A stretch of 63,927 nucleotides of DNA, the filler included, from Pseudomonadota bacterium (GTDB lineage Bacteria; Desulfobacterota; Desulfobacteria; Desulfobacterales; JBDRRP01): the NCBI GenBank assembly GCA_043825735.1. It is 7 parts of 7 records of this genome, joined end to end, with 100 filler letters (N's around TTAATTAATTAA, not from the genome) between each part and the next. Parts side by side here need not be neighbours in the genome. Positions count along the whole stretch, not along the records: positions 6,975 to 28,611 come from JBDRRP010000012.1; 6 more parts are not named here. The stretch is one strand, 5' to 3'. Of the stretch, positions 1 through 63,927 are shown one piece after another. How positions within the stretch are numbered: position 1 is the first letter of the stretch; every line of letters starts with the position of its first letter. The position numbers were made by a program, and so were the translations under genes. The notes under the pieces are model-generated. The model searched no databases and was not told the DNA's origin. It worked only from the letters and a program-made list of their open reading frames with translations.

Positions 1-260
1 TTCGGCCGGCAGCAGATCCGAGCGGCATATTAGCGGTGAGATCAAAACGCAGATACACTGCAGGCGCCCCTAAGTCTTTCGGTCCGCAGACGTAATTGGC
101 TGTTTTCTTAGTTGCTTTTCACTCGACCCCTCGACCCCTTGCCGCTGTTAAGCCGTATCGGCGCAACCCTCGGACCCTATTCATCGACCAACTCTTTGGG
201 AGATGATCCAATATTTAATATGTGACCCCATTTTCCCATTTCAGTTTGCCGGTGTGTGTC

Positions 261-1421
261 CTATTCAATCTCGAGCGATGCAATCGATCGCCAAGGCAGG
301 GTTTGAATGCCGTTTCGTTTCCCTTCCACATCACCACCGTAAACCAGAAAGCAGTTTCTCGTCTGGTTGTAAAATTTTCTGTAGTAGTTTAGCCCCCTGA
401 AGAGGTCGCTGGCCAGCGTTTTGGTGGATTTCACCTCCACCATGTCAAGGTATGCCCCATACTCGAGAAGGATATCCACTTCGTGGCCTTTGCTGTCGCG
501 AAGAAAATACAGGTTGTCGGTCTTTCCATGGTTGAACCGTTTTTTCAGAAACTCCGAAACGATCAGGTTCTCAAACAATTCACCCCGCAGCGGATGCGCA
601 CGCACATGGTCCGGATTCTGAATCCCCAGCAAAAACGAGGCCAGCCCACTATCGATGAAATAAAGCTTGGGCGCTTTTATCAGCCGCTTCCCCATGTTTT
701 TATAATAGGGAGGAAGCAGCTTGACGATGTAGCTCGCCTCTAAAATGGACAGCCAGCTTTTGATCGTGTTGTGATTGACGCCGCAGTCATTACCCAACGA
801 TGACAGGTTCAGGATTTGCCCACACCGCGTGGCACAGATCTTCAGAAATGTTTCAAATCGGGTCAAATCCTTGATGTTGATCAACTGCCGCAAATCCCTT
901 TCAATATACGTATTGAAATAAAAGGAGAGCGCCTCCGTAGGATTGAGCTGTTGGTCATAGATACGTGGATAACAGCCAGTGTAAAGCAGCTCGTCGATGG
1001 ATTTGATGGGTTGCTCCGTGAGGATCTCACCCATGGAAAATGGCAGCAGCCGCGCGATTGCGGTCCTGCCTGCAAGAGACTGGCTGATGGTGTCAAGTAG
1101 TTCGAAATTCTGACTGCCCGTGATAATGAATTGGCCGGGCGCTTGGACCTCATCCACAATCACCTGAATGTAGGAAAGCAGTTCAGGGGCACGCTGAATT
1201 TCGTCCAGCACCGCGCCTCGTGGAAACCTGGCCAGAAATCCCTTAGGATCGGAAGAGGCATAACTGCGCTCTTCGATGCTTTCAAGGGACACATAAGGGA
1301 CTTCCGGAAAAAGCATTCGACAAAGGGTGGTCTTTCCCGACTGGCGTGGGCCGGTGATGGTGACAACCGGATATTGCTGGGCATACTGAAGAATTTTAGG
1401 GGAAATGATTCGGGGGATCAT
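261..1421 (-). CDS. AAA+ ATPase (AAA_14 + DUF4143 family)
   Basis: Walker A GPRQSGKT, Walker B LDEIQ, ITGS, PKLYFIDSGL, C-terminal EVDILL..VEVK. Start taken at MIPR; 1430 is an alternative. Confidence 0.9.
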   Translation of the reverse strand: MIPRIISPKILQYAQQYPVVTITGPRQSGKTTLCRMLFPEVPYVSLESIEERSYASSDPKGFLARFPRGAVLDEIQRAPELLSYIQVIVDEVQAPGQFIITGSQNFELLDTISQSLAGRTAIARLLPFSMGEILTEQPIKSIDELLYTGCYPRIYDQQLNPTEALSFYFNTYIERDLRQLINIKDLTRFETFLKICATRCGQILNLSSLGNDCGVNHNTIKSWLSILEASYIVKLLPPYYKNMGKRLIKAPKLYFIDSGLASFLLGIQNPDHVRAHPLRGELFENLIVSEFLKKRFNHGKTDNLYFLRDSKGHEVDILLEYGAYLDMVEVKSTKTLASDLFRGLNYYRKFYNQTRNCFLVYGGDVEGKRNGIQTLPWRSIASLEIE

Positions 1422-1557
1422 GGGTTCCATTATACAATTCTGCACAATTTGTCAATCCACATTACAATCCGTGCCATATATTTCCCTTTTCCGAGACACA
1501 CAACGTGGTTGCCAACCAGAAACCCGTGCGCGGGGTCAGGTGTTTTAGAATGTTTTA

Positions 1558-1586
1558 TTGACGTTATAACGTCACGACGCTATAAT
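1558..1586 (+). promoter_or_regulatory. sigma70 promoter of the TA operon with an overlapping palindromic operator
   Basis: TTGACG-17bp-TATAAT; perfect palindrome TGACGTTATAACGTCA at 1559-1574; AGGAGG RBS at 1598-1603. Confidence 0.85.
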
Positions 1587-1610
1587 GTCTTGAAAATAGG
1601 AGGTGGCATT

Positions 1611-1844
1611 ATGGCAACACCAGCCAAACGAGCGACAATTTATTTAGATCCGAGCATTCATAAGGCACTGAAATTGAAGTCAGTTGAAACATCTAGATCT
1701 ATTTCCGATCTTGTCAATTCAGCTGTCAGGGAAGCTCTCGCCGAGGATGCAGAGGATTTTGCAGCTTTTGATGAGAGAGCCGGCGAAACCCTGATCTCGT
1801 ACGATGAAATGGTAAAGAGGCTGAAAAAAGATGGCCGAATATGA
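1611..1844 (+). CDS. Ribbon-helix-helix/CopG-type antitoxin
   Basis: 77 aa MATPAKRATIYLD..; strong RBS; acidic C-terminus; overlaps the toxin start. Confidence 0.85.
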   Translation: MATPAKRATIYLDPSIHKALKLKSVETSRSISDLVNSAVREALAEDAEDFAAFDERAGETLISYDEMVKRLKKDGRI

Positions 1845-2088
1845 AATTTATTTTCGGGAATCGGTTTGGAAGGATTTCAAAAGAATCCCTAAAAAGGATC
1901 TTCAGAGTATTCTTAAAAGGATAAATGACTTATCTGAAGACCCACGCCCTTTTAGATGTGAGAAATTAACCGGACTTGATCGCTATCGGTTGCGTCATGG
2001 AAATTACCGTATTGTATATTCGATCCAGGACAAAGCGTTGACGCTCTGGATTGTGAAGGTTGGTCATCGAAAAAATGTATACCGCTGA
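1831..2088 (+). CDS. relE: RelE/ParE family toxin
   Basis: 85 aa with YRLRHGNYRIVYSI and KVGHRKNVY motifs. Confidence 0.88.
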   Translation: MAEYEIYFRESVWKDFKRIPKKDLQSILKRINDLSEDPRPFRCEKLTGLDRYRLRHGNYRIVYSIQDKALTLWIVKVGHRKNVYR

Positions 2089-2124
2089 AGCGAACATGCG
2101 TGTGCAATGGGCCTGCGAAAAATC

Positions 2125-2165
2125 AAAAAAGGCATTCGCGCCGTGTCCGCGCTAATGCCTTTTTT
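2125..2165. terminator. Bidirectional intrinsic terminator
   Basis: AAAAAAGGCATT..AATGCCTTTTTT hairpin between relE and the tRNA fragment. Confidence 0.75.
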
Positions 2166-2171
2166 CTTCAG

Positions 2172-2226
2172 TGGTGCCGGGGGCGGGAATCGAACCCGCA
2201 TGATCATAAGATCGCTGGATTTTGAG
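2172..2226 (-). pseudogene. 3' half of tRNA-Leu(CAA): att duplication at a genomic island boundary
   Basis: Minus strand CTCAAAATCCAGCGATCTTATGATCATGCGGGTTCGATTCCCGCCCCCGGCACCA gives anticodon loop, long variable arm, T-arm and CCA; the 5' half is absent. Confidence 0.85.
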
Positions 2227-2778
2227 ACCTCCGAAAAGCTCTCGCGGATTTCTCGAATTTTCAACAGCTTGTAATTGCGGGCATTTTTCGCCTTGTTTTT
2301 GGATTTATTTGGCTAAAACTGTAAAAGATTGACCTTGACGGGCACAAAATGGGCACAGTAGAGGCGCTGGATTAACACTCCAGCGCCCTTCACTTTTGGT
2401 CATTTTTCCAGCATAGTTCCCAGGCCCATGGGCACAGTCACCTGCCGGGGTACCCCCTGCCATGTAATCCGGCCTGAAAAAATCACGCCACTGTTCCAAT
2501 CAGTTCAAAAATGAAAGTGTGTGTGTCCGGTACGCTGTAATGGGCCGTTACGAAGTGACTATTCTGTCCGACCTTAGAAATAATCTCAATACCCCGCCCT
2601 CACGTTGATCCGCACACGCCCTGTAATCAGCCCGCCGCCATCAAAACAATCTCCAGGCAATGGCAAATCATCACAGAGAAAATCGGCGCCTAGTATATTG
2701 CGCCATAACTGGTTAGAAATAATAGAGAAACTCGTCGGATAATTGGCGGAACAACACTATTTCGAGTCCCTGTTTGAT

Positions 2779-3516
2779 TCAACCCTTTAGCGCAATCAGA
2801 TTTTCCCCCAAGCCGTGTCGAAACAGCTCAAGCCGCGGATTACCCTGCACCACTCCAACACCAAAGGCGGACAACTCGAACGGAAATAAAGCTCCGTGTA
2901 CTGCGATTTGTTGGAGAGGCATGCTGGATTCCGTTTGGGAATGTAACAGGGCTTCAACGAGCCATGCTGTCTCCGTGTTGTTTCGGGTTTTCATGGTATG
3001 GCCCTTTGTGTAAGTCCCAACCTTTGCCCCCTGCTGGAGCGCGCCGCCTTCAAAAAAGGTGCTCAGGTTATATCGAACGGAGCGGTGAACGAAATGACGA
3101 TCTCCAAAACGTTCCCGGAGCCTGACATTGACTTCACCAGCCTGGGCTTCGCCCTGGACTCGGAGCAGCCGGCCGGTTGACTCGGCAACAGCTCCAATAA
3201 AGGGATAAGCGGCGATGCACATGCCCCAGTTTAACAAAAAGGCGCTGTCGGCATCGGGACGCACGCGGAACATCTCCAATGCGGCGTCGCGGAGACCGGT
3301 GCAATAATTCGGGGGATCAAGCCAAACCCGGTTCAGGTAGACAAAAACTTTTCGTATCGTCTCTTTGCCTTGGTTATCCTCGGCAATCTTAGCTTTAAGC
3401 TGCGTCTCGATTTCCGCTGGCGAAATTTCGGCGGCTGCAAGCCGTAGCGTTTCCGTTAGCCATGAGGCCCGGACCTTTCGGTTGAAACCGATATCAAATT
3501 TGCGTCGGATGGCCAT
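2779..3516 (-). CDS. brxA: BrxA-like protein, last gene of a BREX type 3 locus
   Basis: 245 aa starting 1 nt after the pglZ stop; position fits the BREX-3 order brxHII-pglZ-brxA. Call rests mainly on context. Confidence 0.6.
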   Translation of the reverse strand: MAIRRKFDIGFNRKVRASWLTETLRLAAAEISPAEIETQLKAKIAEDNQGKETIRKVFVYLNRVWLDPPNYCTGLRDAALEMFRVRPDADSAFLLNWGMCIAAYPFIGAVAESTGRLLRVQGEAQAGEVNVRLRERFGDRHFVHRSVRYNLSTFFEGGALQQGAKVGTYTKGHTMKTRNNTETAWLVEALLHSQTESSMPLQQIAVHGALFPFELSAFGVGVVQGNPRLELFRHGLGENLIALKG

Positions 3517-3517
3517 G

Positions 3518-5521
3518 TCAGTAGAGCGCCCTCCTGCGCACAATTTCAACAAAAGGGACCATAACTTCGTCCATGCTGTCTCCACCGTGGCAGACGATGG
3601 TCAGCCCATTCTGGCTGAATGCCTTTCCAGGCGGTGAAAGCAGACAGTGGAAGTCTTTGGGCAAAGCTTGGTGGTCCCATGGTATGGTCTCTGGAAAGCT
3701 GGCCATGGCTGCAGATCGCAGTCTTGGTTCAGAGTATATCCTGCACCGCTCACCACGCTTCTCGCTCAGTGTGCCGTCCTTTAGTGCCCCGGCTCCCTGG
3801 ACCGTCACGTTACCGTGATCGGCAGATATCACCACAGTGAAATCATCAGTCAACAGCCGTTGGATCAATTCAGCAAGAAACCCCTCTTGTCCCCATGCTT
3901 TCACTTGAGAGGCCATGCCCGCGGCACCGACTTGAATGCCGTGCATGATCCGGTCAACCTTGTAGATCGTACATCCCAAAACCCGGGTCCGATGGCTTAT
4001 TTGAGCATCGAGATTGGCAATATCACCAGTGTTTCCGTGGCAAGCCCAAAAACCGACCTCATCCAACTGTAAACCTCGGTTTGACCAGAATTGCCGCCAG
4101 CCGTATTCATCCCGGTCAGTCCGGTAAATGGAATCTGTGAAATAAGCGGGAATTTTCCCCGAAAATGCGGCCTGTCGGGAAACTGGCGTAATGGTCGGTA
4201 TCCATGCCATGAGGATGTTTTCCTGCATGGTGGCACCTTGCAACGAATCTGTCATTTCCTCTTTGAGAAGCAACCATTGATCGACAGCGAGACCGTCCAC
4301 CAAAATGAAAGCAGCTCTGGAGGCTTCCTTTTCACTCAACAGGTGTGCCAGGTAGCCGGGAATGTGATGCACCATAACGGGTGTGACCGCCGGGTAGTTA
4401 TAAATGCCACGGTAGGTTGATGCCAGCCAATTGGAAAACCGGGCATTCACCGCCTCGATCAATTCAGCGTACCGACTGCCATGGGTCGGTTTGAGAGCCG
4501 GTAGGTTTTCATTCCAGACGCGCTGCATCTGGCCATACTGCTGAGCAAATGCAAGCCAAGTTGAAACGCCGGCATCGTCCGCCGGCAAGTTCTCTTGGAC
4601 AGCGTTGCAAATATCGTCAAACCGAAGGCCTCTTTCAGCTTCTTCTGTATTCTGCATACCCACCTTTACCCAGGGCCTTGCCTTTACCGCCGAGGCAACC
4701 CATTCGATGGGACTCAGGATACCCTCGTTAAACAGGTTGTCCATGTAAACGCGAATATCATCGTGTTCGAATGGCAACTTCAGGATGCCGGGGAATTTCA
4801 TGGTTCCCGGCTCAGCAACGCAATTCTTGTTCTCATCAGCAAGGGAGAAGATAAACAGCCGCCAACGCTCCTGTAAAAAATCCCAGAATGCCCCTCGGTC
4901 GGTGACAATTGCCTTCAAGGGCCAATCTTTGAATCGCCCTGTCTTTTCAAGAGTACTCAAAAAATAAGCATCCAGAAGCAGCGGGACGTGTTGCTTGCGG
5001 TAGTGGCGCTGAAGGAGCAAGCGCAGCAGATCACTTTCGGTTTTTATGACTTCTGGCACGGTCTCAAAAACATGCTTAAGGATGAACTCACGTGTCATTG
5101 CGTCACCCAGCGGCTGCTTTGCGTAACGGCTGTGTGAGCGATACAGGGCATCGAAATAGATGCGGTTAAGTTTGGATACAACCGTGTAAGAAAGATTCGG
5201 AAAAACATCCTGAAGGTGGAATGTCAATTCCCGGGCACTCTGGAGCAGGTCTGCCGGCAATTTGTCAAAATCCTGGATATCGGGATGAAATACGACCACA
5301 AGCTCCCGGTTCTCCCCGTTATCCCATGCCTCTCGAAACTGCGATTCATATGTGAACCGAAAAGCGATGGCGTCTTCGAAATAGAGGACCGTGAACCCTC
5401 GGGATGAAAGTTCGCGGAAAATTCTGTCGTCGCGAAACATTTCATCCGGATCAGCCACCACCGTAATGCGTGATATGCCAAGGACGAAAGGCTTTAATAG
5501 GTGATCACGCCAATTGTGCAT
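3518..5521 (-). CDS. pglZ: BREX-3 system phosphatase PglZ
   Basis: 667 aa; FILVDGL, IPTITPVSRQA, ISADHGN and HGGDSMDEVMVPF motifs. Confidence 0.9.
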   Translation of the reverse strand: MHNWRDHLLKPFVLGISRITVVADPDEMFRDDRIFRELSSRGFTVLYFEDAIAFRFTYESQFREAWDNGENRELVVVFHPDIQDFDKLPADLLQSARELTFHLQDVFPNLSYTVVSKLNRIYFDALYRSHSRYAKQPLGDAMTREFILKHVFETVPEVIKTESDLLRLLLQRHYRKQHVPLLLDAYFLSTLEKTGRFKDWPLKAIVTDRGAFWDFLQERWRLFIFSLADENKNCVAEPGTMKFPGILKLPFEHDDIRVYMDNLFNEGILSPIEWVASAVKARPWVKVGMQNTEEAERGLRFDDICNAVQENLPADDAGVSTWLAFAQQYGQMQRVWNENLPALKPTHGSRYAELIEAVNARFSNWLASTYRGIYNYPAVTPVMVHHIPGYLAHLLSEKEASRAAFILVDGLAVDQWLLLKEEMTDSLQGATMQENILMAWIPTITPVSRQAAFSGKIPAYFTDSIYRTDRDEYGWRQFWSNRGLQLDEVGFWACHGNTGDIANLDAQISHRTRVLGCTIYKVDRIMHGIQVGAAGMASQVKAWGQEGFLAELIQRLLTDDFTVVISADHGNVTVQGAGALKDGTLSEKRGERCRIYSEPRLRSAAMASFPETIPWDHQALPKDFHCLLSPPGKAFSQNGLTIVCHGGDSMDEVMVPFVEIVRRRALY

Positions 5522-5522
5522 G

Positions 5523-6874
5523 TCAGTTGATCCTCAAGATAGTGAGGGGAACCAACTCAGGTAATACCTGCTTCTTTTTTTCATAATCCTGTTGCCAAGC
5601 GTTTTGTTCGGCGGCGAGCAAGCGGAGCCGGTGGTTCCGGACCTCTGGAAGCCCGATTTCCGAAAGGAGCTTGCGGCGGGCACGAAAGCTGTATTCCGCT
5701 TTGTCGTTTTCCAGGTTCAATTGTGCCAAATGCCGCTGCCTGAGTTGCATAAATACCTCACGTCCCTGTTCCATGGCAGCCGCCTTGGAAGCACGAAAAG
5801 CCTCTTGGTCTTCGCCGCCAGTGACAGCGCCGTTGACCTGCCATCGATTGATATTGAGCTCCTCCCAAAGATACCGAGCTGTTGGCTGCAGCACGCGTCC
5901 ATCATCATGAACAAATACAGGCAGTATGCGTTGGCGGCGCCGGTCAGAGGTAAGCATTCCGATCTTCCAAAGTGACCAAAAGCCGTTAATTTCATCGGGA
6001 ATACCGTCAAGGGTGATACATTCGATGGGACATCCGGTAGCCTGGCGGGGCAAGCGGGTAATCACCCCTCGGACTCTCGGGTGTTCGAGCGATAGCAGTT
6101 CAACGCCAGCGGGCAAGTTCCATTGGCGCCCTGGGAAGGCGACCAAATGTGTATCCTGCTCATTCGGCCATCGAATCTGGAACGCAGCGCCATCATGTTT
6201 GAGTGACCCACCATGAGCATCGAGGTAATTCGATGTCATCGTTTCGATCCACTCCCCAATGGGCAAGTGCTGCGTCTTCATTGCGTCGGCTGTGTCCAAG
6301 GCAACCGGATCGTCGAACAAGGACTGTTGTGCCCGAGCGCGTGAAGCCTCCTCCTTAACAGTGGCCACCGCCCTTCGCACTTCATCGCTTATATGATCGG
6401 GATGAAGCAGGGCTTCCAGATAAAGTTTGTCGAAAATCGCGCCGGCTTCAATGGTGTCGAGTACATCGCCGGTTTTATCGACGCCAAACTCATCCAGAAT
6501 GATAGAGAGCTTTTCCTCCAGGACCTCTTGGACGCGGCATTCTATGGTATCTTCCAATACAAAATTCATGTCCCGAACGATCTTCGTCTGGCCGATGCGA
6601 TCTACACGACCGATGCGTTGTTCCAGCCGCATAGGGTTCCAGGGGAGATCGTAGTTGATGACAACGTGACAGAACTGGAGATTGAGGCCCTCCCCGCCGG
6701 CATCCGTGGAAATAAGGATACGGACGTCTTGAGCAAAGCGATCCTGGACATGGTTGCGCTGGTCCATGTCCATGCTCCCATTCAGGCAGACTACCGAAAA
6801 ACCTCTTACTGCCAAAAATTCGGCCAGCATCTCCTGCGTTGGAATGAATTCGGTAAATATGAGGATTTTCAGGT
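5523..6874 (-). CDS. brxHII: SNF2-type helicase BrxHII, C-terminal part (cut by contig end)
   Basis: KILIFTEF, ISTDAGGEGLNLQ, NYDLPWNPMRLEQRIGRVDRIGQ; frame open to the gap; abuts pglZ. Confidence 0.8.
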
Positions 6875-6974
6875 NNNNNNNNNNNNNNNNNNNNNNNNNN
6901 NNNNNNNNNNNNNNNNNNTTAATTAATTAANNNNNNNNNNNNNNNNNNNNNNNNNNNNNNNNNNNNNNNNNNNN
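6875..6974. other. Artificial contig linker; identical linkers at 28612-28711, 36861-36960, 47546-47645, 57420-57519 and 60461-60560
   Basis: 100-nt spacers of N with a central TTAATTAATTAA (stops in all six frames). Confidence 0.98.
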
Positions 6975-9900
6975 CGGTACTGTCGGCGTGAAAGTAAACG
7001 TACCACCGTCGGCGGTGACGGCTCCTGGCACGGCCACATCAATGCCGCGGGTGATGACGAAGCTGTCGATGACTGCCGCAGTGTCGATGCTGCCGTGGGC
7101 GTCGGACAGGGTGAAGGTAACCAGACTGGCTTCTTTCAAGACGGCACCGCTGGCCGGCACTGTACCGATCAGCACCGGCGGCACCACGTCGAGGATCTCG
7201 GGCATTGCCGCCTGGCGGATGTTGTTGCTCTCGTCGATTTCATCGACCACTGCGCCGCTGTCAGCCGTCGCCTGGATCGTATGGATGCCGATCAGCGATG
7301 TCCAGGTCTGACTGACCTGAACGCTGCCACCGGCAGCGACGGTCTGACTGACGGGCTGGGCGCCGATACCTGCGCCGTCTATCAGAAATTCTACCTGGAA
7401 GGGCACTTCCACCGGGCAGGTGCTGTTGTTTTGAATAACGGCGGTAAAAGTAATTTCCTGGCCTGCCTCGGTCGCCGGGTTTGGCGTCCAGGCGATATCG
7501 GTTACGACCAGGTCGGGTTTGAAAGCAGTGAACTGCCATACGGGTCCGGAAGTTTCCTGCCCCCGGGCATCACGGGCGACAACCCGCCAGTAATAGGTGC
7601 CGCCCTTGGTCAGATCGCCCTTCGAATAGTTCATCGTGCCGAGACTGTCTGCGATCCTGGCAATACCCGCTTCGGTGGTACCGAAATACAGGTCGTAGAC
7701 CAGCACATCATTGGGATCCGAATCACCGCCGGTCCAGGACAGGGTGACGGCGCCACCGGTCAGCGGAACGTCGGCAGCTTCGTGGGCGGGTTGGGGCGCC
7801 GAAGGTGTATTCGGCAGCGTATCAACAACAAAGGAGAAACTATACGCCTGGGTATTTCCGGCATTGTCTTTCGCGGTTAGGGCGACGGTGTAGGTGCCCC
7901 CTGACAGAGACCCGCCGGCCGGCGTAAAAGTGAACACATCATCGGACTCGATCACCGCTCCGCTTACGGCGGCGCCACCATTGGTAACGGCGATGCTGCC
8001 GATGACGGCCGCATCATCCACACTGCCGTAGCTTTCGGACAGCGTGACGACGATCTGGTTCGCCTGCTGCAAGAGGGCGCCGTCGGCCGGGTTGGTGCTT
8101 TGAAGCGCCGGGGGCGTCGTATCCAGAATGCCGGGCAGGGTTGCAGTGAGCGCATTGTTGCTTTCATCGATTTCGTTGACAGCCGCACCGCTGTCGGCCG
8201 TCGCCTGGATGGTATGAATACCGGTCACGCTCGCCCAGGCCTGGGTGAGCTGCACGCTGCCGCCTGCGGCGATGGTCTGGCTGACGGTCTGAGTGCCGAT
8301 GCCGGCACCGTCGATCAGAAATTCGATATCAAAGGGAACTTCTACCGGGCAATTCCCGCTGTTTTGCACAACGGCGGTAAAGGTCACCGCCTGACCGGCT
8401 TCGATATCGGCTGCCGGTGTCCAGGTGAGATCGGTCACGACCAGGTCGGGTTTGAAGGCGGTAAACTCCCATACGGGACCGGTAGACTCCTGCCCGTAAC
8501 TGTCACGGGCCACACTCTGCCAGTAGTAGCGGGTGCCCTGGCTGAGATCGCTCTTCGAAAAAGTCGTGGCACTGATGCTGTCGGCAACCTTGGATAGGCT
8601 CACCGCTTCAGTACCGAAATACACGTCGTAGACCACCGTATCGGTGGGGGTGGGATCGCCACCGGTCCATGAAAGGACGACCGATCCGCCGCTGAGCGGG
8701 ACTTCAACGGCCTCATGGGCCGGATCCGGTGCCGACGGAATATTGGGGGGACCGTCCACGATAAATGAGAAGCTGTAGGCCTGGGAATTTCCGGAATTGT
8801 CCCACGCGGTCAGCGTGACGGTGTAAGTGCCGGTGTCCAGCGGTTTTGAAACGGGATTGAAGGTGAATACGTCGTTGGCCTCGGTCACCTCGCCGCTCAC
8901 ACCGGCGCCGCCGGTTGTCACTGCAATGCTGCCGATGACAGCGGCGTCATCCACACTGCCGAAACTCTCGGACAGGGTGATGACGATCTGCTCCACGTCC
9001 TGCAACACGGCACCGTCTGCCGGGCTGGTGCTCAGCAGGGCAGGGGGCGTCGTATCGCGGATTTCGGGCATGGTTACCATGCGCGAGTTGTTGGTTTCGT
9101 TGACTTCATTGACTGCGCCGTATACATCGGCCGTCGCCTGGATGGTGAACAGGCCGAGCTGGCTCGCCCAGGTCTTGGTGACCTGCGCACTGGCGCCCGC
9201 GTCGATGGGCTGGCTGACGGTTGTCGTGCCGATGCTGAGACCGTCGATTGAAAAGTCCACCTGAAAGGGGACTTCTACCGGGCAACTACTGTTATTTTTG
9301 ACAACTGCGGTAAACACCACCTCGTGGCCGGCTTCAATATCGACGGCCGGCGTCCAGCTAAGATCCGTCACGACCAGGTCGGGTTTAAAGGCGGCGAATT
9401 CCCAAACGGGCCCGCCTTTCTCATGCCCAAAACTGTCACGGGCGACAATCTGCCAGAAGTATTTCGTTCCCTGGGTGAGATCGCCCTTTGAATAAGTTGA
9501 CGTGGAAATGCTGTCGGCAATCTTGAAAAGGCTCCCGGCTGCGGTCCCGAAATACACATCGTAGACCACCGTGTCGGTGGGAGTGAGATCGCCCCCGGTC
9601 CATGAAAGGACGACCGATCCGCTGCTCAGCGGGACCTCAACGGCCTCATGGGCCGGATTCGGCGCCGAGGGAATATTCGGCGGGCCGTCAACGGTAAAGG
9701 AGAAGCTGTAGACCTGGGAATTTCCGGAATCGTCCCACGCGGTCAACGTGACGGTGTAGGTGCCGGCATCCAGCGGCGAGGGGGTCGGGGAGAATGTAAA
9801 CACATCGTTGGACTCGGTCACCTCGCCGCTCACACCGGCGCCGCCGTTTGTCACGGCAATACTGCCGATGACAGCGGCATCATCCACACTGCCGTAGCTT

Positions 9901-12900
9901 TCGGACAAAGCGAAGACGATCTGGTCCACCTGAAGCAACACGTCGCCAACGGCCGGAGCGGTGCTTTGCAGGGCCGGCGCTGTCGTGTCCAAAATATCAG
10001 GCATGGTTTCGCTGTCGGCATTGTTGCTTTCATCGGTTTCATCGATCGCGGCACCGCTGTCTGCCGTTGCCTGGATTGTATGGATGCCGATCACCGTCGA
10101 CCAGGTCTGGTTGACCACCACACTGTCGCCGGCGGCGATCGTCTGGCTCACGGTCTGGACGCCAATGCCGACGCCGTCGATAAAGAATTGTACCTGGAAA
10201 GGATCTGCGACCGGACAAGTGCTGTTGTTTTGGACAACGGCGGTGAATGTCACCTCCTGACCTGCTTCCGTTGCCGGTGCAGGTTCCCAGGAGATGCCGG
10301 TCACCACCAGGTCGGGTTTATAGGTGGTAAATTGCCACAGCGAGCCGGCGGTCTCCTGCCCCCGGGCATCCCGGGCGATAACCTTCCAGTAATAGCGTGT
10401 TCCCGGGCTTAGCGCGTTCTTTGAAAATGTCGTTGCGCTGAGACTGTCGGCGACTTTGGTGATGCCCGCTTCCGTAGCCCCGAAATATACATCATAGACC
10501 AACACGTCATTGGGATCCGAATCGATACCGGTCCATGACAGCGTTACGGCGTCACCGCTCATCGGGACTTCAACGGCCTCATGGGCCGGGTCGGGATTGG
10601 AAGGAATACTCGGCAGCGTATCTACGATGAAAGAAAAACCATACGCCTGGGCATTTCCGGCATCGTCGGTGGCGGTCAGGGTAACGGTGTAGGTGCCGCC
10701 CGGTAGAGACCCGCCGGCTGGCATGAAGGTGAATGCATCATTGGACTCGGTCACCGTTCCGCCCACGCTGCCACTGCCGTTAACAACGGCGATGCTGCCG
10801 ATGACGGCCGCATCATTCACACTGCCATAGCTTTCGGAAAGGGTAATGACGATCTGCTCACCCTGCTGCAACAGGGCGCCGTCGGCCGGGCTGGTGCTTT
10901 GCAGCGCCGGGGGCGTCGTGTCGGCAATAACGGGCATGATTGCGGCGCGTCCGTTATTGCTTTCATCGATTTCATTGACGGCGGCGCCGCTGTCGGCGCT
11001 TGCCTGGACGGTATGAATACCGGTCAGGCCCGCCCAGGTCTGGCTGACCTGAACGCTGCCGCCCGCGGCAATGGCCTGGCTTACCGTCTGGGCACCGATA
11101 CCGGTGCCATCGATCATGAATTCGACATAGAAGGGAATCGCTACCGGACAGTTGCCGCTGTTTTGGACAACGGCGGTAAAGGTCACCACATGACCGGCCT
11201 CGATATTGATGGCCGGTGTCCAGGATAGATCTGTCACGACCAGGTCGGGCCTGAAAGTGGTGAACTGCCATACGGGTCCGCTGGTCTCATGGCCGAAACT
11301 GTCACGGGAGACAATCTGCCAGTAGTAGTGTGTGCCAGGGGTCAACGCGGTCTTCGAATAAGTCGCGGCGCTGATGCCGTCAGCAACCTTTGTGAGGCTT
11401 CCGGCCTCGGTCCCGAAATACACATCGTAGACCAACGGATCGGTGGGAGTGGGATCGCCCCCGGTCCACGACAGTGCGGCGGATCCGCTGCTCAGCGTGA
11501 CTTCAACGGCCTCATGGGCCGGATTGGGAGCCGAAGGAATATTCGGGGGGCCGTCCACGATAAAGGAGAAGCTGTAGGCCTGTGAATTTCCGGAATCGTC
11601 CGTCGCAGTCAGCGTGACTGTGTAAGTGCCGGCCGCCATCGGTTTTGCAGCGGGATCGAAGGTGAAAACGTCATTTGATTCGGTGACAGCGCCGGAAACC
11701 AGATTACTGCTGCCATCCCTGACCGCGATGCCGGCGATTACGGCGGCATCGTCCACTTCGCCTTCTGCGTCATGAAGGGTGATGGCAATCTGATTGACTA
11801 TTGCTGATACGGAACCGTCGACAGGCGCGGTGCTTTGCAAGGCGGGCGGGGTGGTATCTTCTACCACGAATATCAGGTCCAGATACCCCACGTTCCCGGG
11901 GCCATGGACATGCATCGGGAATACCCGTTGATAGTTGGTCCCATCGCCGATCTGCCCGTAACCATTGTTCCCCCAGGCCCATACCGTTCCGTCCGACTGA
12001 AAGGCCATGCTATGAACAGATCCCCCGGCGATGGCAATCATATCCGTGAGATAAGAAACCTGGACGGGAACGCTTTGACTCATCGTCGTTCCATCGCCAA
12101 GCTGTCCGTACCAGTTTCCCCCCCAGGCCCATACCGTTCCGTCCGACTTGAGCGCGAGACTGTGATAATCTCCGCCGGCGATGGCGACCACACCCGTGAG
12201 GCTGGAAACCTGGACCGGGACCGGTCCATCACCTTCCCCCCAGGCCCATACCGTTCCGTCCGACTTGAGCGCCAGGCTATGATAATAGCCTCCGGCAACG
12301 GCAACAACACCTGTGAGATTGGAAACCTGAACGGGGGTCGTTCTGGTTGTCGTCGTGCCGTCGCCGAGTCGGCCGTCATAATTGTAGCCCCATGACCATA
12401 TCGTTCCGTCCGACTTGAGCGCCAGGCTATGAGAATAGCCTCCGGCGATAGCAATCACATCTGTGAGCGCAGAAACCTGAACGGGGGTCGTTCGATATTC
12501 CGTCGTCCCATCACCGAGCTGACCCTCATCATTGTAGCCCCAGGACCACACCGTTCCGTCGGATTTGAGCGCCAGGCTATGCGCATAGCCGCCCGCGATG
12601 GCAATTGCATCCGTGAGATCGGAAACCGGGCCGGGGGTCGTTCGATATTCCGTCGTCCCGTCACCGAGCTGACCGTATTCGTTGTACCCCCAGGACCATG
12701 CCGTCCCGTCCGACTTCAGCGCGATGGTATGCGCATATCCGCCGGCGATGGCAATTACATCCGAGAGGTTTGAAGCCTGAACGGGAGAGGTTCTGGGAGT
12801 CGTCGTTCCATCGCCAAGTTGCCCCGCTTCGTTCCGACCCCAGGACCAAACCGTACCGTCCGAATTGAGCCCTATGGAATGATAAGCGCCTGCAGCGATG

Positions 12901-15900
12901 GCGGGCGGTTCGCTCGTCGCGGGAAGACCCGTCAGGCTGTTCACGACAAAGGAGAAAGTATCGGCCCGGGTATTTCCGGCCATGTCTTTTGCAGTCAGTG
13001 AGACGTCGTAGGCGCCTTCCGCCAGTGGCCTTGCAGCGGGGGTGAAGATGAATTTATCGCTTGATTCCGTCACTGTCCCGGGCACGGTGCCGCCGCCAGT
13101 TGTCACAACAATACTACCGATAACGGCATCGTCATCCACAATGCCGTCGTTGTCATACAGGGTGATGACGATCCGATTGACAATCTTTAATGTGGACCCG
13201 TCGACCGGGGCGGCGGATAGCAGCTCGGGCGGGGTGGTGTCTTCAGCGGGCGGTGTTAATACCAAATACTCCCCATCGTCCTGCCCATGGACCTGCACTG
13301 GGATTGGGCTTAATTCATATGCTCCGTTCCCTAACTGCCCGGCCCAATTGCCCCCCCAGGCCCAGACCGTTCCGTCGGACTTAAACGCAAGGTTGTGATT
13401 TCCGCCGCCGGAGATGGCAACCACATCGGTGAGATTAAAGACCTGAGTGAGGGTCGTGTCAAAATACACCCACTCCCCATCATTAGGAGGAATGGAATAA
13501 CCGGCCCCCCATGCCCATACCGTTCCATCCGATTTAAGCGCGATGCTATGACTATATCCGCCAGCGATGGCAACCACATCGGTGAGATTAGAAATCTGGA
13601 CAGGTGCCGCTCCGTCTACGACCTCCCCATCACCGAATTCTCCCTCTTTTAATTCCCCGCCGCCATACTCCCCGTCGCCAATGCCTCCCCAAGTCCATAC
13701 CGTTCCGTCGGATTTAAGCGCTATGGAATGATAACTGCCGCCGGCGACGGCGACAATATCCGTGAGGCCGGAAACCTGGACGGGTGTCGAGCTGTCTGTC
13801 ATCGTCCCGTCACCCAGCTGGCCGCGGTCATTGGCTCCCCACGCCCATGCCGTGCCATCCGATTTAAGCGCCAGGCTATGATGATCTCCGCCAGCGATGG
13901 CCATCACATCTGTCAGATTTAACACCTGGGTGGGCGTCGTGTTAAAGTAAAACCACTCCTCCCCGCCGGGTTGAATGGAATAGTCGACTCCCCACGCCCA
14001 TACCGTTCCATCGGATCTGAGCGCCAGGCTATGGAATTCACCTGCGGCGATGGCAACCACATCTGTCAGATTTGAGGCTTGAACAGGGTCTGGGCTCTCG
14101 TCTCTCCTCCCATCGCCAAGTTGACCGAAATCATTATCCCCCCAGGACCATACCGTACCATCCGACTTTAGCGTGATGGTATGGTCACTTCCGCCCGCGA
14201 TGGCGATCACTGCAGATAGATTCGACTTCTGGACGGGTATCGTATGATATGTCGGCCCCCCCTCCCCGCCATAAAGGTCGGGAAAATCGCGTCCCCAGAT
14301 CCACACCGATCCGTCCGTATCCAGCATTATGGACTGTTCTCTTCCTGCAGCTATCGCCGGTCTCTCGGCGTTTTCGACAATGGCCAGTACCGCCGTGCCG
14401 GGGCTGCCCAGGGCGGCGCCGCCGACCGGGTTTGCCAGGGACACATTAATCGTCTCGATCCCCTCGGCATATAAATCGTTGAAAATCTTGACGGTGAACG
14501 TCTTGCTTTCTTCTCCTTCGGTAAATGTCAGCGTTCCTGCGGCAGCCGTGTAGTCGACTCCGGACTCGGCGGTGCCGTCACTGACTTGATAATCGACCGC
14601 AACCGTTCCAATGGTGCCTCGGGTGCGCAACACGGTGACATCGATGCGGCCGCTGTTCTCATCACCCAAATAGGTGGCCGTACTGAATTGCAAAATGCCA
14701 GGTCCGCTGTCGACGACGACGATCGTATCACTTCCCGAAACCCAGCCGGCCGCCGAAGCCGTGACGGTCACAGTTTGGTCTCCGTCGACCTGCGCGTCAT
14801 CGATTATCGTCAGCGAAAAGGCGGCCGACGTCTGTCCGGCCGGAATGGTTACGGTGTCCGGAACCGTAATTTCAGAAGTATCATCGGAGGTCAGATTGAC
14901 GACCAGGTCCAAGGGGTAAGTGCCGGCAATGGATACCGAAGCAACGGATACCTGGCCGTCGCCCTCGATGGCGCTGTCGGGAATTGTGACAGTCAAATTC
15001 AGGGTTTCGTTGTCCTGAACCCTGACCAGGCCACTGGCGCCGGTCCAACCTGCAACCGATGCCGTGATGGTTGCCACCTGATCGCCGTCGATCTCGTTGT
15101 CGTCGATAATGGTCAGATCAAATGTGGCCGAGGTCTGCCCTGCGGGAATGATCATGGTTTCGGGTACCGCGACTTCACCGGTATCATCCGAACTTAAAAA
15201 AACAGTCACGTCTTCATCGACAGGGGTGCTGACCGTCACGGTGCCCTGCCCTGAAAGCAGGCCATCGCCTTCGGAAGCACTGAGCGGCACATCCACGCTC
15301 AATGTGGCGGTTTCATTGTCATGCACCGTAATCATCGCCGTGCTGGAACCGAACCCAGCGGCTGACGCCGAGATCGTCACCGTTTGGGAGCCGTCAAGCC
15401 ACGCATCGTCCACAATGGTGAGATCAAATGAGGCGGATGTCTGACCCGCCAAGATGGTTACGCTGGCCGGCAGCGTGACTTCCGAAGTATCGCCCGAGGA
15501 CAACGATACGGTCAGGTCTACGGAAGGCGCAACATCGACCCTGACGAGACCCTGCCCGCTGAGAACGCCATTTCCTTCTGCCGCGCTTTGGGGAATAGCA
15601 ATGGAAAAGGGGATGAGGTTCAGAAATCCCACGTCTTCGAAACCATGAACTTGCACTGGGACTAGACGGCTGTCGCCATCGCTTCCGTCACCGATCTGGC
15701 CAGCCCAATTGTCTCCCCATGCCCATACCGTGCCGTCCGGCTTAAGGGCGAGGTTATGATAACCTCCGCCAGCGACAGCGGTGACATCTGTTAGGTTAGA
15801 AACCTGAACGGGTATCGCACTACCTGTATCCGTCCCATTGCCAAGCTCACCGTCCCAATTCGCTCCCCAGGCCCATACCGTGCCGTCCGACTTGAGCGCT

Positions 15901-16805
15901 ATGATATGAGAATCACCGCCAGCGATTGCAGCGATATCTGTAAGATTTAAAACCTGAACAGGGGTTGTTCTGTTTGGTGCGGGCCCATCACCACCCTCAC
16001 CATCTTCACTATACGCCCACCCCCAGGACCACACCGTACCGTCCGACTTAAGCGCGGCGGTACTATTATACCCTGCCGTGATAGAGATAACATCTGTGAG
16101 ATTTAGAACCTGGACGGGCGTCGCACTCTCATCCGTAGAGCCATTACCAAGTTGGCCATAATAATTGTACCCCCAAGACCATACCGTTCCATCGGATTTG
16201 AGCGCTATGCTATGCCGTCCGCCCCCCGCCACCGCAATAATATCTAAGAGGTCAGGGACTTGAGCGGGTATCGCTCTATAATTTGTCTCATCATCGCCAA
16301 GCTGCCCACTGTAATTATCCCCCCAGGTCCATACCGTTCCATCCGATTTGAGCGCTATGCTATGATAATCACCGCCAGCGATTGCTATGACACCAGTAAG
16401 ATTTTGAACCTGAACGGGACTCTCGCTATTCTCATATTCGCCATTACCAAGTTCGCCTTCTTCACCGTACCCCCAGGAAAATACCGTTCCATTTGATGTG
16501 AGCGCTAATGTATGTTCCCATCCGCCGGCGATGGCAACAACATCTGTGAGACCTGAAACCTGGACGGGCGTCGGGCTATCTGCTGGCGTCCCATCACCAA
16601 GCTGCCCACTATAATTGGCCCCCCAGGTCCATACCGTTCCGTTCAATTTGAGGGCAATGGAATGATCGCCGCCGCCGGTGATGGCCGGCGCCGCGGCATA
16701 ATTCTTCTGAACCCATATCCCTTGCAGGATCATGAAGGTAAAAAATGCGGCTACAAAGACCGTCAGCTGTCTTGATTTGACCGATTGGCCGGCAAGGTGC
16801 GCCAT
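6975..16805 (-). CDS. Giant secreted protein (>3270 aa, C-terminus missing): three RCC1 propellers, Calx-beta, Ig-like, Fn3-like and CARDB repeats
   Basis: Signal peptide; many [24 protein letters not shown] repeats; Calx-beta (LQFS..VTVLRT.G..GTL.F..GE); five PDLVVT CARDB modules; AGGAGA RBS before the ATG at 16805. Confidence 0.9.
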
Positions 16806-17123
16806 GGTTTCAGTTCTCCTGAAAAAGTACACGTCCTGTTAGACAATTACTTCAAAATATAAAAAGTACTGGATCCTCGTCTTCCGCCTTCGCCAAGGCT
16901 TCGGTGGACAAATCGCGGGGACGATACTGCCCGGAATGCCGGGCTTAAAACCTAACTGGATGCCGGATCGGGGTCCGGTATGACAACCTAAAACCTTTTC
17001 TGGATGCAGGCCTTCGGCGGGCGGGGGTAAACCCCGCCCCTACATTTTCAAAGGTACCGGGCAGCGTAGGCCTCTGTTTGAGGCGCCCCCTCCCCTGGCC
17101 CCTCCCGCAAGGGGAGGGGGAAA

Positions 17124-17927
17124 TCACGGTTGAATTGTCTTTGACGAAATACCTGCGCTTGGCGGCACGATGCCGCAGCCGGTGCAGGATTCTCTTTTCG
17201 TTTCTTTGGCGGCCGGATCGTTCAGCAGCGCCATGTGCTTTTGATATTGGCCGTAGCCTGCCGCGCCGCCGGTTAAAAACAGCGCGTCCCCTGCCCCGGC
17301 GTTCTCAATGACGGTCAAAATCTTCACCGCGTCGTTGCCTTTCGGGGTGACGATGAGCAGCGGCCTTTTAAGGCCGGCCAGGGTCTTTCGGATGGCGGCG
17401 GCATCTGTCAACGGCAGGTGCCGGGCGCCGGGAAACAATGCTTCGGTATCGGCATCCCGCCGGGGGGAGACATCGACGACCACCCAGCCGGCAGCGGATT
17501 TCTCACGGTCGTAGTCGCCGGCCGAGATCTGCCGGTAGCCGGCCAGAAGGCTCAGATCACCGGTGAGCGGGGCGCCGCTTCGGTGCCAGGCGGGGAGTCC
17601 GCCGTCCAGCACATAGGCGCGGGTGCCCTGGCGCTTGAGCTCGCCGCAGGCGGTGAGCGGGGCACTCAAATGAATGCCGTCGGTCACCATGACTACCGTT
17701 TTCTTCTTTAAAAACGTCTTGGTCCGGATGAACGCGGGGGCGATATTGATGGATCCGGGGATGTGAAGGGTCTCGAACTCTGCGGCCGGTCGCACGTCCA
17801 CGAGCTGGACGTCCGGCTTTCGCTTTTCTATGACGTCTTTCACCGATACGCGGTAGTCGGCGGCGTTCGCCAAAGGAACGCTTATCGCCCAGACGATGAG
17901 GGCGGTTATGATGTTTTTAAAAATCAT
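17124..17927 (-). CDS. Exported tandem rhodanese-like domain protein
   Basis: Signal peptide ending ANA; LVDVRP..F...HIPGSINI and YVLDGGL.AW; second degenerate domain; C-terminal CTGC. Confidence 0.8.
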   Translation of the reverse strand: MIFKNIITALIVWAISVPLANAADYRVSVKDVIEKRKPDVQLVDVRPAAEFETLHIPGSINIAPAFIRTKTFLKKKTVVMVTDGIHLSAPLTACGELKRQGTRAYVLDGGLPAWHRSGAPLTGDLSLLAGYRQISAGDYDREKSAAGWVVVDVSPRRDADTEALFPGARHLPLTDAAAIRKTLAGLKRPLLIVTPKGNDAVKILTVIENAGAGDALFLTGGAAGYGQYQKHMALLNDPAAKETKRESCTGCGIVPPSAGISSKTIQP

Positions 17928-17986
17928 TATCGCAAAACCTTTTCTGGATACCGGCGTTCGCCGGTATGACGAGCTGAAAACCATCA

Positions 17987-18201
17987 TCTCGCGCAGAGGC
18001 GCAGGGACGCTGAGAACTGCTAATCAAGAATTAAAAAATGAACTTCCAACATCGAACGTTGAACGCTGAACATCGAATGTAAAACCCATAGACAGCCACC
18101 AGATAGAGTCTTTCGCTGTTCGTTTTTCATTCATCCTTCGACGTTGGACGTTCGATGTTCGACGTTCGTTTTTCTCTGCGCCTCAGCGCCTCTGCGCGAG
18201 A
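17987..18201. repeat. Nested palindromic element, copy 1
   Basis: Outer arms TCTCGCGCAGAGGCGC / GCGCCTCTGCGCGAGA; inner inverted heptamer arrays (AACATCG)n / (CGATGTT)n. Confidence 0.9.
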
Positions 18202-18458
18202 AATCTCTTTTGGTTTTCTTGGCGTTCTTGGCGTCTTTGCGCGAGTCATCGGTTTTCGCTGTTTCTGTCATCCCGCCGGAAGGCAGGGGTCCAGAGGTAG
18301 CAAAAACCTTCCGGATACCGGCCTTCCGCCTTCGCTATAAATAGCTACGGCGGACAGGTCGCCGGTATGACGAGCTAAAACCCAGTGAAACCAACACCCC
18401 TTTCATCCGCAGATGGCGCAGATTAGAAGGATTAGCGGCCTGCGGCCGCAAACCATAA

Positions 18459-18663
18459 TCTCGCGCAGAGGCGCAGGGACGCTGAGAACTGCGATCAACA
18501 TGAACTTCCAACATCGAACGTTGAACGCTGAACATCGAATGTAAAACCCATAGACAGCCACCGGATAGAGTCTTTCGCTGTTCGTTTTTCATTCATCCTT
18601 CGACGTTGGACGTTCGATGTTCGACGTTCGTTTTTCTCTGCGCCTCAGCGCCTCTGCGCGAGA
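18459..18663. repeat. Nested palindromic element, copy 2 (direct repeat of 17987-18201)
   Basis: Near-identical to copy 1 apart from a net 10-bp indel region and a few substitutions. Confidence 0.9.
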
Positions 18664-18730
18664 AATCTCTTTGTTCTTTCGTCTTCCCGGCCCCGTTTTG
18701 CAACGGGGTAAACTGCGGCCGGAATCCAGT

Positions 18731-21700
18731 CTACTCCGTCGGAATATCCACCGGCAGGCTTGCGCCGCCGGTGACGGTGACTGCCGGCGACCAGAATTGC
18801 TGGCCGCCGAAGTCGGCCCGGAACTTGTACGCTCCTGCCGGCAGCACGAAGGCCACATGGCCTGCGGCGCCGGTCAGGGCGTTCTGGTTGAGATAGCTGC
18901 CGGCGCCGGTAAAGACGTAGACCCGGGCGTTTTCCACCCCGACTTCTCCCTGCAGGACGATCACGTCGGCCTCGCCGTGGGGGATGGAGACGGCGACGTT
19001 CTGCTGGTTGAAGCTTGCCGACCAAAACTGCTGGCCCATGTAGTCCGCCCGCGCCTTGTAAAGGTTGCCCGGCAGGCTGAAGACCACCGTGCCCTCGGCA
19101 CTTGTGATCAGGTTCTGATTCTGGTAGGCGCCGCCGGCGGTGAAGAGATAGACCCTGACCCCGGCCAGCGGCTCGGCGGCAAGGTGGTACTTCTCAATGG
19201 AGACGGAGACGTCCTGGTGCGCGATGGTGAAGACATTGGACAGCGTCACCGGAACGTCAAACACCGAGGTCCAGTACTGGTAGCCCAAATGGTCCACGCG
19301 AATCTTGTAGCTGCCGTCAGCCAGGGGAAAAGAGACCTGCCCCTCGCTGCTGGTGACCTCGTTTTTACCAAGATAGGCCCCGCCCGCTGTAAAAACGTAG
19401 CAGCGAGCGCCCGTCAGCGGCGTGTTTTCACCTCTGAGCACGGTGAGGGCAAAGGTGCCCCCGCCGGTGTTGACCTCCACCGGATTGTCCATATCCGCCG
19501 CAAGGCTCTGCGGGCTGCTCCAGAACTGGCTGTTCTGGTAGTCGGCTCTAAAATTGTAGTCGCCGGCCGGCAGCCGGAAGACAACCTTACCGTTGGCAGC
19601 GGTGGGCGCGTTCAGATTGAGATAAGCCCCGGCTCCGGTGAAGACGTACACCGGCACTCCGGCCAGCGGCGCCCCGCCGCCGGTGACGGTGATGGTGGCA
19701 TCGGCCATAGGCACGTCCACCACAAAGTCTTCACCGGTGACCTCCTGCGACCAGAACTGCTGCCCCATGAAGTCGGCGCGCACCTTGTAGGCCTGCTCTG
19801 GCAGATAGAAAGCAGCGGTGCCGAGAGAATCTGTCGGCACCACCCGGTTCTGGTAAGCGCCCGCGGCGGTAAAGAGATAGAGGTTCACCCCCGCCAGCGG
19901 CGTGCGCACCCCGTCGTAAAGACCGCTCACCGTGGCCGTGGCCATCTGGTGGGCGATGGTAAACTCGGCGGCCAGCGCGGCGGGCACTGCGTGGTCATTG
20001 GTCCAGAACTGGTAGCCCAGATAGTCCACCCGAATGTCGTAGACGCCGCTGGCCAGATCGAAAGTGACCACCCCCTCGCTGCTGGTGGGACCGAACATGC
20101 CGAAATAGGCGCCGGTATCACTGAAGACGTACGCATTGACGCCCACCAGCGGGGTGTCGGCATCCTTTTTAACGGTGAGGGCGAATGTGCCGCCGCCGGC
20201 GGTGATGGCGACCGGGTTGGCCACGCCGGCCGCAAGCGTTGCCGGATCGCTCCAGTACTGGCTCGCCTGGTAGTCGGCGCGGAATTTGTACCCGGTGTCC
20301 GCCGGCAGGCGGAACGTTACATGACCGTCGCCGTCGCTGGCGGCAGTGAGATTCAGATAGGCCCCGGCCTCGGTGAAGGCATAGACCGGCACCGCCGGCA
20401 GGGTGATGGTGCTCCAGCCCACGGTGATAACCGCATCGGCCATGGGTATATCCACGTCGGCGTTTTGGGCGGTAAAGACCGGCGACCAGAACTGCCCGGC
20501 CAGGTAGTCGGCCCGGACCTTGTAGGCCCGCTCGGGCAGGTGGAATACGACCTGGCCGGCGGCATCGGTGGTGAGATGCTGGTTCATGTAGGCGCCGGTC
20601 TCGGTGAAAAGATAGGCCTTCACGCCGGCAACCGGAGTGGCCTGGGCCATCACGCCGCTGACCTCCACGGTGACGTCCTGGTGGGGGATACTCAGGTCCA
20701 CGGTCGTGTCGGTGGCAACCAGGGCGTCGGCGCTCCAGAACTGGTAGCCGAGATAGTCGGCGCGCACCTTGTAATTTCCTTCGGGAGTCAGAAAAGCCAC
20801 CCGGCCGTTGGCGTCGGTGACCAGGTTCTGGTTCAGATAGGCGCCGGCAGCGGTGAAAAGATAGACCCGGGTGCCTTCCATGGGCAGGCCCGGAGCTTCC
20901 TGGACGGTGACGGTAAAGGTGCCCCCGCCGCTGGCCACCTCGGCCAGGTTGGCGCCGGCCGCGCTCACGGCGATCTGGCCCCAGTACTGGTGGCCCATGA
21001 CGTCCGCCCGGAATTTAAAGGTGCGGTCCGTGGGCAGATCGAACGTCACCTGCCCGTTGGCATCGGTGAGCACGTTGATGCCAAGATAGGCGCCGGCCTC
21101 GGAGAAGAGGTAAATCCGCACGCCGGCACCGTCGCCGGCTCCGGAGACATCGACGGTGACCGTTTCTTCGGCGATCACCAGAGAGACCGTTGCCACGGGA
21201 AGCAGTGTATCGGCCGACCAGAACTGTCCGCCCAGATAGTCGGCGCGGAACCGGTAGCGGCCTTCGGCAAAATCTTCGACCAGAAAAACGGCCGCGCCGG
21301 TTTCATCCGTGACGGCGTTTTTACCGGTGTAGGCGCCGGCTTCGGTAAAAGCGTAAATTCTGACGCCGGAGAGCGCGCGGCCTTTGTCGGTCGTTACATT
21401 GACGGCGATCTGCGCGGGCTCCAGAGTGCTCAGATCGCGGATGAACAGCGCCGCGGCCGCCGACCAGTCGCCTGCGGCGCCAAGGCTGTCTTCAGCCCGC
21501 ACCCGCCAGTAGTAAAGGGTGTTGTTTTCAAGGGCCGGGTCTGCCTGCCAGGCGGGCGTTGCCGCCGCCCCGGAGGCTACGGGCAGCAACAGGTCGGCAT
21601 CGGCGAAGACTTCGAAGGCGTAGGTGACCCCATCGCCCTCCGGATCCAGGGCCGGGGCCGCCTCGAGAAGCGGTGCACTGGCCGAGGCCCAGGCGCCGTT

Positions 21701-24496
21701 GCCCGGGTTTTTGACCACCGGGACCGCCGGGGCGTCGTTGGCCGGATTGACAAAGAACTGGCCCGTGGCCCAGGCGCTGCCCGCGGCGCCGTCATGGGCG
21801 CGCACCCGCCAGAAATACAGCGTATTGTCAGAAAGATCCGCAGCGGTAAAAGTGGTCTGGGCAGCGGTTTCTGACACAGGATCGAAAGATTGCCGCTCCG
21901 GGCCGGCGAAGGTGGCGGTGGTATCGATTTCAAAGATGTAGACAAGGGATGCCCCTTCGGGGTCGACGCCGTTGCCGGCGACAAGCGTGACGGTGGTATC
22001 GGCCACCTCGGTGCCCGGCAAGGGGCCGGCAATCACGGGCGCGGACGGAGCGGCGTTGGTGGTGTCGACGGTGAATGCGACAAGGGCGGTCGCCGTGCGG
22101 GCGCCGGAGGGATCTTCGGCTATGGCGCGCCAGTAGTATGTGGTCTGGTCGCTGAGGGCCGTGGGCACGGTCCATCCGGTGGTGCCGCCGGCCCCGGCCG
22201 GAAGGTTCGTGGCCCAGACCACGGCGTCCGCGGCCTGATCATCGGCAAAGACCTCGAAATAATACACCAGGGCGTCGCCGTCGGCATCGCTCGCATTGCC
22301 CACTTCGAGATACGGCGTCAGGCTGTCGACGGCATCGCCGGCGGCGGGCAGACTGATCACCGGAGCGCCGGGGGCGTTGTTTCCGGTATTGACGGTAAAC
22401 TCCCCGTAGACCCAGGCGCTGTAACTGTAACCGTCACCGGCCCTGACCCGCCAATAAAAACTGTGATTGTCTTCGAGTTCTACAGGCAGCGGCCAGGCGG
22501 TGAGGCCGGCGCCTTCGGCAACATGGCCGGCAGCGGCCACCGATTGAGTGAGCCGGTGATCGGCAAAGACCTCGAAATCATAGGTGAGCGCGTCGCCGTC
22601 GGCATCGGTGCTGTTGAAGACCGTCAGTGACGGCAGGGTACCGGTCACCACGCTGCCGATGGCCGGCAGCGAGATCACCGGCACGCTCGGTGCGTGGTCG
22701 ATGGCCCCGGGGTTCGTTCCCAGGCGGAATTCCAGAAGATCGGAGATCCCGTCGCCGTCGAAATCGCCGCTGCCGTCTCGCTCCAGAGAGCCGAACCGGG
22801 CCTGCTCCCAGGCGTCGTCCATGCCGTCGCCGTCGGTGTCGTCGGCAGGGAAAATGGTGACGCTGATGCGCCGGGTGGCTTCAAGTGCGCCGTCCGTGGC
22901 CGTAAAAACGATGCTGTACCCGCCGGCCTGCCCGATAGTCGGGGTCCACGAAAAGGTGCCCGTGCCGTCGCCGTGGTCGGCGAAACCAGCGCCTGCCGGC
23001 AGCGGCGCTGCGGTAAGCGCCGGCACCGTGCCGTCGGCGTCGGTGGCCGCGACATTGATCGTAAAGGGCTGGGTCTCCACCCCGGACTGATCGGTCAGGG
23101 TGGCCAGCACCGGGGCGCTGGCCGGGGCGCTGTCGTCAAAGACCACGGTGTAGGCGCCCGTTGACGCGGCATCGAAAAGGTTGAAAAAATGCTGCCAGCT
23201 GTGGTCGGCGAGCCGGGTCTTGGAAAGCCAGGCGTTATCGGTTTTGATGATTTTTCCGTCCGAGCGCACCACGCTTTTGATGCGGCGCGCGCCGCCGCCC
23301 GGATCGGGCAGCACTGCGACCAGAAAGCCCGGGCCGGGTGCGCTCACCTGGAGGCTGTAGCGAATCTCGGTGCCGGACTGGTTTAGCAACTGGAGCGCCG
23401 CGCCGGTCGAGACGTCGGTGACCTCGGACTCGGTGCCATTTGACTCAAAAACCCGGAAGATGGGGCTGTCGGGGTTTTCCTTGGCCAGAAAATCGCGGAC
23501 CACGTCCCGGCCGGGAAGATCCACCAGCACGTCGCGGACGAGAAAATGGGTGTGCAGGTTTTCCTGCCGAATCAGCGAGGTGAGCTGCCCGCCCAGCGCA
23601 TCGGCGTGGGAAAAGCCGGCGGAAAAAGACTCGAAGGTGCCGCTCAGCGAGCAGGTCATGATCCAGCGGGCCATGCCGGCCGCGCCCGGGGCGATGTCGC
23701 CCAGCGCGACGTTGAGCCGGTTGGGGGCGATCGCGCCGTTGACCTCGGAGCCCGTAATGACAAAACCCACAAGCAGTCCCTGCTCGTTTTCCACGATGCG
23801 CGGCTGGCCCGAATCAATGGCCAGGTTCTTGGCCGCCCCAAAGCCCGTGTTCTTGACCCGCAGCCCCAGGGAAAAGGGAACCGGCGGCTCGGTGACATCG
23901 GCGGTGAAGGCGTCGTCGCCGTAGACGTCGTGGGGTAGAAAATAGTCGAGCACCAGCTCGGGCATGGGTTTGACGAAGATATAGTCCGGGGTCACCTGGG
24001 TGGTGTTTTCCTCCCCGCCGATTTCGTAAGTGAGAGTGGCCCCCACGTAGAACATCTTACCGTTGAGGATGCCGCCGGAGGCCCCCGGCACAGGGATGAT
24101 GCGCCAGTGGATGTCGGCCGAAGTGGACGGGGCGATCTGGCCACCGCCGTCGACATCTGAGATGTTTTCCATGGTGTCGATGGCGATGAAAAATTTGTGG
24201 CCGGTGGCCTCGGGATCGGCATCAGGATCGCTGGTGGCAGTGACGACGTTGCCGTCGGCATCGGAAAAATTCACCGCCACGTGGATGCGGTCCAGGGTGA
24301 TATGGGCCAGCCCGTTGTTGATGCGCATGTGGGCGTCGAAGGCCTGCCGCTCCAGGGTCAGCTCCTGGGCGATCTCGATCTTCACCTCGGCGCAGACCGA
24401 GTCGTCTGCGGCCGATGCCGGGGCGGGAAGCCACCCGGCGGTGAAGCAGATCAGTGCAGCGGCCAAACACTTTACGATTCCGGAAATCTTGCCCAT
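18731..24496 (-). CDS. 1921-aa secreted multidomain protein: uncharacterised N-domain, Ig domain, Ca-binding DxDGDG repeats, four Fn3-like domains, eleven carboxypeptidase-regulatory/CnaB-like repeats
   Basis: Signal peptide ending ASA; DTDGDGMDDAWE; 4x AP..PV...P..G; 11x VY.FT.AGAY..G.V.F.L...YK.RADY.G.QFW. Confidence 0.88.
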   Translation of the reverse strand: MGKISGIVKCLAAALICFTAGWLPAPASAADDSVCAEVKIEIAQELTLERQAFDAHMRINNGLAHITLDRIHVAVNFSDADGNVVTATSDPDADPEATGHKFFIAIDTMENISDVDGGGQIAPSTSADIHWRIIPVPGASGGILNGKMFYVGATLTYEIGGEENTTQVTPDYIFVKPMPELVLDYFLPHDVYGDDAFTADVTEPPVPFSLGLRVKNTGFGAAKNLAIDSGQPRIVENEQGLLVGFVITGSEVNGAIAPNRLNVALGDIAPGAAGMARWIMTCSLSGTFESFSAGFSHADALGGQLTSLIRQENLHTHFLVRDVLVDLPGRDVVRDFLAKENPDSPIFRVFESNGTESEVTDVSTGAALQLLNQSGTEIRYSLQVSAPGPGFLVAVLPDPGGGARRIKSVVRSDGKIIKTDNAWLSKTRLADHSWQHFFNLFDAASTGAYTVVFDDSAPASAPVLATLTDQSGVETQPFTINVAATDADGTVPALTAAPLPAGAGFADHGDGTGTFSWTPTIGQAGGYSIVFTATDGALEATRRISVTIFPADDTDGDGMDDAWEQARFGSLERDGSGDFDGDGISDLLEFRLGTNPGAIDHAPSVPVISLPAIGSVVTGTLPSLTVFNSTDADGDALTYDFEVFADHRLTQSVAAAGHVAEGAGLTAWPLPVELEDNHSFYWRVRAGDGYSYSAWVYGEFTVNTGNNAPGAPVISLPAAGDAVDSLTPYLEVGNASDADGDALVYYFEVFADDQAADAVVWATNLPAGAGGTTGWTVPTALSDQTTYYWRAIAEDPSGARTATALVAFTVDTTNAAPSAPVIAGPLPGTEVADTTVTLVAGNGVDPEGASLVYIFEIDTTATFAGPERQSFDPVSETAAQTTFTAADLSDNTLYFWRVRAHDGAAGSAWATGQFFVNPANDAPAVPVVKNPGNGAWASASAPLLEAAPALDPEGDGVTYAFEVFADADLLLPVASGAAATPAWQADPALENNTLYYWRVRAEDSLGAAGDWSAAAALFIRDLSTLEPAQIAVNVTTDKGRALSGVRIYAFTEAGAYTGKNAVTDETGAAVFLVEDFAEGRYRFRADYLGGQFWSADTLLPVATVSLVIAEETVTVDVSGAGDGAGVRIYLFSEAGAYLGINVLTDANGQVTFDLPTDRTFKFRADVMGHQYWGQIAVSAAGANLAEVASGGGTFTVTVQEAPGLPMEGTRVYLFTAAGAYLNQNLVTDANGRVAFLTPEGNYKVRADYLGYQFWSADALVATDTTVDLSIPHQDVTVEVSGVMAQATPVAGVKAYLFTETGAYMNQHLTTDAAGQVVFHLPERAYKVRADYLAGQFWSPVFTAQNADVDIPMADAVITVGWSTITLPAVPVYAFTEAGAYLNLTAASDGDGHVTFRLPADTGYKFRADYQASQYWSDPATLAAGVANPVAITAGGGTFALTVKKDADTPLVGVNAYVFSDTGAYFGMFGPTSSEGVVTFDLASGVYDIRVDYLGYQFWTNDHAVPAALAAEFTIAHQMATATVSGLYDGVRTPLAGVNLYLFTAAGAYQNRVVPTDSLGTAAFYLPEQAYKVRADFMGQQFWSQEVTGEDFVVDVPMADATITVTGGGAPLAGVPVYVFTGAGAYLNLNAPTAANGKVVFRLPAGDYNFRADYQNSQFWSSPQSLAADMDNPVEVNTGGGTFALTVLRGENTPLTGARCYVFTAGGAYLGKNEVTSSEGQVSFPLADGSYKIRVDHLGYQYWTSVFDVPVTLSNVFTIAHQDVSVSIEKYHLAAEPLAGVRVYLFTAGGAYQNQNLITSAEGTVVFSLPGNLYKARADYMGQQFWSASFNQQNVAVSIPHGEADVIVLQGEVGVENARVYVFTGAGSYLNQNALTGAAGHVAFVLPAGAYKFRADFGGQQFWSPAVTVTGGASLPVDIPTE

Positions 24497-24634
24497 CGGA
24501 TGCCTCCGGGGAAACGGTATTGGAATTATGTGACTGCTTATAAACGGCGCTGGGTGCCGGTTTTAATTCTTCTGGTTACTGGCGTTCCGCCGGTATGACG
24601 ACCGTAAAACGCCGTGAAACCAAAACCCTTTTCA

Positions 24635-25525
24635 TTACAGCGCCGCCATGCGGGCGATGACGCCTTCGGGTCCCTCGATGTGAAAGCGCTCAAAGGGGGC
24701 CGGCTCGGGACCGAAAAGGCGCATGGCGATGTAATTGGACTGATCGGCAGTAAATACGCGGTTGAACGGATCGGCGATCTGCCAGAGCGTTCCGTCAAAA
24801 AACAGCGCCCAGTTGTGATAGCGCTCCGGGCCGATCACCGCATCCCGGTCACTCACGTATCCGGCAACCCCGCGGGCCGGAATGCCCGCCCCGCGGCACA
24901 GCGCCGTAAACAGGTACATGTATTCGGTGCAATCGCCGGTCCCGGCTTTCAGCGCAAAAATGGCGCCGCGGGCGTTTTTCGTATAGCCGGCTGGCTTGAG
25001 ATTCCCGGAGACCCAGTCACTCGCCTTGCGGGCCGTTGCCGAGATGCTGCCGGCGACCAGCTTTCTGGAAATGGCTGTCAGTTCAGTGTTGTCGGATTCG
25101 ATAAAAGGCGCCGGCTGCCTCGTGTCCGGCCCCGGCGACACCCCGATCGCTCCGGGCTGCGCAGCCATCATGAGACGGGCGCTGACGGTGACCAACCGGG
25201 TGGCATAGGGGGGAAGCCGATCGATGGTGAACACGAGCACTTGGTTGCCCAGATCGTCCACCGTCCGCTCAAAGGGAAGATTGGCATCCAGCGCATCGCA
25301 GCGTTGCGTGGCGGTCTGCTTCACCGGCGCCCTGAGCGACAGGCGCACGTTTTGCGCCAGCCGGTTGGTGGTGTTTTCCACCGCGCAGCCGTATCGAATC
25401 AGGCGGGAAATAGTGTATTCGGCAGCGGGAACTGATTGATTCAGCGTTTTGAAATAGAGAAAACCGCCCCCCGCGAGCGCAATGAGAAGCGCGATAGCAC
25501 CGATACCCCATCGTTTCTTGTTCAT
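24635..25525 (-). CDS. Membrane-anchored/exported transglutaminase-like protein
   Basis: N-terminal hydrophobic helix; triad GDCTE (Cys), YHNWA (His), IADP (Asp); LCRGAGIPAR. Confidence 0.88.
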   Translation of the reverse strand: MNKKRWGIGAIALLIALAGGGFLYFKTLNQSVPAAEYTISRLIRYGCAVENTTNRLAQNVRLSLRAPVKQTATQRCDALDANLPFERTVDDLGNQVLVFTIDRLPPYATRLVTVSARLMMAAQPGAIGVSPGPDTRQPAPFIESDNTELTAISRKLVAGSISATARKASDWVSGNLKPAGYTKNARGAIFALKAGTGDCTEYMYLFTALCRGAGIPARGVAGYVSDRDAVIGPERYHNWALFFDGTLWQIADPFNRVFTADQSNYIAMRLFGPEPAPFERFHIEGPEGVIARMAAL

Positions 25526-25559
25526 TCTTCGGTCGTTTCCGTAAAACATCGAAAAGTCC

Positions 25560-25672
25560 GTCATCCCGGCGAAGGCCGGGCTCCAGGGAAGTGCGAAAAG
25601 CTTTCTGGATACCGGATCGCGTCCGGTATGACGGCCCAAAAGCTTTCTGGATCCCGGCCTTCGTCGATATGA
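25560..25672. repeat. Cluster of REP-like palindromes (CTGGAT.CCGG..CCGG.ATGAC family)
   Basis: Three copies here; related copies near 16870, 16957, 17000, 17944, 18267, 18312, 24573, 26329, 26415, 28577 and 32889. Confidence 0.8.
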
Positions 25673-26020
25673 CAGAAAAAAGCGGCATCCGAATTTACTG
25701 AAAAAGCCATCAACCAAAGCATGCAGGTCTGCCGTGAGGGAGTCTCTCGATCGACACGCGCACCTCTCCTGCATGGGTGCACCACTGCTGCGGCCCACGC
25801 CGCCGCCGGCATCGCCCGTTTGCCCGATGCGTCTATCGTTCGCCCGAATGATTTACGACTTGCGCAATTTCGGCGGATGGAACCGGATACTTCGCCCCTT
25901 CATGGTTCCAGCGCACCGATCCGTGGAGAAAAAAGCTTAAGCAACTGACCAAACCCGGGTGTTCAAGTCAAGCACTATTTTTTGACTCCTGGCGCGGGCA
26001 CGGTCACTGTTTTGTACAAG

Positions 26021-26037
26021 TACAATTACCGTGCCAA
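26021..26037 (-). promoter_or_regulatory. Putative sigma54 (-24/-12) promoter
   Basis: Minus strand TTGGCAC-GGTAA-TTGTA versus consensus TGGCAC-N5-TTGC. Confidence 0.6.
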
Positions 26038-26084
26038 ATTTTGCCTCATGTATTTTCAGTGGGTTACATGAAAGCGCCGCTAAA

Positions 26085-26125
26085 ACGTGCACAGAAAACT
26101 GTGCACGTGCACTGATTTCAGTGCA
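26085..26125. promoter_or_regulatory. Two tandem palindromes TGCAC-N8-GTGCA, candidate activator sites
   Basis: ACGTGCACAG-AAAA-CTGTGCACGT and TGCACTGA-TT-TCAGTGCA, about 50-90 bp upstream of the -24 box. Confidence 0.6.
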
Positions 26126-26446
26126 TAAAGGAATGCAAGAAAAAAATGGACCCCTCTCCCCAAAAATGGCGTGATTGGGTAGGGGGATCGCATTCGAGGG
26201 GCCACGGGGGGGCGCTTGGTACGCAACAACGAAACCGGGATCATCTCCCAAAGCGTTGGTCGATGAATAGGGGCCGGTTTGAACGGATCAAAAAACTGTG
26301 AAGTTTCGCAAGACTGTTCGACACCCCATCTGGATCCCGGATCTCGTTTCACTCGTCCGGGATGACGGAAAAAAAAAGAACCGCCTTTTCGCGAATGCAT
26401 CAACCTAAAATCTTCTGGATACCTGCCTTCGCCGGTATGACAACCC

Positions 26447-28102
26447 TTACCAATCGGCCCGGCGCCATGCGCCATTGTTATCTGCTGCACCGGTTGCACC
26501 GGGCGGCGTCGAGGCTTCCGGCGTCAGCAGCCCTCCCCAGTCCGTGCGCTTACCCATGCGCTCTCGGGTGTCGGCATCGACAAACGCGTGGCCGACCCTG
26601 ATCTGCCAACCACCGCCGATCGCCTTGTAAAGCGCCACCAGATTGGTGCTGACCCGTCCCCTGATTTCAGACAACTGGTCGGCCTGGCTGCTCAGAAAAC
26701 GCTGGGTATCGAGCACGCGCTGAAAATCGACATTGCCTTCCTGGTATTGCAGCAAAGAAAGATCGACCGACTCCCGGGCGCTGTCGACCCCGACCTGCAG
26801 AAACTGCGCTTCCTCTTTGGCGCGGACAAATGCCACCGCCGCATCTTCTACCTCCCGATGTGCATTCAAAACCGTGTCACGGTATTGCACGATCGTCTGC
26901 TGGAGCGCGGCATCTTCCGAGCGCACCCGGTTTTTGATCCGCCCGTAGTTCAGAAAGTCCCAGGTAATACCGGGGCCGGCCTTCCAGAAAAGACTCTTGG
27001 AAGAAAAGGTATCGCTGATCGAGCTCTCGCCGAGAGGATAATCCGCGTTGGTTGACTGCCAGCCGATGGTGCCGAAGAGCGTGAAATGGGGATAGAGATC
27101 CGCCTTCGCGGCGCCGATCTGCGGGCTCTGGGCGGCCACCCGCAGTTCAGCCAGCCGGATATCCGGTCGACGGCGCAGCAATTCGGCCGGCAGTTCGACG
27201 ACGAGCGCCCCGGACGCCGCCGGGATCCGGCCCGGGCTTTGGAGCATCGATTCCAAGTCACCGGGAAGCATGCCCAATAAAATGGCCAGAGCGTTTTTTA
27301 TCTGGTGAAGACTTGATGCCAGCCTGGGAATCGATGCCTGCGTGTTGCTGAGCAGGGAGCGCGCCTGGGTGACATCCAGTTTGGACACCTCCCCGCCCTC
27401 GAATTGCGCCTCGGCGATTTCAAGAGACTTCTTCTGTATCGTGACATTCTCTCCGGCGATTTTTATCCGTTCCTCGAGCGTCCGGATCTGAATATAGGCT
27501 CGGGCAGCTTCGGCGGTGACGGTGACCAGGATATCGTCGTATCCGGCGATCGAAGCGTCCAGCACGGCCATCCCGGACTCGACCGATCGCCGGTATTTAC
27601 CCCAGATATCCAGTTCCCAGCTTGCATCGAAACCGGCGTCCAAAGATTCGTAGTTCCGGTCAGGCACGGGAAGGCCGGTGTTGTCGCTGAGCTGGTTGGC
27701 AGCGGCCTCGCCGAAGGCGCGCTGCTGCTGGGGATAGAGGCTCCCGGTGGCGATACCCAACTGGGCCCTGGCCTGCAGGATGCGCAGACCTGCGACCTGC
27801 AGCGTCAGGTTATGAGCATAGGTCTGCGCGATAATCCGGTCCAATACGGGATCGTTGAAGGCCTTCCACCACGAACTGTAATCGGCGTCGCCCCCCGACA
27901 GCCAGGGGTTGTCGGCCATCAACCAGGCATCGGCCACCGGCGCATCCGGCGTGACGAAATCCGGACCGACCATGGCGCAGCCGCCCAACAGAAAAAACAA
28001 TACGAGCGATGCGGCCAGCATTGTCAGGTGGCTGCGACGAAGTACCCGGCACCGCCCGCCCGATAGAATAAATCTGCAGATCCCCCTGTTATGGTATCTC
28101 AT
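26447..28102 (-). CDS. Outer-membrane efflux lipoprotein (NodT/OprM family)
   Basis: Lipobox LGGC-AMVGPDF; WW..FNDP.L; ASWELDIWG; LLRRRPDIR.AE; LYKAIGGGW. Start uncertain. Confidence 0.9.
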   Translation of the reverse strand: MRYHNRGICRFILSGGRCRVLRRSHLTMLAASLVLFFLLGGCAMVGPDFVTPDAPVADAWLMADNPWLSGGDADYSSWWKAFNDPVLDRIIAQTYAHNLTLQVAGLRILQARAQLGIATGSLYPQQQRAFGEAAANQLSDNTGLPVPDRNYESLDAGFDASWELDIWGKYRRSVESGMAVLDASIAGYDDILVTVTAEAARAYIQIRTLEERIKIAGENVTIQKKSLEIAEAQFEGGEVSKLDVTQARSLLSNTQASIPRLASSLHQIKNALAILLGMLPGDLESMLQSPGRIPAASGALVVELPAELLRRRPDIRLAELRVAAQSPQIGAAKADLYPHFTLFGTIGWQSTNADYPLGESSISDTFSSKSLFWKAGPGITWDFLNYGRIKNRVRSEDAALQQTIVQYRDTVLNAHREVEDAAVAFVRAKEEAQFLQVGVDSARESVDLSLLQYQEGNVDFQRVLDTQRFLSSQADQLSEIRGRVSTNLVALYKAIGGGWQIRVGHAFVDADTRERMGKRTDWGGLLTPEASTPPGATGAADNNGAWRRADW

Positions 28103-28711
28103 AATAATCTTCCCCGGCCTTTCGCTCATCGTTTTGATAAACCCGCAAAAAAGCAATCTTCCTGGTGATGGCAGCCGATTACGACACCGCGCACGAGCAA
28201 GAGCACGAACACGGACACCTTCAAGCAAACCAAATCGACGGTAACTGGAGCTTCATAGAGAAGCGAATTTCCTTTTACGCTTATGCAGAATGCTCCAGCG
28301 GGTCTCTGCCCACAGTGATGTTGAACCAAGGCGTCATAAAGGGCACGGAGATTTAATAATTCACATCTCCCGCAGAGGCGCAGGGGCGCAGGGAAAAGCA
28401 CTCGCGCAATTTTATGTTACGCAGTCCTCAGCGTCTCCGCGCCTCTGCGCGCGCACATCTTTTTGGGCTCAAAAACATCCGTGTGCTCCGTGAACGCCGC
28501 AGAGATGTGATTTTTCCCGATTCCAATGGCTCCCGGCTGTAGCTTGAGCTTCCTGGATAAGTGGTTTTCCTTTTTTCGTCATCCCGGACGAGTGAAACGA
28601 GATCCGGGATCNNNNNNNNNNNNNNNNNNNNNNNNNNNNNNNNNNNNNNNNNNNNTTAATTAATTAANNNNNNNNNNNNNNNNNNNNNNNNNNNNNNNNN
28701 NNNNNNNNNNN

Positions 28712-28766
28712 CGATATCTTGGGCTGCTTCAACCATCTCGTCGCTTATTGTAGCGGGTCTGGCCAT
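28712..28766 (-). CDS. N-terminal fragment of a gene at a contig edge, possibly an IS transposase
   Basis: AGGAGG RBS then MARPATISDEMVEAAQDI running into the gap; too short to identify. Confidence 0.3.
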
Positions 28767-28978
28767 ATGCATGCACCTCCTTTGGCAGGGTAAGGAATAG
28801 GGTACATGCAGAGTATACATTTAAATCATCTTGAATGCAAATTGGAATTAGAAACCCAGCACTGCGCGCAGGGTTCCAGGCGAAAAGCGTAGTTCTGGGC
28901 TACGCCCGAGCAAGTTCTCAGCCGGAGGAATAGCCTTCTATTGGTCTTTGAAGCGCCCTAAAAATTAAAAAAACAGAA

Positions 28979-29071
28979 GGGTCACCTAAACATTGACAAA
29001 ATTAGCATGATAGAGAATTTGGGCATATCGATTTGGAAAACGAAAAGATTGTCAATGTGTAGGTCTGACCC
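28979..29071. repeat. Inverted repeat pair (REPIN/MITE-like)
   Basis: GGGTCACCTAAACATTGACAA .. TTGTCAATGTGTAGGTCTGACCC. Confidence 0.7.
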
Positions 29072-29283
29072 TCTGTCCCTTGGCGTGCTTGGCGTCTTTG
29101 CGAGAAAAATGCTTTTTTACGGATTCATCAAGTTTGTGAAGGTACTATCGCACGTTGGAGCCTGGCAGTTGTCAATCTCCGGCCCTAATCCGGTAGCCCA
29201 AATGGGCGACCGCGTTCGACTTTACAAAATGGTATCGGTGATGATATTTGTAATACCAATATCTGATCGATAGGAGCGTCACC

Positions 29284-29490
29284 ATGCAAACGGTAACCGT
29301 TTCCCCCAAATTTCAGGTCGTCATTCCAAAATCTATCCGTGAGTCGCTCCGACTCAAGGTGGGGCAGAAAATGACTATGATTGAATACGATGGCCGTATC
29401 GAGATGATCCCGGACCGCGGTATTACTGAGCTCAGGGGCTTCATAAAAGGGATCAATACGCATTTCGAGCGGGAAAAGGACCGGTTATGA
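29284..29490 (+). CDS. vapB: AbrB/MazE/SpoVT-family antitoxin
   Basis: VTVSPKFQVVIPKSIRESL motif; overlaps the toxin at ATGA. Confidence 0.88.
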   Translation: MQTVTVSPKFQVVIPKSIRESLRLKVGQKMTMIEYDGRIEMIPDRGITELRGFIKGINTHFEREKDRL

Positions 29491-29858
29491 ACATTGTCGA
29501 TTCTTCCGGCTGGCTCGAATATTTCTCAGATGGGCCTAATGCCGAACACTTTGCCGCCCCCCTGGAAGAACCCGCCGCGCTTATCGTACCCGTCATCACC
29601 ATCTATGAAGTGTTTAAAGTCGTGCTGCGCGAATCCGGTGAAAACGCTGCGCTTCAGGCCGCTTCGGTCATGCAAAAGGGTCATGTCGTCGACCTGACGC
29701 CTTCCATCGCCGTTTCAGCCGCCAAGGTCAGCCTCAAACACCAACTGCCCATGGCAGACAGCATCATCCTGTCAACAGCCGAGGCCTTAGATTGTATCCT
29801 GTGGACTCAGGATTCAGATTTTGAGGGGATGCCCGGTGTAAAATTTTTCCCCAAATGA
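29487..29858 (+). CDS. vapC: PIN-domain toxin VapC
   Basis: IVDSSGWLEY, E, ADS and TQDSDF acidic residues of the PIN fold. Confidence 0.9.
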   Translation: MNIVDSSGWLEYFSDGPNAEHFAAPLEEPAALIVPVITIYEVFKVVLRESGENAALQAASVMQKGHVVDLTPSIAVSAAKVSLKHQLPMADSIILSTAEALDCILWTQDSDFEGMPGVKFFPK

Positions 29859-29967
29859 CCGCCCAGCCTACGCGAACCCGCCCAAGGCCGGTTTGTGTAA
29901 CAATTTTTCAACGAATGGGTATCTTTACTGCGGCGACGGCGGCCGGGGCGATAGGAATTCAGGCTTC

Positions 29968-31926
29968 ATGGATCAATATGAATGGCGACCCGAGGCGGCG
30001 CGAAGCGCTTTGAGCCGGCTGTTGCCGCGCCTTGAAGACAAATATAAAAACGCGCTTTCCGACATTCCCGCGCAATGGAACCATTTCAAAAACCGGCTAA
30101 ACCGCGAGTGGGAGCGCCTTTTTACACACCTGCACGAGCTCTACGGCTGGCAATACGATTTTTTTTACACGCTGGAGCAGATCCTCGATATGCTCATCCG
30201 GTACTGGCTCAATCGCCCGGAAGCGCTACACCATCTCGATGAACGGCGCGAGGCCGACCCCCTGTGGTATCTGTCCGAGAAAATGGTCGGCATCGTGCTG
30301 TACGTAGACCTATTCAGCGACAATCTGGCAGGGCTTCGAAATCACATTGCCTATTTCGAGAAGCTGGGCGTGACCTACGTGCACCTGATGCCGCTGTTTG
30401 CCGTACCCCACGGTGAAAACGATGGCGGTTACGCGGTCAGTGATTTCAGAGCCGTCAACCCGGATCTGGGCACCATGGCGGAACTCGAGCAACTGGCGAC
30501 CGAACTACGCGAGCGCGGTATCAGCCTGGTGCTCGATTTCGTGTTCAACCACACCTCCGAGGAACATGCGTGGGCGCAAAAGGCCAGGGCCGGCGATTTT
30601 GAATACATGAACTACTATCTCACGTTCTCGGACCGCACCCTGGTGGATCGCTTCCAGGAACACCTGCGCGATATTTTTCCCACCGTGCGCAAAGGCAGTT
30701 TCATTTGGAGCGATGAGATGCAGCGCTGGGTATGGACCACCTTCAACAGCTATCAGTGGGACTTGAACTACAGCAATCCGAACGTTTTTCGGGCCATGGC
30801 CGAAGATATGCTGTTTCTGGCCAATCAGGGCGTCGAAGTACTGCGCCTCGATGCGGTGGCGTTTATCTGGAAGCGGCTGGGCACCAACTGCGAAAATCAG
30901 CCCGAAGCCCATACGATCATCCGCGCGTTCAATGCCATTGCCAAAATCGCAGCCCCGTCCGTTCTCTTCAAATCCGAAGCCATCGTGCACCCTGACGACG
31001 TGCTGTCGTATGTCCATCCGGATGAATGCCAGTTGAGCTACAACCCCCTGCTGATGGCCTTGCTCTGGGAAGCCCTCGCCACGCGAGAGGTCGCATTGCT
31101 GGTCCATTCCATGCGGCACCGGGAAAGGCTCCCGTTTGGCTGCGCCTGGGTCAACTACCTGCGTTGTCACGATGACATCGGATGGACCTTCGACGACGCC
31201 GACGCCTGGAGCCTGGGGATCAATCCCCATGACCACCGCAGATTCTTAAACGATTTTTACACCGGAAAATACCCGGGATCGTTTGCCAGGGGGGTGCCGT
31301 TTCAGTTCAATCCGGAAACCGGGGACCTGCGCATATCCGGCACGTTCTCTTCCCTGGCCGGGCTCGAGGAAGCGCTGGAAAAACAGGACGACCGGTTGAT
31401 CGAACAGGCGGTGCATCGCATCAACATGCTGCGCAACATTATGGTGAGCGTCGGCGGTATGCCGCTGCTCTACGCCGGCGACGAATACGGGGCACTGAAC
31501 GACTATACGTTCCTGTCCGATCCGGGCAAGGTCAGCGATAGCCGCTGGGTGCACCGCTCACGTAAAAGATGGCAGCTGGCCGAAGACCTTCAGGATCAGG
31601 ACACACTGGAGTGGCGGTTTTTTCATGAAATGGTCAAGCTGTGTGAGCAGCGAAAGAACTCTCCGGCACTGAGAAACGGCAACATGGAAATGGTCGATAC
31701 CGGAAATCCTCATCTTTTCGCGTATACGCGAGAAACCCGTGAGCAGCGCTTGCTGATCATCAACAATTTTTCGGAATTCGATCAGGTGATGACGGCCGCC
31801 AAATTGGCGGCGACCGGCATGCCGGACCGGGCCCAAGAGGTATTCACAAAACAAACACTGGATACCGGAGACGACCTTCAACTCGGTGGATACCGCTATA
31901 TGTGGATCGATGTGACCCGGGTTTAA
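29968..31926 (+). CDS. Amylosucrase / sucrose hydrolase (GH13)
   Basis: DGGYAVSD, DFVFNHTS, LRLDAVAFIWK, KSEAIVHP, NYLRCHDDIGW, DSRWVHR. Confidence 0.88.
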   Translation: MDQYEWRPEAARSALSRLLPRLEDKYKNALSDIPAQWNHFKNRLNREWERLFTHLHELYGWQYDFFYTLEQILDMLIRYWLNRPEALHHLDERREADPLWYLSEKMVGIVLYVDLFSDNLAGLRNHIAYFEKLGVTYVHLMPLFAVPHGENDGGYAVSDFRAVNPDLGTMAELEQLATELRERGISLVLDFVFNHTSEEHAWAQKARAGDFEYMNYYLTFSDRTLVDRFQEHLRDIFPTVRKGSFIWSDEMQRWVWTTFNSYQWDLNYSNPNVFRAMAEDMLFLANQGVEVLRLDAVAFIWKRLGTNCENQPEAHTIIRAFNAIAKIAAPSVLFKSEAIVHPDDVLSYVHPDECQLSYNPLLMALLWEALATREVALLVHSMRHRERLPFGCAWVNYLRCHDDIGWTFDDADAWSLGINPHDHRRFLNDFYTGKYPGSFARGVPFQFNPETGDLRISGTFSSLAGLEEALEKQDDRLIEQAVHRINMLRNIMVSVGGMPLLYAGDEYGALNDYTFLSDPGKVSDSRWVHRSRKRWQLAEDLQDQDTLEWRFFHEMVKLCEQRKNSPALRNGNMEMVDTGNPHLFAYTRETREQRLLIINNFSEFDQVMTAAKLAATGMPDRAQEVFTKQTLDTGDDLQLGGYRYMWIDVTRV

Positions 31927-32209
31927 AATGTCCCCGTAAAATACGCGATGTTGCGCGGCCCGGTTTTGGGACGCCGCTCGCCGCAGCGCACCGGCTGTGC
32001 CAGATTTCTTCTCCCGCGCATAGGAACATAGGATGCGGCATTCGCTTTAGCAGGGGCAATATTCGTAGAATCAGCGCCTGCCAGGACCCGATCAGGGGCC
32101 CGCATGACGATATTAGAATTTTATGCTTATGCATTAAGCTCCAGTTGGTCTTTTCCCAAAGTGATGTTGAACCATGGAGTCACGGATTCATAAAATAATG
32201 GAGTAAGTC

Positions 32210-32749
32210 ATGTTCACAATCGAAAAGGCAGTCCTTCTGATTGTCGATATCCAGGGCAAACTGGCGCATTCGATGCACGAGAAGGAACTTCTGTTCAAAA
32301 ACGTACAGAAGCTGATCAAGGGGATTCAGGCTTTAGGTGTCCCGATTCTCTGGGTGGAGCAATACCCTCAAGGACTGGGCCCGACAATCCCCGAAATTGC
32401 AGCCCTTTTACCCACTGTTCAGCCCATCGGCAAGATGAGCTTCAGCAGTTGCCGCAACGACGGGTTTGTTCAGGCGCTCAAAGCATGCAACCGCAAGCAG
32501 GTCTTGGTTGCCGGCATCGAGGCCCACGTCTGCGTCTATCAGAGTGCCGCGGATCTGGTGGCCATGGGGTATGCGGTTCAGGTTGTGAGCGACGCGGTGT
32601 CTTCAAGAACCCTGGAGAACAAGAAAATCGGCCTGGAGAGAATGAAAGATGCGGGCGTCCGCTGGACGAGCGTCGAAACCGCGCTGTTTGAACTGCTTCA
32701 AGTTGCAGAGGGAGAACCGTTCAGGGAGATAATTAAAATTGTAAAATAG
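32210..32749 (+). CDS. Isochorismatase-family hydrolase
   Basis: VDIQGKL, EQYPQGLGPT, KMSFS, GIEAHVCVYQ. Confidence 0.9.
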   Translation: MFTIEKAVLLIVDIQGKLAHSMHEKELLFKNVQKLIKGIQALGVPILWVEQYPQGLGPTIPEIAALLPTVQPIGKMSFSSCRNDGFVQALKACNRKQVLVAGIEAHVCVYQSAADLVAMGYAVQVVSDAVSSRTLENKKIGLERMKDAGVRWTSVETALFELLQVAEGEPFREIIKIVK

Positions 32750-32961
32750 ACAAAATCTCTGTGTCCTCCGTGACTGGTTCAATCTCCCTTTGCGAAGCAT
32801 CGGGTTTCCAAGACAATCCAGCGTGCTTCGAAACGATCTCTTTTATCTGGATTCACCCTGAATACCGGCTTACGGCCGGCGCCACCGCTGGATGCCGGAT
32901 CAAGCCCGGCATGACAACTTGTCATAGGCAACTTACTCGGAACATAATTATAACAACCGCT

Positions 32962-34254
32962 CTACTTGGCGAAAATATAGGTACAGGCAACGACGGCGGC
33001 GATGACGCCGACCACGTCCGCCGTCAGGGCCGCCGCCATGCTGTGACGGATGCGCCGGACCTGGACGGCGCCGAAATAAACGGCCAGCACGTAAAAGGTG
33101 GTCTCGGTGGAGCCTTGCAGGGTGCTGACCAGGATGCCGGTATAACTGTCGGGACCGATGGCCGGGTCATTGATGACGGCGGCCATGATACCGTAGGCCC
33201 CGGATCCCGACAGCGGCCGCATCAGTGCCATGGGCAGCGCTTCTGCCGGCAGCCCCACCTTTCCGGTGTAGGCCCCTATCGCATTTACAAAGACATCCAG
33301 CGCGCCGCTGGCCCGAAACATCCCGACGGCGACAAGGATTGTCACCAGATACGGAATGATCCGCAGTGCCACCTGGAAGCCCTCCTTGCCCCCCGCCACC
33401 AGCACTTCATAAACCCGCACCTTTCGGACAAAACCGAAAATCAGAAAAAAGGCCATCAGGCCGGGCAGGATCCACGGCGAAATCTGTCTCCCGAACACCA
33501 CCGCCAGCGGCACCATGGCGCAGAGCGCGAGCAACGCGGCAAAACTGACCCACAGCGGATAGGCGCCTTGATTTTCTTCGGTAGCGCCCGGGGGGGCGAC
33601 GATTTCATTGGTAACGCGCTCGCCGGCCGCATCGGTCGATTTCTTCCGGGGCCACCATGCACTGTAGCATTTGGCCGCGACAATCGCCGCCGTCGTGGAG
33701 CAGATGGTCGCAAACAGGGTGGTCGGCAGGATCGCGGCCGGGTCGATGGAACCGGCCGCGGCCCGCATGGCGATCACACCGGTGGGCAGCAAAGTCACCG
33801 AAGAGGTGTTGATCGCGAGAAACAGGGCCATGGCATCGGTAGCCGTGCCCGGCTCCGGGTTCAGCCGGTCGAGCTCCTGCATGGCCCGGATGCCGAACGG
33901 GGTGGCGGCATTGCCAAGGCCCAGCGCATTGGCCGACAGGTTGAGAATCATGGCCCCCATGGCGGGATGGTCGGCCGGCACGTCCGGGAAAAGCCGAACC
34001 ATGAGTGGGCGTATGAGCCGCGCCAGAATGGTGAGCATGCCGCCGGCCTCGGCGACTTTCATGAGCCCCAAAAACAGCGTCATCACCCCCACCAGGCCGA
34101 TCGCCAGTTCCACGGCCCCTTTGGCCGATTCGACCATGGCGGCGGAAAGCAGTTCCATCGGCGCGCTATGCCCGGCCACCGGTACCCACAACAGCTGCCC
34201 CCAACCGGCAAAAAGAACGGCAATCCCCACGATGACCAGCAATGCGATGTTCAT
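32962..34254 (-). CDS. Fused SpmA/SpmB-like membrane protein (Gate domain)
   Basis: ANALGLGNAATPFGIRAM, MRPLSGSG, GSTETTFYVLAVYFG. Confidence 0.88.
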   Translation of the reverse strand: MNIALLVIVGIAVLFAGWGQLLWVPVAGHSAPMELLSAAMVESAKGAVELAIGLVGVMTLFLGLMKVAEAGGMLTILARLIRPLMVRLFPDVPADHPAMGAMILNLSANALGLGNAATPFGIRAMQELDRLNPEPGTATDAMALFLAINTSSVTLLPTGVIAMRAAAGSIDPAAILPTTLFATICSTTAAIVAAKCYSAWWPRKKSTDAAGERVTNEIVAPPGATEENQGAYPLWVSFAALLALCAMVPLAVVFGRQISPWILPGLMAFFLIFGFVRKVRVYEVLVAGGKEGFQVALRIIPYLVTILVAVGMFRASGALDVFVNAIGAYTGKVGLPAEALPMALMRPLSGSGAYGIMAAVINDPAIGPDSYTGILVSTLQGSTETTFYVLAVYFGAVQVRRIRHSMAAALTADVVGVIAAVVACTYIFAK

Positions 34255-34647
34255 AGTGCCCCTGAGTTTTCATCAAACGAATCGGCTCAGCGCTGAGCCC
34301 TTTAGTGCGCTGGATCCATGAGTTGACACTTCCGATGCGCGCTTGTCAACATCTTCCGGCTGATGAACTGCCTTTGAAGCGCAAGGCATAAACCGACGGC
34401 AGGGGAGGACCACAGCGACAATGAGTTCTCAATATTTTGCCCTCTTTATTCATTTTCTCTGCGTCCTCGGCGCCTCTGCGATGAGTATCAATCCGGTATT
34501 GACAGCAAGCGGCATTTTATGATTTTTGTTGTTTAGTCCCTACCTATAAAGCTGCTCCCCCTGAAAACTCACTCGCCGATTGACGGGGACATATCAGCAT
34601 CACACACGGTGATTCGAAATCACCGTTTACACTTTCAGCAAGTTCGG

Positions 34648-35090
34648 TGAACCGGTAAAAGTCGGAATCTCTCGCAAAGCCGCAAAGATCGCAAAGGCGA
34701 ACCACTAATACTAATGGGGCTTTTCTTGGCGTGCTTAGCGTCTTTTCGAGAAAATTGCTTTTCCGCTTCTCTATGAAGCTCCAGTAACCCTATGTTGCCG
34801 CAAAACGCGCCGTTCCTCGAAATCGCTATCGGGATCGGTATCGCTATCGGTATCGGGTGTTGGTGGTGGCAATTATTTTGTCCCTGATCCGCCATTTGCC
34901 GCCACCGTGGCAACAGCAACCGCCGATTTCGATTTCGATCCCGATAGCGATTTCGATAACACCCGTCAACCACGGGGCGCCCTTGGCGGGCAGGGTCGTT
35001 CATGCCGCGTGTCCGGGCGCCGATGGACCGGGCCACCGGACAACTGGAGCCTCATAGGGAACCACATTTGCTTTTTTACGGCTTTATCAA
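34648..35090. repeat. Composite region of nested inverted repeats
   Basis: Nonamer-array IR at 34669-34753; 19-bp TIRs at 34767-34785 and 35043-35061; hexamer-array IR at 34817-34857 and 34923-34957. Confidence 0.8.
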
Positions 35091-35153
35091 TTTCGTCTCT
35101 GACTGCCGGCGGTCTTACTTGAAATCCCAATGTCCGAAAGGAGGAAAGACGCC

Positions 35154-35378
35154 ATGGAATACGTCTTTATAACTTATTACCGCAATCGGAATGTTTTCAT
35201 GGACGGCAATCCGGCCGGCAAAACCAACGAGACGCTTCGGGTTGAAGCGGGCACCCACCGGTTCGACCTGGGTGAGCCAAAAAACTATACCCCCGGTTTT
35301 CGAAAGGCCAAAGTCACCGGCACCACCCGGATCAAACCGATGCAGATTTCATTTGCTCCCGTAAAGGAGGATCCATGA
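35154..35378 (+). CDS. Small PEGA-like beta protein
   Basis: 74 aa; GGAGG RBS; VFMDG...GKT....V.AG.H pattern; overlaps the patatin start. Confidence 0.6.
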   Translation: MEYVFITYYRNRNVFMDGNPAGKTNETLRVEAGTHRFDLGEPKNYTPGFRKAKVTGTTRIKPMQISFAPVKEDP

Positions 35379-36793
35379 AACGATACCTTGGCATCTTTTT
35401 CATCGCCGTCCTTCTGTTCGGCTGTGCCCACTACCCGGCCAACCCGAAACTGGATGCTTACGACAAGACGAAGGGCTACCGCTTTGACGCGATTTCCGCA
35501 CCCGCTGGGGCTGACCGGCTTTTTGTCATATTGGCCTTTTCCGGCGGCGGCACCCGGGCGGCGGCCCTGTCCTACGGGGTGCTCGAAACCCTGCGTGATA
35601 CCCGGTTCACATGGCAGGGCGCCGGACACGATCTTCTGGATGAGGTGGACGTCATCTCATCGGTATCGGGGGGAAGCTTCACGTCGGCCTTCTATGCGCA
35701 GTTCGGCCGCGACATTTTTAAAAACTTCGAAAGTAAATTCCTGTATCGGGATATCCAGGGAGAACTCGAAAAACTGGTGCTGATGCCGACGAGCTGGCTC
35801 AAGCTCGCCTCGCCCGACTACAGCCGCATCGATCTTGCCGCCGATTTTTACAACCGCGAGATTTTCGAGGGAAAGCAATTTGGCGATCTGATCCGCCGCA
35901 ATCAGAGACCCATGGCCATCATCAACGCCACGGACATGACCGTCGGCGCCCCCTTTACCTTCATACAAAGCCAGTTCGACCCGATCTGCTCGGACCTGTC
36001 CGGTGTTTCGCTGGCCCGGGCGGTGGCCGCTTCATCCTGCTTTCCGGTGGCCTTTGCGCCGCTGACGGTGAACAACTACGCAGGCTCCTGCCGCTACAGC
36101 GCGCCGCCATGGGTCGAACTGGCGCTGGAAGACCTGCAACTCAACCCGCCCAGATATGAGCGCGCCCGCGTCCTTCAGTCGTATCTGGACGGGGCCAACC
36201 GCCCCTATCTACACCTGCTCGACGGGGGCGTGGCCGACAATATCGGCCTGCGGGTTCCCCTGGCCAGCCTCCGGTCCAACGATCCCGATCTCAGCGTATT
36301 GCGAAAAATCAATCAAGGCGCCATCGATCTATTGGTGGTCATCATCGTCGACGCCAAGACTAATCAGGAAAGTGATATCGACAAGACGCCCTCACCGCCG
36401 GGCCTGTCATCAGTGCTCGGTAAAATCGCAACCGTACCCCTGGACAACTACTCCTTTGACACGGTCCAGGCGCTGCGCGACGAATTCGCCAAATGGCAGT
36501 CGGATTCAGCCAATTATGTCGATTGCATGGACGTGCTCACCTCCCAGTGCCCGGGCGCACGCATGCCGTTTCCTCCGCCGCGGACGGTCAAACTGTTTCC
36601 CGTCTACGTCGGTTTCGACCAGATCGCCGATCCGGCCAGGCGCCGCCACTTTCAAACCATGAAAACATCTTTTCATCTGCCCGATACCCAGGTGACCGAA
36701 TTGCGGCAGATTGCCAGAGAGCTGCTGGAGCACTCCGATGCTTTCAACGATCTGAAAGACGAACTCAAGGCAACAATGGCCCCAGCCCCGTAA
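35375..36793 (+). CDS. Patatin-like phospholipase lipoprotein
   Basis: Lipobox LFGC; SGGGTRAAA, SVSGGS and DGG motifs. Confidence 0.9.
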   Translation: MKRYLGIFFIAVLLFGCAHYPANPKLDAYDKTKGYRFDAISAPAGADRLFVILAFSGGGTRAAALSYGVLETLRDTRFTWQGAGHDLLDEVDVISSVSGGSFTSAFYAQFGRDIFKNFESKFLYRDIQGELEKLVLMPTSWLKLASPDYSRIDLAADFYNREIFEGKQFGDLIRRNQRPMAIINATDMTVGAPFTFIQSQFDPICSDLSGVSLARAVAASSCFPVAFAPLTVNNYAGSCRYSAPPWVELALEDLQLNPPRYERARVLQSYLDGANRPYLHLLDGGVADNIGLRVPLASLRSNDPDLSVLRKINQGAIDLLVVIIVDAKTNQESDIDKTPSPPGLSSVLGKIATVPLDNYSFDTVQALRDEFAKWQSDSANYVDCMDVLTSQCPGARMPFPPPRTVKLFPVYVGFDQIADPARRRHFQTMKTSFHLPDTQVTELRQIARELLEHSDAFNDLKDELKATMAPAP

Positions 36794-36960
36794 ATTGAAC
36801 TACGGAGTTAATCCGTGGGAAGTCAACAGTAATTTTGGGCGTATGTCATGCCCGAAAGCANNNNNNNNNNNNNNNNNNNNNNNNNNNNNNNNNNNNNNNN
36901 NNNNTTAATTAATTAANNNNNNNNNNNNNNNNNNNNNNNNNNNNNNNNNNNNNNNNNNNN

Positions 36961-37100
36961 TCTGGATTGCCGCCAAGGCTACCTTGGCTTTGAACTCGGC
37001 ACTGTGCGTTTTTCGTCTCTTCCCCATTGTCAGATCCTCCTTGGTTGAAGTGGTCTGACTCTTAGCTTAGCACATTGTCCGAATTTCGGGGTCCACCGCA
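36961..37100 (-). mobile_element. IS3-family left end and start of orfA (cut by the gap)
   Basis: Terminus TGCGGTGGACCCCGAAATTCGGACA; ATG at 37027 reads MGKRRKTHSAEFKAKVALAAIQ. Confidence 0.85.
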
Positions 37101-37197
37101 AAAAACCGTTTCATAACAGTCCTCCTTAACTGGCGTGGTTGCAAAAACTGATGCGATAAATTACCATTAAGCATAAAAAATTAATAGGAAAATATGC

Positions 37198-39702
37198 ATG
37201 AAAATCTCAACAGCATCTTTTCTATTGTCGCTCGTTTTTCTTGCCTCCTGCGCATCCATACCCGAGCCGGTTTCCGTACCTAAAGTCTACTTGAAGAACA
37301 GCGATCTGGTTATGGATATTCACAAAGAAGCCAGTGCTGTATCCGCCATGTCGATCTCCGCGGACGGGCGCTATCTCCTTACTGTGGACAACGGCGGGAC
37401 CTGGAATGCGACCGACCTCGGCATTGTCAGAATGTGGGATATCGTCGAAGGACGCCAGATTTTCAAGGAGACGAATACTTTGAAACTCGCTCTGGCAGTC
37501 GCTATTTCACCGGATGGCAGATATGCGGTGACCGGCGGCGAGACGAGAGGGACTGTACAAGAAGCACATGAGCAGTATGCACTGAATGTATGGGACTTGG
37601 CCAAAGGAACAATTATAAAGAAATTCAGCGGGTTCAAGGGGCCGTGGTTGTATGTCCATGATGTCAGATTTTCGCGCGACGGCAGGTACTTTCTGGCTTC
37701 AAGTCTCAATGAAATATACTTGTTCGATACCAAAATCTGGAAGGCCATTCGAAAATTTTCAGCAGAAGGATGCATAGCTGCCGATTTTTCCCCTGACGGC
37801 AAATGCCTTCTTGCAGGGGATGAAGACGGATTCCTCCATCTCTGGGAAATTGATACATCAAGAGAGATCTGGCGCATTCAAGGGCACAAATCATGCCTGT
37901 TAAGCGAGGGCGCAAATGCCATCGCCTTTTCCCCTGATGGGCGTTCTGTTCTGACAAGTTCGAGGTGCGATGATGTGGTTCATGTGTGGGATGTCATAAG
38001 TGGCAAAGCACTGAGGCAGTTTTCCGGTTTCGAAGTGGTTCGAGGTCAAAGAGATGGATGGTCCGGGGTTAATGGCATTGCCCTTTCGCCTGATGGAACG
38101 CAGGTCATGATATTCGCAAAGCCGCTGAAAACATGGGACGTGGGAACAGGAAACGCGTTGGTGGATTTCACAGACGCATGGAAAGGGTTGCGAATTTATA
38201 CCGGCAATGCGCTTTCCGGTGCGTATCACCCGGACGGCAGACGCTTACTGCTCAATCTGAGCGATTCCGCTGTCAGAGTGTACGATACGGCAACGGGTGA
38301 AGAAATGGCGATGTTTATCGGCTTTGCCGACGGCGAGTGGCTCGCCATTACCAAAGAAGGCTACTACAACGCTTCAGAGAAAGGGGCACAGTACCTCAGC
38401 GTCGTTCGTGGAGATCGTATGTACGGCGTAGATAAATTCTACGATGTCTTCTACAGGCCCGACATCGTGGCGGCTAAGTTACGGGGAGAAAAAATCGGCG
38501 GACTGGTAACCGTCACCATGAAAGACGCCATCGAGAGCCCACCACCTGCCGTGGAGATCACCTCCCGAATCAGCGATACCGACCAGCCCAAGGTAAAGGT
38601 CTGCTATCAAGTGAAAAGCAGCGGCGGCGGGATTGGCGAGGTCCGTTTATTCCACAACGGGAAACTCATCCAGTCAGACGGATATTACCGTGAAGCGACA
38701 AAATCATCGGTTGAAAAGACCCAACTGGCCACTCTAAACAGCAAGGCTATCTACGACGACATGCGGGGCGTGTCCATAAAAGGCAAAGCGGACGCTGGTC
38801 CCACGATCATCCGGCTCAAAGGAGATACGTTCGAAGATTGCACAGAGATAGATCCTATCGCCGGTGAAAACGAAGTGAGTGTTGCCGCTTTCAACGGCAG
38901 CAACACCATCCAGAGCTATATGAAAACGATCAATTTCAATTCAAAATTGAAACCCGCAGAACCACATCTTTTCATACTTGCTATCGGTATAGACCGATAC
39001 AAAGACAACTCCGTCAATTTGAAGTATGCCGTAAAAGATGCCAAAGACATCGAAGAGAAGTTGAAGACTCAGGCGGCGACCTTGTACAACCCCGAGAATA
39101 TCCATTACGTGCTTTTGACGGATCTGGAAGCCACGAAAGCAAACATCACCAAAAAGATCGATGCGCTGGCGAAAGACATGCGGCCTCAGGATAGCTTTAT
39201 TCTCTTTGTAGCCGGTCACGGTGTGCTGTTGCAGAACCAGTATTACGTGCTCACCCATGACTTCAACGGGCAGGTGAGTGATACGAACATGATCAGCTCC
39301 AACGAAATTGTCGAGATATCCAAAAAGATAAAATCGCTGAGCCAGTTGTTCATCTTCGACACTTGCCATGCCGGTGGCGTGGACACCATCGTCAGTGGAT
39401 TATATGATGCCAGAATGTCGGTACTTGCCAAGAAGATGGGTTTGCATATCTACGCTTCAGCGAACGACAAGCAGTCGGCGATGGATGGCTATAAAGGCAA
39501 CGGACTATTCACTCATGCATTACTGGATGGATTGAACAACAATAAAGCGGCCGACAAAAATAGAGACGGGAAGGTAACAGTGGTTGGCTTGGGTGAATTT
39601 TCAAAAAATATGACCACGAATATATCCAGGGAGATCGGCCACAGCCAGACGCCGCTCATCATCAACTTCGGCAAGGACAGTCCCCTTTACCAGCTAAAAT
39701 AG
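37198..39702 (+). CDS. Lipoprotein with a WD40 propeller and a C-terminal caspase-like (C14) domain
   Basis: Lipobox LASC; FSPDG/WD repeats; AIGID.Y, L.YAVKDA, AGHG and FDTCHAG dyad. Confidence 0.9.
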   Translation: MKISTASFLLSLVFLASCASIPEPVSVPKVYLKNSDLVMDIHKEASAVSAMSISADGRYLLTVDNGGTWNATDLGIVRMWDIVEGRQIFKETNTLKLALAVAISPDGRYAVTGGETRGTVQEAHEQYALNVWDLAKGTIIKKFSGFKGPWLYVHDVRFSRDGRYFLASSLNEIYLFDTKIWKAIRKFSAEGCIAADFSPDGKCLLAGDEDGFLHLWEIDTSREIWRIQGHKSCLLSEGANAIAFSPDGRSVLTSSRCDDVVHVWDVISGKALRQFSGFEVVRGQRDGWSGVNGIALSPDGTQVMIFAKPLKTWDVGTGNALVDFTDAWKGLRIYTGNALSGAYHPDGRRLLLNLSDSAVRVYDTATGEEMAMFIGFADGEWLAITKEGYYNASEKGAQYLSVVRGDRMYGVDKFYDVFYRPDIVAAKLRGEKIGGLVTVTMKDAIESPPPAVEITSRISDTDQPKVKVCYQVKSSGGGIGEVRLFHNGKLIQSDGYYREATKSSVEKTQLATLNSKAIYDDMRGVSIKGKADAGPTIIRLKGDTFEDCTEIDPIAGENEVSVAAFNGSNTIQSYMKTINFNSKLKPAEPHLFILAIGIDRYKDNSVNLKYAVKDAKDIEEKLKTQAATLYNPENIHYVLLTDLEATKANITKKIDALAKDMRPQDSFILFVAGHGVLLQNQYYVLTHDFNGQVSDTNMISSNEIVEISKKIKSLSQLFIFDTCHAGGVDTIVSGLYDARMSVLAKKMGLHIYASANDKQSAMDGYKGNGLFTHALLDGLNNNKAADKNRDGKVTVVGLGEFSKNMTTNISREIGHSQTPLIINFGKDSPLYQLK

Positions 39703-39993
39703 AAATACAATCATGCCGACATTCATGACCCGGGCCTCTCCGCATTGGTTTATCCGTTGCGATAGCCGTAGCGCTCAGCCAGACAAATTTCAAATCGATA
39801 ACACTGTATTTCAGCAAATTTTTCAATATTTATAAATAGTTATAGAGTTTTCACCCATCCTTGAGCGGACAGCAGAGAACTCCTTCGATTAAAGTTTCTT
39901 CCCACAATACCGAAAACAACATCAAGTCCAACGCAGAAATGGCTATCCGTCCTCAACACTTGAGGAAAATCGGGCACTCTGGAGAGTTGAAAC

Positions 39994-41988
39994 ATGGCGA
40001 TCAAAAAACGCAAAAAAATCACTGATTCAAGTGGTGCCGGCACAATCAGCCGGCGGGCATTTTTATACTATTCCGCCGGGACATTCGGTGCGATGACGCT
40101 GAGTCCATTTGCTTGGGGGGGTGTCGGTGCCGGCAAAGGCAGTACCCAGATACAGCGATACCCGATCAGTCCTAAAGTCACTACGACACTTCAGGAGATG
40201 ATTGCATTTCCCAAAACGCTGCCGGGTCTGACAAAGTCGCAGATTTTCGAGGTCGAACAATATGGCAAGTTCGGCTATGGCAACTGGACGGTCGGCTCGC
40301 CGCTTCCGTTGATGACGCGAACGGACATCATGCCAAAGAACTATACCAAGCCGTCGCCTGCCAAAAAAACCAAGCTCATCAACTTTTTTACTTTTTCTGA
40401 TATTCACATTACCGACAAGGAAGCGCCGAATCAGCTGATCTATTTTCAGCAGGCCGAGCGATTCGCTTACAACAACACTTCAATCTACTCGCCGGTGATG
40501 ATGCGGACCACGCATGTGTTGGATGCAGCGGTTCAGACGGTTAATGCACTGCACAAACAGAACCCGTTCGATTTCGGCATCTCGCTCGGCGATACCTGCA
40601 ACAGCACATCGTACAACGAGCTCAGGTGGTATATCGATGTCATCGACGGCAAAGTCATTACACCCAGCTCCGGCGCCCATCTCGGCGCAGACAGCATTGA
40701 TTATCAAAAACCATACCAGGCCGCCGGACTGGACAAGTCCATCCCCTGGTACCAGGCGATGGGCAACCACGATCATTTTTATCTCGGATCGTTTCCCGTG
40801 GATGCGAATCCGGCGCTGGGTATTCGTCAGTCGTACATTTCCGATTCTGTCTGGTCCATTGCCAACATTCTTGTCCCCAACCTGCGGGCATTTCCCGCAT
40901 TGTTCAACTTTGAAGAAATGACTGCCAAGCCGCGGTTCTACACGGGCGTGATCGATGGTTCGACCTCATACGGAAAAATCAATTACGCCGGGCCGGCCAC
41001 CGATCCCGCTTTTGCTGCCGGCGCGCCAAAAGTCGCCGCCGATCCGGATCGCCGCTCGCTGGTGAGGACAGCGTGGATACAAGCGTTTTTCAAGACGACC
41101 ACCACACCGGTCGGCCACGGCTTCAATCTGGTCGCCAAAAACAGTCCGCCCGGTTTCACCTGTTACAGCTTCGTTCCCAACCCGAAGATACCGCTCAAGG
41201 TGATCGTGCTGGACGATACACAAAGGGAAGACGACGGCTCGACCGATATCCATGGCCATGGCTATCTGGACGCGCAGCGCTGGACGTGGCTGCAGGCCGA
41301 ACTGGCCAAGGGCCAGGCCGAGAACCAGTTGATGATTATCGCCGCCCATGCCCCCATTGGTGTTGCGCCCATCGGCTCGGAATTGGAATGGTGGGGCGAG
41401 ACGGCTAATATCGCACCCCAACACCAGAACGCCGTGAGCCTTGCAGACCTGGTCAAGACGCTGCAGAGCACGCCGAATCTGCTCATGTGGGTTGCCGGAC
41501 ATCGGCATCTGAATACCGTGAAGGCCTTTCCCTCGCTGGATCCCGACAAGCCGGAGCAGGGCTTCTGGCAGGTGGAAACCTCATCGCTGAGGGATTTTCC
41601 CCAACAGTTTCGGACTTTCGAGATCTATCTGAATAGCGACTACACCGTTTCGATTGTCACGGTTAACGTTGATCCGGCGGTCGCGGAGGGAACGCCGGCC
41701 GCCACATCGCGCAAGCACGCCATTGCGGTGCAGCAGATCGTCCAGAACGACTTGAATCAGAATTATCCGAACAATTTGACGGCCGGCGGTACCGGCAAGC
41801 TCCCTGTGTCGAGCATGGATCCCACCCGGCCACAGAGCGACGCGCCCGACACCAACGATCCGACGATCAAGACTGTGGATTTGAGCAATGCTGCCGTTCC
41901 CGTACCGTACCACGGTTCGTACAACGCATATCTGTTCAAGCAGTTGAGTCCACAAATGATCAGCGTGCTGAAAAAAAGCAATTGGTGA
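39994..41988 (+). CDS. Tat-exported metallophosphoesterase (TIGR03768-like)
   Basis: SRRAFL twin-arginine signal; SDIH, LGD, GNHD and AGHRH motifs. Confidence 0.85.
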   Translation: MAIKKRKKITDSSGAGTISRRAFLYYSAGTFGAMTLSPFAWGGVGAGKGSTQIQRYPISPKVTTTLQEMIAFPKTLPGLTKSQIFEVEQYGKFGYGNWTVGSPLPLMTRTDIMPKNYTKPSPAKKTKLINFFTFSDIHITDKEAPNQLIYFQQAERFAYNNTSIYSPVMMRTTHVLDAAVQTVNALHKQNPFDFGISLGDTCNSTSYNELRWYIDVIDGKVITPSSGAHLGADSIDYQKPYQAAGLDKSIPWYQAMGNHDHFYLGSFPVDANPALGIRQSYISDSVWSIANILVPNLRAFPALFNFEEMTAKPRFYTGVIDGSTSYGKINYAGPATDPAFAAGAPKVAADPDRRSLVRTAWIQAFFKTTTTPVGHGFNLVAKNSPPGFTCYSFVPNPKIPLKVIVLDDTQREDDGSTDIHGHGYLDAQRWTWLQAELAKGQAENQLMIIAAHAPIGVAPIGSELEWWGETANIAPQHQNAVSLADLVKTLQSTPNLLMWVAGHRHLNTVKAFPSLDPDKPEQGFWQVETSSLRDFPQQFRTFEIYLNSDYTVSIVTVNVDPAVAEGTPAATSRKHAIAVQQIVQNDLNQNYPNNLTAGGTGKLPVSSMDPTRPQSDAPDTNDPTIKTVDLSNAAVPVPYHGSYNAYLFKQLSPQMISVLKKSNW

Positions 41989-42081
41989 TCCTCCAGCATA
42001 AATGCGTTAGGTTATGACTATCAAGACAACCCATAAAGTATATAAACCAGACGTGGCCGATCTCCCCTCCGCGTTTAAAGA

Positions 42082-44112
42082 TTATTGCGTCCTAAGCGCT
42101 TCTAATAATTCCTTTACTTGGTCAACATGAGGAGAACAAAGGGCATCAAATATTTCCAACGACTTCTTGAACATAGCTTCGGCACGCTCAAGATCGCCGC
42201 GGGTCTTGTATAGGATTCCAAGGTTGCAAAAATCACTTGCAATGCCCTCTTTGCGGCCGAGCGCTTCCTCGATAGACAGCGATTTTTCGAACATGGCTTC
42301 GGCACGCTCAAGATCGCCTTGGATCGTGTACAGGTTTCCAAGATTGCCATAGGCCGTCGCCATACCCTCTTTGCAACCGAGCGCCTCATCGATGGCCAGC
42401 GCCTTCTCATACATGGCTTCGGCTTTCTCAAGATCGCCTCGGCTCTTGTACAGGATTCCAAGGTTGCCGAAGTCACTTGCCATGCCCTCTTTGCGGCCGA
42501 GCGCCGCCTCAATGGCCAGCGACTTTTAGAACATGGCCTCGGCGCGATCAAGATCGCCTCTGGCCTGATACAAGATTCCAAGGTTGCAAAAGTCACTTGC
42601 CATGCCCTCTTTGCAGCCGAGCGCTTCATCAATGGCCAGCGACTTTTCGAACATGGCTTCGGCACGCGCAAGATCGCCCCGGGTCTTGAACAGTTTCCCA
42701 AGGTTGCCGTAAGCAGTTGCCATACCCTCTTTGTGGCCGAGCACTTCCTCAATGGCCAGCGACTTTTCGAACATGGCTTCGGCACGCGCAAGATCGCCTC
42801 GGGTCTTGTACAGGATTCCAAGGTTGCCGAAATCACTGGCCATGCCCTCTTTGTGGCCGAGCGTTTCATCGATGGCCAGCGACTTTTCGAACATGGCTTC
42901 GGCACGCGCAAGATCGCCCAGAGTCTTATACAGGTTGCCAAGGTTGCCGAAGTCTCTCGCCATGCCCTCTTTGTGGCCGAGCGCTTCATCGATGGCCAGC
43001 GACTTTTCGAACATGGCTTCGGCACGCACAAGATCGCCTCTGGTCTTGTAAAGTTTTCCAAGGTTGCCGTAGGCAGTTGCCATACCCTCTTTGTGGCCGA
43101 GCGCTTCATCGATGGCCAGCGACTTTCCAAACATGGCTTCGGCACGCTCGAGATCGCCTTGGGTTTTATATAGGTTCCCAAGTTTGCCGTAAGCAGTCGC
43201 AGTATCAGGTGATTTTGTATCTGCACCACTGAGCTCAATCCATCGTTCCAAGGCACCTAAGGCAGAAACGAAATCGCCCGTTCTATAGAAGAACTCGTAT
43301 GATAAAAAAAGGACTCGGATATTTACAGTGTCTGAAAAAAGTCTTACGAATTTACCCCGCGCTTTCTCCAAAAAGCCTTGCCCTGCTAGATCTGCAGCCT
43401 CCTCAGCAGCTTCAAGTTGTAGCCCTTCAATTTTCAATAATGCGGTTTCAGCTTTTCTATTTGCTTCTTCAGCCAACTTTGCTTGCCGCTTGGCTTCTTC
43501 TTTCGCCTTATTAACTTCATTGATTGCCATAATTGGCAATATAACGATATCGCATGTTGTATTGACCTCACTGAGTTCGCCTTTGACAAACGCGCGAAGA
43601 TGGGAGTCCACTTCCTTTAGGAATGACTTCTCCCCGTTATCGAAATAGCGGTATAGAACATGTCTTGTTTCTTCTAAATGTTTCCTAAATTCCAATACTT
43701 TTTGAAGTTGTGGTCCGGCATCTGCCTCCTGTGCGGCATCCACGCGTTTAAAAAAGACGAAAATTTCCGGTCTTTTCGTTTCTCGCCACCGTTCCAATGC
43801 ACGGTGGAATTCTTCTTCGGTGTATGATGAATATGGCTTTGCATCTGGCGATGCTTGCCCCCACCGTCGGTGCATCACAAGAAAAAAAACATCGCACCTA
43901 TCTATTTCTGCATTAATCACAGATTGATTACGGCGCCCAGTCGTGGCCAGGGTGTCTTCCCATCCCATTGCCTCAAATTCAACATTAGCACCATCTGCGA
44001 ACCCAACATTAAGTTGTCGTATGGCATCTCGAAATTGTTGACGCTCGGCGGTTAGGTCCCCTGGGGATGCGATAAAAACAGCGATCTTTCTTTTATTGTC
44101 ATCTTTACCCAT
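42082..44112 (-). pseudogene. DUF4062 + coiled coil + nine TPR repeats, split by one TAA
   Basis: VFIASPGDL..ER and YTEEEF (DUF4062). ORFs 42526-44124 and 42082-42483 share a frame; GAA appears as TAA at 42526-42528. Confidence 0.85.
42160..43200 (-). repeat. Nine tandem 120-bp (40-aa) TPR-coding repeats
   Basis: AAGATCGCC (or GAGATCGCC) recurs every 120 bp from about 42190 to 43150. Confidence 0.95.
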
Positions 44113-44178
44113 AATGAACCCCATTAAATTTCGTCTTCACTTTGGCAATCGGCCATCGAGCGGAACTCCGATTCAACG

Positions 44179-45198
44179 TCACGGAAATCGCACTTGTTCA
44201 AATGGCGCATCCTCCCATTGCTGCACATCGGTTGACAACTCACTGTATCGCCCGGGGGGAAGCAGAAGAAGCCCTCTGGCGTCCTGACTCGGCCTTTCCA
44301 AAGCGCTCAGAAATCTTGAATTGACGTCGAGGAATTGTCGCAAACCCGCACAACAGCCATCTCTTGATTGGAAACTCACGGAAATGGTTGGCTGCCGGTA
44401 TGGCTGCTGCGGACGCACAATCCCCTGCTGGCCCTGAAAATTCAAACGGACCGTCGTGACGGCCACTTGAGCCACCTTGGCATTGTCCAAATAAAACCCC
44501 GGCCGATGACGTTGGATGTCGGGTCGTCGCGGCCCTGGTGAAAACCCGGACCGCCCTGTCGTGCGCGGCCAGCCTCTTGCCAGCCGGACTTTGTCCTCGC
44601 TGACGATACCCGTATAAGGGTTGGCATCACCTTCTATGCCCCAGGTGCCAGTCAGAGTCCCCGGATAGGGTCCGGTACCATCCGGGCCCGGCATGAAAAT
44701 GGCCTGACCTTCAAAACCATCCGGTATCACCACCTCGTTAAATCCATGAGCCAAATTGTGAGTCTCGAGTATTCGGCGGGATCGCTTGATGCGCACTTTG
44801 GCCAATACAGCGACACTGCAGGAATCATCCTCGCGCGTGATCTCTTTATCGTGGGGTTCTTCGGGCGGTTCACGCACAATGGTGCCCTCACCGGGCTGGG
44901 GTGGCGGCGGTTGTCCCGGTGCTTGCTGGCATACAATTGTAACCCCGCCCAAGCCATCGGGCAGTGTTTGGCAGATCCGGTCACCCGGGCAGTAGTACTG
45001 ACCGGGTTCGCCTTCTTCACAGGCGGCTTTCCCGAAAACGACGCCACCGGTCTCCATATCGGTGCTTTGGCAAGGCGCTTGAACTGAATCGACGAGTACT
45101 GGCTCAAGTTCCATCTCACTCCCGGACCGTTCGATAACTGTGCAGCCGACCAGCGATAAAACTGCCACGATGGATGCAAGCAAACAGATTCGACTCAT
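44179..45198 (-). CDS. Hypothetical Cys-rich lipoprotein
   Basis: Lipobox LVGC, RBS, Cys cluster then Pro-rich linker; no recognised family. Confidence 0.6.
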   Translation of the reverse strand: MSRICLLASIVAVLSLVGCTVIERSGSEMELEPVLVDSVQAPCQSTDMETGGVVFGKAACEEGEPGQYYCPGDRICQTLPDGLGGVTIVCQQAPGQPPPPQPGEGTIVREPPEEPHDKEITREDDSCSVAVLAKVRIKRSRRILETHNLAHGFNEVVIPDGFEGQAIFMPGPDGTGPYPGTLTGTWGIEGDANPYTGIVSEDKVRLARGWPRTTGRSGFSPGPRRPDIQRHRPGFYLDNAKVAQVAVTTVRLNFQGQQGIVRPQQPYRQPTISVSFQSRDGCCAGLRQFLDVNSRFLSALERPSQDARGLLLLPPGRYSELSTDVQQWEDAPFEQVRFP

Positions 45199-45668
45199 CC
45201 CTTCCTACCTTGGTGCGAATAACCGGGACACTGTATGTGACATGACGATTTTTGGCGTGGCGGAAAATGGCAACGCTTATGTCGGACTCGGCAGCAATGA
45301 CCGCCCTGCATTAGCCTGTGGGAAGATCGGCAGCGCTTCCGGTCACAAAACAGTTGCTATCGTTGCTTGGGGAGGCGTTCAGTTCCGGAGTGGCGATCGA
45401 AGCTGGAGTAGCAAATAGTAACCGGTTCGAAAGACTGGCGCGCAGATCGCTTGGCAAATTGTGTTCTCAGTCAAATAGAATCACCAACTCTGTGCATCAG
45501 CTTTCCGCAAGTGCATGTTCTTAATTTTTGATAATTTTGTCAAGACCGTGATCGGGCGCCGGGCTTCAACCCACCGGGATTTGCTTGGATTTAAAGGGGA
45601 CGCGTGGTAATGATCCAGCATCGGAGTGCCGCCACTTTCCATGATGGCAATCATTTCCGGGGAGATGA

Positions 45669-46899
<1,231 letters not shown>

Positions 46900-46967
46900 G
46901 CAACGCGTCTTCAAAGACCTCACCCCGTGGTTTCGGCAATGGGAATGATCGCGGCCGAGCGCTAAAC

Positions 46968-47001
46968 AAAAAGGGCTACAGCGTGGTGGCTGTAACCCTT
47001 T
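46968..47001. terminator. Intrinsic terminator hairpin
   Basis: AAAAAGGGCTACAGC-GTGGTG-GCTGTAACCCTTT. Confidence 0.7.
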
Positions 47002-47009
47002 GATGTCTG

Positions 47010-47054
47010 CGGCGCGCTCGGCCTAATTCGAACAGTTGACCAGCGGATTCTCAG
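47010..47054 (-). pseudogene. Decayed tRNA 3' half (tRNA-Arg-like), probable old att site
   Basis: GGCGCGCTCGGCCTAATTCGAACAGTTGACCAGCGGATTC aligns without gaps to a typical reverse-complemented tRNA-Arg 3' half. Confidence 0.5.
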
Positions 47055-47219
47055 GCACACGAAACAAAGGGGCGAAACAGTCAAACCGGCATCCACGACC
47101 ACTTTCTCTTAAACCGCACTTTTTACCCCCAAAAACGCCATTTTAAGCGCGGGAAAGGCCGCTTTTCGAACCTAACAAACTGATAATACAGCTTTATGCT
47201 TGGCCCGACCCCGGCTCCC

Positions 47220-47545
47220 GGACTGTCCGCTTCTCATCTGGTGAATCACTTGACGATACTGGTGCATCTCGAATCTCCTGTTGGCCATGGCAGTTCCTCT
47301 CGGCGGTTTGAGTTGCCGAGAGTCTACCTGATTGCAGGTTTGGATCCGAGAAGTGTTTTACGAGCGATTTCATCCCTGGCCAGCGTCCACAAAGTGGCTC
47401 GATTACGGCGATCACAAGGTGGCCTCATTACGGCGATCACAGGGTGGCTCGATTGCGCCGATCACAGGGTGGCCTCATTGCGGCGATCACAGGGTGGCTC
47501 GTTTACGGCGATCACGGAATGGCACTATAGCGGCGATCACTAACA
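47220..47545 (-). mobile_element. istA: IS21-family left end with six 25-bp subterminal repeats and a truncated istA
   Basis: Terminus TGTTAGTGATCGCCG; repeats at 47394-47540; ATG at 47288 reads MANRRFEMHQYRQVIHQMRSGQS, then similarity stops. Confidence 0.8.
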
Positions 47546-47645
47546 NNNNNNNNNNNNNNNNNNNNNNNNNNNNNNNNNNNNNNNNNNNNTTAATTAATTA
47601 ANNNNNNNNNNNNNNNNNNNNNNNNNNNNNNNNNNNNNNNNNNNN

Positions 47646-48871
47646 AGAGGTTGTGAGCATTTTCAAGGAAATCCAGCAGCAGCCGGAGAATATTTTTGAG
47701 ATGATCCGCGTAGAGATCAAAGAGAGCGTTGGTCAATACCTGTCCAAACTGATGGATTTGGAGCGTACCGAATTTCTTGGGCGGCAATGGTATGAGCATG
47801 CTCAGGGAGATGTGAATCATCGCAATGGTTCCTATTCTCGCAGTTTCACATTAAAAGGTATCGGAGCTGTCAAGGTTGAGGTGCCACGGGATCGCAAGGG
47901 CGAATTTGAGACCCGGGGCATTCCCCGAAGCAAACAATATGAAGTTGAGCTTCGGCAGGATTTGAGTTTGATGTTTTTAACCGATGTGAGCACCCGAACC
48001 CTTTCGATGATTTCCGAGCGGCTGATCGGGCGCAAAGTATCTCCAACGGAGGTTAGTAACGCCAATAAGGAGTTGATAGAGGCCGTAGAGAAATAGAGAA
48101 CCCGTGATCTGTCCGGGGAACCCATCAAGTATATCTTTCTGGACGGTGTAAATTTTGACATGCGTATCGATAGGAGCATCGAGAAGGTACCCGTACTGGT
48201 AGCCATTGGAGTTGCAAAAACAGGTCGAAAGCGGGTGTTGGGGTTCCAGGCCGGGGATAAGGAGTCAGCTCCTACCTGGCGAGAGTTTTTCAAAGATTTA
48301 AAAAATAGAGGTTTGGACGGACGCGATATGGTTTTGGGGGCAATGGATGGATTGCCGGGTCTGGAGAAGGTATTTAAAGAAGAGTTTCCGAAAGCCAAAG
48401 TCCAGAGGTGCCAGATCCATGTGTCCCGAAATGTTCTGGCCAAGGTGCCCAGGAAGCTGAAAAAAGCCGTGGCTGATGATATGCGGTCCATCTTCTACGC
48501 CTCATCAAAATCGAAAGCAATGGAGTTCTTTGAAATCTTCAAGACGAAATGGCAGAAGGATCTTCCATCTGCCGTCAAATGTCTGGAAAACTCTATAGAA
48601 GCATGTCTGACGTTTTTTATCTGTCCGGAGGAAGAGTGGATTTCTTTAAGGACCACGAACATTATTGAACGCCTTAACAAGGAATTTAAACGCAGAACAA
48701 AGCCGATGGAGATCGTAGCCGGTGAAAACGCGTGCTATACCCTCCTGGCATTTATCTGCCTTAAAATGGAGTTACACTGGAAATCAAACCCTATCGGAAA
48801 AGTGCGTAAGAATCTGCCATTCTTCAAAAAACTGGCTGATAAAAATTTTACACAAAAAACTTGGCAGTACC
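47646..48871 (+). mobile_element. IS256-family element with an interrupted transposase
   Basis: RNGSY, VPRDR.GEF, FLDG, MDGLPG, QRCQIH, LRTTNIIERLNKE; in-frame TAG at 48094-48096; right end TTTACACAAAAAACTTGGCAGTACC. Confidence 0.9.
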
Positions 48872-48974
48872 CTGTAACTATTGTATTAAGAGTTACGCGG
48901 GTTTTTCCGACTCGCACGACGCCATCAGAATCTACTGAAAAGGGGACCGCTTCTTTTTCAATGGCAAGGGTCAT
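48872..48974 (-). pseudogene. DUF433-family gene 5' fragment disrupted by IS256
   Basis: MTLAIEKEAVPFSVDSDGVVRVGKTRVTLNTIV with GGAGG RBS; ends at the IS terminus. Confidence 0.75.
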
Positions 48975-49236
48975 AAGATTTCCCTCCGTTGCTATTAAAT
49001 CCTCAGATTTTCAATATTGAATAACATAGGGTGGCCAGAACTTCAAATATTTTAATTGATTGGAAGGCAGGAAGGGATTTGTCTTTCAAGAAATAGGAAA
49101 ATTTTACGAGACGAATGCAACCATTAGACCCTTTTTCAAACTCCTCTTCGGCTTGCGTACATCTTGCCATCTCCGGTAACTATCAATAACCACTAAATAA
49201 TTACCGTTATCTTTCCTGATAAAAGAGAATTTTGTC

Positions 49237-50445
49237 TTATGGCGCATTACCCGTAAGAACCGGTTCGATTCGCTCCAGAGCCCAATCGATATCTTCTTTG
49301 GAGATGATCAGGGGTGGTGCAAAGCGGATGACATGATCGTGGGTCTCTTTGCACAGGATTCCTGCTTTGATAAGTTGTTCACAAAAGCGGCGGGCCCCAC
49401 CAACTTCAGGAAAAAGTTCGACGCCGATCAAGAGCCCCTTGCCCCGCACTTCTTTGATGTGGGGGCTTTTGATGGCTTGGAGACGAGACTGAAAATAGGC
49501 GCCTACTTTGGCGGCGTTTTCGATCATATTTTCTTCAATCAGGACCTTGAGGGCTGTGCGGGCGACGGCACAGGCCAGAGGATTTCCGCCGAAGGTGCTG
49601 CCGTGATCACCGGGCATAAAGACGCCCAGAACCTCCGAATTCGACAAAACAGCAGAGATGGGGTAGAAGCCGCCGGAAAGCGCTTTACCGATCAGGGTCA
49701 CGTCGGACTCAACACCGTCGTGTTCTTCGGCGAGCAGTTTGCCGGTCCGGCCCAGTCCGGTCTGAATCTCGTCAAAAATGGCAACGATGTTGTGTTTTTT
49801 ACAAATAGATTTGACCTGTCTCAAATACCCCGGCGGCGGTACAATGATTCCGCCCTCACCCTGGATCGGCTCAACCAGAAAGGCTACCGTATTCGGGGTG
49901 ATGGCGTTTTCCAGAGCCCCGGCATCTCCGAAAGGGATGATCTTGAATCCGGGGGCAAAAGGTCCGAAGCCTTCCCGATACTGCTCGTTGGTGCTGAAAC
50001 CGATAATCGCGATGGTGCGGCCGTGAAAGTTGTTTTCACAAACGATCACTTCGGCCTGATCCGGCGGAACCCCCTTGACCTTATAACCCCACTTGCGAAC
50101 GGCCTTTATCACGGTTTCCACGGCTTCGGCGCCGCTGTTCATGGGCAGAACCTTGTGGGTGTTGGTCAGCTCACAGATTTCTTTATAAAACAATCCCAAC
50201 TGGTCATTGCGGAAGGCTCGGGAAGTGAGCGTCAGTTTCTGGAGCTGCTCGATCATGGTTTGCCTGATTTTGGGGTGAGCGTGTCCCTGGTTAACTGCCG
50301 AATAGGCGGAAAGACAGTCCAGGTACTTTTTGCCCTCGACATCCCAGACCCAGATGCCTTCCCCGCGTTCAAGAACCACATTCATCGGCTGATAATTATG
50401 AGCCCCAAATTGTTCTTCAAGGTCGATAAAATATTTAGCATCCAT
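49237..50445 (-). CDS. rocD: Ornithine--oxo-acid aminotransferase
   Basis: [45 protein letters not shown]. Confidence 0.95.
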
Positions 50446-50618
50446 GAATTCTCCGTATTCGAATAACGTAAAGATTCTCATCAATTTTTATGCAAGATTC
50501 AGGTATTAAAATACCACAAAATTCATCATTCAGGTAATTTTTTTGTAACTTCACGATAAGTTCCAAAAATAAAACAGCTTGTGTCGATTCTAAAATAATT
50601 GGCCTTGGCAAAGGCGGG

Positions 50619-52083
50619 TTAGGGAATCTGCGGCAGGTCGCAGCACCCCTTGGTGGGCAGGTTCGATGTGCCCATTAGATAGATATCCACGGCCCGGGCC
50701 GCTTCACGGCCCTCGGAGATGGCCCAGACAATCAACGACTGGCCGCGGCGGGCATCGCCGCAGGCAAAGATGCCGGGTTTGGACGCGGCATAGTCGGCGT
50801 CGGTTTTGATGTTGCCGTGTTCGTTCAGCTCCAGGCCGAACTGGTCGATGATCGTGTGGGTTTCAGGGCCCGCAAAACCCAGGGCCAAAAGCACCAGGTC
50901 AACCGGCCAGCGCCGCTCGCTGCCCGGTACTTCCTGCATGTGTGCCGCCCCATCTTTGCGGTCAAATGTAACGTCGACGGTAACCAGGCCGTTGATTTTG
51001 CCCTTGCTTCCCTCGAAGGCCTTGGTGAGTAGACTCCAGTAGCGTCGGCCCCCTTCTTCATGGGAGCTGCTGGTTCGCAGCCGCATTGGCCAGAAGGGCC
51101 AGGGCTGTTCTTCGGTCCGGTCAGCGGACGGCCTGGGCAGCAGTTCAAAATTGACGACCGATCGGGCTCCCTGGCGATGGCAGGTGCCGATGCAGTCGTT
51201 GCCGGTGTCCCCGCCCGCCGATCACGACAACGTGCTTGCCGGCGGCTGTAATCGGCAGCTGATCTTGCAGGTCATTGCCGGCCGTACGCCGGTTCTGCAA
51301 GGTCAAAAAATCCATGGCAAAATGGATGCCGGCCAAATCCCTACCGGGTATGGGCAGGTCCCTGGGGCGAGTGGCACCCAGACAAAGCACGGTGGCGTCA
51401 AAAACGTTAAAATCGCCGACTGTCAGATCGATACCCGCATGCACGCCGGATTTAAACCGGATCCCTTCGGCGCTCAACAGGTCCAGCCGGCGGTCGAGCA
51501 CCCATTTTTCCAATTTGAATTCCGGTATGCCGTAGCGCAGCAGGCCGCCGATGCGGTCGTCGCGCTCAAAGACGGTTACGGTATGCCCGGCCCGATTGAG
51601 CTGTTGGGCGCAAGCCAGCCCTGCAGGCCCGGAGCCGATAACGGCCACGGTTTTATTGGTGCGGCGTTTGGGCGGTTCCGGCCGGACCCAGTCCTGTTGA
51701 AAGGCGTGTTCAATGATCTCTTTTTCGATCTGTTCGATGGTTACCGGCGGTTCGTTGATCGCCAGCACGCAGGCTTCTTCGCACGGGGCCGGGCACAAGC
51801 GTCCGGTAAATTCCGGAAAGTTATTGGTCTGGTGCAGACGATGGGCGGCTTCCTGCCACCGGCCGCGATAGACCAGATCGTTCCAGTCCGGGATCTGGTT
51901 GGCCAACGGGCAGCCGGAATGACAGGTGGGCACGCCGCAGTCCATGCAGCGGGCGGTCTGTTGTTTGATATTTTCTTCCGGAAAGGGAAGATAGATTTCC
52001 TTAAAATCGCCAATGCGTTCTTTAACAGGGCGCTTTAATGGTAATTCACGCTCGAACTCCTTAAATCCGGTCGGTTTGCCCAT
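50619..52083 (-). pseudogene. gltD: Glutamate synthase small subunit with a +1 frameshift at 51214-51216
   Basis: MGKPTGF..RCMDCG; removing one base restores VIGGGDTGNDC in frame through RRGQSLIVWAISEGR. Confidence 0.9.
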
Positions 52084-52153
52084 GAAATTTTCACCCCCTA
52101 TCCCGAATATTTCATGAAAATTTTTAAGAAGGTTTTATTATTAAAAATCCGGG

Positions 52154-55100
52154 CTAACCTTCATTCTCCTGGGCCAGGCGCGCCAAGGCCTGCTTGTATT
52201 CCTTGGGCATCACCTTGACGAATTTTGTAAGTGCATTTTCCCAATCGTCCAGCAGCCGGCCGGCTTTGGCACTTTGCGTGTATTGCAGGTGTGTTGCCAC
52301 CATCCGGCGCAGTTGCTGCCGGTCTTGTTGGTCGATTACCGGGTCCAGGTTTATCATTTCCAGGTTGCAGCGCTCGCGGGCGAAGGTGCCGTCCGGGTCA
52401 TACACATAGGCGATGCCGCCGCTCATGCCGGCACCAAAATTTCTGCCGGTCGAGCCCAGTACGACGACCCGGCCGCCGGTCATGTATTCGCAGCCGTGAT
52501 CGCCGATGCCTTCCACGACGGCCTTTACACCGCTGTTGCGCACGCAGAAACGTTCGCCGGCCATGCCGCTGATGTAGGCTGTACCGCTGGTGGCGCCGTA
52601 AAAGGCCACATTGCCGATGATGATGTTATCCTCGGGCTTAAAGCGCGATCCATCCGGTGGTCGAACCGATAACTTGGCGCCTGACAGGCCCTTGCCGAAA
52701 TAATCGTTGGCTTCGCCTTTAAGATGCACGGTCAATCCCGGTGCGCCGAAAGCACAGAAGCTCTGGCCGGCCGACCCGTTACATTGCAGCCTGATGGTAT
52801 CTGCGGGCAAGCCTTGGGCCCCGAAGCGTTGGAAGATTTCGCTGCTCAGCAATGTGCCTAAGGTTCGCTGGGTGTTGCGGATGTCAAGTTCGATGGAAAC
52901 CGGTTTTTTGTGGGCCAATGCCGGCTGTGCCCGTTGAATCAGGTCGCGGTCCAGCACGTTGCCGATACCGGTATCGGCCGGTGCGCTGCAAAAGGCGGCA
53001 AGGGCCGGCGGCGGGTCGGGTTTATGCAAAATTTTTGAAAAATCGAGGCCGCGTGCCCGCCAGTGTTTTACAGCCGGTACAAAGTCGAGGCAGTCGCTGC
53101 GGCCGGTCATCTCCTTAATGGTCCGAAAACCGAGTCCTGCCATGATTTCACGCAGGTCTTCGGCCACAAAGCGCATGAAGTTGATCACGTGCTCGGGCCT
53201 GCCGGCAAATTTTTTGCGCAGCTCCGGGTCCTGGGTAGCGATGCCCACCGGGCAGGTGTTCAAATGGCACACCCGCATCATCACGCATCCTAAGGCCACC
53301 AGGGCCACCGTGCCGAATCCGAATTCTTCGGCGCCCAGCAGGCATGCCAGGGCCGTGTCCCGGGCGGTTTTCAGCTGGCCGTCGCATTCTATCTTGATTT
53401 TGTGCCGCAAGCCGTTTAGCACCAGGGTTTGATGGGTTTCAGCGACGCCCAGCTCCCAGGGCAGGCCGCCGTACTTGATGGATGTCAGCGGCGAAGCGCC
53501 GGTGCCGCCAGAAGAACCGCTGATCAGCACCACATCGGCCTTGGCCTTGACCACGCCGGCCGCAACGGTCCCTACGCCGACTTCGGAAACGAGTTTGACA
53601 CTGATCCGCGCCCGGGGGTTGGCATTTTTCAGATCAAAAATCAACTGGGACAGATCTTCAATGGAGTAGATATCGTGGTGCGGCGGCGGCGAGATCAGGC
53701 CCACATACGGCGTGGCATGGCGCGTTCGGGCGATCCAGGGGTAGACTTTGAAGCCGGGCAGCTGGCCGCCTTCGCCGGGTTTGGCGCCCTGGGCCATCTT
53801 GATTTGCAGTTCGCTGGCGTTGACCAGGTAGTGGCCGGTGACACCGAAGCGTCCCGAGGCCACCTGCTTGATGGCGCTGTTGCGCCAGTCGCCATTGGCC
53901 TCCGGCAGATAGCGGTCGGCATCTTCGCCCCCTTCGCCGGAATTGCTCTTGCCGCCGATGCGGTTCATGGCGATGGCCAGGGTTTCGTGGGTTTCTTTGC
54001 TGATGGAGCCATAGGACATGGCGCCGGTTTTAAAGCGCTTGACGATTTCCGTCCACGGCTCGACTTCTTCAACCGGTACGGGCGGCCCGGCGGGCTTGAG
54101 CGCTAACAGGCCGCGAATCAGTCCGCCCTTGCGGTTTTGGGTGTTGACCAGCTCGGAAAACTCGTTCCAGACGCCGCGGTCACCGGTGCGCACAGCTTGC
54201 TGGAGCTTGGCGATGGACAGGGGATGGTACTGGTGATGTTCGCCGTTGCGACGCCACTGGTATTTGCCCCCGGTTTCAAGCTGCCGGTCAGACAAAACGG
54301 CCGCGGCCGGATAGGCCCGGAGGTGGTGCCGGGCGGTGTCGGCGGCGATGCGTGCAAGGTCGGCGCCGCCGATACGCGACGGGGTTCCTGAAAAAAAGTC
54401 GTCAATCACGGTTGTGTCCAGACCGATGGCTTCGAAGATCTGGGCGCCCCGGTAGCTTTGCAGGGTGGAGATCCCCATTTTGCTCAGCACCTTGAGGATT
54501 CCTTTGCCGGCGGCCTTGATGAAATGGTCAACGCCCGCATCCTCATCGACACCTTTGATCTGGCCGTTGCACACCATTTCACGGATCGTTGCCAAAGCCA
54601 TGTATGGGTTGACCGCACCGGCGCCGTAGCCGATCAGACAACAGAAATGATGCACCTCGCGGGCTTCGCCGGTTTCCGCCACAATCCCGCAGCGGGTACG
54701 TTGAGCCTTGCGGATCAGATGATGATGCACCCCGGAGACAGCCAGCAGACAAGGGATGGCGGCATGCTTTATATCCATGGCCCGATCCGAGATAATCAGG
54801 ATGGCGCAACCGTCGTCCACCGCCTGGGAAGCACGCCGGCAGAGATCCTCCATAGCAGCTTTCAGGCCCTCGGCACCTTGATCCAATGGATAGACGGCTG
54901 CGAGCGTGGTCGCTTTAAGGCCGGCGGCATTGTTTCGGCGGATGGCTTCCAGCTCGGTATCGGTTAGAATCGGCTGTTCCAGGCGCAGCTGGCGGCAGTG
55001 CCGGGGAGATTCCTCGAACAAATCCCCTTCGGCGCCGATGGTTGTCACCAACGAGGTGACCAGTTCTTCGCGGATGGCGTCCAGAGGGGGATTGGTTACT

Positions 55101-56707
55101 TGAGCGAACAGTTGCCGGAAGTAGTCGAACAAGGGGCGGGGCTGTTCGGAAAGCACCGCCAGCGAGGTGTCGTCGCCCATGGAACCGGTCGGCTCCTCTC
55201 CGCCTTGGGCCATGGGGCTGATAATTAATTTTAAATCTTCCAAGGTATAGCCCAGGGCCTGCTGCAGCTGAAACAGCATTTCACCTCGGGGTGCCGGCAG
55301 AGGCTCGGCCGCCGGAAGGCCGGCCAGGCGCACCAGATTTTCTGTGAGCCATGCCCGGTAAGGCTGCCGCCGGGCCAGACCGTCTTTGATCTCGTCATCT
55401 TCGATGATGCGTGCCTGCTCCAGGTCGATCAGAAACATGCGCCCGGGCTGCAGGCGGCCCTTACAGCGGACCTGATCGGCGGGAACATCTATCACCCCTG
55501 TTTCCGAGCCCATGATGATCCGGCCGTCGGTGGTTAAAGTGTAGCGCGAGGGCCTCAACCCGTTGCGGTCGAGCACCGCGCCGACCTGGATGCCGTCGGT
55601 AAAGACGATGGAAGCCGGTCCGTCCCAGGGCTCCATCATACAGGCGTGGTATTCGTAAAAGGCCTTGCGCGCGTCATCCATGGTGCGGTGGGCCTGCCAG
55701 GCTTCGGGAATCAGCATCATGATGCAGTGTGGCAGCGGTCGGCCGGTATAATAAAGCAATTCCAAAGCGTTGTCCAGAACAGCCGAATCGCTGGCACCCG
55801 GTGTGGCGATGGGCAGCAGTTTGGCCATATCGTCGCCGAACAGGCTGGAACGAAACATCTGCTGACGGGCGTTCATCCAGTTGACATTGCCCCGCAAGGT
55901 GTTGATTTCGCCGTTGTGACAAAGAAACCGGAAGGGATGGGCCAGATCCCAGGTGGGAAAGGTATTGGTGCTGTAACGCTGGTGGACCAGCGCCAGGGCG
56001 CTTTTCATGGCCGGGTGGCTCAAGTCTGCAAAATATGGTTCGATTTGGTCGGCCAGCAGCATGCCCTTGTAGACCAGCGTGCGGCTGGACAGGCTGGGGA
56101 TATGAAAACGGCCTCGTTGGGCAAGTCCGGATACGCGTGCATGGCGTTCCATGACTTTGCGGATAACATAAAGTTTGCGCTCAAAGTGCGGGCGGTCTTT
56201 GATGGCGGCACCGCGGCCGACAAATATTTGGTAGATGGCCGGTTCTGCCGCACGGGAGAGGCCGCCCAGAACTTCGGGCCGCACCGGTACCCGGCGCCAG
56301 CCGAGCAGGGTCTGGCCCTCTGCTTTGACAACCGCCGCGCACATCTCCATCAGCGTTTGGCATTGGTCCGCATCCCGGGGTAAAAAAACGGCACCGCAGG
56401 CATAGTCTCCTTCTTGAGGCAAGCGGAAACCTTCATTTTGACACGCCTCGGTTAGAAAGGCGTGGGGCATTTGAATGAGTATGCCGGCCCCGTCGCCGGT
56501 GGATGCATCGCAGCCGTAAGCGCCGCGATGCATGAGGTTGACCAGAATCTGCAAGCCGTTTTGGATGATCTGATGGGACCGGTTGCCGTTAAGGTTGCAG
56601 ACCATGCCCACACCGCAGGCATCGTGTTCAAAAACGGGGTCATAAAGCCCTTGGGCGGTCGGCAGGTCGAGATCTTTGCCGGATTTAAATCTTTTGTGAA
56701 ATACCAT
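52154..56707 (-). CDS. gltB: Glutamate synthase large subunit
   Basis: HDACGVG, HNGEINT, EPWDGPA, QGAKPGEGG, CHLNTCPVG; start taken at MVFH. Confidence 0.97.
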   Translation of the reverse strand: MVFHKRFKSGKDLDLPTAQGLYDPVFEHDACGVGMVCNLNGNRSHQIIQNGLQILVNLMHRGAYGCDASTGDGAGILIQMPHAFLTEACQNEGFRLPQEGDYACGAVFLPRDADQCQTLMEMCAAVVKAEGQTLLGWRRVPVRPEVLGGLSRAAEPAIYQIFVGRGAAIKDRPHFERKLYVIRKVMERHARVSGLAQRGRFHIPSLSSRTLVYKGMLLADQIEPYFADLSHPAMKSALALVHQRYSTNTFPTWDLAHPFRFLCHNGEINTLRGNVNWMNARQQMFRSSLFGDDMAKLLPIATPGASDSAVLDNALELLYYTGRPLPHCIMMLIPEAWQAHRTMDDARKAFYEYHACMMEPWDGPASIVFTDGIQVGAVLDRNGLRPSRYTLTTDGRIIMGSETGVIDVPADQVRCKGRLQPGRMFLIDLEQARIIEDDEIKDGLARRQPYRAWLTENLVRLAGLPAAEPLPAPRGEMLFQLQQALGYTLEDLKLIISPMAQGGEEPTGSMGDDTSLAVLSEQPRPLFDYFRQLFAQVTNPPLDAIREELVTSLVTTIGAEGDLFEESPRHCRQLRLEQPILTDTELEAIRRNNAAGLKATTLAAVYPLDQGAEGLKAAMEDLCRRASQAVDDGCAILIISDRAMDIKHAAIPCLLAVSGVHHHLIRKAQRTRCGIVAETGEAREVHHFCCLIGYGAGAVNPYMALATIREMVCNGQIKGVDEDAGVDHFIKAAGKGILKVLSKMGISTLQSYRGAQIFEAIGLDTTVIDDFFSGTPSRIGGADLARIAADTARHHLRAYPAAAVLSDRQLETGGKYQWRRNGEHHQYHPLSIAKLQQAVRTGDRGVWNEFSELVNTQNRKGGLIRGLLALKPAGPPVPVEEVEPWTEIVKRFKTGAMSYGSISKETHETLAIAMNRIGGKSNSGEGGEDADRYLPEANGDWRNSAIKQVASGRFGVTGHYLVNASELQIKMAQGAKPGEGGQLPGFKVYPWIARTRHATPYVGLISPPPHHDIYSIEDLSQLIFDLKNANPRARISVKLVSEVGVGTVAAGVVKAKADVVLISGSSGGTGASPLTSIKYGGLPWELGVAETHQTLVLNGLRHKIKIECDGQLKTARDTALACLLGAEEFGFGTVALVALGCVMMRVCHLNTCPVGIATQDPELRKKFAGRPEHVINFMRFVAEDLREIMAGLGFRTIKEMTGRSDCLDFVPAVKHWRARGLDFSKILHKPDPPPALAAFCSAPADTGIGNVLDRDLIQRAQPALAHKKPVSIELDIRNTQRTLGTLLSSEIFQRFGAQGLPADTIRLQCNGSAGQSFCAFGAPGLTVHLKGEANDYFGKGLSGAKLSVRPPDGSRFKPEDNIIIGNVAFYGATSGTAYISGMAGERFCVRNSGVKAVVEGIGDHGCEYMTGGRVVVLGSTGRNFGAGMSGGIAYVYDPDGTFARERCNLEMINLDPVIDQQDRQQLRRMVATHLQYTQSAKAGRLLDDWENALTKFVKVMPKEYKQALARLAQENEG

Positions 56708-57057
56708 GGATGATTTCCTGGCCGAATGTAACCTTAACCCAAATTGAGCGATTTTCAAGTTTGCCGCAGATAAGCAAGTTGAGCGCAGCGAAATCCCGCC
56801 CTGCGGGAGAAAATGTCGTTCCGCTATAGTCGGCTATGCGGGACGGCATTTGACGCTGTAGATGCGGTGAAATCGGAAATCCCGACTTGTTGGGTCGTCT
56901 TGTCCGGCGTAGCTCGAAGAGCGAAGTCTGAAGCTGAAAGCGAAGCCCAAAGGGTTTAAAATTTTGGAAATTCAAATCAACAGAATTCCTTAAAAATATT
57001 ATTAAATTTAATCATTTCTAAAATTTAAAACGATCAGCTTGGGCTTAATATAACGGT

Positions 57058-57074
57058 ATCAAGAGCGATGCCAA
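57058..57074 (-). promoter_or_regulatory. Possible sigma54 promoter upstream of gltB
   Basis: TTGGCAT-CGCTC-TTGAT; the -12 box deviates from consensus. Confidence 0.4.
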
Positions 57075-57707
57075 GAACCGGGGATGATAAGAATTCGTTA
57101 TTAAAGTTTTCTGCGCTCCAATCCCGCCGTGGCGGGACAGGGATTGCGCTCACTGTCGCAGTTCAAATTATCTTGGATGCCGCTGATATTTTTTATAATT
57201 ATAGCAGATTTCTGTAATGACGTAAACAATGGTGAATCAAGTGTCGCTATCCCCCGTATCCCGTGGGGAAAAAGTGCGTGCAACCGGCATCGGCACCGGC
57301 GATCCGTCCTATATAGGATATTAAGTTTCTATGAGTTATGCCGATAATATAATTGGTAATGATTTGTTTAGCCCTGAAAAACCGGACCCTTCCCCGTGTG
57401 GCGGGATCTTCGATGGGCCNNNNNNNNNNNNNNNNNNNNNNNNNNNNNNNNNNNNNNNNNNNNTTAATTAATTAANNNNNNNNNNNNNNNNNNNNNNNNN
57501 NNNNNNNNNNNNNNNNNNNGACCAACACCCGACCCTCGGATCTGATAAAGTCGAGGCGCTCCAGTGTGCTGGAACAAATCCGTCATTTGGTTGAGACTGA
57601 GCCAAACGGTTTCCGCTTCGAGCCTCACATCAAGTGCGGTACGGCCGTCATCAGTGAGGAGAAACGATCACCTTGACTTTGTGTCGCCTGAATGTCAAAT
57701 TGTGGTC

Positions 57708-57805
57708 ATGGAAGCACAGGGAATCCATGTGACCAAATTGCCGGAACTGAAAGCGCCCCTTTTGATCGCGGGGTTTGACGGCTGGGGAAATGCGCTGGGT
57801 ATCTG
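57708..57805 (+). pseudogene. PAC2-family gene 5' fragment ending at the intron
   Basis: MEAQGIHVTKLPELKAPLLIAGFDGWGNALGI, followed by intron sequence. Confidence 0.7.
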
Positions 57806-59786
57806 GTAGAGTAGAGGGCAGACCAATCGCCTCGATCTCATAACATTTCGTCGCACGCGACTACTTTGAAATGCAGGATCGGTGGCGAGCGATCAGCCCT
57901 CCCTCATCAAGCCGTGCATGCGATTTTCCCGCACACGGCTTTCCGATGTTCTTCCCCGCAAGGCATGCGCCTTCGTCCAGCCTGCTGTCGCCGGCACTTT
58001 GAACAACCCGTAGCGCCCGCACAAATCGCGCCGCGGAAAACGTATATACCCGCTTTTACGATCCCTGATTTTGTGCCGCTTCTGAAGGTGAATCTGCAGC
58101 CGCTGCTCCAAGTGTGTTCGCACGTGGCACATCATTTTACTGCAATTGCGGAAGTGAAAGTATTCCACCCACCCCCGAACGACACTGTTGACCTCTTTGA
58201 TGAGCAGATCCAAGGCAACCAGCGTTCTTGATCGGCCCGTCATCCCAGTGATTCTACGCTTGATTGCCTTAACGGATGCCTTGGAGGGCTGAACCTGGGT
58301 ATAGGTCTTGCCGCTCTTGCGACTCTTCCATAACCCAATCTCGAAGCCGAGGAAGCTGAACATCTCTCGGCGGGCGTTGACCACTTGGGTCTTGGGTCTC
58401 ATTCAGTCGAAGGTCCATCCTTCCAAGCATATCCTGCAAAGCCGCCATCGGCCGTTTGGTGCCCTGGCGACAGAGGATAACGATATCATCCGCGTAACGG
58501 ACAATGCGCGCCCCTAATTGCTGCTGCAACTGCCGCCGCTGCCATATCCGATCGATAAGATGCAGGTAGATATTGGATAGCAGCGGAGATATCACTCCGC
58601 CCTGCGGCGTGCCCTGACGGTTGCCTTTGCCGCCTCCGATATGACGCTTCGTCCCGTCCTCATCCTGTTCCATAACCGGCGCCTTGAGCCACATCCGTAT
58701 CAGGCGAAGCATGCTGCCATCGCTGATCCGCTCGGCCACCAGGACCATGAGTTTAGCGTGGGGGATCGTGTCGAAGTACTTCGTCAGGTCGGCGTCAATG
58801 ACCTCGCGGTAACCCTTGTTCGGGTATGCGCAACGTCATCGACGGCATCGTGGGCTGACCTTCGGGGCCTGAATCCATAGGATGTGTCGCAGAAGTCTGC
58901 TTCAAAGATCGGCTCGATGACCAACTTGGCCGCCACCTGAGCTACCCTGTCCCGGATGGTCGGAATACCCAATGCCCGAAATGTACCGTTGCCCTTGGGA
59001 ATCATGACCCGTTTCACCGGGGCTGGTTGATACGTCTTGTTCTTGAGTGCCTCGGCCAGTTCCGCCAGAAAGGCGGATACCCCTTCGGCTGCCTCGATGC
59101 CCCCAAAGGTAACCCCGTCTATGCCGGCGGCGCCTTTGTTGGCCCGTACAAGGTGGTAGGCATGATTGAGGATGTCTGCCCGATATACCTTGTCATACAA
59201 GGCGTAGAAGCGGCAGGCCAGTTCTTGCTTGGCCTTGTGATAGAGCTTCCTCTGAAGTGTCCTGATGCGCTCCGGGGTTTTTAGCATCTCTGCAATCCCC
59301 TCATCCTCCACTCTTCGGTCGCACGAACAAAGCAGGGTCCCTTCCCTCGGGACGGGTTGTGTTGTCCCGATCCCTCAAGCGGTACTATGAACCCCTCCGA
59401 CTCCCGATATGGCCCGCCGCGATTTCGGTCTCCCTTATACGCGCCGGTTGATGCTCCTCGTGCATCACCGCACCGGGTCTCCAGCACTGGACTGCTCATC
59501 TGCCAACACATGCCGCCCCTGCTACCCCGGAAGATTCTACAGGCCGCTTCCGTTTCCTAAGCCTGCAAACAACGGCCTTCCCCATACGTCCACTGGGTCG
59601 GCATCTCCGGCATTATTAACGAGGCTACATACAGGTTCACTTGCGTTACGGCCTGCGCCTTTGCCAATTGGGAACTTACGACCCTCTGTTGCCAGAACGC
59701 CGCTCCCTTGAACTACCGGGGCGTACGGACAACTCCCCGGACGGGACTTTAACCCGCAAGATAAACAGTTGTTACTGCGAACGGAC
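57806..59786 (-). mobile_element. Group II intron (about 1.98 kb), decayed
   Basis: Domain V GAAAGCCGTGTGCGGGAAAATCGCATGCACGGCTTGATGAG; 3' end CTCTACTCTAC; putative 5' end GTCCGTTCGCAGT (less certain). Confidence 0.85.
57893..59287 (-). pseudogene. ltrA: Group II intron reverse transcriptase/maturase with two frameshifts and no endonuclease domain
   Basis: [37 protein letters not shown]; -1 near 58822 and +1 at 58394-58396. Confidence 0.9.
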
Positions 59787-59851
59787 GTCCATAAATAAAT
59801 AACTCTCATTTCAGCATGACTTATTTACTGGTGCTCTTATTTATTGACGTC

Positions 59852-60386
59852 CCGGAAGATTCGCGGAAAAACTGGGCGCGGCTGATCCAAAAAATATATG
59901 AAGTCGATCCGCTTACATGCCCAAAGTGTCAGGGTTCAATGCGGGTAATTGCCTTCATAGAAAATGAGGATGTGATCCGAAAGATCCTCAAGCATCTTGG
60001 ATTGTGGGAGGTAAAGAGGAAGCCCAGACCAAGGGCTAACGCCCCGCCCATAATACCGGATTTATATCCCATCCCCTCAGTGGATGACTACCTGATCCGC
60101 CTTCGGCGGACTACCCGGTCGAAGCCTACTTGTAAGCAGCCAACCCGTCGAGATCAGATGGTGAGTTTTGTCCAAAGCTTGTCCTAGCGAAAGCGGGGAT
60201 ACCCATAATTTTCTAAGGTTGGGTAAAAATTGGTAAGAAATAGCGGTTGACAACTCGGCTCACCGTTGGTACATGAATTTCAATTGTCACCGCAAACGAT
60301 GGACTTCCATATGTTGCAGCCTTAATAAGTTCCATACACAATCATAAATTTTCGATAAACACGCTTTCAAAAGGCGAGTTCTTATC
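59852..60386 (+). mobile_element. IS91-like transposase C-terminal remnant and element end
   Basis: WARLIQKIYEVDPLTCPKCQGSMRVIAFIE...IRKILKHLGLW; putative end AAAGGCGAGTTCTTATC. Confidence 0.7.
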
Positions 60387-60395
60387 AAACAAATC

Positions 60396-60460
60396 AAAAG
60401 GATTTTCAGGAGGTTCAAGGCCGAAGGCATCGAGATGCCATTCCCGCACCGGACGGTCTA
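60396..60460 (+). pseudogene. MscS-family C-terminal fragment
   Basis: KRIFRRFKAEGIEMPFPHRTV with no upstream coding region. Confidence 0.55.
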
Positions 60461-60560
60461 NNNNNNNNNNNNNNNNNNNNNNNNNNNNNNNNNNNNNNNN
60501 NNNNTTAATTAATTAANNNNNNNNNNNNNNNNNNNNNNNNNNNNNNNNNNNNNNNNNNNN

Positions 60561-60630
60561 CCAAGGCCTCCAGAATTTTCGGGGCCAGGCGGTCTGCAAT
60601 ATGATCGAGCTGCTCGGTGGTTAGGTCCAT
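60561..60630 (-). CDS. Small phage-like protein, N-terminus only
   Basis: MDLTTEQLDHIADRLAPKILEAL downstream of the TTGACA promoter at 60745. Confidence 0.45.
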
Positions 60631-60770
60631 ATCATCCAGAAAAGAAGAGGGCCTTGTCTTGGTGGGGTGCCCGTTAGCCCAAGACAAGGCCCTATGCCGA
60701 AGTAGAAGGTGTTTTTAGCGTAGAGCAATGCGTGGCCCCTGTCAATCGAAAAATCACCAAAAGTGAGAAT

Positions 60771-60923
60771 TTAGGGCGCAGAACTGAGCAATATTGCTTT
60801 GATTTCGTGAAACTGCGGTGGGCGCTTATCTGGCGGCATATCAATCATTTTCATAAACCGCGCCATCATCTGATTTTTCTCGTCAATGCTTGCAATGGGC
60901 GGCATTATATCTTTGTCGGTCAT
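60771..60923 (-). CDS. 50-aa protein similar to the C-terminus of the adjacent repressor
   Basis: Own promoter (TTGACA-17-TACCCT) and GGAAAGG RBS; ungapped similarity to the last 34 aa of the repressor. Confidence 0.7.
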   Translation of the reverse strand: MTDKDIMPPIASIDEKNQMMARFMKMIDMPPDKRPPQFHEIKAILLSSAP

Positions 60924-61056
60924 GCGCAGGAACCCTTTCCGATAGTTAGCAGCAGATGAATAAAAAAAGCAGCAGAGTAAGGACATGAGGGTATTCGCAT
61001 TATGCGAAAATGTCAATTAAAATCTTACAAAAAGTGAGGTTTGATGACATAAAACA

Positions 61057-61081
61057 GGCCACGGCGCTCAGTACCGTGGCC
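61057..61081 (-). terminator. Terminator after the repressor gene
   Basis: GGCCACGG..CCGTGGCC stem followed by TGTTTT on the minus strand. Confidence 0.65.
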
Positions 61082-61086
61082 CGCCG

Positions 61087-61419
61087 TTACGAACCGAGGA
61101 TCAGCGTCCGGATCGCCTCATAGTAAGGTGGCTTTTTATCTGCCGGAGCTTCAACGATTTGCGTGAATTTGCGGAGAAGCGCCAGGTCGTCATCACTGTA
61201 TTCCTGGGTATTCATCAAAAAGGACTCAGGCACACCAAAGAATTTGGCTGCGAGTGTGATCTTTTCCAGCGTCATACCGCGCTCGCCGGACTCGATCTGC
61301 GAGACCATGCCGGTGCTGGTATAGCCGACCGCTTTCATCAGGTCGACTTGTGTGGTGTTCGTGATGTTCCTTAGCTGCTTAATTTTTTTGCCAAGAAGTG
61401 TCTTTGCGTCTTGTGTCAC
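61087..61419 (-). CDS. XRE-family HTH repressor
   Basis: LGKKIKQLR....TQ.DL..AVG.....VSQIESGER....KI...A..FGV; GTG start with GGAAAGGA RBS. Confidence 0.9.
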   Translation of the reverse strand: MTQDAKTLLGKKIKQLRNITNTTQVDLMKAVGYTSTGMVSQIESGERGMTLEKITLAAKFFGVPESFLMNTQEYSDDDLALLRKFTQIVEAPADKKPPYYEAIRTLILGS

Positions 61420-61732
61420 AGCGCTTCCTTTCCGAGCCTATAATCTCTCTGAAAGTGAAAAATGTTGACAGCCCGACCCTAACCGCTATATGTGTTCCGT
61501 CTATCGGGACCCAACGTAAATCGCCCATCAAATGCCCCGAATAACACCCGCGCAGTAATGATCCAAGCTCAAGAATGTTGGGATTTTTGTATCAGCATAA
61601 AAAAGATCACATATTTCAGGCCTGTTGTCAAGCTCAAAATCTCACTCAATGTAACTATTTTTGTTTATTTTTTGTTACTATCGTGTCGTTTTCGGGTTTT
61701 TCTATTTGCTCTTACTAAAATAAAGGATTCGC

Positions 61733-63196
61733 ATGGCCTCATATCCAGCGACAAATATACCGCCATGGCAACACCAAGAAAGTGGATGGGAGCATGTCCA
61801 GGCCGTCTCACACCCATATATAAGGATTGGCCCTGGAGGGGGCAAGACTAAATTTTTCATCGATTGTATCAATGGCCTTGGCGCTATGGTCTCCCTGATG
61901 GTTTGTCCGAACAAGGTTCTCAATCACTGGCCTCGGCAGATCAAGGTGCATTCGCCGAAAATGATTAAACCGATCTGTCCCACCACAGAGTCGTGGAGCG
62001 TCAAGAAAAAGGCCGCCTTTATCGAGGCAGAGCTAAACCTCGCCAAAATGGGCAGGTATCCCGCCCTTGTTATCCTGAATTTTGAATCGTTTTACCGGCC
62101 GCCGCTCGGGCCGACCAGGAAAAAGGTCGGAAATCGTATGCGCATCACCGATCCGGGTCTGCTTTCAAAGATTCCTTGGGATCTTTTCGGTATCGATGAG
62201 ATCCACCGGATCAAAAAGCCCGGCGGCATCTGGTCGTGGGCGGCGTACAACATCGGAAAGCACGCAAAACGCCGGGTGGGACTCTCCGGAACGATGCTGC
62301 CCAAAGACAAGCGCGATGCCTACGCGCAGTTCCGGTTTCTCGATGACGCGGTCTTTGGCACCAGCTACGCCAATTTTTGCCAGGCCTATTGCGTCATGGG
62401 CGGCTATGAAAACCGGCAGGTCATCGGATACCTCAATGAGGAAGTATTCGCGCAAAAGCTCTCCACAATTACCTACAGCGTGGACACCGATGACGTTCTG
62501 GACCTTCCCGCTGTGCATGACGTGCCGATCTATTTCGATCTCAGCGACAGCGCCAAAAAGGTCTACCGTGAGCTTGAACAAGAATACATCGCCCAGATCG
62601 ACCAGGGAGAGATTGTGGCGAAAAACGCCCTGGTAAAGATGCTCCGGCTTTGCCAGATGACCGGCGGCTTTGCCACCACAGATGACGGCAACATCCACCA
62701 GATCGACAACTCCAAGATCGAAAACCTTCTCGACAAGATGCAGGACTTGCCGCCAGGTGAGCCGGTAATGGTGTTTTACAAGTTTACTCCGGAGGCGATG
62801 GTTTTGCGCCATGCGCTTGAGGCCGCAGGTTACAAGGTCGGTGAAATCTCAGGCAGGGCAAACGATGAGCAGGGCTGGCTCGACGGCAAATTCAACGTCA
62901 TGCTTTTGCAAATCGATGCCTGCGCCGAGGGCCTTGATACGCTCACCGCTGCCAGGTACGGCTTCTTTTATACAAAGGGGCTGATCTCCCCAGGCAAACT
63001 CGACCAAGCCATCCGGCGTCTCAAGCGCCCCGGCCAGCAGCGGCGCGTGATCTTTTTCCATCTGATCGCCCGCGGCACCGTGGATCAGAAGATCGAAAGA
63101 TCTCTCAAGTCGGGAAGCGACACCATCCAGGGCGTCTACAACCAGATGAAAAACCGGGTCGATGACGATAGCGATCCGTTCGCCCTGGCCGCATAG
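61733..63196 (+). CDS. Phage-type SNF2-family helicase
   Basis: GPGGGKT, DEIH, LSGT, EGLD and QAIRRLKRPGQ motifs. Confidence 0.88.
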   Translation: MASYPATNIPPWQHQESGWEHVQAVSHPYIRIGPGGGKTKFFIDCINGLGAMVSLMVCPNKVLNHWPRQIKVHSPKMIKPICPTTESWSVKKKAAFIEAELNLAKMGRYPALVILNFESFYRPPLGPTRKKVGNRMRITDPGLLSKIPWDLFGIDEIHRIKKPGGIWSWAAYNIGKHAKRRVGLSGTMLPKDKRDAYAQFRFLDDAVFGTSYANFCQAYCVMGGYENRQVIGYLNEEVFAQKLSTITYSVDTDDVLDLPAVHDVPIYFDLSDSAKKVYRELEQEYIAQIDQGEIVAKNALVKMLRLCQMTGGFATTDDGNIHQIDNSKIENLLDKMQDLPPGEPVMVFYKFTPEAMVLRHALEAAGYKVGEISGRANDEQGWLDGKFNVMLLQIDACAEGLDTLTAARYGFFYTKGLISPGKLDQAIRRLKRPGQQRRVIFFHLIARGTVDQKIERSLKSGSDTIQGVYNQMKNRVDDDSDPFALAA

Positions 63197-63386
63197 ACGC
63201 TGTTACGAGGGCTTTGCTATGAGAATCAGTCTGCTAATACCGGATTGGCCGCGATGGAAATATGAGTATTACGGAATGCCTGTGCCATGCCTGAGAAGTG
63301 TGCACTGGCATATGTGGCAATAACGCAGTTAAACGCACAGTGGCCATTCAGGCATATCATAGCCAAACGATAGGAAGCGGGGTTTT

Positions 63387-63927
63387 TTGGGAAAAGTACT
63401 TGAGGCAACACACCCGTCCGGCGAAATTATCGTGTTTGACGATGACTCGCATACCTACACGGTTAAGTCCACCGGTGAGCGGTTCATCAGCGTCACCACG
63501 GTGCTTGGGGAGTACTTTCCCAAATTCGACGGGCCGGGTGTTGCCGAAAAGTGCAGCAACGGGTCAAATCCAAAGTACGCCGGACGGCCGGCCGCAGAGA
63601 TCCTGGCCGAATGGGATGCCGAGGGCGAGCGGGGCCGCACCGAGGGCACCAATGTTCATGCCTACGGCGAGTGGCGTCTTTTGCAGACGTTCGGTCCGCC
63701 CCGGGTGGAGTGCCCGGCGTCCATCAGCAATCGCACGGCGGCCTTGTTCAACCGGATCGATCAGTTTTTCCCGACGCTTCTCAAGCACTACAAGTTTGTG
63801 GCCGCAGAGCTTATCATTTTCTCCCTGAAGCTCAAAATCTCGGGAATGATCGACCTTTTGATGCAGTGCCGTAAAACCGGAGATTTTATCGTCCTCGATT
63901 GGAAACAAAACAAAGAGATCACGATGG
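63387..63927 (+). CDS. Phage PD-(D/E)XK nuclease (runs off the window; missing from the ORF track)
   Basis: Manual translation from TTG at 63387: FDDDSHTY, ISVTTVL, GTNVH, ELII, ISGMIDLL, VLDWK. Confidence 0.8.
   Translation, partial: MGKVLEATHPSGEIIVFDDDSHTYTVKSTGERFISVTTVLGEYFPKFDGPGVAEKCSNGSNPKYAGRPAAEILAEWDAEGERGRTEGTNVHAYGEWRLLQTFGPPRVECPASISNRTAALFNRIDQFFPTLLKHYKFVAAELIIFSLKLKISGMIDLLMQCRKTGDFIVLDWKQNKEITM

Follow-up and report, generated by a model that had tools for sequence, protein, structure and literature searches.

A conserved four-gene locus of Desulfobacterales as a candidate exported two-chain Rhs display system

The four genes and their surroundings

The window, i.e. the whole stretch of 63,927 nucleotides analysed, is a concatenation of separate contigs of one Desulfobacterales genome (GCA_043825735.1, hereafter G000) joined via runs of N, so that DNA to the left of position 6975, beyond the padded junction between the unrelated contigs C10 and C12 (6875..6974), has no relation to the locus. 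Contig C12 (window positions 6975-28611) carries four co-oriented genes, all on the minus strand, as an earlier sequence-only reading had described them: a transglutaminase-like enzyme (TG), a 1921-aa protein (the partner giant), a tandem rhodanese-like protein (RHO) and an RCC1/CARDB giant (the carrier giant). The N-terminal export-type signals it had reported are seen as well, since all four proteins begin with a hydrophobic stretch (best 15-mer Kyte-Doolittle value 2.2-2.4).

TG (24635..25525, minus strand; 296 aa from the ATG) matches PF01841 (E 4e-15) and aligns with 3ISR and 6G49. Its Cys-His-Asp triad is indeed intact: C199, H237 and D252 lie in the PF01841 core and are invariant in 52/52 aligned homologues, and the enzyme looks catalytically active. 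Its hydrophobic N-terminal stretch resembles an uncleaved anchor more than a signal. TG is a stand-alone gene, with no fusion to Rhs; it is likely a maturation enzyme, and it plausibly acts on the two giants.

The partner giant (18731..24496, minus strand) consists of an export signal, a conserved N-terminal module named N450, an Ig/Fn3 stalk and carboxypeptidase-regulatory-like repeats. N450 (aa 31-459; 23120..24406, minus strand) is a predicted docking head. It carries an invariant Cys, and its predicted structure has three beta-sandwiches with free N-terminal strands (AF2 pLDDT 91). This module falls into 2,811 clusters at 50% identity; it had no sequence match in the PDB, and a fold search gave generic beta-sandwich matches alone (best Z 7.9). 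The last 150 aa of the partner giant matched no NCBIfam model and contain no recognised C-terminal anchor, and the earlier reading had listed RTX, PEP-CTERM, SLH and autotransporter anchors as absent from it. Nor is there a general anchor on N450 proteins: a scan of 67 sequences (the tail from the window, those of 59 out of 71 loci, and 7 proteins chosen by eye) gave PEP-CTERM in one and choice-of-anchor U in six.

RHO (17124..17927, minus strand; 267 aa) is an exported protein with the tandem rhodanese fold previously noted (PF00581), but it lacks the catalytic Cys. Thr82 occupies the active-site position, which aligns with the catalytic Cys of 3NHV, and in 32 homologues this position is never a Cys (N 21, D 6, S 2, T 1, H 1, G 1). 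A C-terminal C248-x-x-C251 is present, and this CxxC is kept in 29/32 homologues. RHO is likely a folding or disulfide helper.

The carrier giant is represented by its N-terminal part (6975..16805, minus strand), 3,277 aa with no stop, in which an export signal is followed by three RCC1 propellers, Ig/Calx-beta domains, five 311-aa Big_5-Fn3-CARDB units and the start of a sixth Big_5. The RCC1/CARDB domains seen earlier are thus there, but this is not the whole protein: contig C12 stops at 6975 and leaves the frame open.

Upstream of TG, the first gene, lies a sigma-54-like -24/-12 promoter element (26021..26036, minus strand). With a pattern fitted post hoc, after this site had been seen, such sites occurred in 5/42 upstream regions of relatives vs 8/840 random 900-mers. 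A sigma-70 promoter scan gave 1 site vs 2.5 expected. Further up, two 18-bp palindromes of the type TGCAC-N8-GTGCA (26088..26125, minus strand; 26125-26108 and 26105-26088) are candidate sites for an enhancer-binding activator, and paired palindromes in like arrangement precede TG in loci L014 and L019 also. RNA reads from two runs belonging to the same study hardly covered the locus, and are evidence neither way on its expression. Duplicated palindromic REP/MITE-like repeats (17973..18672, intergenic), with copies on other contigs too, are outside the system, and Rfam had no match within the locus. An efflux (OEP) gene at 26447-28228 was excluded from the system as it does not recur near relatives' loci.

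The carrier giant in relatives and its missing end

In relatives, the CARDB units lead into about 1,800 conserved residues ending in a module named midCD, then YD repeats, an Rhs core and a tip of ~150 aa. Considering the best 80 of 194 metagenome loci with midCD, Rhs follows in the same frame in 63, in the next frame in 9 and further on in 1, while 6 stop at a contig end and 1 is without Rhs, so that 73 of these 74 informative loci bear Rhs after midCD. Pfam RHS repeats were found in L034, L087 and L039, and PF05593/PF03527 in orthologous giants. An NHL propeller had no Pfam match in the same three loci, and the midCD-Rhs linker is just a short Gly/Cys-rich stretch. The Gly-Gly-Gly-Cys of this linker was considered as a simple release site, an idea weakened by the modelling of the following hairpin as part of the fold. 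No solved relative of midCD or N450 was found by sequence, and the ESM Atlas listed clusters without names. Fold searches with midCD, which bear on an FN-plug like that of teneurin-like proteins, returned generic PapD/ASH and transthyretin-like domains, and barely covered residues beyond 213; the match of the transthyretin-like domain to residues 859-945 of fly teneurin (Z 10.8, rmsd 2.5, 86 aligned) is one of many generic ones.

Tips are hypervariable, with 50 clusters among 55. Ten have a Pfam match (PLA2 twice, PT-HINT four times, SLT, CHAP, Ntox10 and AMOP once each), the other 45 have none, and 28/55 have at least 4 Cys. A small ORF lies 3' of the tip in 55/74 loci, the tip is directly followed by a core gene in 12/74 and by nothing in 5/74, and orphan core cassettes are present in 6/74. 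None of 49 small downstream ORFs scanned matched a named immunity family. Split loci without Rhs also occur (L102, L183 and L193-L197).

The modules were counted over 201 genomes of the order. N450 was found in 38 and TG in 30, 29 having both, in 26 cases on one contig; TG was thus present in 29/38 genomes with N450 vs 1/163 without. midCD was found in 33 genomes (29 shared with N450) and RHO in 26 (23 shared). These counts are not independent, as the genomes are kin and the alignments were built from the same loci. That the four genes form one conserved system is supported. midCD is missing in 9/38 N450 genomes, two of them near-complete, G124 with a decayed locus (L015) and G138 with a lone 660-aa N450 protein (L036), which indicates that locus decay does happen. 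Of the 644 ORFs that flank the core genes, the only recurring ones are N-termini of giants and RAYT-like transposases: no fifth conserved gene (outer-membrane exporter, sensor) and no T6SS gene was found, G000 having a T6SS sheath gene elsewhere. Named carriers are Desulfobotulus alkaliphilus (L033), Desulfoluna spongiiphila (L081) and Desulfosarcina cetonica (L060).

In G000, midA, midB and midCD were sought over all 160 contigs with tblastn and HMMs, and none was found. The other Rhs genes of this genome (C50, C145), which lack midCD and have different N-termini, were rejected as the continuation of the giant. The final domain of the window's giant lines up directly behind the last CARDB in 9 complete relatives, and these extend 3,529-3,743 aa further. 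At the contig end, read depth is twice as high (45.8, against 25-33 in most bins), and another contig shows 6 differing sites in a stretch with a single copy in G000; both fit an assembly that broke off at a repeat. Upon mapping of run X1, two contigs ran over the ends of this stretch, and no continuation sequence was recovered. In a quick tree of 57 hand-picked rows, the window's N450 is sister (99) to those of L049 and L051, which have the same gene order and giants of 5,270 and 5,303 aa ending in Rhs; three Rhs-less split loci fall inside the same clade. We infer that about 3,500-3,750 aa of the carrier giant lie beyond the break, including midCD, the Rhs shell and the tip.

Predicted docking of the two giants

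Among 74 long N450 proteins, midCD lies upstream in the same chain in 64 and is permuted in 2, while 8 have the split form; the fusions include animal proteins. The domain pair is also seen in giant CARDB proteins and some animal proteins. Complex prediction for the giants, run on the midCD-N450 pair of relative L034, gave an ipSAE of 0.87, the best of 3 controls reaching 0.00; runs agreed in at least 94% of contacts, and partner pLDDT was at least 86. The ipSAE mark used is reached by 116/157 solved vs 2/215 mismatched pairs, counts that are only rough with the alignments used here. No similar solved structure was found by sequence for the complex. In the window's N450, 70/92 residues (76%) of the predicted interface are identical to L034, vs 171/321 (53%) elsewhere, so by sequence the docking face is retained in the window copy. 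The two giants are thus predicted to join via a specific head-to-middle docking module.

Interpretation and comparison with known systems

We consider it probable that the operon encodes a system that displays an Rhs polymorphic toxin on two Sec-exported chains and has maturation proteins of its own, and not a cross-linked matrix, the Rhs and tip of the window giant being drawn from relatives and the complex being predicted for a relative's pair. The N-terminal stretches of all four proteins would direct them to Sec export. The carrier giant would present an adhesive stalk, followed as in relatives by midCD and by an Rhs shell with an exchangeable toxin tip. A long midCD beta-hairpin is predicted to pair strand-to-strand with the first 33 N450 residues, and a disulfide between N450 Cys5 and midCD Cys346 may lock the docking. 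Docking would re-create across two chains a module that is single-chain in Planctomycetes, Verrucomicrobia, other bacteria and some animals, and the paired stalks may keep the Rhs shell off the cell until a neighbour is contacted. The membrane-tethered Cys-His-Asp enzyme would mature the assembly in the periplasm by acyl transfer, cutting or ligating of the carrier/Rhs chain ranking ahead of bulk cross-linking, and the dead CxxC rhodanese may aid folding or disulfides of the Cys-rich linker and tips. Nothing in the locus encodes a route across the outer membrane, for which a general secretin system would be the default guess.

An unlikely reading is that midCD-N450 is an ancient cargo clamp, used from bacteria to animals to frame a variable passenger. 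The passenger would be peptide-bonded to N450 in one-chain forms, two animal proteins having it behind basic RxKR-like sites. Split forms would be relinked by a C-terminal Hint domain, as found in 4 Rhs-less loci, or in Rhs loci by TG, which would act as a dedicated protein ligase making a toxin-display fibre of ~9,000 residues, beyond the cytoplasm and with the help of the dead rhodanese.

Three further explanations seem to us quite improbable, each to a similar degree. In the first, an adhesive fibre or matrix arises when TG cross-links the giants, much as the sequence-only reading had proposed, and any Rhs tip is incidental. Adhesin-type repeats make up most of both giants, the TG triad is invariant, and fused or Hint-bearing forms without Rhs suggest that the docking module can work without it. 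However, Rhs follows midCD in nearly all informative loci, with hypervariable tips, and TG is absent from the 20-kb neighbourhoods of the Rhs-less loci L193-L197 and from the 7 genomes with a distant type of N450, except G019, where a TG-RHO pair lies at the end of another contig. Of that proposal the single conserved system stands, but a fibre or matrix as its main function does not, given the Rhs shell, the variable tip and the specific predicted docking of relatives.

Likewise improbable is that the variable tips serve kin recognition or adhesion rather than killing, as in animal teneurins, although most tips are unannotated, many are Cys-rich, no named immunity family was matched downstream, the animal proteins P0102 and P0164 retain the fused module, and signalling is left open for bacterial teneurin-like proteins (PMC13018210, section 10). 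Annotated tips are of phospholipase, cell-wall hydrolase, Ntox10 and pre-toxin Hint types, and the orphan cassettes and small downstream genes fit a polymorphic-toxin pattern. The same small chance goes to true truncation or decay of the giant in G000, leaving a remnant or a plain adhesin pair: no downstream part was found there, near-complete relatives have decayed loci (G124/L015, L048, G138/L036) and repeats fill the intergenic gaps, but the giant's reading frame meets no stop before the contig runs out, each of the four genes is intact, the docking face is conserved above the rest and depth doubles at the contig end. Finally, LapG-like control, in which TG is a periplasmic protease freeing an adhesin on a signal, is very improbable: a periplasm-facing Cys-His-Asp enzyme beside giant adhesin-like proteins and a possible sigma-54 regulated promoter would suit it, but the LapG/LapA parallel drawn earlier fails on the features compared: neither a LapD-like sensor nor a type I exporter is recurrent in the neighbour ORFs, both giants carry N-terminal signals and lack an RTX match, and in Pfam TG matches PF01841, not the LapG family.

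The favoured reading, toxin display, can be set beside several known systems. Rhs effectors delivered by T6SS combine PAAR/VgrG/EagR, an Rhs core with a DPxG-type end, a variable tip, a small downstream gene and orphan cassettes. The locus shares the core with its DPxG-type end, the tip, the small gene and the cassettes, but has an export signal and a stalk of 2,000-5,000 aa; the window giant, which begins with its hydrophobic stretch and RCC1 repeats, has no PAAR match. LapA/LapG/LapD pairs a giant adhesin with a periplasmic transglutaminase-fold enzyme, as here, but the present locus has no RTX/T1SS, no LapD neighbour, an enzyme of another Pfam family, and Rhs cargo. N450 occurs not only in 38/201 genomes of the order but also in Thiotrichaceae, Verrucomicrobia, Lentisphaerales and others, so the system may be in wide use as a weapon in biofilms of sediments and groundwater.

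A literature search of open main texts found no description of the module. In VARTIG of Thermococcales (Makarova et al. 2021, PMC8416519) a large secreted Ig/CARDB protein heads a variable locus, an analogy only; the parts of that account used here describe no Rhs, transglutaminase or rhodanese, unlike our locus. The Sec/T2SS-exported Rhs toxins (Zhang et al. 2012, PMC3482391) likewise have a signal peptide, Ig-type domains, RHS repeats, a variable toxin (Ntox10, HINT) and a transglutaminase-fold association. There, the transglutaminase is N-terminally fused and its triad lost, whereas TG stands as a gene of its own and its triad is invariant; the table of that paper gives no signature neighbour genes, whereas here a dead rhodanese and another giant, bearing the docking head, are found, and 'Rhodanese' and 'CARDB' are absent from the 300,000 characters of its text that were searched.

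Bacterial teneurin-like proteins (Raoelijaona et al. 2026, PMC13018210) are present in Thermodesulfobacteriota, with unknown delivery; section 10 poses as an open question how signal-peptide Rhs and teneurin-like toxins are displayed or released without a type VI needle. The locus offers a defined parts list for such needle-free display, namely a carrier, a docking partner with a specific predicted interface, an enzyme with a single catalytic Cys and a helper. It would be an undescribed mode of toxin display, and gives a first lead on the function of a large domain pair that has no name (those 2,811 clusters). The locus and the teneurin-like proteins share Sec export, a variable adhesive N-terminus and a YD shell holding a small polymorphic toxin; teneurin-like proteins carry FN-plug, NHL and YD shell on one chain, whereas the carrier giant, which in relatives has no NHL propeller between midCD and the shell, comes with three conserved partner genes.

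Gene content and conservation of the locus

The window concatenates separate contigs, with runs of N between them; the locus lies on contig C12 of the source genome G000, which occupies window positions 6975-28611, and all four genes are on the minus strand. These encode a 296-aa transglutaminase-like protein (TG, 25525-24635, PF01841), a 1921-aa protein with Ig, Fn3-like and carboxypeptidase-regulatory-like domains (24496-18731), a 267-aa tandem rhodanese-like protein (RHO, 17927-17124, PF00581) and a giant protein starting at 16805, whose frame meets no stop in the 3,277 aa before the contig ends, with RCC1, Calx-beta, Big_5, Fn3 and CARDB domains (all domains from Pfam). The four proteins have a hydrophobic stretch at their N-terminus, and the description of the locus in the sequence-only reading was accurate. 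TG is preceded by a sigma-54-like element and two upstream palindromes. REP/MITE-like palindromic repeats occupy gaps between genes (16860-18672, 24570-24608, 25557-25676 and 26321-26441), and include a 176-nt unit duplicated at a spacing of 462 nt.

Elsewhere in the window, contig C24 carries a reverse-transcriptase frame that is broken and lies amid pieces of a group II intron (57806-59750; Rfam RF00029, RF02005), and a TPR-repeat gene with 120-nt tandem units appears split over two frames on contig C18 (42114-44124). On the unrelated contig C10 (261-6830), helicase-like and PglZ-like frames were recognized by eye, and may belong to a BREX-type defence locus.

The N-terminal ~450 aa of the 1921-aa protein had been suggested as a bait for neighbourhood conservation; with its residues 31-459 (hereafter N450) in this role, the neighbourhood proved to be conserved. 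Among the best 80 of the 103 genome loci retrieved in this way, TG was present in 55 and RHO in 34; for the 34 of these loci spanning at least 15 kb, the counts were 23 and 21. Gene order is variable and tight junctions are frequent (as in loci L040, L041 and L060). By record titles, these loci extend to Thiotrichaceae, Verrucomicrobia, Lentisphaerales, Elusimicrobia and Nitrospirae.

In relatives, the giant is composed of a variable N-terminal stalk, some 1,800 conserved residues (midA, midB and midCD), YD repeats, an Rhs core, and a tail unrelated between genomes. An even draw of 201 genomes from the order yielded N450 in 38, midCD (which comprises the final 390 of the conserved residues) in 33, TG in 30 and RHO in 26. 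TG accompanied N450 in 29 of the 38 genomes, on the same contig in 26 of them, and the 163 genomes devoid of N450 contained a TG of this type in 1 case, RHO in 3 and midCD in 4. Two genomes, G117 and G203, each have two copies of all four. We give counts rather than a statistical test, because the loci behind the profiles overlap and the genomes are relatives of one another. As judged from sequence, the four genes are one system. No exporter recurs among the neighbourhood genes of related loci; elsewhere, G000 has five secretins above cut-off and a T6SS sheath gene. RAYT-like transposase genes recur beside the module in 15 related loci (e.g. L130:13327-14118), often directly after the Rhs tip.

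A predicted docking between midCD and N450

N450 represents a large family without a name (2,811 clusters). Among its top 150 matches, it stands nearly always right after the leader and is followed by very different tails. N450 is internal in 64 of the 74 proteins of 3,311-5,000 aa that contain it, and each of these 64 has midCD upstream in the same chain; a further 8 are of the split form, with the two parts on separate chains, and 2 are permuted. In the fused form, midCD and N450 are separated by a passenger of 80-580 aa, mostly Cys-rich, and owners include Rhodopirellula, Pontiella and the leech Helobdella. One protein of 7,485 aa (P0102) contains three copies of the fused module. It also ends in a hydrophobic segment and, like P0164 from Helobdella (4,650 aa), is an animal-type fused protein with basic RxKR-like sites after midCD. 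In the permuted proteins P0162 and P0175, N450 is N-terminal and midCD lies near the C-terminus of a single 3,850-aa chain.

The AlphaFold model of N450 (pLDDT 91) consists of three beta-sandwiches with free N-terminal strands, and that of midCD (pLDDT 88) of PapD-like, transthyretin-like and Ig domains together with a protruding hairpin. Structure prediction had been proposed for the pairs of proteins of the locus; for the pair of giants, represented by the cognate midCD and N450 of relative L034, a complex was indeed predicted, with an ipSAE of 0.87 versus 0.00 for the best control. This prediction has 255-277 contacts, runs agreeing by at least 94% and a partner pLDDT of at least 86. Of the solved pairs, 116 of 157 attained the mark, as against 2 of 215 mismatched pairs, counts that carry over only roughly to the present prediction. 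A sequence search of solved structures retrieved nothing similar to N450 or midCD, so that recall of a solved complex is unlikely. In the model, the midCD hairpin (211-242) pairs with residues 1-33 of N450, and conservation is higher in the columns of the interface than in the other columns (0.82 vs 0.67, and 0.80 vs 0.62). N450 Cys5 (79 of 79 sequences) and midCD Cys346 (88 of 95) both fall in the predicted interface, where they may form a disulfide.

Rhs cargo, tips and the two associated proteins

We found 194 metagenome loci with midCD. Among the best 80 of them, 63 have Rhs beyond midCD in the same frame, 9 in the next one and 1 further on, 6 end too soon and 1 has no Rhs, a distribution biased towards Rhs since the bait was drawn from Rhs-type giants. 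Five loci (L169, L179, L187, L189, L190) encode Rhs apart from the giant, in a gene whose product has a hydrophobic leader. The tips, i.e. the hypervariable ends beyond the Rhs core, are diverse: the 55 from giants with midCD (of 76 listed tips of at least 40 aa) fall into 50 clusters, with a median of 152 aa and at least four Cys in 28. Pfam matches were obtained for 10 of the 55: two phospholipases A2, a lytic transglycosylase, a CHAP domain (below the Pfam cut-off), Ntox10, four pre-toxin Hint domains and an AMOP domain. Across 74 loci, what comes after the tip is a small ORF in 55, a core gene in 12 and a large ORF in 2, with nothing following in 5; orphan Rhs cores are present in 6. None of 49 downstream ORFs scanned (of 57 listed, 8 being left aside as apparently spurious or transposase-derived) gave a match to any named immunity family. 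Cys-Cys beta-rich domains that resemble one another were seen by eye in the tail of L102, directly after midCD without Rhs, in the tips of L138, L153, L174, L111, L189 and L144, and in the passenger of P0188, which suggests that tips and passengers are exchanged.

The TG residues C199, H237 and D252 show no variation across 52 sequences, and they can be aligned to 3ISR and 6G49. TG is absent from the 20-kb windows of five Rhs-less split loci (L193-L197). In L193-L196, a short passenger and a Hint domain close the giant, hardly anything lies beyond them, and the N450 gene and a divergent rhodanese come next. TG would thus track either the Rhs cargo or a requirement of split systems for acyl-transfer chemistry; L197, with neither TG nor a visible Hint motif, and L045 and L102 fit neither reading perfectly. 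A simple release protease or a simple carrier-Rhs ligase would each account for only a part, because TG stays both with separate and with fused Rhs. Leaving the reaction type general, we propose that TG is a periplasmic maturation enzyme acting at the carrier/Rhs/partner junction. RHO lacks the Cys of the rhodanese active-site column in all 32 sequences, and has a C-terminal CxxC in 29 of them. Because of this CxxC and the Cys-rich linker and tips, its likeliest role would be in folding or disulfide formation.

The giant of the window and known systems

No further piece of the giant (midA, midB, midCD) was found on any G000 contig. Four lines point to a continuation similar to that of relatives. 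First, the domain with which it breaks off aligns immediately after the final CARDB in nine complete relatives; these run 3,529-3,743 aa beyond that point, so the full protein would reach some 6,800-7,000 aa if alike. Second, in a quick tree, the N450 of this locus is sister to those of L049 and L051 (SH-aLRT 99), two loci that have the same gene order and giants ending in Rhs; they lie within a clade (SH-aLRT 99) of 30 Rhs-type and 3 Rhs-less entries. Third, reads of the probable source run reach a depth of 45.8 at the contig end versus 25-33 in most bins; a second contig differs there at six sites, the stretch being present once in G000, and this fits an assembly break at a repeat. Fourth, the docking face of N450 is retained, with 70 of 92 interface residues kept relative to L034 versus 171 of 321 elsewhere. 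Against continuation stand the near-complete genome G124, with a decayed locus, and G138, with a lone short N450 protein. We consider it reasonably likely that the whole mechanism, a two-chain display of an Rhs toxin, applies to the copy in the window.

Other Rhs genes are present in G000. A frame on contig C145 (75500-82399) has about 890 aa of repeats inserted between YD repeats and Rhs core, with a transposase just upstream; the inserted repeats share 49% identity with those at the C-terminus of the 1921-aa protein. Contig C50 (70749-81013) carries a separate signal-bearing Rhs gene, whose product may have an N-terminus of the inactive-transglutaminase type. A small gene lies downstream, and a RAYT-like transposase and an orphan core cassette accompany it.

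The sequence-only reading knew of no characterised system of the same composition, and our search of the main texts of openly accessible papers likewise found no description of the four-gene module. We regard it as a real and conserved variant of Rhs polymorphic-toxin systems, apparently undescribed, whose predicted two-chain docking module is new. As far as the accessible parts of these papers go, VARTIG (PMC8416519) offers only an analogy, and the inactive-transglutaminase Rhs class (PMC3482391) differs in that TG is here a separate gene with an intact triad. On the same footing, the module would function in a similar way to the Sec-exported Rhs toxins described by Zhang et al. (PMC3482391) and to the bacterial teneurin-like proteins (PMC13018210), of which it is not a member since it has no NHL.
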